Below are positions 1 through 48,432 of a stretch of DNA of 48,432 nt, piece after piece. Location: the IMG/VR virus record IMGVR_UViG_3300050195_000016, positions 1 to 48,432 of that record, one strand, 5' to 3'. Source of the DNA: a virus. The translations under genes and the position numbers were made by a program. How positions within the stretch are numbered: the first letter of the stretch is position 1; the number at the start of each line of letters is the position of its first letter. Below the pieces are notes generated by a model. It saw only the letters and a program-made list of their open reading frames with translations, did no database searches and was not told the DNA's origin.

Positions 1-127
1 ACCATAATAGGTTTAGTGTTGTCATCCAGAATACACATGAAGATATTTGCTACTGAAGAAGACACTGAAGTAGTGCCATCAGAGAATGTACCTTTAGGCA
101 GGCGGTTAGAAGAGATAACTTCCCAGC
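1..127. repeat. Exact 127-bp duplicate of the window end (48306..48432); circular-assembly overlap
   Basis: Direct reading shows bases 1-127 are identical to 48306-48432. The repeat lies inside one continuous minus-strand reading frame, the capsid gene. Confidence 0.95.
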
Positions 128-794
128 CGTACAGGCTCATCATATACTTCATACCACGAGACATACCTGCCTCGATGAGACCAGTAGCGAACGGAGTTAC
201 GTCACTGGTAATCGTTACCAAGCCGTTCAGTGTAGCTTCAACCACTGGGTCACAAATAAAGACACGACCTTCTGCAGGTACGTTAGCTTTATCAAATGCC
301 AGCTTCATCTGAATCATATACTTCAGACCAAAGACGTTATTGACCAGAGTAGAAGACACGCGATGAGCGAAACCATTCACTGTATTAGCATTGGCGTTTG
401 TTTGAGAGCTATTACAAATAGCTAAGAAACGAGACTCGAACACTTCTTGGAATGCACGAGTAGACTCTACTGCGCGAGCAGACATTAATTGTTCTACTTG
501 ATTACCGTCTTCTCGCAGATCGTCAGTAACATACCAAGCATCCCCAACATAGTTGGAAATTGACAAGGTTACTGTACCAGACTCGATAGGTGAGTAAACT
601 AGTGGAGTATCTTCTGCAGCTTCCTGAATAGATACCGTGCCAATAGTTTTGATATTGAGGGTAGTGCCTTGACCGAAATCACTTACATCACGGTAAAACG
701 TACCCGGCAACAGGCCATCATGCAGATTCATCAAAATAAACTGGCTATACTGCTGAGCCTCAATGAATGCAGTGGTATTAGTTGTTAATTGCAT
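1..794 (-). CDS. Major capsid protein, 5' portion. The gene continues across the circular junction to the stop at 48161, for 939 nt / 312 aa in total.
   Basis: ATG at 794, preceded by TTTAAGGAAAAGTAA. The frame stays open to base 1 and is in phase with ORF 48161..48370 once the 127-bp overlap is removed. Hand translation begins MQLTTNTTAFIEAQQY and contains RVFICDP, comparable to RVFYCDP in T7 gp10. The gene sits directly after the scaffold gene. Confidence 0.8.
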   Translation of the reverse strand, partial: MQLTTNTTAFIEAQQYSQFILMNLHDGLLPGTFYRDVSDFGQGTTLNIKTIGTVSIQEAAEDTPLVYSPIESGTVTLSISNYVGDAWYVTDDLREDGNQVEQLMSARAVESTRAFQEVFESRFLAICNSSQTNANANTVNGFAHRVSSTLVNNVFGLKYMIQMKLAFDKANVPAEGRVFICDPVVEATLNGLVTITSDVTPFATGLIEAGMSRGMKYMMSLYGWEVISSNRLPKGTFSDGTTSVSSSVANIFMCILDDNTKPIM

Positions 795-804
795 TTACTT
801 TTCC

Positions 805-1557
805 TTAAACTTCCACGCCATTTTGTTTATATACATACTCCTTGACTCGTCGCATTGCTTCTGCTAAATCAGATTTAGTAGCGCCTGCTAAGAGGGATTT
901 ACCTTCCCAAGTTGGTGGCTGTGGAGCCCCATCTGGGAGTTTAGCTGTAAACGTGGAATTTACGCTAGGTGTAGATAAATTAGGAGCTTTAGTTTGTGAA
1001 ACACTAAACAAGGTAAGAGCAGCTTTAGGACTCTGCTGTGCCATTTGACCGATCTGTTCTGGTGTAAGTCCAAGCTCTTTAGCTTTCTCACGGATGACTT
1101 GTTGTGTTTTGTCACCGAACTTAGCTAATAGTTGTTCTTGCACATTCTGCAGATTAGACTCAGCCATAGTCTGTTGCTGTTTCTTTTCGATAGCGTTAGC
1201 TACCAGCTTCTCAATATCATCACTACCAATAGCGCTAGGAGTTGGTAAACTTTCAGTCTTTGGAGTGGAAATTTTAGAAATCACATCTTCTAGGGAGGCG
1301 CGTTGTTCCAGCTCTGCTTTAACACTAGCTGCTTCAGCTTCTACTGCTGCCTTCTCGGATAACAACTGTTGGATAAACTTCTGAGCATTATCCAAACCTT
1401 TGAGGGCCTCTGGGATAGATGAGTATTTCTGTTGTCCCTGATCATTCACAATACCTTTAAGCAGGTCTGCTAGATTGTCTTGCGATGCTGGGGGAGTGTT
1501 CTCCTGTGTTGCAGGAGTAGGTGTAACCTGTTCTGAGCTAAATAGCGGGTCAGCCAT
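805..1557 (-). CDS. Scaffolding protein (putative)
   Basis: 250 aa, rich in Q, E, K and A and predicted helical. It lies immediately upstream of the capsid gene with a 10-nt gap. Confidence 0.55.
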   Translation of the reverse strand: MADPLFSSEQVTPTPATQENTPPASQDNLADLLKGIVNDQGQQKYSSIPEALKGLDNAQKFIQQLLSEKAAVEAEAASVKAELEQRASLEDVISKISTPKTESLPTPSAIGSDDIEKLVANAIEKKQQQTMAESNLQNVQEQLLAKFGDKTQQVIREKAKELGLTPEQIGQMAQQSPKAALTLFSVSQTKAPNLSTPSVNSTFTAKLPDGAPQPPTWEGKSLLAGATKSDLAEAMRRVKEYVYKQNGVEV

Positions 1558-1580
1558 TAGTTTTTCCTATAATATGTATT

Positions 1581-1671
1581 TGGTACTAGTGGAAGGACTC
1601 GAACCTACATCAGCCGATTATCTGTCGTTACGAGGTATAAACTCGCTGCACTACCATTGTGCTACACTAGT
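1581..1671 (-). tRNA. tRNA with anticodon UAU (Ile, reads AUA) and an unusually long 21-nt variable region
   Basis: The reverse complement folds as acceptor ACTAGTG/CACTAGT plus A-CCA, D arm GCAC-AATGGTA-GTGC, anticodon arm GCGAG-TTTATAC-CTCGT, T arm GTAGG-TTCGAGT-CCTTC. The CCA end is encoded. Confidence 0.75.
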
Positions 1672-1699
1672 AGAATGCCCACCAGAAGGTGGGACTTAG

Positions 1700-2014
1700 T
1701 TAAGCAGTTGCTGTTTCAGAGAACATTGATTCGAACTGCTCTTTGATAACTGCCAAATAATTTACTAAAGAGGTTACTTGAGCTTTTAGTTCTGTCCAGA
1801 CCAAACCAAGCTGTGTAGCCATTGCCTGAGCTGCTGCTAGAATAGCATTCAACACTGATTCATCATCAGCACGAGCTGCTGTATAGGCTGTCTGTGTAGC
1901 TGAGTAGATAGTAGCTACATATTTGTAGATAGTCGCAACACCAGATGCTACTGCAGACACTTCACCAATGATTGTTGCAGCTTCTGTCAAGTATTCTGTT
2001 ACTGAGGTAGACAT
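1700..2014 (-). CDS. Hypothetical protein (104 aa, Ala/Thr-rich, helical)
   Basis: ORF in the late-strand series. No motif recognised. Confidence 0.5.
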   Translation of the reverse strand: MSTSVTEYLTEAATIIGEVSAVASGVATIYKYVATIYSATQTAYTAARADDESVLNAILAAAQAMATQLGLVWTELKAQVTSLVNYLAVIKEQFESMFSETATA

Positions 2015-2023
2015 TGTAATTCC

Positions 2024-2353
2024 TTATCGAATTTGTTTAGCATCACGTAGTTTCTGCAAACAATCTGCAGTGTTCTTACGTAATCCTTGTAAAAGCATGT
2101 CATGTGTTAATGCACCAACTTCCCAACCCTGACGCTTAGCTAGATGCTGCTTAAGTACTTCAATCTTCTCTTTATCTGTTACAGCAGCTTTGTACTCTGC
2201 TACAGGAAGATCTGGGGGGTATGGTAAAGCTGCTACTTTGTCACTTTCGTGACACATCACTGTTGGCACGATCGACGTATCTTTTAAGGATGTCGTTGTT
2301 AGACTGCAACCCGTCAAGAGAATCATCAGTGCTGCTAATAGTGTTTTGTTCAA
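2024..2353 (-). CDS. Outer-membrane spanin (Rz1-like lipoprotein)
   Basis: Signal peptide with lipobox LLTGC at the N-terminus. Its 5' part overlaps the 3' end of the i-spanin ORF in another frame. Confidence 0.7.
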   Translation of the reverse strand: MNKTLLAALMILLTGCSLTTTSLKDTSIVPTVMCHESDKVAALPYPPDLPVAEYKAAVTDKEKIEVLKQHLAKRQGWEVGALTHDMLLQGLRKNTADCLQKLRDAKQIR

Positions 2354-2543
2354 TTTGTTTAATATCCTTCTGGCTTTGTGCTAAGATGTCTGAAGAAGTC
2401 TGCTCTACTTGCTTGTTAGTCGAGTTGATTATCTCTACATCTTTATCTGCTACATCGTTGGCTAAACGTATATCTGTTACTTTCTTTGTGAAGAAACCAA
2501 CTAAGCTTAACACTAAAGAGAATGCAGTAGTAATCCAACTCAT
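2241..2543 (-). CDS. Inner-membrane spanin (Rz-like)
   Basis: N-terminal transmembrane helix (ITTAFSLVLSLVGFF) followed by a charged coiled-coil region. It overlaps the o-spanin and lies downstream of the endolysin and holin. Confidence 0.7.
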   Translation of the reverse strand: MSWITTAFSLVLSLVGFFTKKVTDIRLANDVADKDVEIINSTNKQVEQTSSDILAQSQKDIKQIEQNTISSTDDSLDGLQSNNDILKRYVDRANSDVSRK

Positions 2544-2743
2544 TGCTTGTCTTCCTGCTTAGGATGCTTATCAGGAATTAATGCAATAACAACACCAATA
2601 ACTGAAGTACCTAATAATGCAATTGCTGATTGTGCATCTGGGCTAAGGTTAAGTCCTAATGCTCCAACAACAAAAGTAATAATACCTGCCCAAGTAGAGC
2701 GTTCTTCTAACCTCTCAAGGATATACTGAGTTAATGCTCCCAT
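2540..2743 (-). CDS. Holin (putative, two transmembrane segments)
   Basis: 67 aa with two hydrophobic helices and a charged C-terminus (KHPKQEDKQ). The start abuts the endolysin stop, and its stop overlaps the spanin start in ATGA. Confidence 0.6.
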   Translation of the reverse strand: MGALTQYILERLEERSTWAGIITFVVGALGLNLSPDAQSAIALLGTSVIGVVIALIPDKHPKQEDKQ

Positions 2744-3211
2744 TTAATCTTCCTCTAGCTGACCACCGTAAGAGACGTATTGTTTAATTAAGGTGTCTAA
2801 TTTATGTTCTCGTTGGTTGTAACCAGCTCCGGGTAAAGATGCCCACCTAGAACTACATTTGCTAATAGCTGTAGAGACCTGACCTTTAATAATGTAATTA
2901 TATGCTCCGGTTTCTCTAAGCTGGTTCACAGCATATAGATCTTGTGAAAGAGGACTAAAGTCTTTTAAACTAAGTTTGTCTTTGTATGCATTCCAGAATC
3001 TAAACAAGATCTGGTATCTTCCTGCTGCAGTAGAACTTCCTATAGACTTACTTATGAATATACTCTTATTTGGATGTTTTGAATAGTCACTAAAAGTGGA
3101 GTATCCAACAATAATATTATATCCATCATCCCCTTTATCTTTGGTTCCTTCTGAGAAGGCAATCATATCTAAGAATGCTTTTATATTCTTATTTTCGTTT
3201 ATTACAGACAT
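2744..3211 (-). CDS. Endolysin, lambda R-like lytic transglycosylase
   Basis: FLDMIAFSEGT, GYNIIVG, AAGRYQ and WASLPGAGYNQREHK align closely with lambda R (FLDMLAWSEGT, GYDVIVGG, GAGRYQ, WASLPGAGYGQFEHK). Confidence 0.9.
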   Translation of the reverse strand: MSVINENKNIKAFLDMIAFSEGTKDKGDDGYNIIVGYSTFSDYSKHPNKSIFISKSIGSSTAAGRYQILFRFWNAYKDKLSLKDFSPLSQDLYAVNQLRETGAYNYIIKGQVSTAISKCSSRWASLPGAGYNQREHKLDTLIKQYVSYGGQLEED

Positions 3212-3233
3212 AACTTATTAATGCCTTCGGCGA

Positions 3234-3351
3234 TTATATATTATAATATAATAATATAAATAATAATTATAATAGATATATATATATATAATTAATAATA
3301 TATATTATATAATATATTATATATGAGTGGAAAAACGACGTTTTTGTGACA
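3234..3351 (+). repeat. TA-rich low-complexity tract (~90 bp) plus conserved 32-bp box, copy 1
   Basis: The tract is almost pure A/T across 3234-3324. The box at 3320-3351, TATATGAGTGGAAAAACGACGTTTTTGTGACA, matches 11908-11939 in the same orientation and contains the palindrome AAAAC-N3-GTTTT. Confidence 0.85.
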
Positions 3352-3352
3352 T

Positions 3353-3592
3353 TTATTTTAATAAATTTACAATATCTTTCATTGCACGTTCATAACCTAT
3401 CAAATCTGCTTGCTTTAAAGCCCAGTTAGGTTCATCATAGTTAGTAAGGGTTAAGCTCTTATTTCTTTGAGCATTAGTTAAGTTTATGCATAACTTAGAT
3501 AGGCGCTCCCGAAGGAGCACCGATGCATTGAATTGAGCAGTTAAGTCTTTCTTCTTATCTGCATCAAGGCCAGTTAACCAGTTTGTTTTCAT
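3353..3592 (-). CDS. Hypothetical protein (79 aa)
   Basis: ORF whose start overlaps the portal stop in ATGA. No motif recognised. Confidence 0.5.
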   Translation of the reverse strand: MKTNWLTGLDADKKKDLTAQFNASVLLRERLSKLCINLTNAQRNKSLTLTNYDEPNWALKQADLIGYERAMKDIVNLLK

Positions 3593-5367
3593 TGAGGCAT
3601 TTGTCCTTGTGTTTGTGCAGCTCCGGGAACCGGAACACTCTGCTCAACCCCTAAGTCTTCCTGTGCTTGGTTAGCTAATCGTTGTGTCTGCTTCTGTTCC
3701 TCAATAGCTACATTAGGTTGGAACAAGCTATAACGACCTAGATTTAATGTATCCTCAATAAGCTTAGCAAGCTGCAGAGAAGAGATATGCGGGCTTAACA
3801 TTTGCATTAAGTTAGAATTACCTAGTTGCTGTAGATTCTGCATTAACTGACTTTGAGCTGCATAGTGTCTAGCGCCAATAGGACGTAGTTTACCTGATGC
3901 AGTGATGTCATCACTAGTAACTGTAATAAATGACTGGATACCTAGATCATTATTAATTGTTTTAACAACATCAGCAGTATCTAGATTACGTCGTGCAACC
4001 TCCAACATATTGTTCAGGAGCTCTTCTAGCATGTGGGTAGAGAAATGGTTAATCTTCTCTTGGAAAATGCGTCCTGATGCGTTTGAGAGCTGTTGTACCT
4101 CAAATGCAGTCTTCTCCCCAGCTGTACGAACCCCCATAGCTTCTCGTGGAGCACCAGCAAATAACTCCATCTGGTCTTGTAAGCTTTGAATTTCATTGTT
4201 AGCAGCAACAATACCATTAAGGTTTTTACCTAGCTCAGTTACCCCACCATCTGAGTCTACGTGTATCTCTGTTCCGGGACCCCACTCAAAAGGCTCTACA
4301 ATGCCCTGTATTACAAGTGGAGGATGAACTGATAGATCCATAGCGTCTGCCTTGAGGTTTTCAAGGTGATCGATTCTATACTGCATACCGACTAGGTTGT
4401 CCAATGGACCCATTGCCCATAAGTTGTCTGGGCGGAGTCTCCATCCAACATGACAGATAGGGGCTTTACCAAACCAAGATGGGATATCCTCAATACGGGC
4501 TACATATGCCCTATCAAACACTGTAATTACTTTGTTACGCTCTAACTTACCAGTGTTCTTATCATAATAGTCCCCATAGAATTCTAAGATCTCTACGTAG
4601 TCTGACTGGTAGTACTCCCGAAGGCTCCCAAAACCGTCTACATCGTACGCTACGGACTTCTGGAAGTCATCCTTAGTGTATGCACCACATAAACGAGCAA
4701 GCTTGTCACGTCGATCTAGGTAGTCTGCATAAACTGTATACTCTGGGTAGTCCTGTGCCATCTTAGCAATTTCACCAAGAGTTTTAATAGAACGAACAAT
4801 CTTAAATGTTTCATCAAAAGACGTGGCTAATGGATCAAAGAGAATGTCCAGAGGAGAAATGCGATAACACACAGGGCCAACATATACTGGTGTTTTATTT
4901 CCATTCTTATCCACCTTGTAGTCTGCTTTAAAATCAACCATAGCGAATGCATTGCCATAGTCAATATAATCTAGTAGTAACTTACTAACCTCTGTCTTAA
5001 AGTTGCTTATATTCGTTTTTGTGCGCATATAAGCCTCTATAGCATCTGCCTTCTCTTTGATAGAGTCGTCCAGAGAGTACCCTTCCCATTTCAACCACTC
5101 ATCTGTTGGGAACAATGCAGACAAGTAGTTAGAGTGCAGGTTATCACGTAGTTGACATAGCTTAGGTAGTGTAGTGGAGTTCTTCCAAGGAAGATCGTTA
5201 TTACTTGTAGTAGTGGTGTCTGTAGCAAAGATATAATTACGTAGTTCTTGCCATTCCTCTACTTTACTAGATCGTTGATCATTCCAACTGTCCCATAGAT
5301 TACAGATCCATGCAGAAGTGTTATCTTGGGAAAATGCATTTGTTAATTCTGCTACTTTAGTAGACAT
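3589..5367 (-). CDS. Portal protein
   Basis: 592 aa, immediately downstream of the large terminase with a 1-nt overlap. Size and position are typical of a podovirus portal. No diagnostic motif was read. Confidence 0.7.
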   Translation of the reverse strand: MSTKVAELTNAFSQDNTSAWICNLWDSWNDQRSSKVEEWQELRNYIFATDTTTTSNNDLPWKNSTTLPKLCQLRDNLHSNYLSALFPTDEWLKWEGYSLDDSIKEKADAIEAYMRTKTNISNFKTEVSKLLLDYIDYGNAFAMVDFKADYKVDKNGNKTPVYVGPVCYRISPLDILFDPLATSFDETFKIVRSIKTLGEIAKMAQDYPEYTVYADYLDRRDKLARLCGAYTKDDFQKSVAYDVDGFGSLREYYQSDYVEILEFYGDYYDKNTGKLERNKVITVFDRAYVARIEDIPSWFGKAPICHVGWRLRPDNLWAMGPLDNLVGMQYRIDHLENLKADAMDLSVHPPLVIQGIVEPFEWGPGTEIHVDSDGGVTELGKNLNGIVAANNEIQSLQDQMELFAGAPREAMGVRTAGEKTAFEVQQLSNASGRIFQEKINHFSTHMLEELLNNMLEVARRNLDTADVVKTINNDLGIQSFITVTSDDITASGKLRPIGARHYAAQSQLMQNLQQLGNSNLMQMLSPHISSLQLAKLIEDTLNLGRYSLFQPNVAIEEQKQTQRLANQAQEDLGVEQSVPVPGAAQTQGQMPQ

Positions 5368-6956
5368 TATCTATCCTTTCCAAAACTTACCCCACCAAAC
5401 CTACCAACCTTTACTCGGTTCTTGGAGAAGCCCTCGTTAAATGAATTGTGCTTAGGTTTAATAGCTATTTCTATTACTGAGGCTAACGCATCCTTTAAGT
5501 CATCGTGCTTAGGACGTGCTTGCACAAGTTCTTCCTCTAAGATAGGTGTGTACCCACCTGTGCTGTGCCAAATCTTCAGGTCGTCATACCTAGGCTCTAA
5601 CACAGCTGCAATACGTTCTTCCTTAGTCCCTTCCGCCTTGGTAGGCCTATACTCATCAATAGAGATTGGCAGGCCCTCCTTCTTGAAGGAATCTTTGATG
5701 TCATTAACAATAATCTTCTGGGCTACAGTTACTTCTGCACGAAGCTTTCTAAGTCCCCATCGCATATGTACGTCTTTAACATGCTTAAAGTACTCTGAAA
5801 TCTTATCTGTCTTAAACCTATCTATATCCAGTACGTATACATTACCATCTGCATCAATTCCTACAACAACAATAGCTGTAAAGTCTGCTGCCTTAGATAA
5901 GGAGAACGCAAAGTCGATTGATGCATAAACATTAAGACGTTTACCATGCATTGTCCAGTTACTGCCATCAAACTTTAAGAACTTACTATCGTAGTATTGA
6001 AACTTATCACTGTTAATGCGTTGTGAAGACGGGTCATTAGGGTCATTGTAATATTGTGCAAAGAACTGTGTTATATCAATGTAAGAGGCTTTGATACGAG
6101 CTAAGATAGTTCTATTAAAACCAAATGCATTACCATCTGTACGCATTACTCTAGGCCACAAGAATACACCATTACTCTCTACTGGATGTTCTTTAATATC
6201 CCAGAGCAGTTCATCAGATAACTCATCCCCAGTGTCTTCGTCATAGATTATAGCATGTTGTTCTTTCCATGTAGCATATACATCAGATGGATGATAACGT
6301 GTACCGCATGCCTTAATAATGCCACCAGCGTTAAGTACTGAGGTAAGCTGACTAGAGGCTGCAGCTACTGCTGTACGTCCAATATCTGTGTATGCATTGT
6401 CAGGAACTACCAAGTCATCATACACAAGTACATTAGCATGCCAACCAGTTGTATTAGTAGTAATCCCTGCTGTTGCTATAGTGGAGTCACGTACACCTTC
6501 TTTACGTCTCTTGGGATGATCTACGTTTATCTTAGTAGCAGACCACTTAGAACGTCTACCTTCTTCTGGGTTAAGCATATCAGGAAAGTACAGCTGGTAT
6601 TTATCAGATAGCATCATGTTCTTAATACTATCCAACTGACGCTCTGCCAATTCTGCTGTAGCTGAGACATACACTATAGACGTATCTGGATGCTTAGTGA
6701 GCCACCAGCAACACCACACAGCAATACAGTGACTCTTTAAGTGTGCTCGTGGAAGCATTAGAAATTGATTCTTATCGTTGTTGGACTGCAGCCAACGAAA
6801 CACATCCTTGTGCGCTTCTCCATACATATAGTTTGGGTTCATTAGACATGCAAAATAGTAAAGATCATTTAATGCATTTTCACGAACAGCTTTAGCTTCC
6901 ACAGGCATAGCTTCGATACGTTGTAAAGCTTTCTTGTACCAAAGTTCATCTGCCAT
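5367..6956 (-). CDS. terL: Terminase large subunit
   Basis: 529 aa. It has an ATPase-like LMLPRAHLKSH segment, a Walker B-like VLVYDDLV, and C-terminal nuclease-like acidic motifs (IDFAFS, VVGID). It lies between the small terminase candidate and the portal. Confidence 0.8.
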   Translation of the reverse strand: MADELWYKKALQRIEAMPVEAKAVRENALNDLYYFACLMNPNYMYGEAHKDVFRWLQSNNDKNQFLMLPRAHLKSHCIAVWCCWWLTKHPDTSIVYVSATAELAERQLDSIKNMMLSDKYQLYFPDMLNPEEGRRSKWSATKINVDHPKRRKEGVRDSTIATAGITTNTTGWHANVLVYDDLVVPDNAYTDIGRTAVAAASSQLTSVLNAGGIIKACGTRYHPSDVYATWKEQHAIIYDEDTGDELSDELLWDIKEHPVESNGVFLWPRVMRTDGNAFGFNRTILARIKASYIDITQFFAQYYNDPNDPSSQRINSDKFQYYDSKFLKFDGSNWTMHGKRLNVYASIDFAFSLSKAADFTAIVVVGIDADGNVYVLDIDRFKTDKISEYFKHVKDVHMRWGLRKLRAEVTVAQKIIVNDIKDSFKKEGLPISIDEYRPTKAEGTKEERIAAVLEPRYDDLKIWHSTGGYTPILEEELVQARPKHDDLKDALASVIEIAIKPKHNSFNEGFSKNRVKVGRFGGVSFGKDR

Positions 6957-7447
6957 TAACTAATCTCCTTTAACCTTACTACATCTGCTTTGTATTGATC
7001 ATGTAACTCATCCTGTATCTTTGTATGCATATCCTTCTCATCCTTACTAGGACGACCGGGGTCACGCTTATCATACCCCTTATCTGCAAGCCATTTAGAT
7101 GCCTGAAAGCTACCACCTTCTGCTAAGAATACCATCTGTTTTACTGCCCTAGCTCTGAGCTTCAACTCAAGTTCTTCTCTCCAATTTACTATATACTTTG
7201 CTAGAGTCTTATTCTCACAGATACGCATCCAATGCTGCCAACCCAAGAAATACTCATTAGCAAACTCATATTCTGTTGTGTCTTCCATCTCAAGATACAT
7301 ACGCTTAATAGAGGGGAATTTCTTCCCCTTATATAAGTGATCAGCGTCTTTTAATGTGTACACTGCGCAGTCATTATACCCTATCTCTAAGAACAGTGAC
7401 TGTGTTAGTGGCCTACCACTAGTGTCTAATAAAAGAGACTTATCCAT
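6956..7447 (-). CDS. Terminase small subunit (putative)
   Basis: 163 aa, directly upstream of terL and overlapping it by 1 nt. The assignment rests on position only. Confidence 0.45.
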   Translation of the reverse strand: MDKSLLLDTSGRPLTQSLFLEIGYNDCAVYTLKDADHLYKGKKFPSIKRMYLEMEDTTEYEFANEYFLGWQHWMRICENKTLAKYIVNWREELELKLRARAVKQMVFLAEGGSFQASKWLADKGYDKRDPGRPSKDEKDMHTKIQDELHDQYKADVVRLKEIS

Positions 7448-7451
7448 AATG

Positions 7452-9173
7452 TTAATCCAAAGAAGACCAGTACCAAGAAGGGGTTGCTGAATAAGTAATT
7501 GCTATAGTGTCATTTGGTCGTAAGATAACTGAACCAGATGTCATACCCATTCCATACCCATTTCGTGAGACTGCTGAAACAGTACCACCCCAAATATTAA
7601 CTAAGCAGATTCGCCCAGTTGTATTTGTATAAGTAACTCCAGTAGCAGGTAGTGTAGGGATTGCAGTGATGTCCCATTGCACCCCTTGGATACGAATACC
7701 CAACCCATTGGAGGTGTCAATCACATTAGTTGTAGAGGAGATATTTGGATTTATCAAGTGGATGCGGTTTCTATCTGCTCCAACAGGTGCCTGCAGTAAG
7801 TAGTTCTGCCATAAAGAGAACTGACCACCAATAAAAGTATTTCTACCTGCGTTAGCAGATCCATTATAAATACCAATATTAATATTCTCAACATCTACTG
7901 CAGAGAACACATTACCATAGGTATACCCCAAGAAACGTATTCCGTATGATGCATTACCATAAGATCCAGATGCAAAGTTACAAAACTCTACTTGGTTACA
8001 GGTTAACCCATATCCATAGTTTGTCCCAGACCCATTAGCATAACAGTTACCACGTACACCGATGAAGTTAGAATTAACTACATAGTTTAACACAATAGCT
8101 TGACTAGACCCAGCTGTAGCGTAACTATTAGCCACTGCAATGTCACTGAATCGTGCTACATTTAACGGGTCTGCTAGTCCAGAAGAGCCAATCATTAATG
8201 TAGTACCATTGTGTGTAGATTTTATACTCATACCTTCCATAGTAAGATCATACCAGTCTGCCCCATTAGAAGAGGTTAATGTAAGCTCTGTTTCCCCTGA
8301 GGCTGCATTAGGGAATGCAATAATAGTCTTACCAACACCTTTACCAACAATCTTACCAGCTTCTGTAGGAAACTTCCAAGTCTGTGGAGCAGAGAAGTTG
8401 AACGTACCAGATCCAAACTCTAAGCCATTCCCATATGTGTTAGCTGCATCAAATGCATTAGTAAATGCAGTGTCCCAGTATGTTTGTCCTGTTACCCTAA
8501 ACTCTTCTATGTTAAATGCTCTCTTAGAAGCTATCTCCTTAAAATTACGAATAGGAGTTGCTGCTCTCATTGCTGCAAAGTAATTTACATTATCTGCTAC
8601 AACAGCTGCTGTAGTACCTGCAATGCTAACAGTAGAGCTAGTTGATGCTAAACTAGAAGAGAGAACAGAACTATCTCTAAGTAATGTACCTGTAGCATCA
8701 ACCCAAGTTGTAGAACTAATGCCATCTGTTGTTAATGAATCTGTTGTTACAGTCTTAGGTAATGCTCCTGCCCAAGTATAATATACACCTGTAGTAGGAG
8801 ACCATACAACCTGTGTAGCTAATGTAACTGTACACCCTATATCAAACCTACCTGCCACAGTGTACCCAGCTTCTTCTGCTAACCTAATAGCATATTCATA
8901 TAAGCTGTTTAATGTCTGAGCATCTGTAATAGATGTCTGTGCAGAGAGTAGATCTATCTTACGAACAGGTTCTGTATCAGAAGTAGGCTCTGGAAGGTTA
9001 AGAATACGAAGACCATTCATATCTTGGTCATTCAGCATTTCATTATCTTCTTGTGCTGTATTATTACGATACAATATCTTATTATTTAATTCATCTTCTA
9101 TGGCTTTAAAGTTTGTATTGATAACAGATAAGTTATAACCAGAGGTGACATCTGTTAAAGTGATTTTACTCAT
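7452..9173 (-). CDS. Tailspike / tail fiber with a probable right-handed beta-helix (depolymerase-like) domain
   Basis: 573 aa. The N-terminus (NTNFKAIEDELNNKILYRNN...NEMLNDQDMNGLRILNLPEP) resembles conserved tailspike and appendage N-termini. The rest is rich in Gly, Asn, Ser and Thr with repetitive beta character. Confidence 0.65.
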   Translation of the reverse strand: MSKITLTDVTSGYNLSVINTNFKAIEDELNNKILYRNNTAQEDNEMLNDQDMNGLRILNLPEPTSDTEPVRKIDLLSAQTSITDAQTLNSLYEYAIRLAEEAGYTVAGRFDIGCTVTLATQVVWSPTTGVYYTWAGALPKTVTTDSLTTDGISSTTWVDATGTLLRDSSVLSSSLASTSSTVSIAGTTAAVVADNVNYFAAMRAATPIRNFKEIASKRAFNIEEFRVTGQTYWDTAFTNAFDAANTYGNGLEFGSGTFNFSAPQTWKFPTEAGKIVGKGVGKTIIAFPNAASGETELTLTSSNGADWYDLTMEGMSIKSTHNGTTLMIGSSGLADPLNVARFSDIAVANSYATAGSSQAIVLNYVVNSNFIGVRGNCYANGSGTNYGYGLTCNQVEFCNFASGSYGNASYGIRFLGYTYGNVFSAVDVENINIGIYNGSANAGRNTFIGGQFSLWQNYLLQAPVGADRNRIHLINPNISSTTNVIDTSNGLGIRIQGVQWDITAIPTLPATGVTYTNTTGRICLVNIWGGTVSAVSRNGYGMGMTSGSVILRPNDTIAITYSATPSWYWSSLD

Positions 9174-9592
9174 GTATTCTCCAAATGCATATATGCTCGT
9201 TACACTCGCAGGGCATATACAAACAGGAAAGATCCAATAGGTGCGAGCTATTTATTGTAATTTTTGTTAGAAATTGTTGAGTGTCAGTGCATATATATTA
9301 ATCACCCCCTGTCCCCCTCGTCCCCTATACAATAGTTTCCTAGTAAATGAGACATTACATAATAATGTGCTATTGCATAGCACGCTATATAATAGGGAGC
9401 TAGTAGATGTCTAGATGGTAAGGCGTCCGTAGTGTGGTTGCTTTGTGTTCTCTACCGCTCACACACAACCTTTCACACGCTCACACAGACCCTTCCTTAT
9501 ATGCTTCGCACTATTTATCAAGGACTTAGCGGCACATGCCGCGTGTGTATATAAAGATGCTACGCACAATATGTAATGATATGTAAAGGCTA

Positions 9593-9620
9593 TTGCATTA
9601 CTCACTGGTTAGCGTACTAT
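9593..9620 (+). promoter_or_regulatory. Sigma70-like promoter candidate P0
   Basis: TTGCAT, 16-nt spacer, TACTAT. Confidence 0.4.
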
Positions 9621-9664
9621 TAAACACATCGGCAGACATACTGCCTTGCTCTTTAATAAACCGC

Positions 9665-9693
9665 TTGCATTTACCTGTTTGTGTGTGTAATAT
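9665..9693 (+). promoter_or_regulatory. Sigma70-like early promoter candidate P1
   Basis: TTGCAT, 17-nt spacer, TAATAT, preceded by the CGCTTGCA motif shared with P2 and with 10079. Confidence 0.55.
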
Positions 9694-9743
9694 GCATACA
9701 CATTCTCTAAAGTAAATTAAACTAGACGCTAGAATAGAAACGC

Positions 9744-9772
9744 TTGCACGCCTTAACAGCTACAGTGAAAAT
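9744..9772 (+). promoter_or_regulatory. Sigma70-like early promoter candidate P2
   Basis: TTGCAC, 17-nt spacer, GAAAAT. Confidence 0.4.
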
Positions 9773-9787
9773 GAAATAGAAAATAGT

Positions 9788-9816
9788 TTGACAAGTAGAT
9801 TGTGAGTTGGTATATT
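9788..9816 (+). promoter_or_regulatory. Near-consensus sigma70 early promoter P3
   Basis: TTGACA, 17-nt spacer, TATATT. Confidence 0.7.
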
Positions 9817-9862
9817 GAAAGTGTTCTTTAACAACGTGTGTATTAGATGTTAGGTGGAGAGT

Positions 9863-9891
9863 CTGACAAGACGCTCATTATTACCTAAGAT
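9863..9891 (+). promoter_or_regulatory. Sigma70-like early promoter candidate P4
   Basis: CTGACA, 17-nt spacer, TAAGAT. The TGACAAG core is shared with P3 and with 10185. Confidence 0.5.
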
Positions 9892-10356
9892 GATCCGGCC
9901 CTTGGAAACAACTACAATGAAAGTTTCTTATTATACCGGCCTTCAAATGTTAGTAACGTATGCAAGTATATGCTAGGCATTACTAAGATACGCCCTGTTA
10001 ACAGATGGAATGGTAGAACAGAAACAAGTAATGAGTAGCAACAATAGATAAGCAGTTTCATGTATAGGGGAACATCCACCGCTTGCAGCAACTAATAAAC
10101 ACATTCAGCCTTGCGCTGTCTTACTTCTTTAAGACTACTGGACTTTTATCTATATCATTCAGCATAGATGTATTATGCGTGACACTGACAAGATATAGAT
10201 AAGAATAGGATGGTTCCTTTAAAGACTCTTGCATCTAATGTATTCTAGCTAACATGGATGCAAGTAAAGAAGTTAACAAATGGTATCATGCGTTGTTAGA
10301 TGCATCATGCCATTGATTAAACTCTTTAATATCCCTAATAACAGAAGGTAAATAAA

Positions 10357-10920
10357 ATGTCTAATATTTCTACTCTTGCGAATGTAAGCGAAGCACATGT
10401 AACTGAACTGTTCGATAGCTTGATTAAAGCTGAACGTGTTACTAAAGCTGCACTGTCTGAACTGTCTCGTACTCTGTTAGCTCATGCTATCCAGAATCAA
10501 ACCGCTGTATTGGTTAACCGTTTGATCAGTGGTGCTGTACTCACTGCACCTAATACTAAACTGGCTCGCATGTACTTTGAAAACTTCATGCCATTTGCTC
10601 AAGATGATTCACATAACTTCACTAAATTCTCCAGTAAGAAGTTTAATGGTAAGAAAGAATGCTCAATGTTATCTGTTGAAGCATGGCTCGACAACCCTGA
10701 TAATGATTTGTGGAGCTGGGTAAAAGATAATGTTAATCTGGAAAAGAAAACCCAGTATGATGTTAAGATCACTAACCTCGTTAAGAAAGCATTGACAGAT
10801 GATAATGCAGAGAACAAGTTGTCTGTAGAACAGATCGTAGCTGCTGTGTTAGCTGGGGGTATTAATGCAGCTGAACTCGCAGACATCATCTTAGCTGCAC
10901 CAGTACAGGAAGCTGCATAA
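10357..10920 (+). CDS. First early protein, hypothetical (187 aa)
   Basis: First plus-strand ORF after the promoter array, with the RBS AGAAGG upstream. No motif recognised. Confidence 0.6.
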   Translation: MSNISTLANVSEAHVTELFDSLIKAERVTKAALSELSRTLLAHAIQNQTAVLVNRLISGAVLTAPNTKLARMYFENFMPFAQDDSHNFTKFSSKKFNGKKECSMLSVEAWLDNPDNDLWSWVKDNVNLEKKTQYDVKITNLVKKALTDDNAENKLSVEQIVAAVLAGGINAAELADIILAAPVQEAA

Positions 10921-11149
10921 TGTATATATATCTATACAAACTGAAAGGGTCTAATATGAGGGCAGTTGGTAGATTGGTGCCCTCTGTTCGTAATCCATTA
11001 ATGGGTTATCTGTACAATGAATTCGATAACCTGATTGTAGCAGCCCGTTTAAGCTCATTTAAACCACTGTGAGAGAGTTTAACCATATGAGGTATGCAAT
11101 GGTATGCCTCATACATTAAACGTTCTTATAATGCGTTACAGGGGGAATT

Positions 11150-11524
11150 ATGCTTAATGTAATTAATAATGCTGGTGAACAATTTGTTCTGTCAGTGGTT
11201 CACACATTTAACGGCCTCAACCAGATTGTTATTGAGAATAAAAATGGTATCATCACAACACTTGCAACACAGGGAATGCTAGGCGATAAATCTAAGGGGT
11301 GGCATTCACATCATGGCACTGTACAAGGTGACTGGAATACTATTGGTGGTGTGTTCAATGCTAATGGTTTAACCCTGATTGAAGAATTAGACTATGATCT
11401 AGTTGGGTTTGATGCATTAAGGAAGAATGTGCTATCGCACAATGCAGAACTACAACTGGATGCAGATAATCTAAAATGCACAATCATTTATAATGGTGGT
11501 ATCAACCCAGTGTACTTATTTTAA
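11150..11524 (+). CDS. Hypothetical early protein (124 aa)
   Basis: ORF with the RBS CAGGGGGAA upstream. Confidence 0.55.
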   Translation: MLNVINNAGEQFVLSVVHTFNGLNQIVIENKNGIITTLATQGMLGDKSKGWHSHHGTVQGDWNTIGGVFNANGLTLIEELDYDLVGFDALRKNVLSHNAELQLDADNLKCTIIYNGGINPVYLF

Positions 11525-11535
11525 GGATAATTAAA

Positions 11536-11790
11536 ATGGGATTCTTTGATCATCTGTTTAGTAAAGAGCCTGCTACTGGTGCATGTTTGAAAGCAGAACG
11601 TGCAGCACGTAAACAAGTTGTAATTCATTCTAAGAATGCTAACAAGAAGTACAATACATCTACTGCTCCAAGTAATAAACTACGTTCATCTGCTACTAAA
11701 TTGGATAATGAATCTAATTTAAAAGGTAGTAGTAAGAGAACTAAAGAAGATGCTGAAGCACTACTTATTCATGCTCTATCTTTGATCTAA
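11536..11790 (+). CDS. Hypothetical basic early protein (84 aa)
   Basis: ORF with the RBS TTTTAAGGATAA upstream, followed by a hairpin terminator. Confidence 0.55.
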   Translation: MGFFDHLFSKEPATGACLKAERAARKQVVIHSKNANKKYNTSTAPSNKLRSSATKLDNESNLKGSSKRTKEDAEALLIHALSLI

Positions 11791-11797
11791 TATTATT

Positions 11798-11818
11798 AGG
11801 GAGAAGTTATTTCTCCCT
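11798..11818 (+). terminator. Hairpin terminator candidate
   Basis: AGGGAGAA, 5-nt loop, TTCTCCCT (8-bp stem), immediately after the stop at 11790 and followed by an A/T run. Confidence 0.55.
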
Positions 11819-11939
11819 ATATTATATATATATATATTATTTATATAATTATATAGATAGTATATATATATATTATATTGTATTATATATTATATATTTA
11901 TATATTATATATGAGTCGTAAAACAGAGTTTTTGTGACA
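11819..11939 (+). repeat. TA-rich low-complexity tract (~90 bp) plus conserved 32-bp box, copy 2
   Basis: A/T-only tract followed by the box TATATGAGTCGTAAAACAGAGTTTTTGTGACA (11908-11939). An inverted TGTCACA lies at 11971-11977 and a GTGGC/GCCAC hairpin at 11987-12000. Confidence 0.85.
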
Positions 11940-12019
11940 CATTATATATGAAAATAAATAAAATATATTTTGTCACAATATATAGCGTGGCGTTAGCCAC
12001 ATAATATAAGGGAATAGAT

Positions 12020-12235
12020 ATGATTAAAGCAACAACAGCTATTAACACCCCAAAAGAAATAGACTACCCTAAACTAATGTCTAACAAACTGTCTTGTGAT
12101 GTATTTCTTTTCTTTGAACCATACTATGGGGTAAAACTTAGCCCCAATAGTGTTGAGTCTGGCATACCTTTTAACTGCCATGATATGAGTTGTTTTGTAG
12201 ATTTTACTGGCAGCATTACTCTCTTTAATAATTAA
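12020..12235 (+). CDS. Hypothetical 71-aa protein, paralog of 13702..13917
   Basis: Both are 71 aa and share MIK.T, YPKLM, G.KLSP/GVRLSP, DM.CFVD and GS.T. Both are followed by ATGGTATCATCATG. Confidence 0.65.
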   Translation: MIKATTAINTPKEIDYPKLMSNKLSCDVFLFFEPYYGVKLSPNSVESGIPFNCHDMSCFVDFTGSITLFNN

Positions 12236-12245
12236 TGGTATCATC

Positions 12246-12482
12246 ATGGAAAGATTAAATACTCGTATAGTAGATGGAATAGAAGCACCTAACTGGGCTA
12301 AGTTTGTATCTAAATTTATTGGCACGCTTTACTTTGAAGAATATGAAGAGCAAATAATTGATGCTAAATACAAGGCTGTTGCAGTGGAATCAAAAACAAA
12401 CGTGTATAGTCGCGGTGACAATTTTGGGGTGGTTATATACTCTTTACCAGAATACAAAGCTTTTAAAGGAAACTTAGAATGA
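12246..12482 (+). CDS. Hypothetical 78-aa protein ending FKGNLE
   Basis: ORF whose 3' end carries the junction motif TTTAAAGGAAAC. Confidence 0.55.
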   Translation: MERLNTRIVDGIEAPNWAKFVSKFIGTLYFEEYEEQIIDAKYKAVAVESKTNVYSRGDNFGVVIYSLPEYKAFKGNLE

Positions 12483-12607
12483 AATACACAATCGTTCATC
12501 TAAAAGGTAAATCTGTGTTTTACAACTGTGTAGATGCATACGCTTTTATGCAGTATTTTAAATCTCTGGGCTACTGCCCTACAATTAAAAAGGAAATACC
12601 CAAATGA
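12479..12607 (+). CDS. Small hypothetical ORF (42 aa)
   Basis: Hand-translated as MKYTIVHLKGKSVFYNCVDAYAFMQYFKSLGYCPTIKKEIPK. It has an ATGA overlap with the upstream stop and an overlap with the downstream start. It is below the size cutoff of the ORF track. Confidence 0.4.
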   Translation: MKYTIVHLKGKSVFYNCVDAYAFMQYFKSLGYCPTIKKEIPK

Positions 12608-13434
12608 AAAAGCTTTATTCTATTGGAGCATTTATACTTCTATTTGCATTTTGTGCATTTAGCTCGTACTTCACTGTTGACCAAGGTGAGCGTGGTGTTG
12701 TTCTGCGTTTTGGTAAGATTAAAGAGGTGGCTAATGCTGGGCTTGGATTTAAGATGCCATTCTTTGATGATGTTAAGTACCTCGATGCAAAATCACAGGT
12801 AACTCGTATGTCACTTCCAGCATACTCTAAAGATCAACAGCCAGCTAATATGGTTGTGTCTGTTAACTGGCATGTTAGTGACTTTGCGAAAGCATACAGT
12901 GAGTATGGGGATCTTAAGAATCTATCTGACCGTGTTGTGTACACTAATGTTCCACAATCAGTTAAGACCGTGTTTGGACAGTTTGCAGCAGCTACGTCTA
13001 TCCAACAACGTGACAAATTGAATGTTGAGATTGCTAATGAAGTAGAGCGCACTATTCGTGGGCCTATTGTGATTGAATCAATCCAGTTAGATAACATTGA
13101 TTTCTCCTCAGCATATGAGCAATCAGTAGAAGCGCGTATGTTAGCAGAGGTTGAAGTTGCTAAGCTGCACCAAAATGCAGAACGTGAGAAGGTGCAAGCA
13201 CAGATTACCGTAACTCGTGCTCAAGCTGAGGCAGATGCTGTTAAGGCGTCAGCTAATGCAGAAGCAGCAGCTATCGCTATGAAGGGGAATGCAGAGGCAT
13301 CTGCATTAGAGGCTAAAGCTAAAGTTTTACGTGATAACCCTCTGTTGATTGACTATACTAAAGCTGATCACTGGAATGGTGCATTACCAAGCACCATGAT
13401 GGGTGGTGCAGTTCCTATGTTTAATGTTAAATAG
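12604..13434 (+). CDS. SPFH / band-7 (prohibitin, HflK/C-like) membrane protein
   Basis: N-terminal transmembrane helix, then FTVDQGERGVVLRFGKI...GLGFKMPFFD, typical of the SPFH domain, followed by an Ala/Glu-rich coiled coil. Confidence 0.8.
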   Translation: MKKLYSIGAFILLFAFCAFSSYFTVDQGERGVVLRFGKIKEVANAGLGFKMPFFDDVKYLDAKSQVTRMSLPAYSKDQQPANMVVSVNWHVSDFAKAYSEYGDLKNLSDRVVYTNVPQSVKTVFGQFAAATSIQQRDKLNVEIANEVERTIRGPIVIESIQLDNIDFSSAYEQSVEARMLAEVEVAKLHQNAEREKVQAQITVTRAQAEADAVKASANAEAAAIAMKGNAEASALEAKAKVLRDNPLLIDYTKADHWNGALPSTMMGGAVPMFNVK

Positions 13435-13443
13435 GGAAACTAT

Positions 13444-13692
13444 ATGAACAACAAAAAAGCAAAACTGATTCGTCGTCTGGCATTCCAACAAGCAGAAACA
13501 ATGGGCTTCACTGATGTTGGGTATGAAGTAGTTAATGTGGAAAAGAAATCATTCAAGAAATTGGATGGTACTTTGTTTCTGTATGAAACATACACTCGTA
13601 TTAACAAATTGAAAAGCCCTCGTGCTTTGTTTCTGCATAACAAACGCTCTATGAGTAAGAACCCACTGTTCAAACAAATGCAACGTGTGTAG
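13444..13692 (+). CDS. Hypothetical basic protein (82 aa)
   Basis: ORF with the RBS TAGGGAAAC upstream. Confidence 0.5.
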   Translation: MNNKKAKLIRRLAFQQAETMGFTDVGYEVVNVEKKSFKKLDGTLFLYETYTRINKLKSPRALFLHNKRSMSKNPLFKQMQRV

Positions 13693-13701
13693 GGGATAAT
13701 T

Positions 13702-13917
13702 ATGATTAAGACAACAAGAGAGCTGGTGGTACAAAGGTCAATTTGCTACCCTAAACTAATGATCGGTAAAAACAGTTCATCTGTAGTCTTGTTTATCAAA
13801 AAGGGGCATGGTGTGAGGCTTAGCCCAGATGGGCATGACTTTGGTGACTACGTATGTGACTGGGATATGGATTGTTTTGTAGATTATAATGGTAGTGTAA
13901 CTATCTCTAACAGTTAA
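13702..13917 (+). CDS. Hypothetical 71-aa protein, paralog of 12020..12235
   Basis: See 12020..12235. Confidence 0.65.
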   Translation: MIKTTRELVVQRSICYPKLMIGKNSSSVVLFIKKGHGVRLSPDGHDFGDYVCDWDMDCFVDYNGSVTISNS

Positions 13918-13928
13918 ATGGTATCATC

Positions 13929-14009
13929 ATGTATGAAAAACAACTAACCTTTGTTATTGTGCTAGTAACCTGTGTGTTTGTTATTGGTGCTATTTATTCT
14001 ATAAGCTAA
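13929..14009 (+). CDS. Small hydrophobic ORF (26 aa), candidate
   Basis: Hand-translated as MYEKQLTFVIVLVTCVFVIGAIYSIS. Its start lies in the duplicated ATGGTATCATCATG sequence. Confidence 0.3.
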   Translation: MYEKQLTFVIVLVTCVFVIGAIYSIS

Positions 14010-14037
14010 TGTAATCCATTCTAAGCGTTTATAACCC

Positions 14038-14063
14038 TAGGGCATACAAACGTATGTGCCCTA
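14038..14063 (+). terminator. Hairpin terminator candidate
   Basis: TAGGGCATAC-AAAC-GTA(TG)TGCCCTA, about 10 bp with a 2-nt bulge, followed by a T/A run. Confidence 0.45.
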
Positions 14064-14082
14064 TATTATAAATGCTTCTACG

Positions 14083-14111
14083 TTGATTGTAGAGCGTTTA
14101 ACGTTGATAAT
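14083..14111 (+). promoter_or_regulatory. Sigma70-like promoter heading the enzyme module
   Basis: TTGATT, 17-nt spacer, GATAAT, located 19 nt upstream of the ATG at 14130. Confidence 0.5.
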
Positions 14112-14129
14112 ACTCAATAGGAGATGCTA

Positions 14130-15368
14130 ATGAAAGTTAAAAACATAACTCCAGACTTAATGAAGGCTGGTAAATGGTACATTGTTAAGCCAACTAATGG
14201 CGTATACCACAAGAATGGTGTTCTGCATTTCTGTGAAGAAGACGCACCACGTCGTCTTATGGGACGTCTTAAATTTGATTTTATCTATGAGTTCCCTGCT
14301 AAATATGAACTCAAATTCTTCATCTTAAAGCCAGAAAATATGGATGAATGGCCACGATGGACTAAGGTGATGGATAAGTATAACGGTACTATACACCCGA
14401 TTACCACAAAAGATATTAACACTATCGAAGATGATGAAGAGTTGGGGGGTAATCGTTACATTGAGATTGAGGGCTTTGGTTTCTCCCCAAACTGGTTCAC
14501 CCCCACAGAAATTCCTGACTTCAGTGAAGATAAGTACAAATTCATGTTTGTACCTACTGAGGTAACTCTCCCAAAAAAATCTTTGACGTTATCAGAGAGT
14601 CTGGTAACGTCTAAACTCTCTGAACAGATTGATACGTTAAAGAAACATAACAGGTCCACAGCTGATTTCATTGTGTTTAAAGAAGACGGGGATTTTAATG
14701 AATATTATGGAGAAGCTTGTCACTCTTCTTTGAGTAATAACAGGAATATTGGTAGTAAATATGTGCTATCTTCCATCAGATGTCAAGTAGATGTGACAGA
14801 AGACTCGTTAAAAAGTTATTATTATTACTTAACTAATGAATCTCCAATGAAAGGTGCGTTCATTGTTAAAAATATTGAATGGATTTGTCACAACAAACAA
14901 TTCATTTGTACATCTAAAGTACCAAGTAATTTGTTAGCTGCTGCATTAATCGCAACACGTCAGGCTTGGGAATACCCAAACACAGTTAATAGCTTTTATA
15001 AGTTGGTTAGTGCAGGGGTTGATAGCCACTTAGCATATCTATTATGTAATAGTTGTGGTGGGGTTAAAGATGGAGGTATGTGCTTTACCAGATACACATC
15101 AAACCATTCAGCTATAGATGCTGATCATATGTCTGATAAAGATGTGTTAAACTTTATCAAGACTGGGAAGCCCCTGTTTGCGTTAGGTAATTACACAAAA
15201 CAAGTTAGTTATAGACGTGTATTTGATTTGTATGCATCAGGCGATAAGAGTACGCTACTAACTAAATTAGTGGCTGCTTGTCGTGGTGAATATGGTAAAG
15301 CAAAATACATTACAATTGAGGAGACAGTAGATGTCATCCAGTCTTGGTGCGATGAGTTTTATTCCTAA
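14130..15368 (+). CDS. Hypothetical protein (412 aa), first gene of the enzyme module
   Basis: AGGAG lies 6 nt upstream of the ATG at 14130, whereas the track start at 14124 abuts the RBS. No motif recognised. Confidence 0.6.
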   Translation: MKVKNITPDLMKAGKWYIVKPTNGVYHKNGVLHFCEEDAPRRLMGRLKFDFIYEFPAKYELKFFILKPENMDEWPRWTKVMDKYNGTIHPITTKDINTIEDDEELGGNRYIEIEGFGFSPNWFTPTEIPDFSEDKYKFMFVPTEVTLPKKSLTLSESLVTSKLSEQIDTLKKHNRSTADFIVFKEDGDFNEYYGEACHSSLSNNRNIGSKYVLSSIRCQVDVTEDSLKSYYYYLTNESPMKGAFIVKNIEWICHNKQFICTSKVPSNLLAAALIATRQAWEYPNTVNSFYKLVSAGVDSHLAYLLCNSCGGVKDGGMCFTRYTSNHSAIDADHMSDKDVLNFIKTGKPLFALGNYTKQVSYRRVFDLYASGDKSTLLTKLVAACRGEYGKAKYITIEETVDVIQSWCDEFYS

Positions 15369-15528
15369 AGGAGCTCATTACTATTATCCAGCTAATAATT
15401 GTTTCTATAAGATAGGGAACAATGGGAAGCTTTATTTCTGGTCTGATGGTTGGTCTGTGTCCCTTATCACTGTTACTGACTTTCTTAAAGATGTATCTTA
15501 TGGGGAGGCATATGCGATACGACGGTAG
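15331..15528 (+). CDS. Small hypothetical protein (65 aa)
   Basis: GAGGAG lies upstream of the ATG. The ORF overlaps the end of the 412-aa ORF. Confidence 0.4.
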   Translation: MSSSLGAMSFIPKGAHYYYPANNCFYKIGNNGKLYFWSDGWSVSLITVTDFLKDVSYGEAYAIRR

Positions 15529-15706
15529 ATATAGATCAAAGGAGACTGGTCGGGATTACTTAGTAGACGGCCTAGACATATACTGGGTTCGGGAGCCTCC
15601 GGAAGAGACTGTACTCTCCAACTACACTAAGCATATTGATCACTTTATAGAAAAAGTGGCTAATGGTAAGATGGTTAAAATTCCTAATAAGTTTAGGGGG
15701 AACTAA
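15512..15706 (+). CDS. Small protein ending FRGN (64 aa from the internal ATG)
   Basis: GGGGAGG lies just upstream of the ATG at 15512. The longer track ORF from 15422 would overlap its neighbour by 107 nt. The 3' end carries the junction motif. Confidence 0.45.
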   Translation: MRYDGRYRSKETGRDYLVDGLDIYWVREPPEETVLSNYTKHIDHFIEKVANGKMVKIPNKFRGN

Positions 15707-15708
15707 TT

Positions 15709-16353
15709 ATGACTAAGGTTTATATCGTTAATAGTAGCTATGCATATGAACGTATGTATATTGAAGAAGGGTTTGAGCTAGTAGATAATGCAGATAAAGC
15801 AGGCCTGATCCAATTTACTGGTGGTGCAGATGTACATCCATCTTTGTATGGAGAACGTGATGTATACTCCTATCCAAATGCACGACGTGACTACGAAGAA
15901 ATGAAGATCTTCGAGAAGTACGCAGGTAAAAAGCCTATGGCTGGTGTTTGTCGTGGGGCGCAGTTCCTTTGTGTAGCTAATGGTGGTAAGTTGTGGCAAG
16001 ATGTGGATAACCATGCTATCTATGGGTTACATACAATGCTTGTTAAGGAGAGCATTGATGGTGAGTTTGCTAAAGAAGTGTATGTAACGTCCACACACCA
16101 TCAAGCAATGCGTTGTGTAGAAGAAGCTAATGGTATCATCATTGGTATTAGCGAACCACGTTCTAGTGAACGTTACGGGGAAACAGAAACAGTGTTAGGG
16201 CTTCGGGATGATGATGTAGAAGTTGCATTCTTCCCTAAAACTAAATGTTACTGTTTCCAACCTCACCCAGAAATGACAAGTAAAAACTCTGGATGCCGTT
16301 TAGAGTTCTTCTATGGACTTAAAACGTTCTTAGGGGTTGATCCTTATGCATAA
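15709..16353 (+). CDS. Class I glutamine amidotransferase-like / peptidase C26 (gamma-glutamyl hydrolase family)
   Basis: Nucleophile elbow GVCRGAQF, followed by THHQ and FQPHPE, which is the PuuD/C26-type triad pattern. Confidence 0.8.
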   Translation: MTKVYIVNSSYAYERMYIEEGFELVDNADKAGLIQFTGGADVHPSLYGERDVYSYPNARRDYEEMKIFEKYAGKKPMAGVCRGAQFLCVANGGKLWQDVDNHAIYGLHTMLVKESIDGEFAKEVYVTSTHHQAMRCVEEANGIIIGISEPRSSERYGETETVLGLRDDDVEVAFFPKTKCYCFQPHPEMTSKNSGCRLEFFYGLKTFLGVDPYA

Positions 16354-16564
16354 CTTCAAAACAGGGGATAGGGTTAAATGTATAAAAGACTTAGATAATA
16401 ATGAACTTGCTGTTGGTAAGATAGGTGTTGTAAAGGAGTCCTGGGATGATGGTGTAACTGTTAGGTTTTCTAGAAACGAGGTAAGGTACCCGTTCACTGA
16501 GTGGAACTTCTATGAAGATCCTATAGAAGATTACTTAATTCCAGTGGAGTTTAGGGGAAATTAA
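16346..16564 (+). CDS. Small GDRV...FRGN family protein (72 aa)
   Basis: Begins MHNFKTGDRVKC and ends EFRGN. The ATG at 16346 overlaps the upstream stop. Confidence 0.55.
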   Translation: MHNFKTGDRVKCIKDLDNNELAVGKIGVVKESWDDGVTVRFSRNEVRYPFTEWNFYEDPIEDYLIPVEFRGN

Positions 16565-16565
16565 T

Positions 16566-16997
16566 ATGAAAAATAAACTTAACTTTTGGATTGCTCTTGG
16601 GTTAATATTACTAATTTCACTTTCCTATAATATTATAAACAAGGAGAAAGTCCAATATCCGCCAACCAAAGTAACTGTTGTTGATAAGTTTGATGGGCCA
16701 CCACAACGTAGAGGTCGGGTAGACCAGTATATCACTTATGAGTGGACTGACTCTCAGGGACAACGCTGGGTGTACTCTAGTACAACAGGCCCAGTGGAGT
16801 TCCACAATACTAATATAGGGGGTACTATAGAATTAACAGTACCTAAAGCCTCGTTCTGGCTTGGTCGTGATGTTGGGCCTAGATACAAGCTATATAACCA
16901 AGTATATCCGGGAATTGTGTCTGATGGTGTTTCAGCTAGAGCCGGAATAGTTTTGATGGTTATTTGTTGGTCCTTACTTTTGGTACTTATTTTATAA
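16566..16997 (+). CDS. Membrane protein with N- and C-terminal transmembrane helices (143 aa)
   Basis: Hydrophobic segments FWIALGLILLISL and GIVLMVICWSLLLVLIL. Confidence 0.55.
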   Translation: MKNKLNFWIALGLILLISLSYNIINKEKVQYPPTKVTVVDKFDGPPQRRGRVDQYITYEWTDSQGQRWVYSSTTGPVEFHNTNIGGTIELTVPKASFWLGRDVGPRYKLYNQVYPGIVSDGVSARAGIVLMVICWSLLLVLIL

Positions 16998-17013
16998 TTT
17001 AAAGGAAATTAAT

Positions 17014-18177
17014 ATGTGTGGACTTGTTGGTGTTTACACCAAATTCGCTACTCAAAAAGATGTAGAAATCTTTGAGACTATGTTACAACTAGATGCCATC
17101 CGTGGTAAAGATAGTACAGGTGTTTGTATTGTTAAGAATGAAGATACATTCTTGATTAAGAAAACACTTCTACCTCAAGACCTGATGGATATGCGTCAGT
17201 ATAGTACCATTGTTAAAAATGGTGCTCAGTTATTAATGGGGCATAATCGTGCAGCTACTGCCGGCAAAGTTACCAGTAATAATGCTCACCCATTTGAGAC
17301 AGATAATGTTATTGGTGCTCATAATGGGACATTAGTATTGTGGCATAACCTGTATGAAGCTAATAAGTTCACTGTAGATAGTGAAGCCTTGTTACATCAT
17401 ATTAGTGTAAAAGGTATTGAAGATGCATGGTTAACTAAAGATGGTGCTACTGCATTAACTTACTTCCATAAACAAGAAAAAGCTTTATACCTCGTTCGTA
17501 ACAAAGAACGTCCATTGTTCACTTTAGAACAAGCTAACACTGTATATTATGCATCAGAAGCTTGGATGATCGCTGTAGCTTTACAGAAAGCCGGTGTTAA
17601 GGTCTCTGGTGAGATTAAAGAAGTACCGGAGAATATTGTGCATAAATATAAAGATGGTGTTTTAGAGGGAACATTCCCTGTAAAGGAGCCAGCTCCCTTT
17701 CGTACCTGTACAACTACGACGGGTGGTACGACTCCTACTAAAGTTAGTGTGGAAGAGAAAGGGAACCCAGTATACTTCATCGTAGATCGTCTTGTAACTT
17801 ACTGGGGAGGTGATTGTGTACGTGCAGAAGGTCACTCCACTAATAAATCAAAGACTCCTGTAACAGTTATTGTGGATAAGAAGGAGTATCCAGAGTTGTT
17901 TGAATTGTTCAGTTCTACAGAAGATATTCAATTCTATGGGAAGATATCTTCTAAGGTTAATGGTGGGTATTACGTAGACGTATACTCTGTTCTTGAGATT
18001 GTAGAGGGTGATGAAGATAGTGCCCCATTTGCATTAGCTGACAAGTCTCTGGTTCATTGTGCTTGGTGTGATGAAGTGTATGCTAAGCATGAGTGTGTAT
18101 CAGCAGGTGGTAATGAGTTTGTTTGTAAAGATTGTGCTAGTTTAGATGAAGTTAAATTATATATTAAGGAAGCTTAA
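17014..18177 (+). CDS. Class II (Ntn) glutamine amidotransferase-like protein with a C-terminal Cys-rich domain
   Basis: N-terminal MCGLVG (Cys2 nucleophile) plus GHNRAATAG...NAHPF. The C-terminus has CAWCDE...CKDC, a zinc-ribbon-like pattern. Confidence 0.8.
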   Translation: MCGLVGVYTKFATQKDVEIFETMLQLDAIRGKDSTGVCIVKNEDTFLIKKTLLPQDLMDMRQYSTIVKNGAQLLMGHNRAATAGKVTSNNAHPFETDNVIGAHNGTLVLWHNLYEANKFTVDSEALLHHISVKGIEDAWLTKDGATALTYFHKQEKALYLVRNKERPLFTLEQANTVYYASEAWMIAVALQKAGVKVSGEIKEVPENIVHKYKDGVLEGTFPVKEPAPFRTCTTTTGGTTPTKVSVEEKGNPVYFIVDRLVTYWGGDCVRAEGHSTNKSKTPVTVIVDKKEYPELFELFSSTEDIQFYGKISSKVNGGYYVDVYSVLEIVEGDEDSAPFALADKSLVHCAWCDEVYAKHECVSAGGNEFVCKDCASLDEVKLYIKEA

Positions 18178-18178
18178 A

Positions 18179-18973
18179 ATGACTAAAATTTTAGTAGGTG
18201 CAGACCCAGAAATCTTTGCTAAGAAAGAAGGTAAACTTGTTTCAGCATATGGCTTACTCACTGGCACTAAACATGCTCCACAGATTGTTGATAAAGGGGC
18301 TGTACAGATTGACGGTATGGCTCTGGAATTCAACATCAACCCTGCGGCTAATGAGCAGGAATTCCTTACTAACATTGAAACAGTTATGTCAATCATGCAG
18401 AAGATGTCTGGTGCTGAGTTTGCTATTCAACCTGTAGCAGATTTTGGTGAAGAATACATGAAGACTCAACCTAAAGAAGCATTAGAACTTGGCTGTGATC
18501 CTGACTTCAATGCATGGAATGTTGCTGTTAACCCTCGTCCTAACGGTGATCGTCCTTTCCGTACAGCAGCTGGTCATATTCATATTGGTTTCTGTGATGA
18601 TGGTGAACCAGAGAATATGTTCTACTTAGAATATGTATCTGAGTTTGTACGTGAACTCGACTTCTATCTTGGCCTACCTTCATTGTTCTTAGATAACCAT
18701 GCAGATAGTTCACGTCGTCGTGAATTGTATGGCAAGGCTGGTGCATTCCGCCCTAAAGTGTATGGTGTTGAGTATCGTACTCTGTCAAACTTCTGGCTTG
18801 CTTCTAAAGAGCTACAGAAGTGGGCTTACAATTCCACTGTTAATGCATGGGAAGCATTTAGTAGTGGTAAAGTGTTGGCTAAGAAGTACGGGGATATCCA
18901 AAGTATTATCAACTCCTCTAACAAAGAAGCTGCTAAAAAGATCATTGATGAAGAGGGATTGATGAATGTTTGA
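18179..18973 (+). CDS. Phage COOH-NH2 ligase (phiEco32-like type 2, glutamine synthetase fold)
   Basis: Begins MTKILVGADPEIF, with DGMALEFNI, AAGHIHIGF and GVEYRTLSNFW, as I recall for the phiEco32-like COOH-NH2 ligase family. The start at 18179 follows AAGGAAG. Confidence 0.7.
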   Translation: MTKILVGADPEIFAKKEGKLVSAYGLLTGTKHAPQIVDKGAVQIDGMALEFNINPAANEQEFLTNIETVMSIMQKMSGAEFAIQPVADFGEEYMKTQPKEALELGCDPDFNAWNVAVNPRPNGDRPFRTAAGHIHIGFCDDGEPENMFYLEYVSEFVRELDFYLGLPSLFLDNHADSSRRRELYGKAGAFRPKVYGVEYRTLSNFWLASKELQKWAYNSTVNAWEAFSSGKVLAKKYGDIQSIINSSNKEAAKKIIDEEGLMNV

Positions 18974-19211
18974 ACCAGACTGGGGAGAAACACTAGAACT
19001 ATGCACCAGCGTTTTCAGGGATGAAAAAGACAAGAACTTATTCTATTTGGTACTTTTTGAAGAAGTAAAATCTGAATATGGAAACCTTGTAGTATTCGCT
19101 AAAAACTCTAATGAATGTGTGTGTGCAATGCCAGTAAAAGAGTTTTACGAAGGGCTTATTCCTGCTACAGAAGAAGAAGTGCAACGATTGTCAGAGGAGG
19201 GGTTTTTGTGA
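18966..19211 (+). CDS. Hypothetical protein (81 aa)
   Basis: ORF overlapping the upstream stop. Confidence 0.5.
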   Translation: MFEPDWGETLELCTSVFRDEKDKNLFYLVLFEEVKSEYGNLVVFAKNSNECVCAMPVKEFYEGLIPATEEEVQRLSEEGFL

Positions 19212-19291
19212 AATTTAAAATTGGGGATAGAGTTACTTATAATGACTTTGGTAGCCCAGTTAAACCTATAGTAGAATTTAAGGGAAATTGA
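19208..19291 (+). CDS. Mini-ORF (27 aa, GTG start), a truncated GDRV...FKGN family member
   Basis: Hand-translated as (M)KFKIGDRVTYNDFGSPVKPIVEFKGN. GAGGAGGGG lies upstream and the GTG overlaps the upstream TGA. Confidence 0.4.
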   Translation: MKFKIGDRVTYNDFGSPVKPIVEFKGN

Positions 19292-19292
19292 T

Positions 19293-20039
19293 ATGAAAAC
19301 TATGATGTATGCTTATAAGATGGGTAGTCAAGGTGCTAAAGCTTTAGCTGGTGCTATGGGTATTAAACGCATTCTGCATAATGGTACAGCTAAACTTAAT
19401 GTAGATGTGTTGATTAACTGGGGATCTGGGAGTCTACCAGCTCGTGTTAATGCTAAACGTGTCCTCAATAACCCAGAAGCTGTTACATTGTCTGCAAACA
19501 AGCTGAAAGCATTTGTAGCGATGAAGGACACTGGATGCACAGTAGACTATACCAGTAGTAAAGAAATTGCTCTACGTTGGATTGAGGAAGGTTCTACAGT
19601 GGTTTGTCGTACCATCCTTAATGGACATTCAGGAAATGGTATCATCATTGCTGAAAAAGCTGATGAGTTAGTTGATGCCCCATTGTACACAAAGTACTTT
19701 AATAAGAAAGAAGAATATCGAGTTCACGTCTTCAATGGTGAAATGTTGTATGCTCAACGTAAAGCACGTAAACGTGAAGTACCAGATGATAAAGTTAACT
19801 GGAAAGTACGTAACCATGATAATGGATTTATCTTCCAGTTGAATGGTTTTGTTCTACCAGAAGTGTGTAAAGATGTCGCTATCAAGGCAGTTAAAGCATT
19901 AGGTCTTGATTTTGGGGCTGTTGATGTTGGATATACCAATGGAGTTGCTAAGGTGTTTGAAGTTAACACAGCTCCGGGTCTTACAGGTACATCTATCGAG
20001 CTGTACAAAGACGCTGTAAACAACTTTATTGGGGGGTAG
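19293..20039 (+). CDS. ATP-grasp ligase (RimK-like)
   Basis: YRVHVF, KVRNHDNG and GAVDVG...FEVNTAPGL, the pattern of an ATP-grasp C-terminal domain. Confidence 0.8.
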   Translation: MKTMMYAYKMGSQGAKALAGAMGIKRILHNGTAKLNVDVLINWGSGSLPARVNAKRVLNNPEAVTLSANKLKAFVAMKDTGCTVDYTSSKEIALRWIEEGSTVVCRTILNGHSGNGIIIAEKADELVDAPLYTKYFNKKEEYRVHVFNGEMLYAQRKARKREVPDDKVNWKVRNHDNGFIFQLNGFVLPEVCKDVAIKAVKALGLDFGAVDVGYTNGVAKVFEVNTAPGLTGTSIELYKDAVNNFIGG

Positions 20040-20042
20040 GGT

Positions 20043-20237
20043 ATGTCTGATATTAAAGCTGGAGATAGAGTTGTTGTAGTAAGTAGCAGGAAAGAGATTT
20101 TAATTGGTGGTATTTTTGAAGTATTAAAGGTTGATGGTACTTCTGTTAAATTAGATATCTCTAATTTATACGGGCAGTCATATTGGACTACAACTAAAGA
20201 CCGTGTTAAAAAGGTTTGTGTGTTTAGGGGGAACTAG
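20043..20237 (+). CDS. Small GDRV...FRGN family protein (64 aa)
   Basis: Begins MSDIKAGDRVVVV and ends VFRGN. Confidence 0.55.
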   Translation: MSDIKAGDRVVVVSSRKEILIGGIFEVLKVDGTSVKLDISNLYGQSYWTTTKDRVKKVCVFRGN

Positions 20238-20238
20238 T

Positions 20239-20469
20239 ATGTGCACTATTAAGTTAAGTAGTAAAGTTAGGTTAAACCCAGATAAGGTGCACTATAACCT
20301 TAAACACCAACTTAATAACAATATAGGTGAAATAGTAAGGATTACCAGAGGTGGTCCACACAAAAGACCTGTTACCTACACGGTTACTTGGGATTACTTG
20401 GGGGAGAGGTTTACTAATTTTTACGGTGAAGAAGCTTTAATCTTGTATAAACCTTTTAAGGGGAACTAA
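20239..20469 (+). CDS. Small protein ending LILYKPFKGN (76 aa), paralog of 20911..21126
   Basis: The ATG at 20239 follows the junction motif. Its C-terminus EEALILYKPFKGN matches EEDLILYKSFKGN. Confidence 0.55.
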   Translation: MCTIKLSSKVRLNPDKVHYNLKHQLNNNIGEIVRITRGGPHKRPVTYTVTWDYLGERFTNFYGEEALILYKPFKGN

Positions 20470-20921
20470 TGGACTTAGCAGAAGATTATAAAGCTAATTA
20501 CAAAAAATGGGTTAAGCTAGCTAATTGGCGTGTAGATAGTTTCTGGGCTGAGGATGTAGTACAGGAAACTTATGAACGTGCATTACGTTGGTATAAACCG
20601 GAGACAGTGTTGAGCTTTGATGCATGGATGATGTCTACCTTCAAGTCTGTTTGTGCTAAATATTTAGCCATCTCAATGGGAAGATACACTGACATTGATG
20701 AAGAGGAAATTGAAGACGCTGCTAATACAGCTAGTGCAGAGATTGCTGAGGAATTTATCCATCGTACTAAAGGAATGCGTGAAGACCATCAACACATTTT
20801 ATATTGTTCTCTAATTCTTGGTATGCGTGACTTAGAGATTATTAAAGCTACTGGTGTATCTGGTGCAAATATCCGTAAGATACGTAGTAGATTTATTAAG
20901 GAGACTAATAGTGGAATTTAA
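20469..20921 (+). CDS. ECF-like sigma factor (putative)
   Basis: 150 aa. Region-2-like AEDVVQETYERALRWY and a region-4-like helix-turn-helix, LEIIKATGVSGANIRKIRSRF. Confidence 0.6.
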   Translation: MDLAEDYKANYKKWVKLANWRVDSFWAEDVVQETYERALRWYKPETVLSFDAWMMSTFKSVCAKYLAISMGRYTDIDEEEIEDAANTASAEIAEEFIHRTKGMREDHQHILYCSLILGMRDLEIIKATGVSGANIRKIRSRFIKETNSGI

Positions 20922-21126
20922 AGAAGGGGATAAAGTAAAATTAAGTAAAGATAGTCGCTTTTACTGCAATTCCCCATACCAATTAGGGGATAATATAGGG
21001 GTTGTGCTTGTAGCACTTCCGGGTTATCTAGGGGTAGGCTGGATTGATAAAAATACAGAGAATGAAAAAAGAAACTCTTATTGGGAAGAAGATTTAATCC
21101 TATACAAATCTTTTAAAGGAAACTGA
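20911..21126 (+). CDS. Small GDKV...FKGN family protein (71 aa, GTG start)
   Basis: AAGGAG lies 8 nt upstream of the GTG at 20911. Begins (M)EFKEGDKVKL and ends YKSFKGN. Confidence 0.5.
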   Translation: MEFKEGDKVKLSKDSRFYCNSPYQLGDNIGVVLVALPGYLGVGWIDKNTENEKRNSYWEEDLILYKSFKGN

Positions 21127-21127
21127 T

Positions 21128-21373
21128 ATGTCTAGAAGTTTTAAAAAAGTGGTTGGATATAAAGACAATAATAACAAAGTATATAAAAAGCATTCTAATA
21201 AAGTAGCACGTAAAGATATGGAATTACAGGACGGTATGCAGTATAAACGTAATGACCTGTCATGGGACATTTGTGACTGGAAGATTATGCTGCATACTGA
21301 CACAGATATTATTAAGTGGATTACCCGTAGCCGCCCGTTCTTCCGGCCTCTACATAAACTATATACCAAATAA
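21128..21373 (+). CDS. Hypothetical basic protein (81 aa)
   Basis: ORF after a junction motif, Lys/Arg-rich. Confidence 0.5.
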   Translation: MSRSFKKVVGYKDNNNKVYKKHSNKVARKDMELQDGMQYKRNDLSWDICDWKIMLHTDTDIIKWITRSRPFFRPLHKLYTK

Positions 21374-21385
21374 TGGAGGTGGTAG

Positions 21386-21946
21386 ATGAAATGCTTCTAT
21401 CTAAAGCAGGACTTTAACCAACGTATAGTTGGAGGGCTCTGTAAAGCTCGTGGTGAAGTTGTGTTCATCACTAGGTACACAGATGAAGGGTTCAGAGGTG
21501 TAACACTGCTACAGCAGGAACTAGGCGGTATTAAGCCAGATGAGTTAGATGTATCCCCCTTACCACTAGGCAATGTATTTTTGGGTAAGTCATATGTATA
21601 TACATCAATGTGTCCAGCTCGTCAATACAAGCAGACACTGAATAACGAGACTTTTGTCTCACATAGAATGCCGTGGGAGTGTAAGAACATCACACTAGAG
21701 ACGCCTGCATTGTTGAGAACAATCTCTAATACATTCATGTCTGCTGTTGACGCATTCAAAATTGTTCTAGCTGGAGGTGCTACAGCTATTCCATTCAGTC
21801 GTGAATTTGGTGTTGCTAAAGTAAATGAATCATTTAATGTAGTATACAAAGACGAACTGGTAGGAAGTGTTACAAAAGTTGGTGTGTCTTTATTTCCTAA
21901 TAAATTTTATCTTAAAGAATCTCTGGAGGAAGCTCTTAATGGCTAA
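21386..21946 (+). CDS. Hypothetical protein (186 aa)
   Basis: ORF overlapping the start of the amidoligase gene by 8 nt. Confidence 0.55.
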   Translation: MKCFYLKQDFNQRIVGGLCKARGEVVFITRYTDEGFRGVTLLQQELGGIKPDELDVSPLPLGNVFLGKSYVYTSMCPARQYKQTLNNETFVSHRMPWECKNITLETPALLRTISNTFMSAVDAFKIVLAGGATAIPFSREFGVAKVNESFNVVYKDELVGSVTKVGVSLFPNKFYLKESLEEALNG

Positions 21947-22721
21947 AACAATTAAAGAGTTGTTGGGTCTTCCTAACAATTACAAAGATGTATACGGCGT
22001 TGAGTTTGAGATTGAGTACAAACGTGGGGTGGAATTTAAGAGAGCCCCAGAAGGGTGGAGCGTAGACCCTGATGAACATTCTATCCGTAATGGTCTTGAG
22101 TATGTTATGGACCGACCAGAGGACTTAATTAGTGTCCGCAGAACTATTGATAAATTCTCTGAAGTAGTGCCAACAGACATTGTTAATGACAATGGATACG
22201 CAGGAACACATGTACATTGTAATGTGTCAGACTTAACTAAGAACCAATTATTCAATTTTATTCTCACCTATCTGTCTATGGAGAATGTATTAAGCAAACG
22301 TTTCTTTGGGGAAGACCGAGAAGGAAGTTTGTTCTGTCTACGTTTATCTGATGCAGACTACTTAGAGAAAATCCTACGTCGTGTAGTAGTAGAAGATAAT
22401 TTACGTTTGTTAGAGCAGGAGAATATTCGTTATTGTAGTTTGAACGTTCTATCTCTGTTTAAATATGGAACATTAGAGTTCCGTGGTCTACGTGGTGATG
22501 GTGATTATGAACGTGTCAAAGATTGGATTGTTGTTATTCATGCACTTAAAGAGTTCTCACGAAAAGTAGAAGATCCAATTGCATTGCTTACTCTGTCTTC
22601 TAAAACTGCTGGGGAATTTGCAAAAGAAATCCTACCAGACCTATCTAAAGAAGAGCAGCAGGAAGTGTATCGTGGTGTGAGACGTGTACAAGGTATTGCG
22701 TTTGAAGGTTCATGGGAATAG
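21939..22721 (+). CDS. Putative amidoligase (Amidoligase_2-like, glutamine synthetase fold)
   Basis: Begins MAKTIKELLG, with YGVEFEIEY, GLEYV, GTHVHCNV and GTLEFRGL. GGAGGA lies 8 nt upstream of the ATG at 21939. Confidence 0.65.
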   Translation: MAKTIKELLGLPNNYKDVYGVEFEIEYKRGVEFKRAPEGWSVDPDEHSIRNGLEYVMDRPEDLISVRRTIDKFSEVVPTDIVNDNGYAGTHVHCNVSDLTKNQLFNFILTYLSMENVLSKRFFGEDREGSLFCLRLSDADYLEKILRRVVVEDNLRLLEQENIRYCSLNVLSLFKYGTLEFRGLRGDGDYERVKDWIVVIHALKEFSRKVEDPIALLTLSSKTAGEFAKEILPDLSKEEQQEVYRGVRRVQGIAFEGSWE

Positions 22722-22748
22722 TAAACTTTTGTAAGGAGTGTAATAGTA

Positions 22749-22943
22749 ATGTCACAAAATATTGATTTTACCACTCTAGACTATACACCACCAATTGGAG
22801 CCAAGTATATAGATTGGTTCGGCGGTTATTGGAAAGTGGTTGGAACTCACTATCTTAAATGGGAAAGATATACAAACAGGTGGACAGTTAAATCGTACAT
22901 CCCTCGTGGTCTACGTGATATTAATGTGTTTAAGGGGAATTAG
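22749..22943 (+). CDS. Small protein ending VFKGN (64 aa)
   Basis: ORF with AAGGAG upstream and the junction motif at its 3' end. Confidence 0.55.
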   Translation: MSQNIDFTTLDYTPPIGAKYIDWFGGYWKVVGTHYLKWERYTNRWTVKSYIPRGLRDINVFKGN

Positions 22944-22945
22944 TA

Positions 22946-23158
22946 ATGGAAGAATATACACATGTGTTAATTCACGTAATAACTGAAACTCAGTGGTTTA
23001 TTAGATTTGTTGGTAATAATGCTTACTGGAGAAGTAAAAACAGTGATGAGACTGGTGTGTTCCCCTTATTTGGCACAGTAGAGCAGTATAAATTAAAGGT
23101 GGAACCACAGGGGTTTAAACTAACTAAACTAAATACTGTAAAGTTCAGGGGTAATTAA
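22946..23158 (+). CDS. Small protein ending KFRGN (70 aa), tandem paralog of 23162..23371
   Basis: EYTHVLIHV...WFIRFVGNNAYW compared with EYTHKLIVE...WLMRFSGGNVEW. Confidence 0.6.
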   Translation: MEEYTHVLIHVITETQWFIRFVGNNAYWRSKNSDETGVFPLFGTVEQYKLKVEPQGFKLTKLNTVKFRGN

Positions 23159-23161
23159 TAG

Positions 23162-23371
23162 ATGAGTGAATATACACACAAGTTAATAGTTGAGGGAGAT
23201 GAGTGGCTTATGCGGTTTTCAGGGGGTAATGTAGAATGGATACATGTTAGTTCTGGGAAGATTGGTGTTACCCGAGGTAGCTATACTTCTGTTGAGGACT
23301 GTTATAAAGAGATGTTTAAAAGTAGAGGATCCTCACTTAAACTAATTAAAAATACATTTAAAGGAAACTAA
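23162..23371 (+). CDS. Small protein ending TFKGN (69 aa), tandem paralog of 22946..23158
   Basis: See 22946..23158. Confidence 0.6.
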   Translation: MSEYTHKLIVEGDEWLMRFSGGNVEWIHVSSGKIGVTRGSYTSVEDCYKEMFKSRGSSLKLIKNTFKGN

Positions 23372-23372
23372 A

Positions 23373-23645
23373 ATGGGAGTGTGGTCTTATATACATGGGA
23401 ACGTTTCTCTCCCAAAGAAGGAACATGTATCAATTGAAAAAGCTGTACGCTGCTACTTCCGTCAATCAGAGAAGTTTAAACTAACTAAAATAACTGAGAA
23501 TGAACACTACCATTTCGTGCATATTAGCTTTAATGTAGATGAATCTGGCTGCTCTGTAGCAGATAATTTACAATTGCTATTAACTTCTCTGGACGGACTT
23601 GGCTGTAAATACGATTTGGAGGTGTCATTACGCTACCTTAATTAA
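23373..23645 (+). CDS. Hypothetical protein (90 aa)
   Basis: ORF after a junction motif. Confidence 0.5.
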   Translation: MGVWSYIHGNVSLPKKEHVSIEKAVRCYFRQSEKFKLTKITENEHYHFVHISFNVDESGCSVADNLQLLLTSLDGLGCKYDLEVSLRYLN

Positions 23646-23653
23646 GGAGCCGT

Positions 23654-24619
23654 ATGGCAGGTGATTGTGTAGAAAAGATGGGGCATTCCTGTGGTACTCA
23701 CCAAGGACTGCAAGTGTTTCTAAATGAGGATGGTACATACTCAGGATTCTGTTTTAGTTGTAATAAGTATGTAGCAGATCCATATAAAGATAAACCAAAG
23801 GGGTATAAGCCAGTAGCAGTTAAGAAGACTGCTGAAGAAATCGAAGCAGAGATTGCAGAGATTAAAGACATGGGCACTCAGGATATTCCTGAGAGAATGT
23901 TAATGAAGAAGTATTTAGAATACTTTGGAGTGAAGGTTGGTTATGACGAGAGGGTAGCTGGTAAGGTTAACTTTATGGCATTCCCTTATAATCAAGGGAA
24001 AGGTTTTAAATGTAATCTACTATCTCCTAAGAAGTTCTGGTCAGTTGGTGATGCATCTGGTTCTGACTTCTTCGGTCTTGACAAAGCTCTACAAACAGGT
24101 GCTAAGCGTTTATATATTACTGAAGGCGAGAAGGATGCGGTTACTCTTTTCCAAGTAATGAAAGAGAGTAATAACAACCCTAAGTTTGCAGACTTTAATC
24201 CAGCAGTAGTAAGTCTTCCTCATGGTATTGCCTCTGCTACAGCAGATATCTCCACTAAGATTGAAGTGTTTCGTAAGCACTTTAAAGAAATTGTATTAGT
24301 GTTTGATATGGACGCTCCGGGACGTGCTGGAGCAGCTGATGTATGCAGGGTGTACCCAGACTTTCTTTCTGTAGACCTACCAGCTAAAGATCCTAATGAA
24401 TGCTTAATGCAAGGATTCAAGAAGGGTTTGTTTAATGCTGTTATGTTTAATGCAGAAAAACCAAAGAACTCCCGTTTAGTATTTGGGAGTTCATTACGTG
24501 AGTCTGCAATGAAAGCGCCTGAATGGGGATTGTCTTGGCCTTGGCAAGGTCTTACAGACCTCACTCGTGGTATTCGTAGAGGAGAGACTTACTACCTAGG
24601 CGCTGGCGTTAAAATGGGT
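23654..24619 (+). CDS. Primase-helicase (T7 gp4-like), exon 1
   Basis: Zinc-finger-like HSCGT...CFSCNKY, and TOPRIM motifs LYITEGEKDA and VFDMDAPGR. The exon ends inside Walker A (GAGVKMG|). The extra residues QLIVSY-stop in the track ORF are intron sequence. Confidence 0.8.
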
Positions 24620-25392
24620 CAACTTATTGTTAGTTATTAACAAATTAGCTCATTTAAAATTCCTTTAATTGCTGGGAGGTCCCTTTGGGATAATCAGCAG
24701 CCAAGATCCTGCAACCTTTATAAAACAGGAGAGTTGATGAAACATATCCAAATAGAAGGTTGTGAACACTACTCTATTAATGAATTAGGTGTAGTTGTAA
24801 ACACTAAGACAGGTCTGGTGTTGAAGCCGGACATTAATAGTGCTGGGTACCAGAGAGTTACTCTTTGGAATGGGAAGTATACAAGAGTTTTTGTACATAG
24901 GCTTGTAGCTACTCATTTTGTGGATAACCCAAATCAGTACCCTATAGTTAATCATATTGATGGGAATAAGCTTAATAACCACTACTCTAACTTAGAGTGG
25001 TGCACAGCAAGCTACAATGTTAAAGATGGATTTAACAGAGGACGTGTTAGTAAAGGAAGCCCCGGAGTACCAGCCGTAAACAGGTCGTTAACTGATGAAC
25101 AAGTTAGGTTAATTAGAGAACTAAGAAAAATTGGCTGGGTTAGAAAAGACATACTCGCACTTGTTAATTGCAGTGTTGATGTATACAAAAGGGTTTTTAA
25201 ATATTATAAGCACGTAGTCTAATCAATTTGGTTGCAGGATAAGGTTCAACGACTAGTCGAAAGACGTAGGGCTAAGCGGCTCGAAACGGGGAACTCCCTA
25301 TTGGGATGAAGATATAGTCTGGTCTGCATAGCAATATGCAGCAGTTCATAAGAGAACGGGGGTGGAACTAGCGAGACGCCTCGAACAACACG
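24620..25392 (+). mobile_element. Group I intron (773 nt) carrying a homing endonuclease ORF
   Basis: The exon 1 end AAAUGGGU can pair with GCUCAUUU (24648-24655), giving a P1 helix with U.G at the splice site. The intron ends in G at 25392. Splicing restores GAGVKMG-KSELV. The core segments AATTGCTGG, AATCAGCAGC and GATGAAGATATAGTCTG are shared with the polymerase intron. Confidence 0.75.
24737..25222 (+). CDS. HNH homing endonuclease (HNH_3/I-HmuI-like with a NUMOD4-like N-terminus)
   Basis: YSINELGVV, GYQRVTL, VHRLVA..F and NHIDGNKLNNHYSNLEW. AGGAG lies 5 nt upstream of the ATG at 24737. The ORF sits inside the intron. Confidence 0.8.
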   Translation: MKHIQIEGCEHYSINELGVVVNTKTGLVLKPDINSAGYQRVTLWNGKYTRVFVHRLVATHFVDNPNQYPIVNHIDGNKLNNHYSNLEWCTASYNVKDGFNRGRVSKGSPGVPAVNRSLTDEQVRLIRELRKIGWVRKDILALVNCSVDVYKRVFKYYKHVV

Positions 25393-26076
25393 AAGAGTGA
25401 ATTAGTTAACGCATTAGCTGCTCACATGATCACTGAACACGATCTCCCAGTATTTATGGCTAAGCCTGAAGAAGCTATTGCTAAGACCTACCAAATGTTA
25501 GTTGGTAAAGTGGCTGGTAAAATCTTCCATGACCCTAAGATTCCATTCGATATGAATGCTTTCTTGGAGGCAGAGAAGAAGGTCGGGGATAAGGCCATTA
25601 TCCTTGATGCATACCAGTTTGTAGATTGGGATACATTGAAAGCAGACACTAAGTATGCAGTTGTGTCTGAAGGGGTTAAGGATGTGTTCTATGATCCAAT
25701 CACTTGCTTTACTAATAATATGGGGGCAGCGGAGGCTAACGAGTTTCTAATGGAGATGACAGCAGAACTATCTGCTATGTCTAAGGATTTAAACTTTACT
25801 TCTTACATCTTCTGCCATCTTAAAGCCCCACAACAAGGACCAACACATGAACGTGGTGGTGAAGTGTTATCAACACAGTTTGCTGGTAGTAGAGCTATGA
25901 TGCGTAGTTGTAACATGATGCTTGGATTACAGGGAAATAAAGACCCTTCCCTCTCCCCTGAGCAACGTAATATGCGTAAGCTTGTTCTATTAGAAGATCG
26001 TGAGTTTGGTAATGTTGGAGGCATTGACTTGTATTGGAATAACCAAACTGGTTTATTCACTGAGATTAAATCATAG
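25393..26076 (+). CDS. Primase-helicase (T7 gp4-like), exon 2
   Basis: The frame is open from 25372. KSELVNALAAH completes Walker A. The spliced protein is about 549 aa, comparable to T7 gp4. Confidence 0.75.
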   Translation, partial: KSELVNALAAHMITEHDLPVFMAKPEEAIAKTYQMLVGKVAGKIFHDPKIPFDMNAFLEAEKKVGDKAIILDAYQFVDWDTLKADTKYAVVSEGVKDVFYDPITCFTNNMGAAEANEFLMEMTAELSAMSKDLNFTSYIFCHLKAPQQGPTHERGGEVLSTQFAGSRAMMRSCNMMLGLQGNKDPSLSPEQRNMRKLVLLEDREFGNVGGIDLYWNNQTGLFTEIKS

Positions 26077-26083
26077 GAGAATT

Positions 26084-26860
26084 ATGGAAGACATTATACA
26101 AAAACAGAGACTCACTGCACAGAAGGTGCTAGACCAGCTACGTCTCATTGATCCTGCTGCAATTCTAGCTGGTGGGGCAGTGCGTAATTGGTTTATGGGT
26201 AAGCCAGCAGTAGACCTTGATTTCTATATGTTTATAGATGGCAACCATTTATCACACGCTAATACAAAAGCTTTACTAGAACGTATATTAGATACTGACT
26301 TAGCTGCATTAGGGGCAATTCAACCTAATGTCAATGTCGAAGCTGCATTAGGTGATGAGGGGATTATCAAAGAGGGACGCATCTTTGCTCTAAAACCGGC
26401 ACCTATTCCTGTTGTAGATGAAGTGTACCAAGGAATGAACAAACTTAAATGGGTGTTCGAAGGAGTTGTTGATGGTATTAAAATAAACATAATGCTAATG
26501 AAAGTATCTACGTATAACCAGAATGACTGTGTTGGTGCATTCGGGGCAACTATCAGCAGATTCTGGAGCAGCAACCCAATTAGGGAAGAGCGTGATATTT
26601 ATCTTCGTGAGGCTGTGTTATCCGCTTGTCTAAAACATGTTTACCTAACCAATAACATAGGGAAGAAATACAAAGATAAAATTACTAAATATTTTCCACA
26701 CTTCACTTTTACTGAACTTAATGGTGAAGTTGATCCAACGGAGCTCTTACTTAAAGAGTATGAAGAGAAGTTCGGCGATAACGACATAGCATGGCTAGGC
26801 TTTACTGAAGAAAATATTAAATTAGCTAAACGTAATATGGTGCGATTTATGGGGAATTAA
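26084..26860 (+). CDS. Nucleotidyltransferase (Pol-beta superfamily, CCA-adding-enzyme/poly(A) polymerase head-domain-like)
   Basis: ILAGGAVRNWFMGKPAVDLDF matches the GGxVR[DN]...G....DxD motif. AGGAG lies upstream of the ATG at 26084. The longer track ORF from 26000 overlaps the helicase gene. Confidence 0.6.
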   Translation: MEDIIQKQRLTAQKVLDQLRLIDPAAILAGGAVRNWFMGKPAVDLDFYMFIDGNHLSHANTKALLERILDTDLAALGAIQPNVNVEAALGDEGIIKEGRIFALKPAPIPVVDEVYQGMNKLKWVFEGVVDGIKINIMLMKVSTYNQNDCVGAFGATISRFWSSNPIREERDIYLREAVLSACLKHVYLTNNIGKKYKDKITKYFPHFTFTELNGEVDPTELLLKEYEEKFGDNDIAWLGFTEENIKLAKRNMVRFMGN

Positions 26861-28052
26861 TGGATAGATGGTGTGTATTCGACGTTGAAGCTAATGGGCT
26901 TAATCCAGATAGGTTACATTGTCTAGCTGTCAATTACTTGATGAAGAACCTCACTTGTACTGATAGCTATGACAATATGCGTAAACTACTCTCTGATAAA
27001 ACCCTAGTATTAATAGGACATAACATCTACCGTTTTGATATCCCTGTTCTTGAGAAGTTGTTAGGTATTAAGATTGAATGCAAGCTTATAGACACTTTAT
27101 TTCTATCTTGGTACTTATTCCCAGATAGGCTTAGACATGGCTTAGCAGATTGGGGGGAAGACTTCGGTGTTCCTAAACCCCCTATAGATGATTGGGAAGG
27201 GCTCTCTGTAGAAGAGTATATGCATCGCTGTAAAGAGGATGTTAAAATAAATACACTCCTATGGGAGCTACAGTGGAAACGTCTCCTAGAGCTTTATGGA
27301 AGTCCTGAAGAGGCTAATCGTCTTATAGACTACTTAATGTTTAAAGCAGATTGTGCGAGAGAACAAGAACGTAGTAGATGGCTATTAGATAGAGTTAAGT
27401 GTGAGGAGGAACTTAAAAAGCTTGATGATGAGTTTAACACCTTAACAGAGAAGGTTAAGCAGATAATGCCTAAAGTCCCTGTTGTTAAGAAAGCTAAACC
27501 ACCAGAGAAAATGTACAGCAAGGTTACTGGCAAGTTAACTAAGGCCGGAGAAGCTTGGCATGAGAAGCTAAGAAAACAAGGTAAGCAGTTAGATTGGCCA
27601 TTTGAGATTGAGTACATAGCTAGTTATAAAGAACCCAACCCAGGCTCTGTTCCACAACTTAAAGAGTGGCTATTCTCCCTTGGATGGGAACCTGACGTTT
27701 ACAAATTTGAGAGAAATAAAGAGACAAATGAGTTTAGACAGATTCCTCAGATTAACAAGTCTAAACTTGATGGTGGTGGTCTTAGTAACTCTGTTAAGGA
27801 ATTGTATGATAAAGAACCAAAGCTGGAATACTTAGATGGTTACTTTGTTGTTAGGCATCGTAAGGGTATTCTAAATGGGTTCTTACGTGATGTGGATGAA
27901 GATGGTTATCTTAGGGCTAGGATAAGTGGACTAACTAATACACTTAGATTTATTCATTCTGAGTTAGTTAATCTACCAAAGGAAGACCGTATCAGAGGAT
28001 GCTTAATTGCCCCTGAAGGGTATGAACTTTGTGGGTCAGATCAATGCGCCCT
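26860..28052 (+). CDS. Family A DNA polymerase (T7 gp5-like), exon 1
   Basis: Exo I motif VFDVEANGL. The exon ends inside motif A (CGSDQCAL|). The residues NISGALIGDN-stop in the track ORF are intron sequence. The boundary is uncertain by 1 nt. Confidence 0.8.
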
Positions 28053-28327
28053 TAACATATCGGGGGCATTAATTGGTGACAATTAATTAAAAAGACATTG
28101 AATTGCTGGAAAGCTAAGGGAGAGATCCTATGCCAATCAGCAGCTAAGACGGGGATTACGGAGGAGTGCTGGTGGGTTCTTTTGGTCATTCCTGTAAAGT
28201 TCAGAGACTATCCCTTTGGGAGTAGGGTGCAAGCGCACTCGAAGCGGTGTCCATCTCAAGTAGATGATGATATAGTCCGATACTCCTAGAAATAGGAGAG
28301 GCAAGTAGCGACTGCCGTAACACATTG
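28053..28327 (+). mobile_element. ORF-less group I intron (~275 nt)
   Basis: The exon end GCCCU pairs with GGGGC (28063-28067). The intron ends in G at 28327. Splicing restores D-QCA-LE-D-R, that is DxxxLExR of motif A. The conserved segments AATTGCTGG (28101-28109), AATCAGCAGC (28135-28144) and GATGATGATATAGTCCG (28263-28279) are shared with the other intron. Confidence 0.7.
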
Positions 28328-28994
28328 CGAAGACAGGACTAAGCAACATTGGATTTATCCATATGACCCTAAGTATGTAGAGTCAATGAACACGGAAGGA
28401 TTTGACCCCCACTTAGACTTGGCAGAGTTTGCTGGGGCGTTAACCCACGAAGAAGTAGAGGAGTATAAAAACCACAATGAGACAAAAGTGACTAAAGACA
28501 CCCGTAGTATGTATAAATCAGTTAACTATGCTGCAACATATGGTGTAGGTGATGCAACTATGTCTCGCACAGCTAAATGCTCTAAGGAAGAAGCACACGG
28601 CCTTTTAGAGGCATACTGGGAGAAGAACTGGAGTATACGTGCTGTAGCTGAAGCTCAGATAGTTAAGACTATCTCTGATGGTAGTAAGTGGTTATATAAT
28701 CCTTTATCTAAACTATGGTATTCACTTAGATCAGATAAGGATAGGTTTAGCACGTTGAATCAAGGGACTGGTGTGTTCTGTTTTGATATGTGGATAATGA
28801 AGGTTAGAAGTGTTAGGAAGGAGTTAACTGGGCAGTTCCATGATGAGATTATCTTAACTGTAAAAATTGGTCACAGAGAAGAGTGTAAGAAACTCCTTAA
28901 ATGGGCAATTAATGAAGTAAACAAAGACTTAAAAATGAATAGAGAACTTGATGTAGATATAAAGTTTGGTTCTCATTATAATGAAATCCATTAA
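28328..28994 (+). CDS. Family A DNA polymerase (T7 gp5-like), exon 2
   Basis: The frame is open from 28296. KSVNYAATYGVG resembles motif B (K..NFG..YG), and FHDEIIL matches motif C (HDE). Confidence 0.8.
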
Positions 28995-29015
28995 TAATGA
29001 TAAGGTAAATAACTA

Positions 29016-29702
29016 ATGGCTTTAAATGCAATGAAAGTAGAAAAAACACAACGTCGTTCCACTCAACCAGACTTAGAAGTAGATAGCTATCCAGCTCGTC
29101 TAGTTCAATTGATTGATTTAGGGGTGCATCCAGTATCTAAATGGGATGAAGCCTCTAGTAAGTATGTAGTAGATGAAACACGACCACCACGTAACCTGTT
29201 GTTGTACACATACGAGCTTGTTGATGAGTTCATGAAAGACGAGAATGGGGTTCCTAACACAGAGAAGCCACGTTGGTTTAGTGAGCAGCTGTACTTGTAC
29301 GACCTAGGTAATGATAAGGCTACAAGCACCAAACGTTATAATGCATTCGATTCTGATAATGTTAATAATGGTGACTGGGCTATGCAAGTAGGTAAACCAT
29401 GTATGTTGGTTATTGCCCCTACTAAATCTGGTAAGGTTAAGATTGGTAGTGTTGCTAAACCAATGCGTGGATATAATGTAGCAGAGCTGAAGAATCCACC
29501 TAAGATCTTTGATATGGATGCTCCTAACTTAGAAGTATTCCAATCATTACCAGAGTGGATGCAGACTAAGATTAAAGAGTCCATTAAGTATGCAGGTGGT
29601 CCTTTGGAAGCACTTATCACAGGTAAACCAGCTAAAGCTGCTGCCCCTGTACAAGAACCTAACATCCCTGAAGTAAACGAAGGGGAGGATATGCCTTGGT
29701 AA
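29016..29702 (+). CDS. Single-stranded DNA-binding protein (putative, T7 gp2.5 / DUF669-like)
   Basis: 228 aa, located after the polymerase, with an acidic aromatic C-terminal tail (NEGEDMPW) as seen in phage SSBs. Confidence 0.5.
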   Translation: MALNAMKVEKTQRRSTQPDLEVDSYPARLVQLIDLGVHPVSKWDEASSKYVVDETRPPRNLLLYTYELVDEFMKDENGVPNTEKPRWFSEQLYLYDLGNDKATSTKRYNAFDSDNVNNGDWAMQVGKPCMLVIAPTKSGKVKIGSVAKPMRGYNVAELKNPPKIFDMDAPNLEVFQSLPEWMQTKIKESIKYAGGPLEALITGKPAKAAAPVQEPNIPEVNEGEDMPW

Positions 29703-29929
29703 TCTTTAAGAAGAAAGTTAAGGCAGGGAACTACGCAAGGCTTCTGGTTGACCTCCCTGAACATGGTATTCATAAAGGTGCTATCGGACAAGTGGTTAGT
29801 GTATTTAAGATTGATAAACAATATGCTACATTCATGCCAGATGATCAACCTGAGGGTAAAGAGCGTATGTTTGTTATCCTAGCTAAACACCTTAAAGTGA
29901 TTAGTAAGGAGGCCCTATTCAAGCATTAA
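29696..29929 (+). CDS. Small hypothetical protein (77 aa, TTG start)
   Basis: GGAGG lies 7 nt upstream of the TTG at 29696. Confidence 0.45.
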   Translation: MVIFKKKVKAGNYARLLVDLPEHGIHKGAIGQVVSVFKIDKQYATFMPDDQPEGKERMFVILAKHLKVISKEALFKH

Positions 29930-30720
29930 TAGACGCAGACATTCTGTGTTACGAGATTGGGTACGGTTGTGAAAGACGTATTGGGGACGAGAAAGTCCCC
30001 ATTCCAGTTGAAGATGTAAACGAGAAGATAGAAAATAAGATTAAAGAACTCTGTGCTGATGTGTGGTCTACAGAGCCACCTATCTTATACTTCACTGGTG
30101 ATCATAACTTCCGTAAGGAGCTAGCCAAACAAAAAGTATATAAGGGTCAACGTAAACATGACAACCGTCCCTTTTATTGGAAATACATCCGTAAGTATTT
30201 AAAGACACATTTTGATTCTAGAGAGAATGATATTCTAGAAGCAGACGATCTCCTTGCTATTGAGCAGACTAAGCGACTCCAATTAAAAGACACAATTATT
30301 GTTTCTCGGGATAAAGATTTGTTAATGGTACCCGGTTATCACTATGTGTGGGAATGTGCTAAGCAGCCTAGCTTCGGTCCTCTTTGGGTAGAAGATCTTG
30401 GTGAGATGAATCTTGTAGGGAAGAAGCTTAAACACACTACAGGACTTCGCCTATTCTATGCTCAGCTACTTATGGGGGATGGGGTGGATAACATCACAGG
30501 AGTAGCTTACTATGGTCCTGTGCTTGCTTACGAAGCATTATGTGAATGCTCTACAGAAGAAGAACTACACAACAAAGTAATTGAAGTGTACCAGAACATT
30601 TACGGGGATGAATGGGAAGACAAGTTAATGGAGATGGGGTCTCTATTATGGATGGTTAGAGAACTTAAAGAAGATGGCTCCCCAGTTATATGGAAGGAGA
30701 TTTATGAGAAACGGGGATAG
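29917..30720 (+). CDS. 5'-3' exonuclease / flap endonuclease (T7 gp6-like). The likely start is a non-canonical ATT.
   Basis: LIDADILCYE at the N-terminus, with DDLLAIE, VSRDKDL and GDGVDNITGV. The frame is open from 29908, but the first ATG, GTG or TTG is at 30061. AAGGAGG sits at 29906-29912. Confidence 0.7.
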   Translation: MQALIDADILCYEIGYGCERRIGDEKVPIPVEDVNEKIENKIKELCADVWSTEPPILYFTGDHNFRKELAKQKVYKGQRKHDNRPFYWKYIRKYLKTHFDSRENDILEADDLLAIEQTKRLQLKDTIIVSRDKDLLMVPGYHYVWECAKQPSFGPLWVEDLGEMNLVGKKLKHTTGLRLFYAQLLMGDGVDNITGVAYYGPVLAYEALCECSTEEELHNKVIEVYQNIYGDEWEDKLMEMGSLLWMVRELKEDGSPVIWKEIYEKRG

Positions 30721-31087
30721 CTGGACAGAAGCTAGGTTTAATTCTTTTGTTAAGTCTAGTCTTCGTAAGGCTAGTGTTAAATGGCCCCCTAGATATCAAG
30801 CATTAGCTGATGCATTTGTAGGGGTTAAGATTAACAAGAAGTCTGGGAGACCTGCTAAGCATTATAAATGTGCAGAGTGTAAGGATGACTTCCCAGCTAG
30901 TGCAATTGCTGTTGATCATATAGAACCAATTGTACCAGTAACTGGATTCACTACTTGGGACGAAGTTATAAATAACTTATTCTGTGAGAAAGATGGTTTA
31001 CAGGTGTTGTGTAGTGAATGCCATAAAATCAAATCAAAAGAAGAGAACGCTTTGAGAAAAGCCAATAAGGATAATAATAATGTTTAA
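30704..31087 (+). CDS. HNH endonuclease
   Basis: CAECKDD...VDHIEP...NNL..LCSECHKIK. AAGGAG lies 5 nt upstream of the ATG at 30704. Confidence 0.7.
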   Translation: MRNGDSWTEARFNSFVKSSLRKASVKWPPRYQALADAFVGVKINKKSGRPAKHYKCAECKDDFPASAIAVDHIEPIVPVTGFTTWDEVINNLFCEKDGLQVLCSECHKIKSKEENALRKANKDNNNV

Positions 31088-31310
31088 TACTTTTGTTGAT
31101 ATTGAAAGCCCATTGTTACGTGCATACAATCGGGCTGTTAGCTGCTCCAACATTCTAGAGACATTTGGACAAGCTAAGTTAGAGGAATACTACGGGCAGT
31201 TTAACGAAGTTGAACAGAAGGCTATCTACACGCTTCTGTGGGGTATTAAGAATAAAGGAGCAGAGGTAATTAAGAAACAAGTTATGGAACGGGTGGAGGT
31301 AAAAGACTAA
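31080..31310 (+). CDS. Hypothetical protein (76 aa)
   Basis: ORF overlapping both neighbours. Confidence 0.5.
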   Translation: MFNTFVDIESPLLRAYNRAVSCSNILETFGQAKLEEYYGQFNEVEQKAIYTLLWGIKNKGAEVIKKQVMERVEVKD

Positions 31311-31717
31311 TGACTGCACTAGATAATCAAGTAGATGGGACACACTACAAGACAATGCTGATCCAACCTATCCTGTTAGCTTATATTGTAGCTAATGGTG
31401 ATGCTTGTTTCTGTAAGGCAGCAAAGTATATCTCTCGTGATAAAGAAGATGCAGCAGAGGATTTGTTAAAAGCTGCACATGTAGCAGAGCTCCTGTCACT
31501 TCGTAAAGGTTATGGCCACAATGCTGTAGACTTTACTCCAGCACATGTTGAATTAATCCGTGCATTCGTTAAACAGTATAACGGACCAGAGTCTCACGTT
31601 ACATTCCTATACCACATGGCAACAGGAGATGTTGAGAAAGCTATACAGAGTATCAATTACATTATTAAAAGCCCCTCCCGAGTGTGGTATGACCATGCAC
31701 CAAAGGGAGCTAAGTAA
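31310..31717 (+). CDS. DUF3310-like protein
   Basis: GTHYK...IQPI...KAAKYISR...DLLKAAHV resembles the DUF3310 pattern as I recall it. Confidence 0.45.
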   Translation: MTALDNQVDGTHYKTMLIQPILLAYIVANGDACFCKAAKYISRDKEDAAEDLLKAAHVAELLSLRKGYGHNAVDFTPAHVELIRAFVKQYNGPESHVTFLYHMATGDVEKAIQSINYIIKSPSRVWYDHAPKGAK

Positions 31718-31848
31718 TGGTTGATATTATCTTTAGTGGGATTATTAGTGGTATTGTTGAAGCGTTGTGCCTACTATTCTTTATCAGACATCGAATGCTT
31801 CCAATGATTGGTATCATCAAATACAAAACCCAAGATAAAGAAGATTAG
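31717..31848 (+). CDS. Small hydrophobic ORF (43 aa), candidate
   Basis: Hand-translated as MVDIIFSGIISGIVEALCLLFFIRHRMLPMIGIIKYKTQDKED. It has a TAATG overlap with the upstream stop. Confidence 0.35.
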   Translation: MVDIIFSGIISGIVEALCLLFFIRHRMLPMIGIIKYKTQDKED

Positions 31849-31893
31849 GGGGTTGTATCGAGAAGTTAATTATATTTAAAGAACTAATACTAG

Positions 31894-31927
31894 GGACCTT
31901 GCTCTATTTAGGGGCTAAGGTCCTTTT
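31894..31927 (+). terminator. Intrinsic terminator candidate
   Basis: GGACCTT/AAGGTCC outer stem plus GCTCT/GGGGC inner stem, followed by TTTT. Confidence 0.5.
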
Positions 31928-31995
31928 AGATTACTCTTTGTATTTATTATTGTTAGCATTATTAATAATTGTAGCATTTGTGCTAGGAGAGAGTT

Positions 31996-33849
31996 TTGGA
32001 TAATAGTCAAAAGATTTTGTCAGATATCGTTGTATTTACTAAATATGCACGTTACATTCCAGAGATTAATCGAAGAGAAACTTGGGAAGAGCTTATCACA
32101 CGTAACATGGTGATGCATATCCGTAAATACCCAGTACTAAAAGAAGAGATTCGAGAAGTATATAATAAGTTTGTATTAACTAAGAAAGTATTGCCATCAA
32201 TGCGTTCTCTCCAGTTTGGGGGACGTCCTATTGAGTTGAGCCCTAATCGTATCTTTAACTGCGCTTACTTACCAATTGATCATCCTGATGCATTCTCTGA
32301 GATGATGTTCTTGTTGTTAGGTGGTACAGGTGCTGGGTATTCAGTACAGGAGCAACACGTAGGTAAACTACCAGTCGTTAAAGGGCCTAATGGGCGTTCC
32401 CACAGGTTCTTGATTGGAGATAGTATCGAGGGTTGGGCAGATACTATTAAGATGCTTATTGAGAGCTACTTCTACAATAAGCCTAAGATTGTATTTGACT
32501 ACCGAGATATCCGAGATAAAGGGGCTCCACTAATTACTTCTGGAGGTAAAGCTCCCGGAGCACAGCCATTAAAAGATTGTGTGCATAATGTAACTAAGAT
32601 TTTAGATGGGGCTGTAGGGCGAAAGTTACGACCAATTGAAGCACATGATATTTCTTGTTTCATTGCAGACGCAGTGTTAGCAGGTGGGATTAGACGAGCA
32701 GCATTAATCTCCTTGTTCTCTCGTACAGATAATGAGATGCTGAATTGTAAACAAGGTGCTTGGTGGGAACTTAATCCACAGCGTGGACGAGCTAACAACT
32801 CTGTTGTTCTACCTCGTGATGAGGTTGGAGAGGCAGAGTTTAAAGCAATCTTCAAACGAACCGAGTTATCTCGTGCTGGAGAGCCGGGAGTGTATTGGAC
32901 TAATAATACTGAGTTAGGTACAAATCCATGCTGCGAAATAAGTCTAGAGCCATTTCAATTTTGTAATCTTTGTGAAGTTAATGTCTCTAATATTGAAAGT
33001 CAAGAAGATTTAAATGAACGTGTTAAGGCTGCTGCATTCATTGGGACATTACAAGCAGGGTATACAGACTTCCATTATCTACGCCCTATCTGGCAAGAAA
33101 CAACAGAAAGGGATGCATTGATTGGTGTTGGTATGACTGGTATTGGTAGTGGAGTTGTACTCAAGTACGATATGAGTTTAGCTGCCTCTCTGGTTATTGA
33201 GGAGAACATTCGAGTTGCGGCTATTCTTGGAATTAATACTGCTAAGCGGACTACTACCGTTAAGCCTTCTGGCACTTCCAGTTTGGTTCTCGGAACATCC
33301 AGTGGTGTTCACGCTTGGTACAATGATTATTATATTCGTCGGATGCGTTTAGGTAAAGACGAGAGTATTACTAAATACTTAGCGGATAACGTCCCTCAAT
33401 TGATTGAGGATGATTTCTTTAGACCAGAGCATACAAGTATACTGTCTATCCCTCAGAAAGCTCCAGAGGGCTCCCTGCTTCGTACAGAGAGTGCCTTTGA
33501 TTTGTTAGATCGTGTTAAAAAAGTTAATAAGGAATGGATTAGGGCAGGTCATATCAAAGGGGATAACACACACAACGTTTCGTGTACAATTTCATTGAAG
33601 GATGATGAATGGGATGAATGTGCAAACTGGATGTGGAAAAACCGAAACTACTACAACGGAATCTCAGTTCTCAACTATGATGGTGGTAGCTACCCGCAGG
33701 CACCGTTTGAGGATTGTTCACAAGAAACGTACAAGACGTTAATGGAGTTTGTTAAAGACATCAATCTATCTAGTGTTAAAGAGGTAGAGGATAATACAGA
33801 CTTGTCTGGGGAGATTGCTTGTGGAAGTGGTGGATGTGAAATCGTATAG
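31996..33849 (+). CDS. nrdJ: Class II (adenosylcobalamin-dependent) ribonucleotide reductase
   Basis: 617 aa. Contains GTNPCCEISL, FQFCNLCEVN and a C-terminal CGSGGCEIV. TTG start, 5 nt after AGGAGA. Confidence 0.75.
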   Translation: MDNSQKILSDIVVFTKYARYIPEINRRETWEELITRNMVMHIRKYPVLKEEIREVYNKFVLTKKVLPSMRSLQFGGRPIELSPNRIFNCAYLPIDHPDAFSEMMFLLLGGTGAGYSVQEQHVGKLPVVKGPNGRSHRFLIGDSIEGWADTIKMLIESYFYNKPKIVFDYRDIRDKGAPLITSGGKAPGAQPLKDCVHNVTKILDGAVGRKLRPIEAHDISCFIADAVLAGGIRRAALISLFSRTDNEMLNCKQGAWWELNPQRGRANNSVVLPRDEVGEAEFKAIFKRTELSRAGEPGVYWTNNTELGTNPCCEISLEPFQFCNLCEVNVSNIESQEDLNERVKAAAFIGTLQAGYTDFHYLRPIWQETTERDALIGVGMTGIGSGVVLKYDMSLAASLVIEENIRVAAILGINTAKRTTTVKPSGTSSLVLGTSSGVHAWYNDYYIRRMRLGKDESITKYLADNVPQLIEDDFFRPEHTSILSIPQKAPEGSLLRTESAFDLLDRVKKVNKEWIRAGHIKGDNTHNVSCTISLKDDEWDECANWMWKNRNYYNGISVLNYDGGSYPQAPFEDCSQETYKTLMEFVKDINLSSVKEVEDNTDLSGEIACGSGGCEIV

Positions 33850-33862
33850 ACCATCTGGTAGA

Positions 33863-34000
33863 ATGTGTTGCACTTGTAAGAACTGTAGGGAAGATTGTAA
33901 AGATCTTCCTTTCTTTCTTTACAAACAACTTAAAGTAGATAAAGATGGCACTGTGGTAGTTAAATGCTCACAATATGAAAGGAAAGCATTACATGCTTAA
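33863..34000 (+). CDS. Small Cys-rich ORF (45 aa), candidate
   Basis: Begins MCCTCKNCREDCKD. The track start at 33815 would overlap nrdJ by 35 nt. Confidence 0.3.
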   Translation: MCCTCKNCREDCKDLPFFLYKQLKVDKDGTVVVKCSQYERKALHA

Positions 34001-34190
34001 TATTCTTAATATTCCAGATACACAATCAAAGCTTGGTGTACCAGTAGATCACTTGTATGCATTGTCTGAGTTTATTGTGCATCGTAAACCTGATGTTATT
34101 GTTCATATGGGAGATCATTGGGATCTTCCTTCCCTCTCTGTATACGATCGTGGTAAGTTAGATATGGGGGGGCATCACTGCATTGAATAA
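33993..34190 (+). pseudogene. Truncated calcineurin-like metallophosphoesterase (N-terminal ~65 aa only)
   Basis: Carries motif I/II residues (IPDTQ, then HMGDHWD) but stops after about 65 aa. Enzymes of this family need roughly 200 aa or more. Confidence 0.5.
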
Positions 34191-34253
34191 CGCTCATGAT
34201 GGTGTGTATGATTTAGAAACAATTAATATTAACTCTTTATTAGGTGGGTATAA

Positions 34254-34460
34254 ATGATTAATAAAATACTTAGTTACTTAGTCTATATGTCAACAACCTT
34301 TTTCTGGGTCAAGGCATTATACACATTCTACCTTGGTGGCGTTCCAGTGAGTGGCTTACTTAGTGTTATTTGTGTTGCAATTGGTACGTTTATCATGGGG
34401 TATGACTTATCCTCTTACGTAGCAAATAAACAGATTAAAAAGTATTTTGATACACACTAG
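34254..34460 (+). CDS. Small membrane protein (68 aa, two transmembrane helices)
   Basis: The two hydrophobic segments are STTFFWVKALYTFYLGG and LLSVICVAIGTFIMG. This is the last plus-strand ORF. Confidence 0.5.
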   Translation: MINKILSYLVYMSTTFFWVKALYTFYLGGVPVSGLLSVICVAIGTFIMGYDLSSYVANKQIKKYFDTH

Positions 34461-34469
34461 ATATAAAAG

Positions 34470-34488
34470 AAGGGGCCTAGCGCCCCTT
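34470..34488. terminator. Bidirectional hairpin terminator at the convergence of the two arms
   Basis: AAGGGGC, loop CTAGC, GCCCCTT, flanked by an A-run on the left and a T-rich run on the right. Confidence 0.6.
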
Positions 34489-34620
34489 TCCCTTCTTCTT
34501 ATGCTTAGATATCTCTATAGCCTGCATCTGAGCCTTCTCCATTACCTTCCCTTTCATCTTCCCTGCAGTAGCTCTATACTTCCCTTTATCTTTCCCTTTC
34601 GTAATCTTAGAATATGGCAT
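34477..34620 (-). CDS. Small Lys-rich basic protein (47 aa)
   Basis: Hand-translated as MPYSKITKGKDKGKYRATAGKMKGKVMEKAQMQAIEISKHKKKGKGR. It has a TAATG overlap with the upstream stop. It is below the track cutoff. Confidence 0.45.
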   Translation of the reverse strand: MPYSKITKGKDKGKYRATAGKMKGKVMEKAQMQAIEISKHKKKGKGR

Positions 34621-35153
34621 TATTTATAACCTATATTAATGACCACTTCACTAGCTGCTGAAACAACTGTAGCATCCGTATCTCCAACCCCCGTAGTTAC
34701 ACAGAAGCTAATCCCTGTACTAAACGACAAGCCAGTTGTAATCGGTATAATAATATTAGAAGAAGCTGGTAGATACACAGTGTACGCCACTGCTGTACTG
34801 CCCGGAGTAGGAGCTGTGGCTGTGTTTGAGAACTTAAGATAACGTGCTACAGTTCCTGCGTTAAATGCATAAATAGAGTATACATTACCAGCAGAAGACT
34901 TAACTAGTGATGCATTGGTAGTAGCTGCTGTGATAAGTCTATAGATGCTAAGCCCACCAGCAGTTGCTGGGGTTATTGAGGCCCATACTGCCCCTACGCC
35001 ATTAACCTTATAAGGTTCATAATCCCCTGTAGCAGAGGAGATTGTAGCTGGGGTGTCTGTACGTACCCCTAAGGACATCACACCAACATCCCCTGATGCA
35101 TGTACAGCATCCTCACGTCGTAGGAGTAGTTGGAAATCATCTTGGTTAGCCAT
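34620..35153 (-). CDS. Virion-associated protein (177 aa, Ala/Thr/Ser/Gly/Val-rich beta protein), putative
   Basis: ORF in the late operon. The assignment rests on composition only. Confidence 0.45.
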   Translation of the reverse strand: MANQDDFQLLLRREDAVHASGDVGVMSLGVRTDTPATISSATGDYEPYKVNGVGAVWASITPATAGGLSIYRLITAATTNASLVKSSAGNVYSIYAFNAGTVARYLKFSNTATAPTPGSTAVAYTVYLPASSNIIIPITTGLSFSTGISFCVTTGVGDTDATVVSAASEVVINIGYK

Positions 35154-35305
35154 TAGCAGCCCCCTCCCATTTTACCACCTTTCCCGCCTTTACCTTTCCC
35201 ATGACTTACTTCTACTGTCACTTTAATGCCACCCTCTTTACTTTTGCCCTTTGCAGGTTTTCCTTTAGCAGGAGAACGTTTAGCTGCTGGTTTCTTAGTT
35301 GCCAT
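35153..35305 (-). CDS. Small Lys/Gly-rich basic protein (50 aa)
   Basis: Hand-translated as MATKKPAAKRSPAKGKPAKGKSKEGGIKVTVEVSHGKGKGGKGGKMGGGC. It has a TAATG overlap with the downstream start. Confidence 0.45.
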   Translation of the reverse strand: MATKKPAAKRSPAKGKPAKGKSKEGGIKVTVEVSHGKGKGGKGGKMGGGC

Positions 35306-35480
35306 AAGTTATAATTCCCTTATCATCTACTGTTAACCCAAGTTCTTTCATTGCTGCTTGATATGCCGCAAGGTCGGACTCCTGATAGAACACATGACCA
35401 TCCGCGGTGACGATGCACCATGGGTAATCTGTTGAATCGAATGTTGATAATTCAACGTCTGAGATTGTTTTTGTGGTCAT
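35295..35480 (-). CDS. Hypothetical protein (61 aa)
   Basis: ORF abutting the upstream gene. Confidence 0.45.
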   Translation of the reverse strand: MTTKTISDVELSTFDSTDYPWCIVTADGHVFYQESDLAAYQAAMKELGLTVDDKGIITYGN

Positions 35481-36173
35481 CTAAACTCTCCTTCCCACGT
35501 ATGCGTCATACCCGTAAAATGTAGATGTATCTCCAGAAACTAATGTAATACCAAGGCTGTAGCTTCTAGAAACGGTAGTATCCGGCGTTAATGAAGAGCC
35601 AATCACGTTAGCGTATGGGAGTGACGCCGCTTTTGTTAAAACCCTAGCCATGCTGCTTGTTGACTCAAAAACACAATCCATAGGCCCTGTTAAGCCTACC
35701 ACGGAGGTCCCTGATCCTATTGCACTAGCAACGATGTTCGTTAGTGCGGTGTCCTTTAGCCACACTTCCTTTGTATTAGCGCTCGCTGTAAAGGATACCT
35801 TGGGGTAAATAGTAATTCTACCTCCATTTCCAAGCAGACTACCGGGTATACTAAACGAATAGGCGACACTATCCCCCGCAACCCCGGTCGTAACAGACGT
35901 CCGACTCGACCCAACTTTAATCGGCGCATTATTCAGGCTCTGCCAGTTGCTCCCATCCCAGATAAATGTGTGCAGGCCCAGATCAGTAGCCCTTACAGTA
36001 GTGCCTGAAGCTAACCCAGTAGTATTCAATAACAGGATATTTGCCCAAGTAGTGGCAGGCAACATAAGCTGACCACCACTGAGTTGGTAATATAGATTAA
36101 TTCTGTCTATTATCGTACCATCTGTTAGTCCAATCCCAGACAACCAAGCACTTATATTGTCTTGTAAGCTCAT
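35481..36173 (-). CDS. Tail fiber-like / virion protein (230 aa), putative
   Basis: Gly/Ser/Thr-rich beta composition in the late operon. Confidence 0.4.
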   Translation of the reverse strand: MSLQDNISAWLSGIGLTDGTIIDRINLYYQLSGGQLMLPATTWANILLLNTTGLASGTTVRATDLGLHTFIWDGSNWQSLNNAPIKVGSSRTSVTTGVAGDSVAYSFSIPGSLLGNGGRITIYPKVSFTASANTKEVWLKDTALTNIVASAIGSGTSVVGLTGPMDCVFESTSSMARVLTKAASLPYANVIGSSLTPDTTVSRSYSLGITLVSGDTSTFYGYDAYVGRRV

Positions 36174-36175
36174 CT

Positions 36176-36454
36176 CTAACTTCCTTTAGGTCTTCCACCA
36201 GTGCCCTTATTACGAGCACGATTCTTACTCTTATCCATAACACGTAGATTCTTACTGCCATTATCTTTAGTGTTATAGTTCTTGTGGTCTACATCCTTAC
36301 CATCACCCTTATGCACCTTCCCTTCTGACTCCATCTTACGTCTAGCTGCGTTACGCCCTGCTCTACGTTTCTTCTGCTCAGGCTTAGCATTATATGCCCT
36401 CTTAGCAACAGAGGCTGGCTTAGCATTAGCCTTAGTCTCACCCTTCTTAGCCAT
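36176..36454 (-). CDS. Highly basic protein with a Cys-less HNH-like core (92 aa)
   Basis: About one third of the residues are K or R. DVDHKNYNTKDNGSKNLRVMDKSKNRARN fits a DH...N..NL......N beta-beta-alpha-Me pattern. Confidence 0.4.
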   Translation of the reverse strand: MAKKGETKANAKPASVAKRAYNAKPEQKKRRAGRNAARRKMESEGKVHKGDGKDVDHKNYNTKDNGSKNLRVMDKSKNRARNKGTGGRPKGS

Positions 36455-36672
36455 TACTTCTTTTCCTCAATCATCACATCATGCTTAGCAACAATAACTT
36501 CTAGGTTATTAACGCGCTTCTGTAGGTCTTGTGTAGCAGAGTCAACACGTCCTATAACCTTAATCAATGAGTCAATCCTTTCCACTAACACCTCAGTATT
36601 AACTGTGTTGGAGTAAATAACCCCAGCAACAGCGATTAACACGGGCATCCACTCCTTAATTAGTTGATTCAT
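36454..36672 (-). CDS. Small membrane / coiled-coil protein (72 aa)
   Basis: Begins MNQLIKEWMPVLIAVAGVIYS. GGAG lies 6 nt upstream of the ATG at 36672. Confidence 0.45.
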   Translation of the reverse strand: MNQLIKEWMPVLIAVAGVIYSNTVNTEVLVERIDSLIKVIGRVDSATQDLQKRVNNLEVIVAKHDVMIEEKK

Positions 36673-38398
36673 CTTTAGCTCCAAATAAGTAAGGGGCAAT
36701 AACTTGTTGAGCTTTATTCAAGTCTGGGTCTCCTGACAGTACAGCATACAATTTAGCTAAGTTATTAATAGGTGCATTAAGCTTAGAATTCAAGTTACTT
36801 ACCAGTTTTAATGCTTCTACATTACTCTCCTGCCCTTTAGCTACTTTAAAAGACATATTTCCTGTAGAGTCGATGTATGGTTCTGCAATATTAACTGCGC
36901 TCTGTGAACCACCAGATACAGAGGTATTTACCACTTCACCCTTACGATATAAGTCTTGAATCTGCTTATACACAGGTTCAAAACCTTTATCGAATATCTC
37001 CTTGGACTTAGCCGTGGTTGACTGGTCCATGTCAATCTTACCAACCTTACTCAACGAGTCATACATATCCGTGTACATATGCTGAATGAACTTGTTAGTA
37101 TCCTCCTCGTCGTACATCCCATTACCGCCGTACAAGTTGAAAGACTTCAACTGAGTGTTAATCAACCCACCCAAAGCTTCTGGTTTACTAATTCCAGCAG
37201 CTTTCTCATCCATACTAGGAAGCTCTTTAAGGATAGTCTTAGATAAAGGTAAATGATCATCTGTTAGCATGTTAGAAGGAATTGCTGGTTTGGTTGTGGG
37301 CTGAGTAGATGTATTGTTATTCTTATACATCGAGGTTAAGCTACTCATTAAATCCCCCGCAGCATCTACTTGTTTACCAATAACCCCGCTGAACAAGGCT
37401 GCAGTCTGAGGACCAACTGCGGATACAACTGTATGAGCTGCCCTTAATTCTGGTCTACTCATCATGGCAGATACTAAATCACCATTACTTAACGTGTTTA
37501 GTTTGTTACTGGCAACTTGAGAACTAATGGTCCCATCAGTCATCTTAATAGCAGTGTTACCAATATCCTCTACAAGGTTCATGGCAGTAGACTTTTGTTC
37601 TGAAGGTGCATTAGCAAATGTGCTGGCTAGATTTGCTTTAGTATTAACAATAATGTCGTTAATCTGCTGGATCTTCTGTTCCTGTGGGATGTTAGAATCA
37701 GATACTTCCTTAATCTTAGCTTGGCTAGATGCTGCAAGTACAGACACGGTGGATGCTAACATCTTACTATCTTTCTGCTGCTGTACTTTTATATTATGGT
37801 CATAACGTGCATATGCCATAGACTGCTGATCTTTAGAAATATCTGTAGCAGTTTTCTGCCTTGTAAGGACAGCTTGAGCTTCTTGGTTAGCTTGGTTAGT
37901 AGCAGCCCAAGTAACCTGTTCATTCTTGTACTGCACGTATCGGTCAACTGATAAACCAGCAGATGCAGCAGCTTCCTCCGTCTTCTTCTGTAGTTGGTAA
38001 GAGTCATTCCCAGTGTTCATAGTCTTACCAAGGTCAGACATATACGAGTTGTTAGCTTCAACTAAGTCTTTTGAGTATGCAGGGAATTGAGCAGCGTACT
38101 TATTATACACCATACGTCTCTGGCTAGCAGCCCATTCAGGGGACTTACCAAGCTTAACTGCGTCTGCGATGCTAGACAACTCCTTCTCGTATGCACCAGT
38201 AACCATGCCTGTAGCAGTGGATTGGTCATCCTTCGCTTGCTGTACCCGCGTCTCCTGAACATAAGCTGGGGAAGGGACAGCCTGTTGTAGGAGGCCGGCA
38301 GCAGCAGTAATAGGACTAGGTGCTACAGACGTTTGCTGAGGGGTCATTGCTGACCCCAAAGTTCCCATATCTTGTGAAAACAAATTACTGGTTGCCAT
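36656..38398 (-). CDS. Internal virion protein (580 aa), putative
   Basis: Gln/Ser/Ala-rich. It lies directly downstream of the giant protein, the position of T7 gp15/16-class proteins. Confidence 0.45.
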   Translation of the reverse strand: MATSNLFSQDMGTLGSAMTPQQTSVAPSPITAAAGLLQQAVPSPAYVQETRVQQAKDDQSTATGMVTGAYEKELSSIADAVKLGKSPEWAASQRRMVYNKYAAQFPAYSKDLVEANNSYMSDLGKTMNTGNDSYQLQKKTEEAAASAGLSVDRYVQYKNEQVTWAATNQANQEAQAVLTRQKTATDISKDQQSMAYARYDHNIKVQQQKDSKMLASTVSVLAASSQAKIKEVSDSNIPQEQKIQQINDIIVNTKANLASTFANAPSEQKSTAMNLVEDIGNTAIKMTDGTISSQVASNKLNTLSNGDLVSAMMSRPELRAAHTVVSAVGPQTAALFSGVIGKQVDAAGDLMSSLTSMYKNNNTSTQPTTKPAIPSNMLTDDHLPLSKTILKELPSMDEKAAGISKPEALGGLINTQLKSFNLYGGNGMYDEEDTNKFIQHMYTDMYDSLSKVGKIDMDQSTTAKSKEIFDKGFEPVYKQIQDLYRKGEVVNTSVSGGSQSAVNIAEPYIDSTGNMSFKVAKGQESNVEALKLVSNLNSKLNAPINNLAKLYAVLSGDPDLNKAQQVIAPYLFGAKDESTN

Positions 38399-41300
38399 TT
38401 TCCATCCTATAAATTAAATCTAAAGTTTGTTTACGTTGGTCTTCATCAGGGATTCTACGAGCCTGCTTAACCATTTCTTCAATTGGCATAAGGCCAGAAG
38501 ACCGTAATGTACTAATCAAGTAAGATGATTCACCATTCTTCTGGGCATCCTCGCTTAATACTTTCAGTGCAGTGCTGTACGCTTTAGGTGTGTCCTTAAA
38601 CTTCTCTAGTACAGAGCCTACCATTGCTTGCACATACTGAGGATCTGACTTCAACATACCATTGTTAATCAATTCACTGTTAACGTTCTTTACAAAGGTT
38701 TTCATATCATTGTAAAGATCTTGTGAACTTGCGTAACGTTCTTCCCCATATGCTAGGTAACGTTGGTAGTCTTCTGTATCAAGCCCTACAGACTTGGAGA
38801 ATGCCTCCGAGGGAGTGATTCCTTGCTGGATGATATCTCCATTGTTGTTACGTAGCTCACCTGTGTGGTACATTAAGTAAGACTTAAACGCATTAGACGT
38901 ACCAGAAGATAAGTTAGCAGCTGCCTTCCATAAAGCTTCATCAGATACTGGAATGTTACTATCTCGATCAATTGCTCCTAGATACTGCCCAAAAGTCTTA
39001 ACAGCAGGTGCAATACGATTAGTAACTAGTGTACCTGCGGGTGATTTAGTGATAAGTCCCGGCAGACCATTCTGGTAAAGCTCTAACAACTGCGAAGCCA
39101 TCCCCATTGCATCCATTGGGTTATACTTAGCTGTGTAGAAATCCCCTTTAACCCCAACTAAACTTAGGGCGTTCTTCATCATAGACATTTCCATTGCTGT
39201 AGCAAACTTATCTTTATCTTCCCTACTTACATCAGGCAGAGAGTCAGCTACATCTGTAATGGTGTTACGAATTGAAGAAGGAACCCCGTATAATAGTATT
39301 GGAGCAGCAACCATTGCAAGACGATCACGAGTACCTACTGTACGTGATAAGAAAGGGTCTGTAACAGCTTTGTGAATCATCTGGAAGAACTGCATAGACA
39401 CACTAAGGGTGTTTCCTTGGTACGAGTAGCTAGCTGCCTTAGAGAAGTTAAAGGTCATTGATTTAGCTTCTGCTAAGATCTGGTCTAATTCACGTAGCGT
39501 AGGGGTTGCACCCTTATGGGATTGCTGCCAAGCAGAGCGTTTAACTAACCAAGCAGTAAGTTGGTTGAAGTCTTCCCCATAAGTGTTACCAAGCTGCATC
39601 ATCTTTAATAGGGATGCTACTGGTCTTGTAGGAGATATGTCCCTGAATCCAGCTATCCCATGTACACTAAACCCGCCCATCTGCTCTGAGTAATGTTGGT
39701 CAATGGAATCAAACAACCCAGACTGTCTCATCTCATCAAACAACTGTTTACCACTATCCTTCCAATCCTTAGTACCAAGTCCTGTAGCATGAGCTAACAT
39801 GTCTCGGATATTAGTGTGCAAGTCTGCAATACCAACATTGAATGCTAAGTTTGATAAAGACTGGCTTCCTTGTGTAAGTAGAGCACCTATGGTGTTCATA
39901 CCAAGCGTGGTGATAAACACACCACCCTTAACTGCAGAAGAGAGTTTGGTGTCTGCTAACTTACGCATAGCACCTTCTGCTGTAGGAGAAGCCCTAACCC
40001 CATCAGCAACCCAAGATGAAATAGTAGAAGCTAATGCATCAATACCATTAACAAACCCATTCTCCATTTGGTTGATATATGCCCAAGTAGTACGACAGTG
40101 ACGAAGGTTTACATCCTCAATCATCCCTTTACCTAGTTCTGCAGGATCATTAGGAATATATTTCATATGTGTTTTTGGATTAGTTGGCAGATACTTACCG
40201 TATTGATCCATGAAACGCGTTTTAAGCCCTTCTATAACAGGACGTAAGGAAACCCTATTACCTAAGCTCTGTGCGGTGTTCTGCATAGCTTCTAGTGGGT
40301 TTAAAACGTGTTGTGACTGACCACTAGCTAGTGCATTAACTGACTCTAAGGCATCACCACGGAATTTCTGTGAAGATCTACCTGCAGAGATACCAACATC
40401 AAATCCTTCATCCATAGCAGTAAGACGGTTCTTAGCTGAACGTGCTGTACGAATAAAGTAATCAGAGTCAGCCTGTTCTTGCATATGGAACTTAGCGCCC
40501 GTCCTCCCTGAGAGAGATTCACCCATCATCTGAGCTTCTTTAGTTGATGCAGCCTCTGCAACAGCTTTAGAATAAATAAGCTTACCTGACTTATCTTTCA
40601 CATTCTGTACTATAAAGAATGGAGAATTGTGTTGTACACGGTAGTACCCATCTCTATAGTTTAACACCCTATCCATTTGGTTTAATTTACGGAAGTAGTT
40701 ATCTTGAGCGTTAGTTACTAGCACATGTTTGATATTACTGCCATTAACTGAGATGTGGTCTTTAAGCTCTGAGATAAACCCACCATTATCGTACAGATCT
40801 TTCTTCTCTGCTGCAGTAAGCACACGAGACACATTAGTAGAGGGGTCATACACTTCTAAACCAACCTTAGCATTCCTAGCTAAAGGTTTGCCAAGTAACT
40901 GGCTATTGTTAGCTCTATCTACCACGTACCCATATCCATATGAATCGAGGGTCTTAACCTTATCTGCATTCTCTAATACAAAAGCTGTATCGTGAAAACG
41001 TTTAAACTCCCTGTATGCATCAATAGACCCTTTACTATACCCCTGTGCAGCCATAGCTGCTGGGTCAAACTTAATGCCATCCACATTAGCACGTTTTATA
41101 TATTCTACTAGAGACTTAGATTCAGCCTTTGGTAGCTTACCTACTTGTGCTTCTACTGCGTGAGACATACGTGTAAGCTGTGCTGTTAAGTGTGCCCCAT
41201 GTGCCTCTGCTACAATAAAAGGCTGAGTTACTTGTTTATGGAAGATCTGAGTAGGGGAGATGGCTAATTGAGTAATAGACCCTTGTCCAGTACGTTGGCC

Positions 41301-43034
41301 TAAATCAAATAATCCTTTCATACTATCTGCTAAGTTGAACCGTGGGGTGTACTCTGTAAACCCAGTCTTCATGTCATACCCCCAGTTATGATTAATGCTA
41401 ACTGCATAATCACCATCTGGAAGTGCTTCACTGAAATCAATTGGAGAGTAACCTTCTGGTCCCCTTTTCATTAGCTGGAAGCTATCTCGCGTAATACCTA
41501 AATCCCGCATAGCATACTCTGTACGATCAAATGCTGCTTTAGCTGAGTTAAATCCAGTATTACCATCAGTAACTACTGCATTGATTTTAAAACCTTCACC
41601 AGAGTCACTAACGATATGCCCCATCTCTGGTCTTAGTTGTACACCAACTGCGTTGTCTAAAGTAGCTTGTAAGCCGGCTTGCTGCTTAGCTCTTTCTTCT
41701 GCTGAGTAGCGGAAACCAGAGTCTTTAAGCCCCATAGCAACTAAGTCATCACTATAGTCTAGTCCATCTGGTTTAACGCGTATAGGGCCTTCTGTGGTGT
41801 TAGGCATAGTTAAGTCTACTAAGGCATCAGCTTTAGGTTTACCATCTGTTAGTACGCGTGCTACGTCCTCTGTGGATGTCTCTAACAGCTTAGCTAAGTT
41901 AGCCCCTTGAGTAGGATTAACTGCTGCAGCTGTCTGAATTAATGAAGCTGGGTTAACCTCATTTCTAACTACAGAACCAACTGCTTTAGCTACCTCACTA
42001 ACCTGTAACACTTGAGCTCGTTCTTTTGCTACGTTACTAGTTCCTTTTACAATGGAGATATCCTGTGGCATTGCACCTAATGCATACTTGGAAGCAGCTG
42101 ATGCAGATTCTGAGGACACAGACGCTACTGGGGCTGCAGCTCCTGCTGCTTTCTTAGCACCACCACCAATTAAGTATGTAGCGTCAAATAACACGTCTTT
42201 AACTAATGCTTCATTACTAGAATCATTGTTATCTACAAGCTCACGGGCTAGATTCAAAGACGCATAATTAGCTTCATCAAACAAGGATGCATTATTGTTA
42301 TTAGCATAGGTCAACACTTGCTTTAGTGTCTCCATACGCTTCTCTGGGGGCATTGCATCAATATAGTTACGGATGTCCGCAGTATTCTTCATACTAGTTA
42401 ACATACCCATCATAACACCAGTGTTAGATTGGTCTTGTTTAAGCACATCCTGTTTAATGCCAGTAGTTAGTAATCCAGAGAGTCCGGGTAGGAAGTTAAG
42501 CATTGTATCTACTGTACTACCAGACTTATCGTTAGCAACTTGCATAGCTTTAACTAACGCACGAGATTGACGTTGGTAGTCTAAGAAGCTATCTACGTTA
42601 CTCATAATAGTTAGACGGGCATTCTCTTGGTTAACCCCCTCATTACCATTACTAGAGGATGCCATACTTTCTACAGTAGCTTGACGAGCAGATAGATCTG
42701 TCTTAGCTTGTAAGTACTGTGGTACTTGGAATTTGGTATCATCAGGAACAGAAGGGTCTGTTAAAACACTAGCAGCAGCTTTAGCTGTTGTAGCTTGGTC
42801 CTGCTGTACTAAAGGGGCCATATCCTGTTTTAAAGGAGAGTCGTCCCCCTGTTCCAACGAATTCTTATACTTTTCGTAATTAGAAATTAGGTTATCTTGA
42901 GAGGAGGTTGCTACTGCTGTAAACATAGCATGCTGTTCATTATCAGCAGTAGAACCAATTGGAGTTGGCGCTTGCCCAGATAATGCGTCAAGACTTAAAC
43001 CATTAGTGTTTGCTGACAGTGTGCCAAGATCCAT
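38385..43034 (-). CDS. Giant internal virion / DNA-ejection protein (1549 aa), putative
   Basis: The largest ORF in the genome. Its position after the tail tube genes matches T7 gp16-class proteins. No catalytic motif recognised. Confidence 0.5.
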   Translation of the reverse strand: MDLGTLSANTNGLSLDALSGQAPTPIGSTADNEQHAMFTAVATSSQDNLISNYEKYKNSLEQGDDSPLKQDMAPLVQQDQATTAKAAASVLTDPSVPDDTKFQVPQYLQAKTDLSARQATVESMASSSNGNEGVNQENARLTIMSNVDSFLDYQRQSRALVKAMQVANDKSGSTVDTMLNFLPGLSGLLTTGIKQDVLKQDQSNTGVMMGMLTSMKNTADIRNYIDAMPPEKRMETLKQVLTYANNNNASLFDEANYASLNLARELVDNNDSSNEALVKDVLFDATYLIGGGAKKAAGAAAPVASVSSESASAASKYALGAMPQDISIVKGTSNVAKERAQVLQVSEVAKAVGSVVRNEVNPASLIQTAAAVNPTQGANLAKLLETSTEDVARVLTDGKPKADALVDLTMPNTTEGPIRVKPDGLDYSDDLVAMGLKDSGFRYSAEERAKQQAGLQATLDNAVGVQLRPEMGHIVSDSGEGFKINAVVTDGNTGFNSAKAAFDRTEYAMRDLGITRDSFQLMKRGPEGYSPIDFSEALPDGDYAVSINHNWGYDMKTGFTEYTPRFNLADSMKGLFDLGQRTGQGSITQLAISPTQIFHKQVTQPFIVAEAHGAHLTAQLTRMSHAVEAQVGKLPKAESKSLVEYIKRANVDGIKFDPAAMAAQGYSKGSIDAYREFKRFHDTAFVLENADKVKTLDSYGYGYVVDRANNSQLLGKPLARNAKVGLEVYDPSTNVSRVLTAAEKKDLYDNGGFISELKDHISVNGSNIKHVLVTNAQDNYFRKLNQMDRVLNYRDGYYRVQHNSPFFIVQNVKDKSGKLIYSKAVAEAASTKEAQMMGESLSGRTGAKFHMQEQADSDYFIRTARSAKNRLTAMDEGFDVGISAGRSSQKFRGDALESVNALASGQSQHVLNPLEAMQNTAQSLGNRVSLRPVIEGLKTRFMDQYGKYLPTNPKTHMKYIPNDPAELGKGMIEDVNLRHCRTTWAYINQMENGFVNGIDALASTISSWVADGVRASPTAEGAMRKLADTKLSSAVKGGVFITTLGMNTIGALLTQGSQSLSNLAFNVGIADLHTNIRDMLAHATGLGTKDWKDSGKQLFDEMRQSGLFDSIDQHYSEQMGGFSVHGIAGFRDISPTRPVASLLKMMQLGNTYGEDFNQLTAWLVKRSAWQQSHKGATPTLRELDQILAEAKSMTFNFSKAASYSYQGNTLSVSMQFFQMIHKAVTDPFLSRTVGTRDRLAMVAAPILLYGVPSSIRNTITDVADSLPDVSREDKDKFATAMEMSMMKNALSLVGVKGDFYTAKYNPMDAMGMASQLLELYQNGLPGLITKSPAGTLVTNRIAPAVKTFGQYLGAIDRDSNIPVSDEALWKAAANLSSGTSNAFKSYLMYHTGELRNNNGDIIQQGITPSEAFSKSVGLDTEDYQRYLAYGEERYASSQDLYNDMKTFVKNVNSELINNGMLKSDPQYVQAMVGSVLEKFKDTPKAYSTALKVLSEDAQKNGESSYLISTLRSSGLMPIEEMVKQARRIPDEDQRKQTLDLIYRMENGNQ

Positions 43035-43046
43035 TTATTTTACACC

Positions 43047-43541
43047 TTATTTATTTAGTTTAGACTGAACACTAGCTGTTTTACTTGTTGTGTTAGAGCT
43101 AAGCAGAGTGCCTATACCACCTGCAGATTGGAATACTGTACCAGCTAGACTTGAGATACCACCCCACATCTGAGCGTTAGAGCTTGCTGTTGCAGCTTGC
43201 TGTTGATAACTAGATATAGCTTGTACTGCAGTCTCTTGACCCCTCTGATTACCTATGTTAGCTGATGTTTGTGAGCCTATACTCCCAATAGCGCCTATTT
43301 CTCCGGAGCTACCACTCGTGCCAGAATTAGAGGAGGAGTTCAATACTTGTGCTCGCTTTATACGAGCCTGTCTCAGGGCTTGTCTGCGTGCTTCTATGTC
43401 TTGCTGTTGCTGTGCCGCTGAGGAAACTTTAGACGCATTGTTAGATGCATTAGATGCAGCCTTACCTGCTTGCACAGATTCGTATGTACCAACCCCACCC
43501 ACTACTAGGGCAGTTATTGCTGCCCCTGTTACAAGGTCCAT
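43047..43541 (-). CDS. Internal virion protein (164 aa), putative
   Basis: N-terminal hydrophobic helix, a Gln/Ser/Ala-rich low-complexity stretch and a Gly-rich C-terminus. Confidence 0.4.
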   Translation of the reverse strand: MDLVTGAAITALVVGGVGTYESVQAGKAASNASNNASKVSSAAQQQQDIEARRQALRQARIKRAQVLNSSSNSGTSGSSGEIGAIGSIGSQTSANIGNQRGQETAVQAISSYQQQAATASSNAQMWGGISSLAGTVFQSAGGIGTLLSSNTTSKTASVQSKLNK

Positions 43542-43822
43542 TCAAACACCTCCCTTATACTTCCATCCTGCAGCTTAGCAAACTTATCTGTTAATTTCCC
43601 ACCAAACAATAAAGGGAACTTTAAGTCACGTGGAGCTCCATACAAGGTAGAAATATTAGACATTTTAAGGTAGTTAATAAGTTTGTCAAAGCCAATATAT
43701 AACTCTTTTAAAGCAGAATGATTCCACTCAAATACATACAAATGTACAAATACCCCAAACTCAAACTCTTGCACTACACAATCATAATGAGTAGTGCACT
43801 CTCTATAAATTACCGTTGACAT
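43529..43822 (-). CDS. Hypothetical protein (97 aa)
   Basis: ORF overlapping both neighbours. Confidence 0.45.
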   Translation of the reverse strand: MSTVIYRECTTHYDCVVQEFEFGVFVHLYVFEWNHSALKELYIGFDKLINYLKMSNISTLYGAPRDLKFPLLFGGKLTDKFAKLQDGSIREVFEWTL

Positions 43823-46064
43823 TTACCACCATACTCCATCCGTATATTTTAAGTGCTTTACTGGGGCTAGTCTTGAATAATAGAGAGACTACCTTGCCAT
43901 GACCACGCAGCTTGTTCCTAGTAGAAACTACAGGGAAACCATCATTATACTCTTCTGAGGAAGAGCTAGGTAAGTATGGTCTTTTTAGTCTATATGCTTC
44001 AAAAGAAGTTCCCCATCGTTTACTGTTAGCAGAGTTGGTCCACTCCCATTGAGATTGGACTAAACATGACGAAGTATTTAATAGGTTATATGAGCTGTCC
44101 CACCCAGTTTCAGATCTCTCGAAGAACACTGATAAGTACGGAATAAACTTATTACGTTGGTATTCATTGCCAGATGCATACCCAGTTAATAAATAAGCTT
44201 CTGCGTCTGCAGTTCCCCAGTCCTTAAATTCACTATTCGTATATTGACATAAGTCTATGACTGCAGAGTAACCTGATGTGGCTGATGTGAGTGTCTTTAT
44301 ACCTATGTAATACGACTCCCGATAAGACGTCTCTAGCGCACTATAACCATACACAACACTAGCCCCATCGTGCACTACTAAGTCTGTATCGTAATACACC
44401 GTGTCGTCTGCTGTAGTAACCGCGAAAGCAGGCATACTAACATACCCAACAACTTGGGAAGAGCCATCAACTACATCTTTGTAGAAAGCGCCTAAGTCTA
44501 CATCGAAGTTAAGTATAGTTGTGTCAGATGTACTACCTATAGAGTTACGTAATATCCAATGTACCTTCCTCTCATACCCGTCGAAGAAACCAACAGCGTT
44601 ACGTTTAAGTAGGTCGTCAATATCATTATAGTATGTTTGGATAGTCTGGATAGTAACATTCTGTACAGCATAATCCCCAAGCTGATCTTTTGCTACTGTG
44701 TAAATACCATCTGTACCAAAGAATATCAAACTGTTATCAACCTGTACTACAGAATCTTTAGCTATACATCCCCTATCACTAAGTCTAGCTACTTTATAAT
44801 CTGTTGCACTAAACCCGTACCCACTACCCCCAGTAATCTGCCAAACACCATTAGATGCTATTAAAATAAGGGAGTCCCCTAAATTAACCATTGATAACAC
44901 AGTAGATGCGCCATCAACTTTTATAAAACCACCGTCTGTATCAACGAGATCAGAATTATCAGATGTAGGATCTGCCTCTTGGTAACAAACAGATAAATCA
45001 GAAGTAGATGACACAAGCTTTGAGAATAGCACGTATGAGCCAAGACTAGGAGATTGAGCATCACCAGAGATTGTTGCTCCACTTATCCCAGAGTAGAACA
45101 TCCTACCAGCATACTGAGAAAGGCAGCCAAATCCACCATCGGTGTAGTCTAATGGCATACTCTGTGGATTATACGCTACTTGTGAGAACTTACTGCGTAG
45201 ACTTGTAATAGAAGACCTACGATCAGCCCCTCGTGTTAAGGCATTAATAATAAAGTACCCACACGCTGCCCTTGTGCTACCTAAAGGATTAGCTTTAAGG
45301 TCTGCTGGGAAGAATCTCTTCGTTATACGATCATCACTATCGTTAGCATCAGCGTACAAAGCAGATAACACTGTGTCTGAGTTAGATGGGTAAACTCCGG
45401 CATCAACAACAAAACTACTTATAGGGTCTGTTAGTGTTTCGTTATTCCCCCTGAACCTAGGGTATGCCCAACCTTGGTTGTACAAATTGTACACATGCAA
45501 GTCTTGATTAGAGCTTGGTCTTGTGTCTATTGTACTGTGAGATAGATACCCATCCTCAACCCCGAATAAGTCACGGATGTACAAAGAGAAACTAGACTCA
45601 GTTATTGTACCAGAGGAGTAGGAATAACTGCGTATTACAGAGGAACCATCAGTTATGACTAGTATGCCATCAACCGCAGATATGCTAGAGGAGATTTCTT
45701 GGTTAGATAATGTTCCTGTGTAGATAGGCCCAGTGGACATTGTTGCTACATTATAAATAGTTAATGAATTTCCTAACTGTACAACTAAGAAGTTTAACTC
45801 TGCGGTATTAGCTACATTCTTCCAAAGGAAGCTCTTAAACCCACATGTTGTTGCATAAGTAGCTGATACGAAGTTAGATAAAGTCGTACTAGAAAACGTA
45901 GAGGAGAATTCCATCCCCAGTCTACGGTTACGGCTACCATCCTTATTAAGTACAAAGTTTTGTTCGTCTAAAGATGCACCATCTGGGAAGGTTAAAGGCG
46001 ATGCTTCGGTTATAAATCCCTTAACAAAACTAGTTATGTTAATCGGCGCTTGTTGCTGTGACAT
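43803..46064 (-). CDS. Tail tubular protein B-like (753 aa)
   Basis: Size and position fit. The N-terminus (FVKGFITEASPLTFPDGASLDEQNFVLNKDGSRNRRLG) resembles podovirus nozzle proteins. AAGGA lies 8 nt upstream of the ATG at 46064. Confidence 0.55.
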   Translation of the reverse strand: MSQQQAPINITSFVKGFITEASPLTFPDGASLDEQNFVLNKDGSRNRRLGMEFSSTFSSTTLSNFVSATYATTCGFKSFLWKNVANTAELNFLVVQLGNSLTIYNVATMSTGPIYTGTLSNQEISSSISAVDGILVITDGSSVIRSYSYSSGTITESSFSLYIRDLFGVEDGYLSHSTIDTRPSSNQDLHVYNLYNQGWAYPRFRGNNETLTDPISSFVVDAGVYPSNSDTVLSALYADANDSDDRITKRFFPADLKANPLGSTRAACGYFIINALTRGADRRSSITSLRSKFSQVAYNPQSMPLDYTDGGFGCLSQYAGRMFYSGISGATISGDAQSPSLGSYVLFSKLVSSTSDLSVCYQEADPTSDNSDLVDTDGGFIKVDGASTVLSMVNLGDSLILIASNGVWQITGGSGYGFSATDYKVARLSDRGCIAKDSVVQVDNSLIFFGTDGIYTVAKDQLGDYAVQNVTIQTIQTYYNDIDDLLKRNAVGFFDGYERKVHWILRNSIGSTSDTTILNFDVDLGAFYKDVVDGSSQVVGYVSMPAFAVTTADDTVYYDTDLVVHDGASVVYGYSALETSYRESYYIGIKTLTSATSGYSAVIDLCQYTNSEFKDWGTADAEAYLLTGYASGNEYQRNKFIPYLSVFFERSETGWDSSYNLLNTSSCLVQSQWEWTNSANSKRWGTSFEAYRLKRPYLPSSSSEEYNDGFPVVSTRNKLRGHGKVVSLLFKTSPSKALKIYGWSMVVNVNGNL

Positions 46065-46224
46065 TTTTACCATCCTTAACCGCATCAATAGACTCTTTAG
46101 CGATCTCTATAGAAGTAAAATTGCCCCTTAATTCTTTTGGTAGGCTACCCTTACCATCTACTAAAATCTGATACATTGAGAATGTGCCCAAAGGGGCTAT
46201 TTTATATCCACGATAACTAATCAT
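46039..46224 (-). CDS. Hypothetical protein (61 aa)
   Basis: ORF between the two tail tube candidates. Confidence 0.4.
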   Translation of the reverse strand: MISYRGYKIAPLGTFSMYQILVDGKGSLPKELRGNFTSIEIAKESIDAVKDGKNVTATSAD

Positions 46225-46976
46225 TTCTTTCCTCTACGCCCATAATTTGGATATTTAATCCCACCATTAACTCTCCATGCCTTACGGGACAACCAAGAGT
46301 TTTGTTTTTGGTAAGTACTTTCTGCTTTCTGGTCTGCTGTCTGTTTTAACTTCAACATAGCAGAACTTTTAGCATTCTCTACTAACGCAGTGTAAGCCTC
46401 TTCAGGAAGATCTGGCTCAAACATATCTGTAAGAGAGAAGGTAGGCATATAGTATGCACATAACTGTGTCTTGCTGCCAACTAAGGTGTTTTCTAAAGAG
46501 CTATTATAGGAGTCACATACAATGTAGTCGTCATTGAAGGATGTGTAGTACTCAGGGTTCTTGTCGTTCCTAACTGCTATAGACACACCACTTAGATCAG
46601 TCTTAACCTCTACATTATCTGCATCAGTATTAAGTGCATTCTGCTTCATTAAGAACGCATCATTTTCAAGCCACTTTAACTGCCTATAATTGTTCTTAGT
46701 GCTTCCATTCTCGTAACAGTTATAGTTTATAAATAACACTTCTTTTACTAAGCTTGGTACTTTTAAGTGGGTTGGGTGTTCAGTAGAACCAGAATTTGTC
46801 ATCTGGCCTAGCTTCTTCAAATGAGGCCAGTCTCTAGAGGACATCATAGCCATATAAGTGCTTTTGATTATATTAGCAACTTGCAGAGACTCTACTGTGT
46901 CATCAATACTATTAACTTCATCACTATCCATTTCAGATAGTATTTCTTGTGTCATATCTAACAATGTTCTTGACAT
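46221..46976 (-). CDS. Tail tubular protein A / adaptor-like (251 aa)
   Basis: Begins MSRTLLDMTQEILSEMDSDEVNSIDDTVESLQVANIIKSTY. It lies upstream of the tubular B candidate. The ATG at 46976 is 1 nt after the upstream stop. Confidence 0.5.
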   Translation of the reverse strand: MSRTLLDMTQEILSEMDSDEVNSIDDTVESLQVANIIKSTYMAMMSSRDWPHLKKLGQMTNSGSTEHPTHLKVPSLVKEVLFINYNCYENGSTKNNYRQLKWLENDAFLMKQNALNTDADNVEVKTDLSGVSIAVRNDKNPEYYTSFNDDYIVCDSYNSSLENTLVGSKTQLCAYYMPTFSLTDMFEPDLPEEAYTALVENAKSSAMLKLKQTADQKAESTYQKQNSWLSRKAWRVNGGIKYPNYGRRGKK

Positions 46977-46977
46977 A

Positions 46978-47625
46978 TTAAAGTCTCTTAATTGACAGGG
47001 AACCATCTGTTAGTGTAACAGTAGTTGATGTGTCAGATGCTATTGCATAGCCTACAATATCCCCAGCAGCAAATACCCGAATTGTACTAGAAGATATTGT
47101 TGCTATATCCCCAGCGGACTTAGCTTTGTATTGGGCTAGTGCTACGGTTGTTTGGGCTGCTCCATTTAGTGTACGAAGTAATCCAATGTTAGCGGAGGCT
47201 ACACTAGAAGCTATGGACGCCCAGAAGTTGATCTCATAATAACCTGCCTCTGGTATTACTAAGTTTTTAGTAGTTGAGTCTACTGTAAATCCGTTTAATA
47301 CTTGTGTACTTGTTACAAAATACTGTGTTATGCTTGTATAAGATGCAGCAGACCTTAGAGATGCAGCCGTCAATGCAATAGCTTGTGATAAGTTTACTGC
47401 ATTAGTGTGTCCATACTGAGCCTTGTAAACCCAAGTTAATCCACCAGACCCATCAGATACTGGTACTTTACCTGAGACGGCTGAAGATTGACCAGTAACT
47501 TGTGGAGTGTCCCAGCTACCAGTGCCGGTCCCAGTAGCAATATACGCAGTCTTTGCTGCAGCTGTTGATACACCTTTAGGTTCATGTAAGCCAGCCTCTG
47601 GAATATCTTTATGAGCAATAGACAT
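46978..47625 (-). CDS. Virion protein (215 aa), function unknown
   Basis: N-terminal DIPEAGLHEPKG, then Ala/Ser/Thr/Gly-rich beta composition. Confidence 0.4.
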   Translation of the reverse strand: MSIAHKDIPEAGLHEPKGVSTAAAKTAYIATGTGTGSWDTPQVTGQSSAVSGKVPVSDGSGGLTWVYKAQYGHTNAVNLSQAIALTAASLRSAASYTSITQYFVTSTQVLNGFTVDSTTKNLVIPEAGYYEINFWASIASSVASANIGLLRTLNGAAQTTVALAQYKAKSAGDIATISSSTIRVFAAGDIVGYAIASDTSTTVTLTDGSLSIKRL

Positions 47626-47641
47626 TCTAATTCCTTAAACT

Positions 47642-47664
47642 AAAAAAGGGAGCCTAAGCTCCCC
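47642..47664 (-). terminator. Rho-independent terminator after the capsid operon
   Basis: On the minus strand: GGGAGC, loop TTAG, GCTCCC, followed by TTTTTT. Confidence 0.75.
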
Positions 47665-47671
47665 TTATATG

Positions 47672-48148
47672 TTACGGCAGAGCACGAGCGTATTTAATAA
47701 TAACTCGAATCTGGCCAGCAGTTGCTACAACTGGTGTGGTACCGCCAAATGCAATACCAATTTGAGTAGTAGCTGCTAACTTAGCTGCCCAAGTACCAAC
47801 TAAGGTTGGAGCATACCGACCAGCTGTTTCTGCCTGTGTTTCGGAGATAACAAAACCATTAGTTACCTCAGTACCCTTTGTACCAACAAGAATAGTTGGG
47901 GTTGTACCTGTAATGGAGAACACTGTGTTGGTGTCTACATACACATTCAAGATTGTTGAACCCGCAGGAATATAAACCTTTGGGTAGAAAGTGTAGGCAT
48001 TGCCTGCTGCGTTAAGACCCTCACCATTAATGAAGACCTCCACCTCTTGTTCTACACCAGCAGATGGCTCATTACCAATCACTGCACCTGTGCTACGAAC
48101 ACCAAATTGGTTTGATACACCCAAACCAGAATCACTATAGAAAGGCAT
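47672..48148 (-). CDS. Capsid-associated protein (158 aa), possibly decoration
   Basis: Immediately downstream of the capsid gene and upstream of a strong terminator. Gly/Thr/Val-rich beta composition. Confidence 0.35.
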   Translation of the reverse strand: MPFYSDSGLGVSNQFGVRSTGAVIGNEPSAGVEQEVEVFINGEGLNAAGNAYTFYPKVYIPAGSTILNVYVDTNTVFSITGTTPTILVGTKGTEVTNGFVISETQAETAGRYAPTLVGTWAAKLAATTQIGIAFGGTTPVVATAGQIRVIIKYARALP

Positions 48149-48160
48149 TATAAAGTCCTA

Positions 48161-48432
48161 TTAGTAGTTAACAGCAGAAGTGACCAAAACACCCAGAGTG
48201 TCAACACGCTGAGGACCGATGCCATAACGAGCACGAGTAATGAATTCATCACGACCCAAGTCTTTATTACGTTCACCTTCTACTTTAGGGAGACGACGCT
48301 GAGCAACCATAATAGGTTTAGTGTTGTCATCCAGAATACACATGAAGATATTTGCTACTGAAGAAGACACTGAAGTAGTGCCATCAGAGAATGTACCTTT
48401 AGGCAGGCGGTTAGAAGAGATAACTTCCCAGC
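48161..48432 (-). CDS. Major capsid protein, 3' portion (48306..48432 repeats bases 1..127)
   Basis: Same frame as 1..794 across the junction. Stop TAA at 48161-48163. Confidence 0.8.
   Translation of the reverse strand, partial: WEVISSNRLPKGTFSDGTTSVSSSVANIFMCILDDNTKPIMVAQRRLPKVEGERNKDLGRDEFITRARYGIGPQRVDTLGVLVTSAVNY

Follow-up and report, generated by a model that had tools for sequence, protein, structure and literature searches.

A repeated gene-junction motif that ends one protein and may couple it to the next in a Zobellviridae-like podophage

In ordinary translational coupling, the Shine-Dalgarno (SD) sequence of a cistron lies inside the 3' end of the cistron upstream, with TAATG or ATGA overlaps such as those of the trp operon and of many phage operons. 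The ribosome-binding site (RBS) regions of early genes in phage T4 are acted on by the translational repressor RegA, whose sites are poorly conserved, and by the endoribonuclease RegB, whose site is GGAG. T4-like phages also carry mobile small-gene cassettes bounded by repeats, for example those flanked by PeSLs. The closest analogue of the repeat described here is found in the Cluster K mycobacteriophages, whose Start-Associated Sequences (SAS; Pope et al. 2011, PMC3203893) were still without an explained function in 2025 (PMC12699233).

The phage examined is a novel, marine-type, Zobellviridae-like podophage, and the whole stretch of DNA analysed, 48,432 nt in length, is referred to as the window. 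The 15-nt motif TTTARRGGRAAYTRR occurs exactly nine times in the window against 0.01 expected, and 100 dinucleotide shuffles gave a maximum of one. All 12 coordinates listed in the initial annotation carry the motif, nine exactly and three as variants with one or two mismatches, always on the + strand and with an ATG 0 to 4 nt downstream (Table 1). The variants have TTA at the stop position (12462), TTC..GGT (23144) and ATG as codon 2 (26846). The copies had been described as serving twice, as the last codons of one ORF and as SD and spacer of the next, and this holds up, although the statement that all but one spell four last codons and a stop is slightly too strong: the exact ending F-[K/R/M]-G-N-stop is found in ten ORFs, while the one at 12462 lacks a direct stop and runs on to FKGNLE. 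The exception named, at 16998, is indeed non-coding and directly follows, in frame, the stop codon of the preceding gene. The ORF closed at 19277 exists too, but it is merely a mini-ORF with a GTG start at 19208 and the SD GAGGAGG, left uncalled by a public gene caller. The variant reported before the capsid gene on the minus strand is real (809 to 792) and out of frame, and the ORF downstream of it matches a major head protein family.

When 75 gene starts were scored, the 12 sites formed a discrete class at 14-20 bits; four starts are intermediate at 9-12 bits and the others reach at most 6.4 bits. Conservation is confined to positions 1-17 of the motif, information being ~0 outside, and neither a conserved fold around the copies nor a -10/-35-type partner element at any distance from them was found.

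Table 1. Motif copies, relaxed copies and tail-bearing genes in the window
Feature	Coordinates	Strand	Remarks
Relaxed copy TTTAAGGAAAAGTAA-ATG	792..809	-	frame 3; upstream stop is TAA inside TTTAAG; precedes major capsid gene
Relaxed copy GTTAAAGGAGATTAGttaATG	6954..6974	-	precedes large terminase gene; 9.3 bits
Relaxed copy TACAGGGGGAATT-ATG	11137..11152	+	intergenic, upstream of 11150-11524; 12.1 bits
Relaxed copy TTTAAGGATAATTAAaATG	11520..11538	+	out of frame (frame 3); upstream stop is TAA inside TTTAAG; RBS of 11536-11790; 11.5 bits
Chimeric ORF	12246..12482	+	unrelated N-terminal part (phrog_36788), family-A-derived C-terminal pieces
Motif TTTAAAGGAAACTTAgaATG	12462..12481	+	ends 12246-12482 as FKGNLE* (TGA overlaps ATG); RBS of 12479-12607
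Unrelated ORF	15422..15706	+	94 aa, with tail
Motif TTTAGGGGGAACTAAttATG	15692..15711	+	ends 15422-15706 (FRGN*); RBS of Peptidase_C26-like gene 15709-16353
Family-A SH3-like gene	16346..16564	+	72 aa, tail ...IPVEFRGN
Motif TTTAGGGGAAATTAAtATG	16550..16568	+	ends 16346-16564; RBS of 16566-16997
Motif TTTAAAGGAAATTAAtATG, perfect, non-coding	16998..17016	+	after TAA of 16566-16997; RBS of amidotransferase gene 17014-18177
Family-A remnant	19208..19291	+	27 aa, internal deletion; N-terminal FKIGDRV and C-terminal tail retained; E=2e-4
Motif TTTAAGGGAAATTGAtATG	19277..19295	+	ends 19208-19291; RBS of ATP-grasp gene 19293-20039
Family-A SH3-like gene	20043..20237	+	64 aa
Motif TTTAGGGGGAACTAGtATG	20223..20241	+	ends 20043-20237; RBS of 20239-20469
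Family-A SH3-like gene	20239..20469	+	76 aa
Motif TTTAAGGGGAACTAATG	20455..20471	+	stop overlaps start; ends 20239-20469; RBS of sigma-like gene 20469-20921
Family-A SH3-like gene	20911..21126	+	71 aa, GTG start; AF2 model: 5-stranded barrel, tail (residues 65-71) outside fold
Motif TTTAAAGGAAACTGAtATG	21112..21130	+	ends 20911-21126; RBS of 21128-21373; identical in relative L010
Unrelated ORF	22749..22943	+	64 aa, with tail
Motif TTTAAGGGGAATTAGtaATG	22929..22948	+	ends 22749-22943; RBS of 22946-23158
Tandem family-B pair	22946..23371	+	22946-23158 and 23162-23371; beta4-alpha-beta fold, disordered tail; shares only the FxGN tail with family A
Variant TTCAGGGGTAATTAAtagATG	23144..23164	+	ends 22946-23158; RBS of 23162-23371
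Motif TTTAAAGGAAACTAAaATG	23357..23375	+	ends 23162-23371; RBS of 23373-23645
Nucleotidyltransferase-like gene	26084..26860	+	258 aa, with tail; L007 orthologue 36% identical, ends VRFRGNL
Variant TTTATGGGGAATTAATG	26846..26862	+	ends 26084-26860 (FMGN*); RBS of DNA polymerase exon 1; L007 orthologous junction is TTTAGAGGTAATTTATGATG

At 11 of the 12 sites the gap from stop to start is -4 to +3 nt, against -17 to +299 nt at other junctions, which fits the translational coupling already suggested for these copies. The idea of an optimised or enhancer RBS did not survive: spacing from SD to start is normal, and predicted SD:anti-SD pairing is of ordinary strength, -7.0 kcal/mol for the motif genes and -6.8 kcal/mol for the others (P=0.5). 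Because the SD is no stronger than average, translation strength alone fails to explain the conservation of 15 nt. Neither the TTT nor the AAY-T of the motif is able to pair with a canonical 16S rRNA 3' tail, and both are retained in the non-coding and out-of-frame copies.

Codon choice in the tail is skewed. Glycine is encoded by GGR at 10 of 11 sites (background 0.42, P=1e-3), arginine by AGG at all four (background 0.14, P=4e-4) and phenylalanine by TTT at 10 of 11 (P=0.02); residue 2 is K, R or M here and E in homologues, with a purine as third codon base throughout. Taken with the perfect non-coding copy and the two relaxed out-of-frame copies, this preference for SD-compatible synonyms indicates that the RNA sequence is under selection, at the nucleotide level. 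Frame is a separate matter. Locking to one frame is not generic: of 120 cases in which the word occurs once in an unrelated sequence, just 23 read as FKGN*, 45 being in frame 3 and 46 non-coding. In the window, the same tail closes four unrelated protein groups and is in frame in every one; for the four groups outside family A, all in frame 1, we put the chance at about 0.31^4 = 0.009 by our own arithmetic.

The source of the tail, which the initial annotation missed, can be followed through the family-A genes, whose fold matches the SH3/KOW/L21e-like class, weakly and at fold level only. The window holds four full copies, one remnant and one chimera of this family, against zero or one in relatives, and positions 12452-12474 of the chimeric ORF are identical at 22 of 23 nt to 21102-21124 in the tail of the last full copy. 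Predicted structures place the tail outside the fold both here and in the unrelated family B. A profile search recovered distant family-A homologues in other Zobellviridae-like phages, ending in FKGNK or FEGNE; their DNA reads TTY-RAR-GGR-AAY plus one or two codons, and the stop overlaps the ATG that follows (L131, twice; L134; L137, twice; L138). Extensions of one or two residues take the forms FKGNLE, FKGNV, FRGNL, FKGNK and FKGNIK, and about half of the family-A homologues with a single domain have no tail. Judged from these sequences, the tail was not invented in this genome but is the ancestral C-terminus of a family of small SH3-like proteins, in which F-[K/E]-G-N-x-stop overlaps the ATG of the following gene. 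As for the concern that the motif might be at chance level or lacking in relatives, only the latter applies, and only in part: the class is absent from relatives at 43-56% polymerase identity, but the two closest, L010 and L007, retain it at orthologous junctions.

On balance, we read the motif as a cis-acting, dual-coded gene-junction module that derives from the 3' end of the SH3-like family and is used for coupling. The module would be carried on a long early/replication mRNA, and no strong + strand terminator was found between 11819 and 28 kb. In its coding role it gives the upstream small ORF a C-terminal tail, predicted to be disordered, of Phe-(Lys/Arg/Met)-Gly-Asn-stop; to the next ribosome it offers a purine core (AAGGGG or AAAGGA) that is an SD of ordinary strength, mostly 4-7 nt before the ATG, with AAY-TRR as an A/U-rich spacer. 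This arrangement puts the upstream stop so close to the next start that terminating ribosomes could re-initiate there, with no trans-acting factor presumably needed. The 15-nt consensus would then be the intersection of both codes, and variation in the motif falls almost wholly on codon sites where the change is synonymous or conservative, with purine retained within the SD. Historically, the family multiplied by duplication in this lineage, and copies degenerated or were joined to adjacent ORFs, the final 15 nt probably being retained throughout because the next gene needs them. As an example of dual coding we find it elegant rather than revolutionary.

It is conceivable, though rather unlikely, that the peptide comes first, F-x-G-N at or near the C-terminus being a portable linear motif of unrelated early proteins (a docking tag, a degron or a termination-context signal) with SD-like coding as a by-product. 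Phenylalanine is always TTY and asparagine always AAY, never leucine or lysine, in the 11 coding copies and in every homologue DNA read (L007, L131, L132, L134, L135, L137 and L138), all coding copies are frame-locked against a background that is not, and a disordered appendage on two different folds is usual for linear motifs. FKGNK is retained in L132/L133 and L135/L136 although the next gene has its own SD past the stop, and the nucleotidyltransferase tail persists down to 36% identity; together these give a hint of constraint on the tail peptide itself. On the other hand, residue 2 swaps charge (K/R/M/E), the codons favour SD-compatible synonyms, non-coding and out-of-frame copies exist, and about half of the single-domain homologues do without the tail. 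The extra residues after some tails mean that a free Asn carboxylate is not required, and we know of no F-x-G-N C-terminal linear motif.

We consider it improbable that the motif serves as operator for a trans-acting phage or host factor, either an RNA-binding protein or a small RNA, which would read the flanks together with the SD and switch some 12-16 early/replication cistrons on or off, much as RegA and RegB of T4 act at early RBSs. Such a reader would suit a discrete class with no continuum, limited to the non-structural block and the capsid and terminase genes and missing at 43-56% polymerase identity, in which unpaired TTT and AAYT are conserved around a merely average SD. These properties are common to the SAS, for which the same idea was left open (PMC3203893), and the fold class of family A often contacts RNA. 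However, the intersection of coding and SD already predicts the observed degeneracy, making an extra reader unnecessary, and no RNA-binding regulator or nuclease is recognisable among the scanned proteins of the block. Other phages have the tail/RBS arrangement singly or paired, where a regulon makes little sense, and the sole anti-motif detected (24651-24671) lies inside an intron-like HNH cassette.

The recombination seam proposed in the initial annotation finds partial support as history and none as function. The motif bounds each of the tandem paralogues (20043/20239; 22946/23162; the run 22749-23373), a deletion remnant retains both gene ends, a tail was grafted onto another ORF, and in L010 the body of gene 20911 is a hot-spot of divergence with identical sequence on either side. 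That the 15-bp identity was selected so that small-gene cassettes could duplicate, delete or be exchanged within or between phages deserves little credence, since 15 bp offers little length for homologous exchange, most family-A genes lack a motif at their 5' side and so are not flanked on both, and recombination between repeats is an expected consequence, not proof of selection for it. A DNA-level signal, either a promoter element such as a GGAAC-type -35 of the sigma-like protein or a stoperator-type operator, can practically be dismissed: a Sigma70_r2-like gene lies within the block, GGAAC is present in 6 of 12 copies and all are co-oriented with transcription, but there is no second conserved element, sigma-70-like promoter matches are not enriched (43 against 61 expected), transcripts begun downstream of a motif locked at RBS distance would lack the RBS, and 12 promoters in 14 kb, one per small-gene junction, are implausible.

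Compared with ordinary coupling junctions, those described here likewise embed an SD of average strength and normal spacing in the last codons of the preceding gene, with the stop a few nt from the next ATG. The part common to ordinary junctions is only the SD of 4-6 nt, whereas here 15 nt, frame and tetrapeptide recur at a dozen junctions and in unrelated genes. As with the T4 RegA and RegB targets, early-gene initiation regions have in common a short signal, rich in A/U and purines, that overlaps the RBS, but the T4 sites are different and no homologue of RegA or RegB turned up among the scanned proteins. As in PeSL-type cassettes, small accessory genes are multiplied and relocated between conserved genes, and a short conserved boundary doubles as an expression signal; here the boundary is a translated RBS/stop module where the T4-like cassettes have a promoter stem-loop, it is confined to the 3' end, and the moves seen are within one genome. 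The likeness to the SAS goes furthest: both are short asymmetric repeats (13 nt there, 15 nt here) in about a dozen or more copies of one orientation, a few nt upstream of start codons that are nearly always ATG, lineage-specific and lying mainly in the half of the genome that holds the non-structural genes, with an SD core between conserved flanks unable to pair with 16S rRNA and sometimes with the upstream stop within the repeat. The sequences are unrelated (0 matches to GGGATAGGAGCCC at up to 2 mismatches), as are the phage families and presumably the hosts, and no ESAS-type inverted repeat was found here. Unlike the SAS, the present repeat is almost always translated, in a single frame, as a protein tail, and its origin can be traced to one particular family of SH3-like genes, of which it forms the C-terminal end.

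The junction motif, a repeat of about 15 nt read as Phe-(Lys/Arg/Met)-Gly-Asn-stop in the upstream gene and serving as ribosome-binding site (RBS) of the next, is real at all 12 plus-strand sites reported by the initial annotation. Nine are exact copies of TTTARRGGRAAYTRR, all on the plus strand, against 0.01 expected, which rules out chance or base composition as the source, and the other three are variants with one or two mismatches. An ATG follows every copy after 0-4 nt, and all 12 starts are ATG. F-[K/R/M]-G-N-stop forms the exact end of 10 ORFs; at site 12462 (sites are named by motif start) TTA stands in place of the stop and the protein ends in FKGNLE-stop, and site 16998 is a non-coding copy in frame directly behind a TAA. 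Site 19277 closes only a 27-aa mini-ORF, with a GTG start and a strong Shine-Dalgarno (SD) sequence, GAGGAGG. The variant proposed ahead of the capsid gene is also genuine, with a match of its downstream ORF to the major head protein family. Both here and at 11520, the TAA within TTTAAG is the stop of the upstream gene, which leaves the motif out of frame.

A matrix built from the 12 sites and applied to all 75 gene starts of the window identified them as a discrete class (14-20 bits), followed by four intermediate starts of 9-12 bits (those of 11150, of 11536 and of the capsid and terminase genes), with the remaining starts at or below 6.4 bits. The 12 strict and four relaxed copies are each co-oriented with their gene, and all strict copies lie within the plus-strand replication block. 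Information content is limited to motif positions 1-17, and neither conserved secondary structure around the motif (z-scores near 0) nor a second conserved box or partner element near it was found. Pairs of start-upstream regions with at least 13 of 15 bases in common number 27 of 2775 in the window versus 0-2 in each relative. Word counting also flagged TAATGCATTA and (TA)n, which were dismissed as noise or AT-rich intergenic tracts.

The window is a near-complete podophage genome of 48.4 kb, with a large terminase ~60-65% identical to those of Zobellviridae and CW02/CVT22/Vibrio 1.235.O-type phages. Searches of IMG/VR, JGI metagenomes and a 5.8-billion-protein set with the polymerase, the amidotransferase and one family-A protein (see below) returned only two close relatives: P0002/L007 (8.3 kb), whose polymerase is the nearest found at 64% identity, and L010, a 927-bp contig of ~95% nucleotide identity. 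No DNA-level relative was found among GenBank phages and no homologue of the amidotransferase above 35% identity; a single Logan contig showed the phage, and by these comparisons it is an isolated lineage. Small tail-bearing genes are interspersed among its amidotransferase/amidoligase module.

Coordinates of features in the window
Feature	Coordinates	Strand	Remarks
Portal, large terminase, tailspike, 1549-aa internal virion protein, tubular-tail protein		minus	
tRNA-Ile, anticodon TAT	1581-1671	minus	between scaffold-like gene and next structural gene
Early/replication block	~10.3 to 34.5 kb	plus	
Terminator-like hairpin	11797-11819	plus	10-bp stem
Hairpin and ensuing ~80-nt (TA)n-rich tract	11797-11900		separates first early genes from motif-bearing block; may hold a promoter or origin
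Second pair of 71-aa paralogues	12020-12235; 13702-13917	plus	44% identity; without junction motif; share 16-nt repeat AATGGTATCATCATG downstream, with further copies at 16129 and 19635
SPFH/Band 7 domain protein	12604-13434	plus	Pfam E=1e-32; among early genes; unusual podophage cargo
Glutamine amidotransferase/amidoligase module	15709-22721	plus	common to other Zobellviridae; Peptidase_C26 15709, GATase_6 17014, COOH-NH2 ligase 18179, RimK-like ATP-grasp 19293, Amidoligase_2 21939
Sigma70_r2 domain protein, 150 aa	20469-20921	plus	at threshold (24.3 bits vs 24-bit cut-off); probably a phage sigma factor; same gene adjoins polymerase in relatives L008 and L009
Family-A gene body, divergence hot-spot	20911-21126		L010 377-592; flanks 97-100% DNA identity
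Primase/helicase parts	23654-24640; 25426-26076		phrog_239 positions 49-370; 382-599
Cassette between primase/helicase parts	24641-25425	plus	
Anti-motif, single	24651-24671	plus	in 5' gap of HNH cassette
HNH_3 gene of cassette	24737-25222		
Group I intron match, sub-threshold Rfam	25101-25341		35.8 bits, E=2.5e-7 (921-nt search)
3' part of cassette	~25237-25430		80-94% DNA identity to phage HNH/homing-endonuclease loci
Family-A DNA polymerase exon ORFs	26860-28086; 28386-28994		
Group I intron, Rfam RF00028	28043-28299	plus	85.5 bits

The replication block also carries intervening elements. The group I intron splits the DNA polymerase gene, and the corresponding position in L007 is occupied by an HNH_3 ORF. 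The cassette that splits the primase/helicase gene has the look of a mobile intron/HNH element that travels widely, and the loci matching its 3' part (match coordinates are query-relative) belong to T4-like, Klebsiella, Providencia, Acinetobacter and Pectobacterium phages. The anti-motif in this cassette, ...AAATTCCTTTAA..., is the reverse complement of TTAAAGGAATTT and adjoins a hairpin, GCTGGGAGGTCCCTTTGGGATAATCAGCAGC; it could sequester an RBS or belong to the intron fold.

A close examination of the motif as a translation signal upheld its dual use, as coding tail and as SD of the next gene, and not the suggestion that it is an optimised RBS. The purine core lies mostly 4-7 nt from the ATG, with a predicted pairing of -5.5 to -9.3 kcal/mol with the canonical anti-SD, from which the host's own may differ. 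SD-dependent translational coupling junctions have a purine-rich anti-SD complement ~5-9 nt before the start, and a stop that overlaps the start or stands a few nt from it. The motif resembles them in both respects, with stop-to-start distances of -4 to +3 nt at 11 of the 12 sites, the twelfth being the non-coding copy with its 16-nt gap. Distances at other junctions in the block run from -17 to +299 nt, and the only strong plus-strand terminator is upstream of the motif-bearing genes. Mean SD pairing of the class is -7.0 kcal/mol versus -6.8 kcal/mol at the other 63 starts (P=0.5), and many ordinary starts of the window reach -9 to -16 kcal/mol; a "super-RBS" was rejected on this average pairing.

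Codon choice in the motif is shifted from the phage's own usage toward SD-compatible synonyms, with Gly as GGR in 10 of 11 copies (background 0.42, P=1e-3), Arg as AGG in four of four (0.14, P=4e-4) and Phe as TTT in 10 of 11 (0.56, P=0.02), in tests whose sites include paralogues and thus lack full independence. This skew, together with the non-coding and out-of-frame copies, shows selection on the nucleotides themselves.

Four of the motif-bearing genes (16346, 20043, 20239 and 20911, named by ORF start) form a weakly similar family, here called A (26-35% identity), which is unnamed in Pfam and whose defining features are FKxGD(K/R)V at the N-terminus and a five-stranded barrel picked up by a family profile. 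The profile recovered these four (E 1e-8 to 1e-26) and a remnant, 19208 (E 2e-4), and did not match 15422, 22749, 22946, 23162 or 26084. The AlphaFold model, a confident one (pLDDT 87.8), is a five-stranded SH3-like barrel whose last strand extends to residue 64, the tail (residues 65-71) being coil; the Foldseek matches, L21e, NdhS and the KOW domain of NusG, are all weak and hold at the level of the fold only. Among 1.8 billion representative proteins, a profile search found ~100 distant homologues. Several single-domain ones end in ...FKGNK or ...FEGNE and come from contigs of other Zobellviridae-like phages, some beside the same amidoligase genes. On the homologue contigs L131 (twice), L134, L137 (twice) and L138, TTY-RAR-GGR-AAY is followed by one or two codons and a stop overlapping the next ATG, and L132/L133 and L135/L136 retain the peptide FKGNK even with a separate SD, TAGGAG, behind the stop for the next gene. 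Tail residue 2 is K, R, M or E, with a purine always as third codon base, Phe is always TTY and Asn always AAY. The same tail design thus occurs in homologues of other phages, so the dual-coded tail is an old trait of family-A genes.

Sampled relatives carry no family-A domain or one, none with the tail. In the window there are four full copies, the remnant mini-ORF 19208 (27 aa), which retains only the two gene ends, and a chimera, ORF 12246. The final 23 nt of 12246 agree with the tail of 20911 at 22 of 23 positions, the N-terminal parts of the two proteins being unrelated. The tail is also borne by four groups outside family A, namely 15422, 22749, the tandem pair 22946-23158/23162-23371 (family B) and the nucleotidyltransferase-like 26084. 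Family B has a different fold, beta4-alpha-beta, with a disordered tail. Pure paralogy was rejected, as the tail is borne by proteins of five unrelated groups and its four residues are all that families A and B have in common. Grafting as the source of the tail likeness between 15422 and 20043 was also rejected, with only 10 of 18 nt matching upstream of the motif. The L007 orthologue of the nucleotidyltransferase, at 36% identity, ends in VRFRGNL with a junction of the same geometry, so this copy is old and maintained. Junction 21112 is identical in L010 and the window, and the family-A gene body upstream of it has 75% amino acid identity. This body is a local divergence hot-spot, which suggests diversifying selection or allele exchange.

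Outside this lineage, at least 119 unrelated IMG/VR contigs carry a single copy of the exact word TTTAAAGGAAAYTRRNATG, and one further contig carries two. Upstream of 120 such single-copy occurrences the sequence is non-coding in 46, an ORF ends at the internal TAA (frame 3) in 45, the word is read as FKGN-stop (frame 1) in 23, and frame 2 is used in six. None of these occurrences has a family-A upstream ORF, so outside the window the word is no more than a generic RBS; it is a generic good junction, and the strict frame-locking in the window phage does not arise as a generic by-product. The initial annotation had tied its case to enrichment and to conservation at orthologous junctions: the enrichment and the junctions kept in L007 and L010 bear it out, whereas relatives at 43-56% polymerase identity have ordinary GGAG-type SDs and ATGA overlaps, without the motif class.

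The simplest account, in our view, is a cis-acting junction module whose consensus would satisfy two codes at once, F-x-G-N-stop as a short disordered tail and an SD plus spacer for the next cistron. Such an intersection predicts the degeneracy, with variation almost only at synonymous or conservative sites and purines within the SD. Inherited from the SH3-like family, the module would then have gained copies through duplication, and the reliance of the next gene on it would have preserved it through the decay or replacement of gene bodies. Three observations are not fully covered by this account: all non-family-A copies are in frame, untranslated copies still have TTT and AAY, and FKGNK is kept where it is not the SD. 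Two rivals are therefore retained as live. The tail peptide itself may have a function, or a trans-acting factor may read the motif RNA, an idea left open for the Start-Associated Sequences (SAS) of Cluster K mycobacteriophages. A joint reading, which we consider rather unlikely, makes the 15-mer a portable cassette that combines a C-terminal F-x-G-N degron or docking tag, or an RNA operator, with the RBS of the next gene; the regulator in the operator version would possibly be the SH3/KOW-like family-A proteins carrying the 15-mer. The initial observation is confirmed, and its interpretation partly supported.

The two-code module is a clean natural case of a protein tail and a translation-initiation signal in one 15-nt unit, which has spread to unrelated genes within a compact phage operon. 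An RBS can in this way impose a common peptide on many proteins, a caveat for function inferred from conserved C-terminal motifs. The data also document how, among Zobellviridae-like phages, a family of SH3-like small genes has been amplified in one lineage. Should there be a trans-acting reader or a function of the peptide, the motif would mark a new phage early-gene regulon; the portable cassette, if true, would place about a dozen early proteins under common regulation and serve as a tractable model for SAS, which are still unexplained.

Several known systems were compared with the motif. Rfam matches in the window are only the group I intron and the tRNA, elsewhere than the motif, and an ECF/sigma-70-type promoter (two hexamers at fixed spacing) or operator was rejected, with no partner element and no enrichment of promoter-like matches. 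Programmed frameshifting or readthrough was rejected because the motif lacks slippery codons and the downstream frame varies from site to site (+1 at eight sites, -1 at three, 0 at one). A prfB-type +1 shift in particular needs a shift-prone P-site codon able to re-pair in +1 (such as CUU U) ~3 nt after an SD-like element, and here the P-site codon AAY abuts the SD directly and cannot re-pair on AYU.

The closest published analogue is the Cluster K SAS, with consensus GGGATAGGAGCCC, of which ~10-20 co-oriented copies lie a few nt before the mostly ATG starts of non-structural genes and combine an SD core with strongly conserved flanks unable to pair with the 16S rRNA 3' end (PMC3203893). Our motif is not SAS by sequence, as the window has no match to GGGATAGGAGCCC at up to two mismatches. 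Like SAS, it has about a dozen co-oriented copies a few nt before ATG in a non-structural (replication) block, and its conserved TTT and AAYT fall outside the region of pairing, assuming a canonical anti-SD in the host. About half of the SAS copies have an extended SAS (ESAS), 17-bp imperfect inverted repeats just upstream (PMC3203893); unlike SAS, the window motif is without ESAS, with no information upstream of position 1 and no associated inverted repeats. SAS are still unexplained (PMC12699233). The motif is an SAS-like junction with dual coding and predicted translational coupling, and it provides a second, independent system of this kind outside mycobacteriophages, in which the evolutionary origin of the repeat can be followed and the rival mechanisms can be separated by recoding.

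What the first reader, a model, noticed from the sequence alone, without database searches (positions are those of the whole stretch)
14083..22721. Promoter-led module with five amide-bond enzymes and many tiny ORFs
A terminator (14038-14063) and a sigma70-like promoter (14083-14111) precede a block of enzyme genes:
- an unknown 412-aa protein
- a peptidase C26 / class I GATase (GVCRGAQF, HHQ, FQPHPE)
- a two-helix membrane protein
- an Ntn class II GATase (MCGLVG) fused to a Cys-rich C-terminal domain
- a phiEco32-type COOH-NH2 ligase
- an ATP-grasp ligase
- an Amidoligase_2-like enzyme

These are interleaved with at least 9 ORFs of 27-90 aa and an ECF-like sigma factor.

Comparative genomics has predicted that combinations of GS-fold ligase, ATP-grasp, GATase-II and gamma-glutamyl hydrolase in phages make or attach a peptide or amide-linked moiety. 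As far as I know, neither the product nor the target (protein tag, metabolite, cell-envelope precursor, nucleic acid) has been established.

Three ligases together with two amidohydrolase-type enzymes suggests a multi-step build, trim and transfer pathway.
Basis: partly seen in the sequence, partly recalled or inferred. Interest (0 to 1): 0.8.

Follow-up and report, generated by a model that had tools for sequence, protein, structure and literature searches.

The report
Phage amide-ligase module with tagged mini-proteins
This is a new phage's copy of a widespread but still uncharacterised set of amide-bond-forming enzymes, and the "tiny ORFs" between the enzyme genes turn out to be a family of mini-proteins that all carry the same short C-terminal tag, which differs from phage to phage and may be the missing clue to what the enzymes act on.

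Summary
The enzyme calls are correct. Profile searches confirm a C26/class-I GATase, an Ntn GATase with a zinc ribbon, a GS-fold COOH-NH2 ligase (AF2 pLDDT 94.7), a RimK-type ATP-grasp, an Amidoligase_2 and an ECF-like sigma factor. The window is a whole 48-kb Zobellviridae (Citrovirus-like) phage contig. The block is its copy of the amidoligase module predicted in 2009 for phiEco32/LUZ24-type phages. That module occurs in 319 GenBank phage records, and I found no report that tested it experimentally. Across 92 related loci the core has seven genes. In LUZ24 and Kuravirus a gamma-glutamyl cyclotransferase stands in place of the C26 enzyme, which implies that a gamma-glutamyl bond is made and then cut. 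The promoter match is no better than chance. The hairpin is real but lacks a U-tract.

The new result concerns the tiny ORFs. Nine of thirteen end in F[KR]GN. Related phages carry 8-18 such ORFs each, with a genome-specific tail (FKGNV, LENE, LENK, LEND, EEEN, FEGNV, L-x-N-x). The ORF bodies are hypervariable and orthologous bodies take the tail of their genome. The tail codons usually double as the next gene's Shine-Dalgarno sequence, but the peptide is kept even where they do not. Many bodies are SH3-like. The same repeats are fused to the module's first, unknown protein in tail-less relatives. The product and target remain unknown.

The parts
14038..14063 (+). Stable hairpin at the upstream boundary of the module. 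It has no U-tract. It may be a terminator, a processing site or a stability element.
   Evidence: Fold dG -22.3 kcal/mol, z -5.9. A hairpin at the same position is present in relatives.
14083..14094 (+). Conserved box TTGATTGTAGAG.
   Evidence: (T)TGATTGTAG follows the hairpin in L003, L013, L014, L005 and L006. It occurs once in the window. The sigma-70 match itself is at chance level.
14130..15368 (+). 412-aa first gene of the module. It has a variable N-terminal part and a conserved ~250-aa C-terminal domain, 'DomX' (residues ~160-412), of unknown fold.
   Evidence: phrog_34254, unknown function. No Pfam or PDB hit. AF2 failed at pLDDT 31. C197 and R277 are invariant, and S238, E281 and H326 nearly so, in 60 homologues. 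DomX is fused to tandem SH3-like repeats in six relatives.
15331..15528 (+). Small ORF S1 (65 aa) without the tail.
   Evidence: ORF with GAGGAG upstream. No family hit.
15512..15706 (+). Small ORF S2 (64 aa) ending in KFRGN.
   Evidence: Clusters with L002_10786.
15709..16353 (+). Peptidase C26 / class-I GATase-fold gamma-glutamyl hydrolase. Residues C81, H186, E188.
   Evidence: Pfam PF07722, E 7.5e-17. phrog_7218. NCBIfam weak matches to PuuD and gamma-glutamyl-CDP-amidate hydrolase. Present in 80 of 92 related loci.
16346..16564 (+). Small ORF S3 (72 aa), SH3-like, ending in EFRGN.
16566..16997 (+). 143-aa protein with two hydrophobic helices. It is not conserved in relatives and is probably an insertion.
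   Evidence: Hydropathy windows at 6-25 and 121-143. No family hit.
16998..17012 (+). Remnant tail motif TTTAAAGGAAATTAA (F-K-G-N-stop), in frame just after the membrane gene's stop codon. It serves as the Shine-Dalgarno sequence of the GATase-II gene.
17014..18177 (+). Ntn (class II) glutamine amidotransferase domain (residues 1-~210), a beta-rich region, and a C-terminal CxxC...CxxC zinc ribbon.
   Evidence: GATase_6, E 5e-14. purF/glmS/asnB N-terminal domain hits. C2, R79, N104-G105, D122, C349/C352/C371/C374. Present in 91 of 92 loci.
18179..18973 (+). GS-fold COOH-NH2 ligase (phiEco32 type 2).
   Evidence: PF14395. phrog_3815, E 1.8e-85. AF2 pLDDT 94.7. Foldseek matches to glutamine synthetases, plant glutamate-cysteine ligase 2gwc and YbdK 1r8g/1tt4, with Dop/PafA weaker.
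18966..19211 (+). Small ORF S4 (81 aa) without the tail.
   Evidence: No family hit.
19208..19291 (+). Small ORF S5 (27 aa, GTG start). A truncated SH3-like ORF ending in EFKGN.
19293..20039 (+). RimK/MptN-type ATP-grasp ligase (alpha-L-glutamate ligase family).
   Evidence: PF08443. phrog_2599, E 1.2e-83. NCBIfam MptN 5e-12 and rimK_fam 1.3e-9. PDB 7qys/5zct. E223-x-N225.
20043..20237 (+). Small ORF S6 (64 aa), SH3-like, ending in VFRGN.
20239..20469 (+). Small ORF S7 (76 aa), SH3-like, ending in PFKGN.
20469..20921 (+). ECF-like two-domain sigma factor. It lies inside the block here but is not a conserved module member.
   Evidence: Sigma70_r2. TIGR02937, E 9.6e-11. In relatives it follows the primase-helicase.
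20911..21126 (+). Small ORF S8 (71 aa, GTG start), SH3-like, ending in SFKGN.
   Evidence: Close homologue P0131 also ends in SFKGN.
21128..21373 (+). Small ORF S9 (81 aa) without the tail.
   Evidence: No family hit.
21386..21946 (+). 186-aa conserved protein of unknown function. It sits next to the ligases in every related locus inspected.
   Evidence: phrog_11055. Present in 91 of 92 loci. Invariant R13, G62, P77, R79. No Pfam or PDB hit.
21939..22721 (+). Amidoligase_2 (second GS-fold ligase).
   Evidence: PF12224, E 1e-9. phrog_7469, E 1.2e-49. E-x-E, H-x-H and E-x-R motifs. Present in 89 of 92 loci.
22749..22943 (+). Small ORF S10 (64 aa) ending in VFKGN.
22946..23158 (+). Small ORF S11 (70 aa), 'EYTH' body type, ending in KFRGN.
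23162..23371 (+). Small ORF S12 (69 aa), 'EYTH' body type, ending in TFKGN.
23373..23645 (+). Small ORF S13 (90 aa) without the tail. It is the last gene before the primase.

Best explanation
The block is the middle-gene amide-ligation module of a Citrovirus-like Zobellviridae podophage. It lies between the early genes and the primase-helicase.

Shown:
- The module has a seven-gene conserved core:
  - DomX protein
  - C26 gamma-glutamyl hydrolase
  - Ntn glutamine amidotransferase with a zinc ribbon
  - GS-fold COOH-NH2 ligase
  - a 186-aa protein of unknown function
  - Amidoligase_2
  - RimK-type ATP-grasp ligase
- All recognisable catalytic motifs are intact.

Inferred mechanism:
- In the infected cell's cytoplasm the three ATP-dependent ligases build an amide-linked adduct on an as yet unknown acceptor.
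- At least one step makes a gamma-glutamyl amide (GS/GCL-type ligase).
- One step adds alpha-linked glutamate (RimK/MptN type).
- One activated carboxylate is amidated with ammonia from the Ntn GATase.
- The C26 enzyme later removes the gamma-glutamyl group. This is a protect/modify/deprotect logic, as in the Puu and ergothioneine pathways.

The tiny ORFs are real mini-proteins. They are mostly SH3/KOW-like beta-barrels and carry a genome-specific C-terminal tag, here F-[KR]-G-N-COOH. The tag's codons also supply the Shine-Dalgarno sequence of the next gene.

The same SH3-like repeats are fused to DomX in tail-less relatives. I therefore infer that the mini-proteins work with DomX, a candidate Cys/His/Arg/Glu enzyme, as exchangeable targeting or adaptor subunits. 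On this view the tag is the tether or handle.
For: Families and motifs. GS fold of the ligase.

Conserved core in 92 loci: ligase 92, Ntn GATase 91, 186-aa protein 91, Amidoligase_2 89, ATP-grasp 85, C26 80, DomX 70. Gene order is conserved in L002, L003, L012-L014, L017, Asterion and Pecta.

Gamma-glutamyl logic: GGACT/AIG2 cyclotransferase (E 3.6e-20) replaces C26 in LUZ24 and SU10.

Tag:
- 9 + 1 copies in the window against 0.02 expected.
- 8-15 tail ORFs per genome in eight genomes on the coding strand, none on the other strand.
- Further tail types in L017, L018 and IMG/VR relatives.
- 85 tail ORFs fall into 63 body clusters, and orthologous bodies carry the tail of their genome.
- Coupled LEN-type tails use YTG-GAG codons in about 30 of 31 cases. 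Uncoupled tails use non-SD synonymous codons in 0 of 9 cases yet keep the amino acids (Fisher p 4e-8).
- In L017, 15 of 34 small genes have Asn at -2 against a 4.2% background (p 2e-12).
- PSA11 and Phriendly have coupled genes but no uniform tail.

SH3-like fold.

Fusion link: six relatives encode 3-4 FKVGD-type repeats fused N-terminally to DomX, E 7e-12 to 3e-4.
Against: - No enzyme activity, product or target is shown by anything here.
- 72 of 92 related loci, and also LUZ24, SU10, PSA11 and Phriendly, have the enzymes without any tail ORFs. The tag cannot be an obligatory part of the chemistry.
- In relatives, tail ORFs also lie among replication genes. Their interleaving with the enzymes may be only positional.
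- DomX has no detectable fold. Its 'enzyme' status rests on a few invariant polar residues.
- In the window itself every tail is coupled to the next gene and K-G always encodes an SD-like AARGG. Peptide-level selection is therefore demonstrated only in relatives.
- The N-terminal part of the window's own DomX protein shows no significant SH3 similarity.
Confidence: 0.45

Rival explanations
1. Small-molecule pathway with no link to the tiny ORFs. The enzymes make or remodel a gamma-glutamyl peptide, a polyamine conjugate or a cofactor glutamyl tail. Examples would be a glutathione-like thiol serving the phage ribonucleotide reductase, or a folate/pterin glutamylation state. The tail-tagged mini-proteins would then be an unrelated set of early/middle host-takeover proteins that happen to sit between the genes.
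For: - The ligase model is closest to glutamate-cysteine ligase, YbdK and glutamine synthetase.
- The ATP-grasp is closest to MptN/RimK glutamate ligases, which act on cofactors as well as proteins.
- Both C26 and GGACT cleave gamma-glutamyl small molecules.
- Most module-bearing phages have no tail ORFs.
- The module always adjoins replication and nucleotide-metabolism genes.
Against: - The fusion of FKVGD-type SH3 repeats to DomX ties that domain family to the module.
- Two conserved proteins of unknown fold (DomX and the 186-aa protein) have no counterpart in the known small-molecule pathways.
- The hosts already make glutathione and folate polyglutamates (established knowledge).
Confidence: 0.25
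2. Protein-tagging or carrier system. The C-terminal tags are the substrates. The ligases, DomX and the hydrolase modify, extend, cleave at or conjugate through the invariant Asn or the C-terminal carboxylate. Known parallels are Pup (GGQ, Dop/PafA), LysW-LysX (a RimK-type ligase acting on a carrier-protein tail), RimK-S6, microcin C (C-terminal Asn) and asparaginyl peptide ligases.
For: - Asn is invariant at -1 or -2 in more than 100 tails of the Asn-type genomes inspected, with AAT/AAC variation and never Lys.
- The tag type is genome-wide and co-evolving.
- A RimK-family ATP-grasp and two GS-fold ligases of the Pup-ligase superfamily are adjacent.
- DomX has an invariant Cys and a near-invariant His.
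Against: - Tail-less phages keep every enzyme at 45-58% identity.
- The residue after Asn varies (none, V, K, E, D, I, T) and so does the chemistry of the tail (basic FKGN versus acidic EEEN).
- Foldseek ranks Dop/PafA well below GS/GCL.
- One distant relative has LEDWL tails with no Asn.
Confidence: 0.15
3. The tail is only a by-product of translation signals. On this view it is a conserved extended Shine-Dalgarno plus stop-start junction for translational coupling, or a recombination linker between gene cassettes, read in a fixed frame. The block is then just an ordinary, tightly packed operon.
For: - All tail types in coupled junctions are SD-like: AAGGGG, TGGAG, GAGGAG, GAAGG.
- The motif also occurs outside an ORF at 16998-17012, where it acts only as an SD.
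- Codon choice tracks whether the next gene is coupled.
Against: - Uncoupled tails keep the amino acids with non-SD codons, e.g. TTA GAA AAY, CTC GAA, TTA ACT AAT, GAA GAA GAA.
- Asn is never replaced by the equally A-rich Lys codons.
- The frame is constant although spacing to the next ATG varies by 5-9 nt in the window.
- The terminal residue is genome-specific with synonymous variation, e.g. GAT/GAC in Pecta and AAA/AAG in L012.
- Related phages with coupled genes have no uniform tail.
- In L017 the tail DNA is too diverse to act as a recombination linker.
Confidence: 0.08
4. Cell-envelope modification, the original suggestion for phiEco32. The module would amidate or extend peptidoglycan precursor peptides (compare MurT/GatD, AsnB/LtsA, the D-Asp ligase and Ddl) to block superinfection or protect against lysis. 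The SH3-like domains would bind stem peptides.
For: - Each enzyme class has a precedent in peptidoglycan precursor chemistry (established knowledge).
- Tandem SH3-type repeats fused to a catalytic domain are typical of cell-wall enzymes, and that architecture occurs here.
- The suggestion is cited in PMC10580990.
Against: - None of the proteins has a signal peptide apart from the non-conserved membrane protein.
- The SH3-like profile matches KOW, CPH and PsaE-type barrels rather than SH3b cell-wall-binding families.
- The module carries no Mur-ligase or transpeptidase.
Confidence: 0.07

Closest known systems
Phage amidoligase gene cluster predicted by Iyer, Abhiman, Burroughs and Aravind 2009 (phiEco32; LUZ24 gp14-gp22; Kuravirus SU10 gp078-gp090)
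   Same: The same families occur: COOH-NH2_lig, Amidoligase_2, Ntn GATase and RimK-like ATP-grasp. A ~190-aa protein sits between the two GS-fold ligases. The position just upstream of the primase-helicase is the same.
   Different: - This lineage uses a C26 hydrolase where LUZ24 and SU10 use a GGACT cyclotransferase.
- The upstream unknown proteins and the ~190-aa protein are not detectably homologous (hhalign probabilities 0.1-1.8%).
- This clade interleaves tail-tagged mini-proteins between the enzyme genes.
Gamma-glutamylation cycles: PuuA/PuuD (putrescine), EgtA/EgtC (ergothioneine), GshA/GshB/GGCT (glutathione)
   Same: A GS-fold ligase is paired with a class-I GATase-fold or Ntn-type gamma-glutamyl amidohydrolase, or with a GGCT. 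A GS-fold ligase plus an ATP-grasp ligase act in succession.
   Different: - No orthology: all NCBIfam scores are far below the cut-offs.
- There are three ligases rather than one or two.
- There are two extra conserved proteins of unknown fold.
- The setting is a virus.
LysW-LysX / ArgW amino-group carrier protein system, and RimK-S6
   Same: A RimK-family ATP-grasp ligase is encoded next to small proteins that have a conserved C-terminal tail.
   Different: - Those systems have one carrier with an acidic EDWGE tail and a zinc ribbon. Here there are about ten hypervariable SH3-like proteins.
- Tail chemistry here ranges from basic to acidic.
- Tail-less relatives keep the ligase.
- No ligation has been shown.
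Pup-PafA-Dop pupylation
   Same: GS-fold ligase paralogues are present and there are small proteins with a conserved C-terminal amide residue (Gln there, Asn here). Dop and PafA appear among the structural matches.
   Different: - Dop and PafA rank far below GS/GCL.
- There is no proteasome context.
- Here there are many different tag-bearing proteins rather than one tag.
Tandem FKVGD-type SH3-like repeat proteins of phages and bacteria
   Same: The small ORFs are single copies of the repeat unit found 3-7 times in longer proteins. The same repeats are fused to DomX in relatives.
   Different: Here the domains are separate genes, each ending in a genome-specific tag that overlaps the next gene's ribosome-binding site.

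Membership tests
Phage amidoligase module (Iyer et al. 2009 type) | Co-located COOH-NH2 ligase, Amidoligase_2, Ntn (class II) GATase and ATP-grasp genes in a phage | tested here: met
   Pfam, PHROG and NCBIfam hits. The same set is found in LUZ24, SU10 and 92 Zobellviridae-like loci.
Phage amidoligase module (Iyer et al. 2009 type) | A linked gamma-glutamyl-bond-cleaving enzyme (GATase-like thiol peptidase or AIG2/GGCT) | tested here: met
   C26 at 15709-16353 with the C81/H186/E188 triad. GGACT occupies this role in LUZ24.
Phage amidoligase module (Iyer et al. 2009 type) | Synthesis or attachment of a peptide/amide moiety | not testable with these tools
   No biochemical data. No experimental paper found.
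Glutamine synthetase / GCS2 fold carboxylate-amine ligases | GS-type fold with conserved metal- and ATP-binding Glu, His and Arg | tested here: met
   AF2 pLDDT 94.7. Foldseek E ~1e-4, probability 1.0, to GS, 2gwc, 1r8g and 1tt4, with TM 0.4-0.5 on the query. E11, E50, H133/H135 and R200 are invariant or nearly invariant.
Class II (Ntn) glutamine amidotransferase | N-terminal Cys nucleophile, Arg for the glutamine carboxylate, Asn-Gly oxyanion hole, Asp for the alpha-amino group | tested here: met
   C2, R79, N104-G105 and D122. GATase_6, E 5e-14.
Class II (Ntn) glutamine amidotransferase | A fused or partnered synthase domain that accepts the ammonia | tested here: not met
   Only the N-terminal ~210 residues match. 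The C-terminal part is beta-rich plus a zinc ribbon with no synthase hit. Any partner would have to act in trans.
RimK-family alpha-L-glutamate ligases (ATP-grasp) | ATP-grasp fold with the E-x-N Mg/ATP motif and family-level profile similarity | tested here: inconclusive
   MptN 5e-12, rimK_fam 1.3e-9 and PDB RimK hits, but all bit scores are far below the curated cut-offs. E223-x-N225 is present. Substrate untested.
LysW-type carrier protein / Pup-type tag | A small protein whose conserved C-terminal residue is covalently ligated by the adjacent ligase | not testable with these tools
   A conserved C-terminal tag is shown. Tail-less relatives keep the ligases.
SH3/KOW-like beta-barrel | Profile similarity to SH3-like barrels | tested here: inconclusive
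   All the best PDB and Pfam matches are SH3-like barrels (HERC2 CPH, uL24 KOW, PsaE, NusG KOW, SH3_15, Cul7), but E-values are only 1e-3 to 0.1. No structure model was made.
Intrinsic terminator + sigma-70 promoter | GC-rich hairpin followed by a U-run; -35/-10 hexamers above chance | tested here: not met
   The hairpin is stable, but the tail is TATATTAT and the scan did not call it. The promoter is a 9/12 match, with fewer such matches in the region than in shuffles.

The most novel reading that the evidence does not exclude
The tiny ORFs are a hypervariable repertoire of mini-proteins (SH3-like plus at least two other body types). Each carries a genome-specific C-terminal tag (hydrophobic-x-N-x) that evolves in concert across all 8-18 copies in a phage. 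The tag, the novel DomX domain (fused to the same SH3-like repeats in relatives) and the adjacent ligases and hydrolases together form a phage protein-tagging or targeting system. In that system the tag's invariant Asn or C-terminus is enzymatically ligated, processed or docked. The long-sought substrate of the phage amidoligase module would then be encoded between its own enzyme genes.
Probability: 0.17. Interest if true: 0.9.

Novelty: new variant of a known kind. Interest (0 to 1): 0.62.

Why it matters
The amidoligase module is one of the most widespread sets of phage enzyme genes with no known product. It occurs in LUZ24-like, phiEco32-like and Zobellviridae phages, including therapy candidates.

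This analysis adds three concrete handles:
1. C26 and GGACT replace each other between lineages, which points to a transient gamma-glutamyl bond.
2. A seven-gene core includes two proteins of unknown fold. One of them (DomX) has an invariant Cys and Arg.
3. A family of mini-proteins carries a co-evolving C-terminal tag, and their SH3-like domain is fused to DomX in other phages.

The tag is also a clean natural example of dual coding, since the peptide tag and the next gene's ribosome-binding site share the same bases. Cultured relatives (CVT22, Pecta, Asterion) carry it, so it can be tested directly by mass spectrometry and recoding.

Tried and rejected
- Close DNA relatives in GenBank phages: only a 110-bp hit to Vibrio phage Phriendly.
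- The search for related loci with the single ligase protein: nothing found.
- Exact tail-DNA scan of IMG/VR: only chance single hits.
- Homologue search for the 412-aa protein: self only. With a nine-sequence profile, four proteins. The resulting AF2 model failed (pLDDT 31), so no fold search was made for it.
- Profile searches against the PDB for the 412-aa family (9 and 60 sequences) and the 186-aa family: no meaningful hit. Pfam on all members: nothing.
- hhalign of the Zobellviridae 186-aa and DomX families against the LUZ24/SU10 proteins in the same positions: not significant. Only positional equivalence is claimed.
- Frameshift fusion of small ORFs to downstream genes: rejected, because downstream frames vary.
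- Tail motif as a promoter for the phage sigma factor (GGAAC -35 or phiEco32-type AATGTAT): rejected, because the sequence after the motif is variable and the motif precedes almost every gene.
- Search for a large protein specific to tail-bearing genomes within +/-10 kb: none found.
- The representative-database search with the SH3-like profile mostly returned long tandem-repeat proteins. It says little about how widespread the tails are.
- Rfam: no known RNA at the hairpin.
- The Iyer 2009 paper itself is not held. Its content is cited from memory and through PMC10580990 and PMC4431377.

Full report
**What the window is.** The 48,432-base window is a complete metagenomic contig; its ligase protein is on record from a JGI contig of exactly this length. 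It is a podophage of the Zobellviridae / Citrovirus type. The nearest named relatives by the COOH-NH2 ligase (57-59% identity) are Erwinia phage Pecta, Klebsiella phage Asterion and Citrobacter phage CVT22. Closer unnamed metagenomic relatives reach 68-74%. Genes on the + strand from about 10.3 to 33.8 kb are early and middle genes:
- a Band-7 protein
- the block in question
- a primase and a helicase separated by an HNH gene
- a family-A DNA polymerase interrupted by a group I intron
- a 5'-3' exonuclease
- a ribonucleotide reductase

**Checking the observation.**
- C26/class-I GATase: G-V-C81-R-G and H186-P-E188.
- Ntn GATase: C2, R79, N104-G105, D122, and a C-terminal CxxC...CxxC.
- GS-fold ligase, RimK/MptN-like ATP-grasp (E223-x-N225) and Amidoligase_2 all keep their motifs.

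An AlphaFold model of the ligase built on 75 homologues is confident (pLDDT 94.7). It matches glutamine synthetases, plant glutamate-cysteine ligase and YbdK, with Dop/PafA further down the list.

The hairpin at 14038-14063 is significantly stable but has no U-run. The sigma-70 match is 9/12, in a region with fewer such matches than its shuffles, so 'promoter-led' is not established. A hairpin followed by (T)TGATTGTAG is nevertheless conserved at this boundary in five relatives. I could not assign its role.

**What the module is.** It is the phage amidoligase cluster known from comparative genomics. The ligase occurs in 319 GenBank phage records: LUZ24-like, phiEco32/Kuravirus, tf, Zobellviridae, Vibrio and Aeromonas phages. 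It also occurs in 519 IMG/VR stretches. Literature searches found only restatements of the 2009 prediction and no experiment.

Clustering the ORFs of 92 Zobellviridae-like loci gives the following core:

| Gene | Loci (of 92) |
|---|---|
| COOH-NH2 ligase | 92 |
| Ntn GATase | 91 |
| 186-aa protein | 91 |
| Amidoligase_2 | 89 |
| ATP-grasp | 85 |
| C26 hydrolase | 80 |
| 412-aa family | 70 (some cut by locus ends) |

The sigma factor and the membrane protein are not part of this core. In LUZ24 and SU10 the same ligases, GATase and ATP-grasp are present, but a GGACT/AIG2 gamma-glutamyl cyclotransferase replaces the C26 enzyme. Two unrelated enzymes that both cut gamma-glutamyl amides occupy the same role. 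This is the best available evidence that the pathway makes and then removes a gamma-glutamyl linkage. The Ntn GATase keeps a full glutaminase site and has no synthase domain. I read it as an ammonia donor acting in trans, not as a second trimming enzyme.

**The tiny ORFs.** Between 15331 and 23645 there are 13 small ORFs, and nine of them end in F-[KR]-G-N-stop. A tenth copy of the DNA motif lies in frame immediately after the stop codon of the membrane-protein gene. The motif has 9 matches against 0.02 expected, all on the + strand and all 1-6 nt before the next start codon. The motif is therefore also the Shine-Dalgarno sequence of the next gene.

Relatives show the same arrangement with other tails:

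| Genome | Tail |
|---|---|
| L002 | FKGN + 1-2 residues |
| L003 | FKGNV |
| L012, L020 | FKGNK |
| L018 | FEGNV |
| L013, CVT22-like L022 | LENE |
| Asterion | LENK |
| Pecta | LEND |
| L014 | EEEN |
| L055 | LLEENV |
| L026 | h-x-ENE |
| L017 | [LI]-x-N-[VIT] |

Each genome has 8-18 such ORFs on the coding strand and none on the other strand.

Four observations show that the peptide, not only the RNA, is under selection.
1. Where the next gene is close, LEN-type tails are written YTG-GAG (SD-like) in about 30 of 31 cases. Where it is far or has its own SD, they are written TTA-GAA, CTC-GAA, CTT-GAT or ATA-GAA (0 of 9 SD-like), yet they encode the same residues (Fisher p 4e-8).
2. In L017 most tails are not SD-like at all, yet 15 of 34 small genes have Asn at -2 against a 4.2% background (p 2e-12).
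3. Asn is written AAT or AAC and is never replaced by the equally A-rich Lys codons.
4. The last residue is genome-specific and shows synonymous variation.

Related phages with tightly coupled genes (PSA11, Phriendly, L019, LUZ24, SU10) have no uniform tail. SD constraint alone therefore does not produce one.

**Concerted evolution of the tag.** After the tails are removed, 85 tail ORFs from eight genomes fall into 63 BLAST clusters. There are at least three body types: FKVGD SH3-like, xYTHEV, and P-x-(W)ATHY. Orthologous bodies carry the tail of the genome they sit in. For example, L002_8243 ends in FKGNV while its orthologue L013_4687 ends in SLENE, and L005_10594 ends in DLENK while L012_1169 ends in FKGNVK. 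The tag is therefore a property of the genome, which implies a shared partner that reads it. I found no large protein specific to tail-bearing genomes within 10 kb of the ligase.

**Link to the enzymes.** A profile of the FKVGD-type small ORFs gives only SH3-like barrels as best PDB and Pfam matches, though weakly. In the large protein library it mostly finds long proteins with 3-7 tandem copies.

The 412-aa first gene of the module consists of a variable N-terminal part and a conserved ~250-aa C-terminal domain, DomX. Over 60 diverse members, C197 and R277 are invariant and S238, E281 and H326 nearly so. In six tail-less relatives DomX is fused to 3-4 N-terminal FKVGD-type repeats (E 7e-12 to 3e-4). 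In L019 a free three-repeat protein lies 1 kb upstream of the DomX gene.

This fusion pattern is the only direct evidence connecting the mini-proteins to the module. The tag sits at the end of the SH3-like domain, where the fusions have their linker to DomX. Hence my preferred reading is that the mini-proteins are exchangeable adaptor or targeting subunits of DomX, with the tag as tether or handle. This is an inference. 72 of 92 related loci have all the enzymes and no tails, and tail ORFs also lie among replication genes in relatives.

**What remains unknown.** The product, the acceptor, the fold and activity of DomX and of the 186-aa protein, and the reader of the tag are all unknown. The structure caps and the rule on admissible sequences prevented a deep-alignment model of DomX; the four-sequence attempt failed.

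**Verdict.** The finding is real and its families are correct. As an enzyme module it is a new member of a known, predicted-only kind. The tagged mini-protein family with dual-coded, genome-specific C-termini, and its fusion link to DomX, make this lineage a new variant worth experimental follow-up in the cultured relatives.

Noticed in passing
window 28043-28299 (+): Group I intron (Rfam RF00028, 85.5 bits, E 1.8e-20). It interrupts the family-A DNA polymerase gene, whose exons are roughly 26860-28086 and 28386-28994.
   Followed up: partly
window 1581-1671 (-): A tRNA-Ile gene with anticodon TAT. It is the only tRNA in the contig.
   Followed up: no
window 23654-26076 (+): The primase (23654-24640) and helicase (25426-26076) parts of the primase-helicase are separated by an HNH_3/NUMOD4 homing-endonuclease ORF (24734-25222), as in Klebsiella phage Asterion. 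A second HNH ORF lies at 30674-31087.
   Followed up: partly
window 16566-17012 (+): The two-helix membrane-protein gene looks like an insertion that replaced the body of a tail ORF. An intact F-K-G-N-stop motif remains in frame just after its stop codon and serves as the ribosome-binding site of the GATase-II gene.
   Followed up: partly
window 14030-14100; L003 6705-6760; L013 5925-5990; L014 5805-5875; L005 4875-4955; L006 4925-4990: A hairpin with a partly conserved stem (AGGnnATAC...GTATnnCCT) followed by (T)TGATTGTAG is conserved upstream of the module. Its function is unknown (terminator, processing site or promoter element). It occurs only once in the window.
   Followed up: partly
L096 4577-13464: A more distant module-bearing IMG/VR phage has four small ORFs ending in [LK]-[EK]-D-W-L. 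This is a different tail type without Asn.
   Followed up: no
L006 (Erwinia phage Pecta MZ333131) 8743-8955 (+): An unannotated + strand tail ORF (...VVTQLEND) lies where GenBank annotates a minus-strand CDS (locus 8842-8976). This is probably a misannotation.
   Followed up: no
window 12604-13434 (+): A 276-aa SPFH/Band-7 protein with an N-terminal hydrophobic segment (PF01145, E 1.2e-32; phrog_200 'lipoprotein') is encoded among the early genes just upstream of the module.
   Followed up: no
L019 4693-5358; L039 6023-7657; L027 4984-6471; L045 5220-7232; L037 4978-6756; L030 2172-3944; L038 1589-3145: Tail-less relatives encode the FKVGD-type SH3-like domain as tandem repeats. These are either a free three-repeat protein or repeats fused to the conserved C-terminal domain of the module's first protein.
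   Followed up: yes
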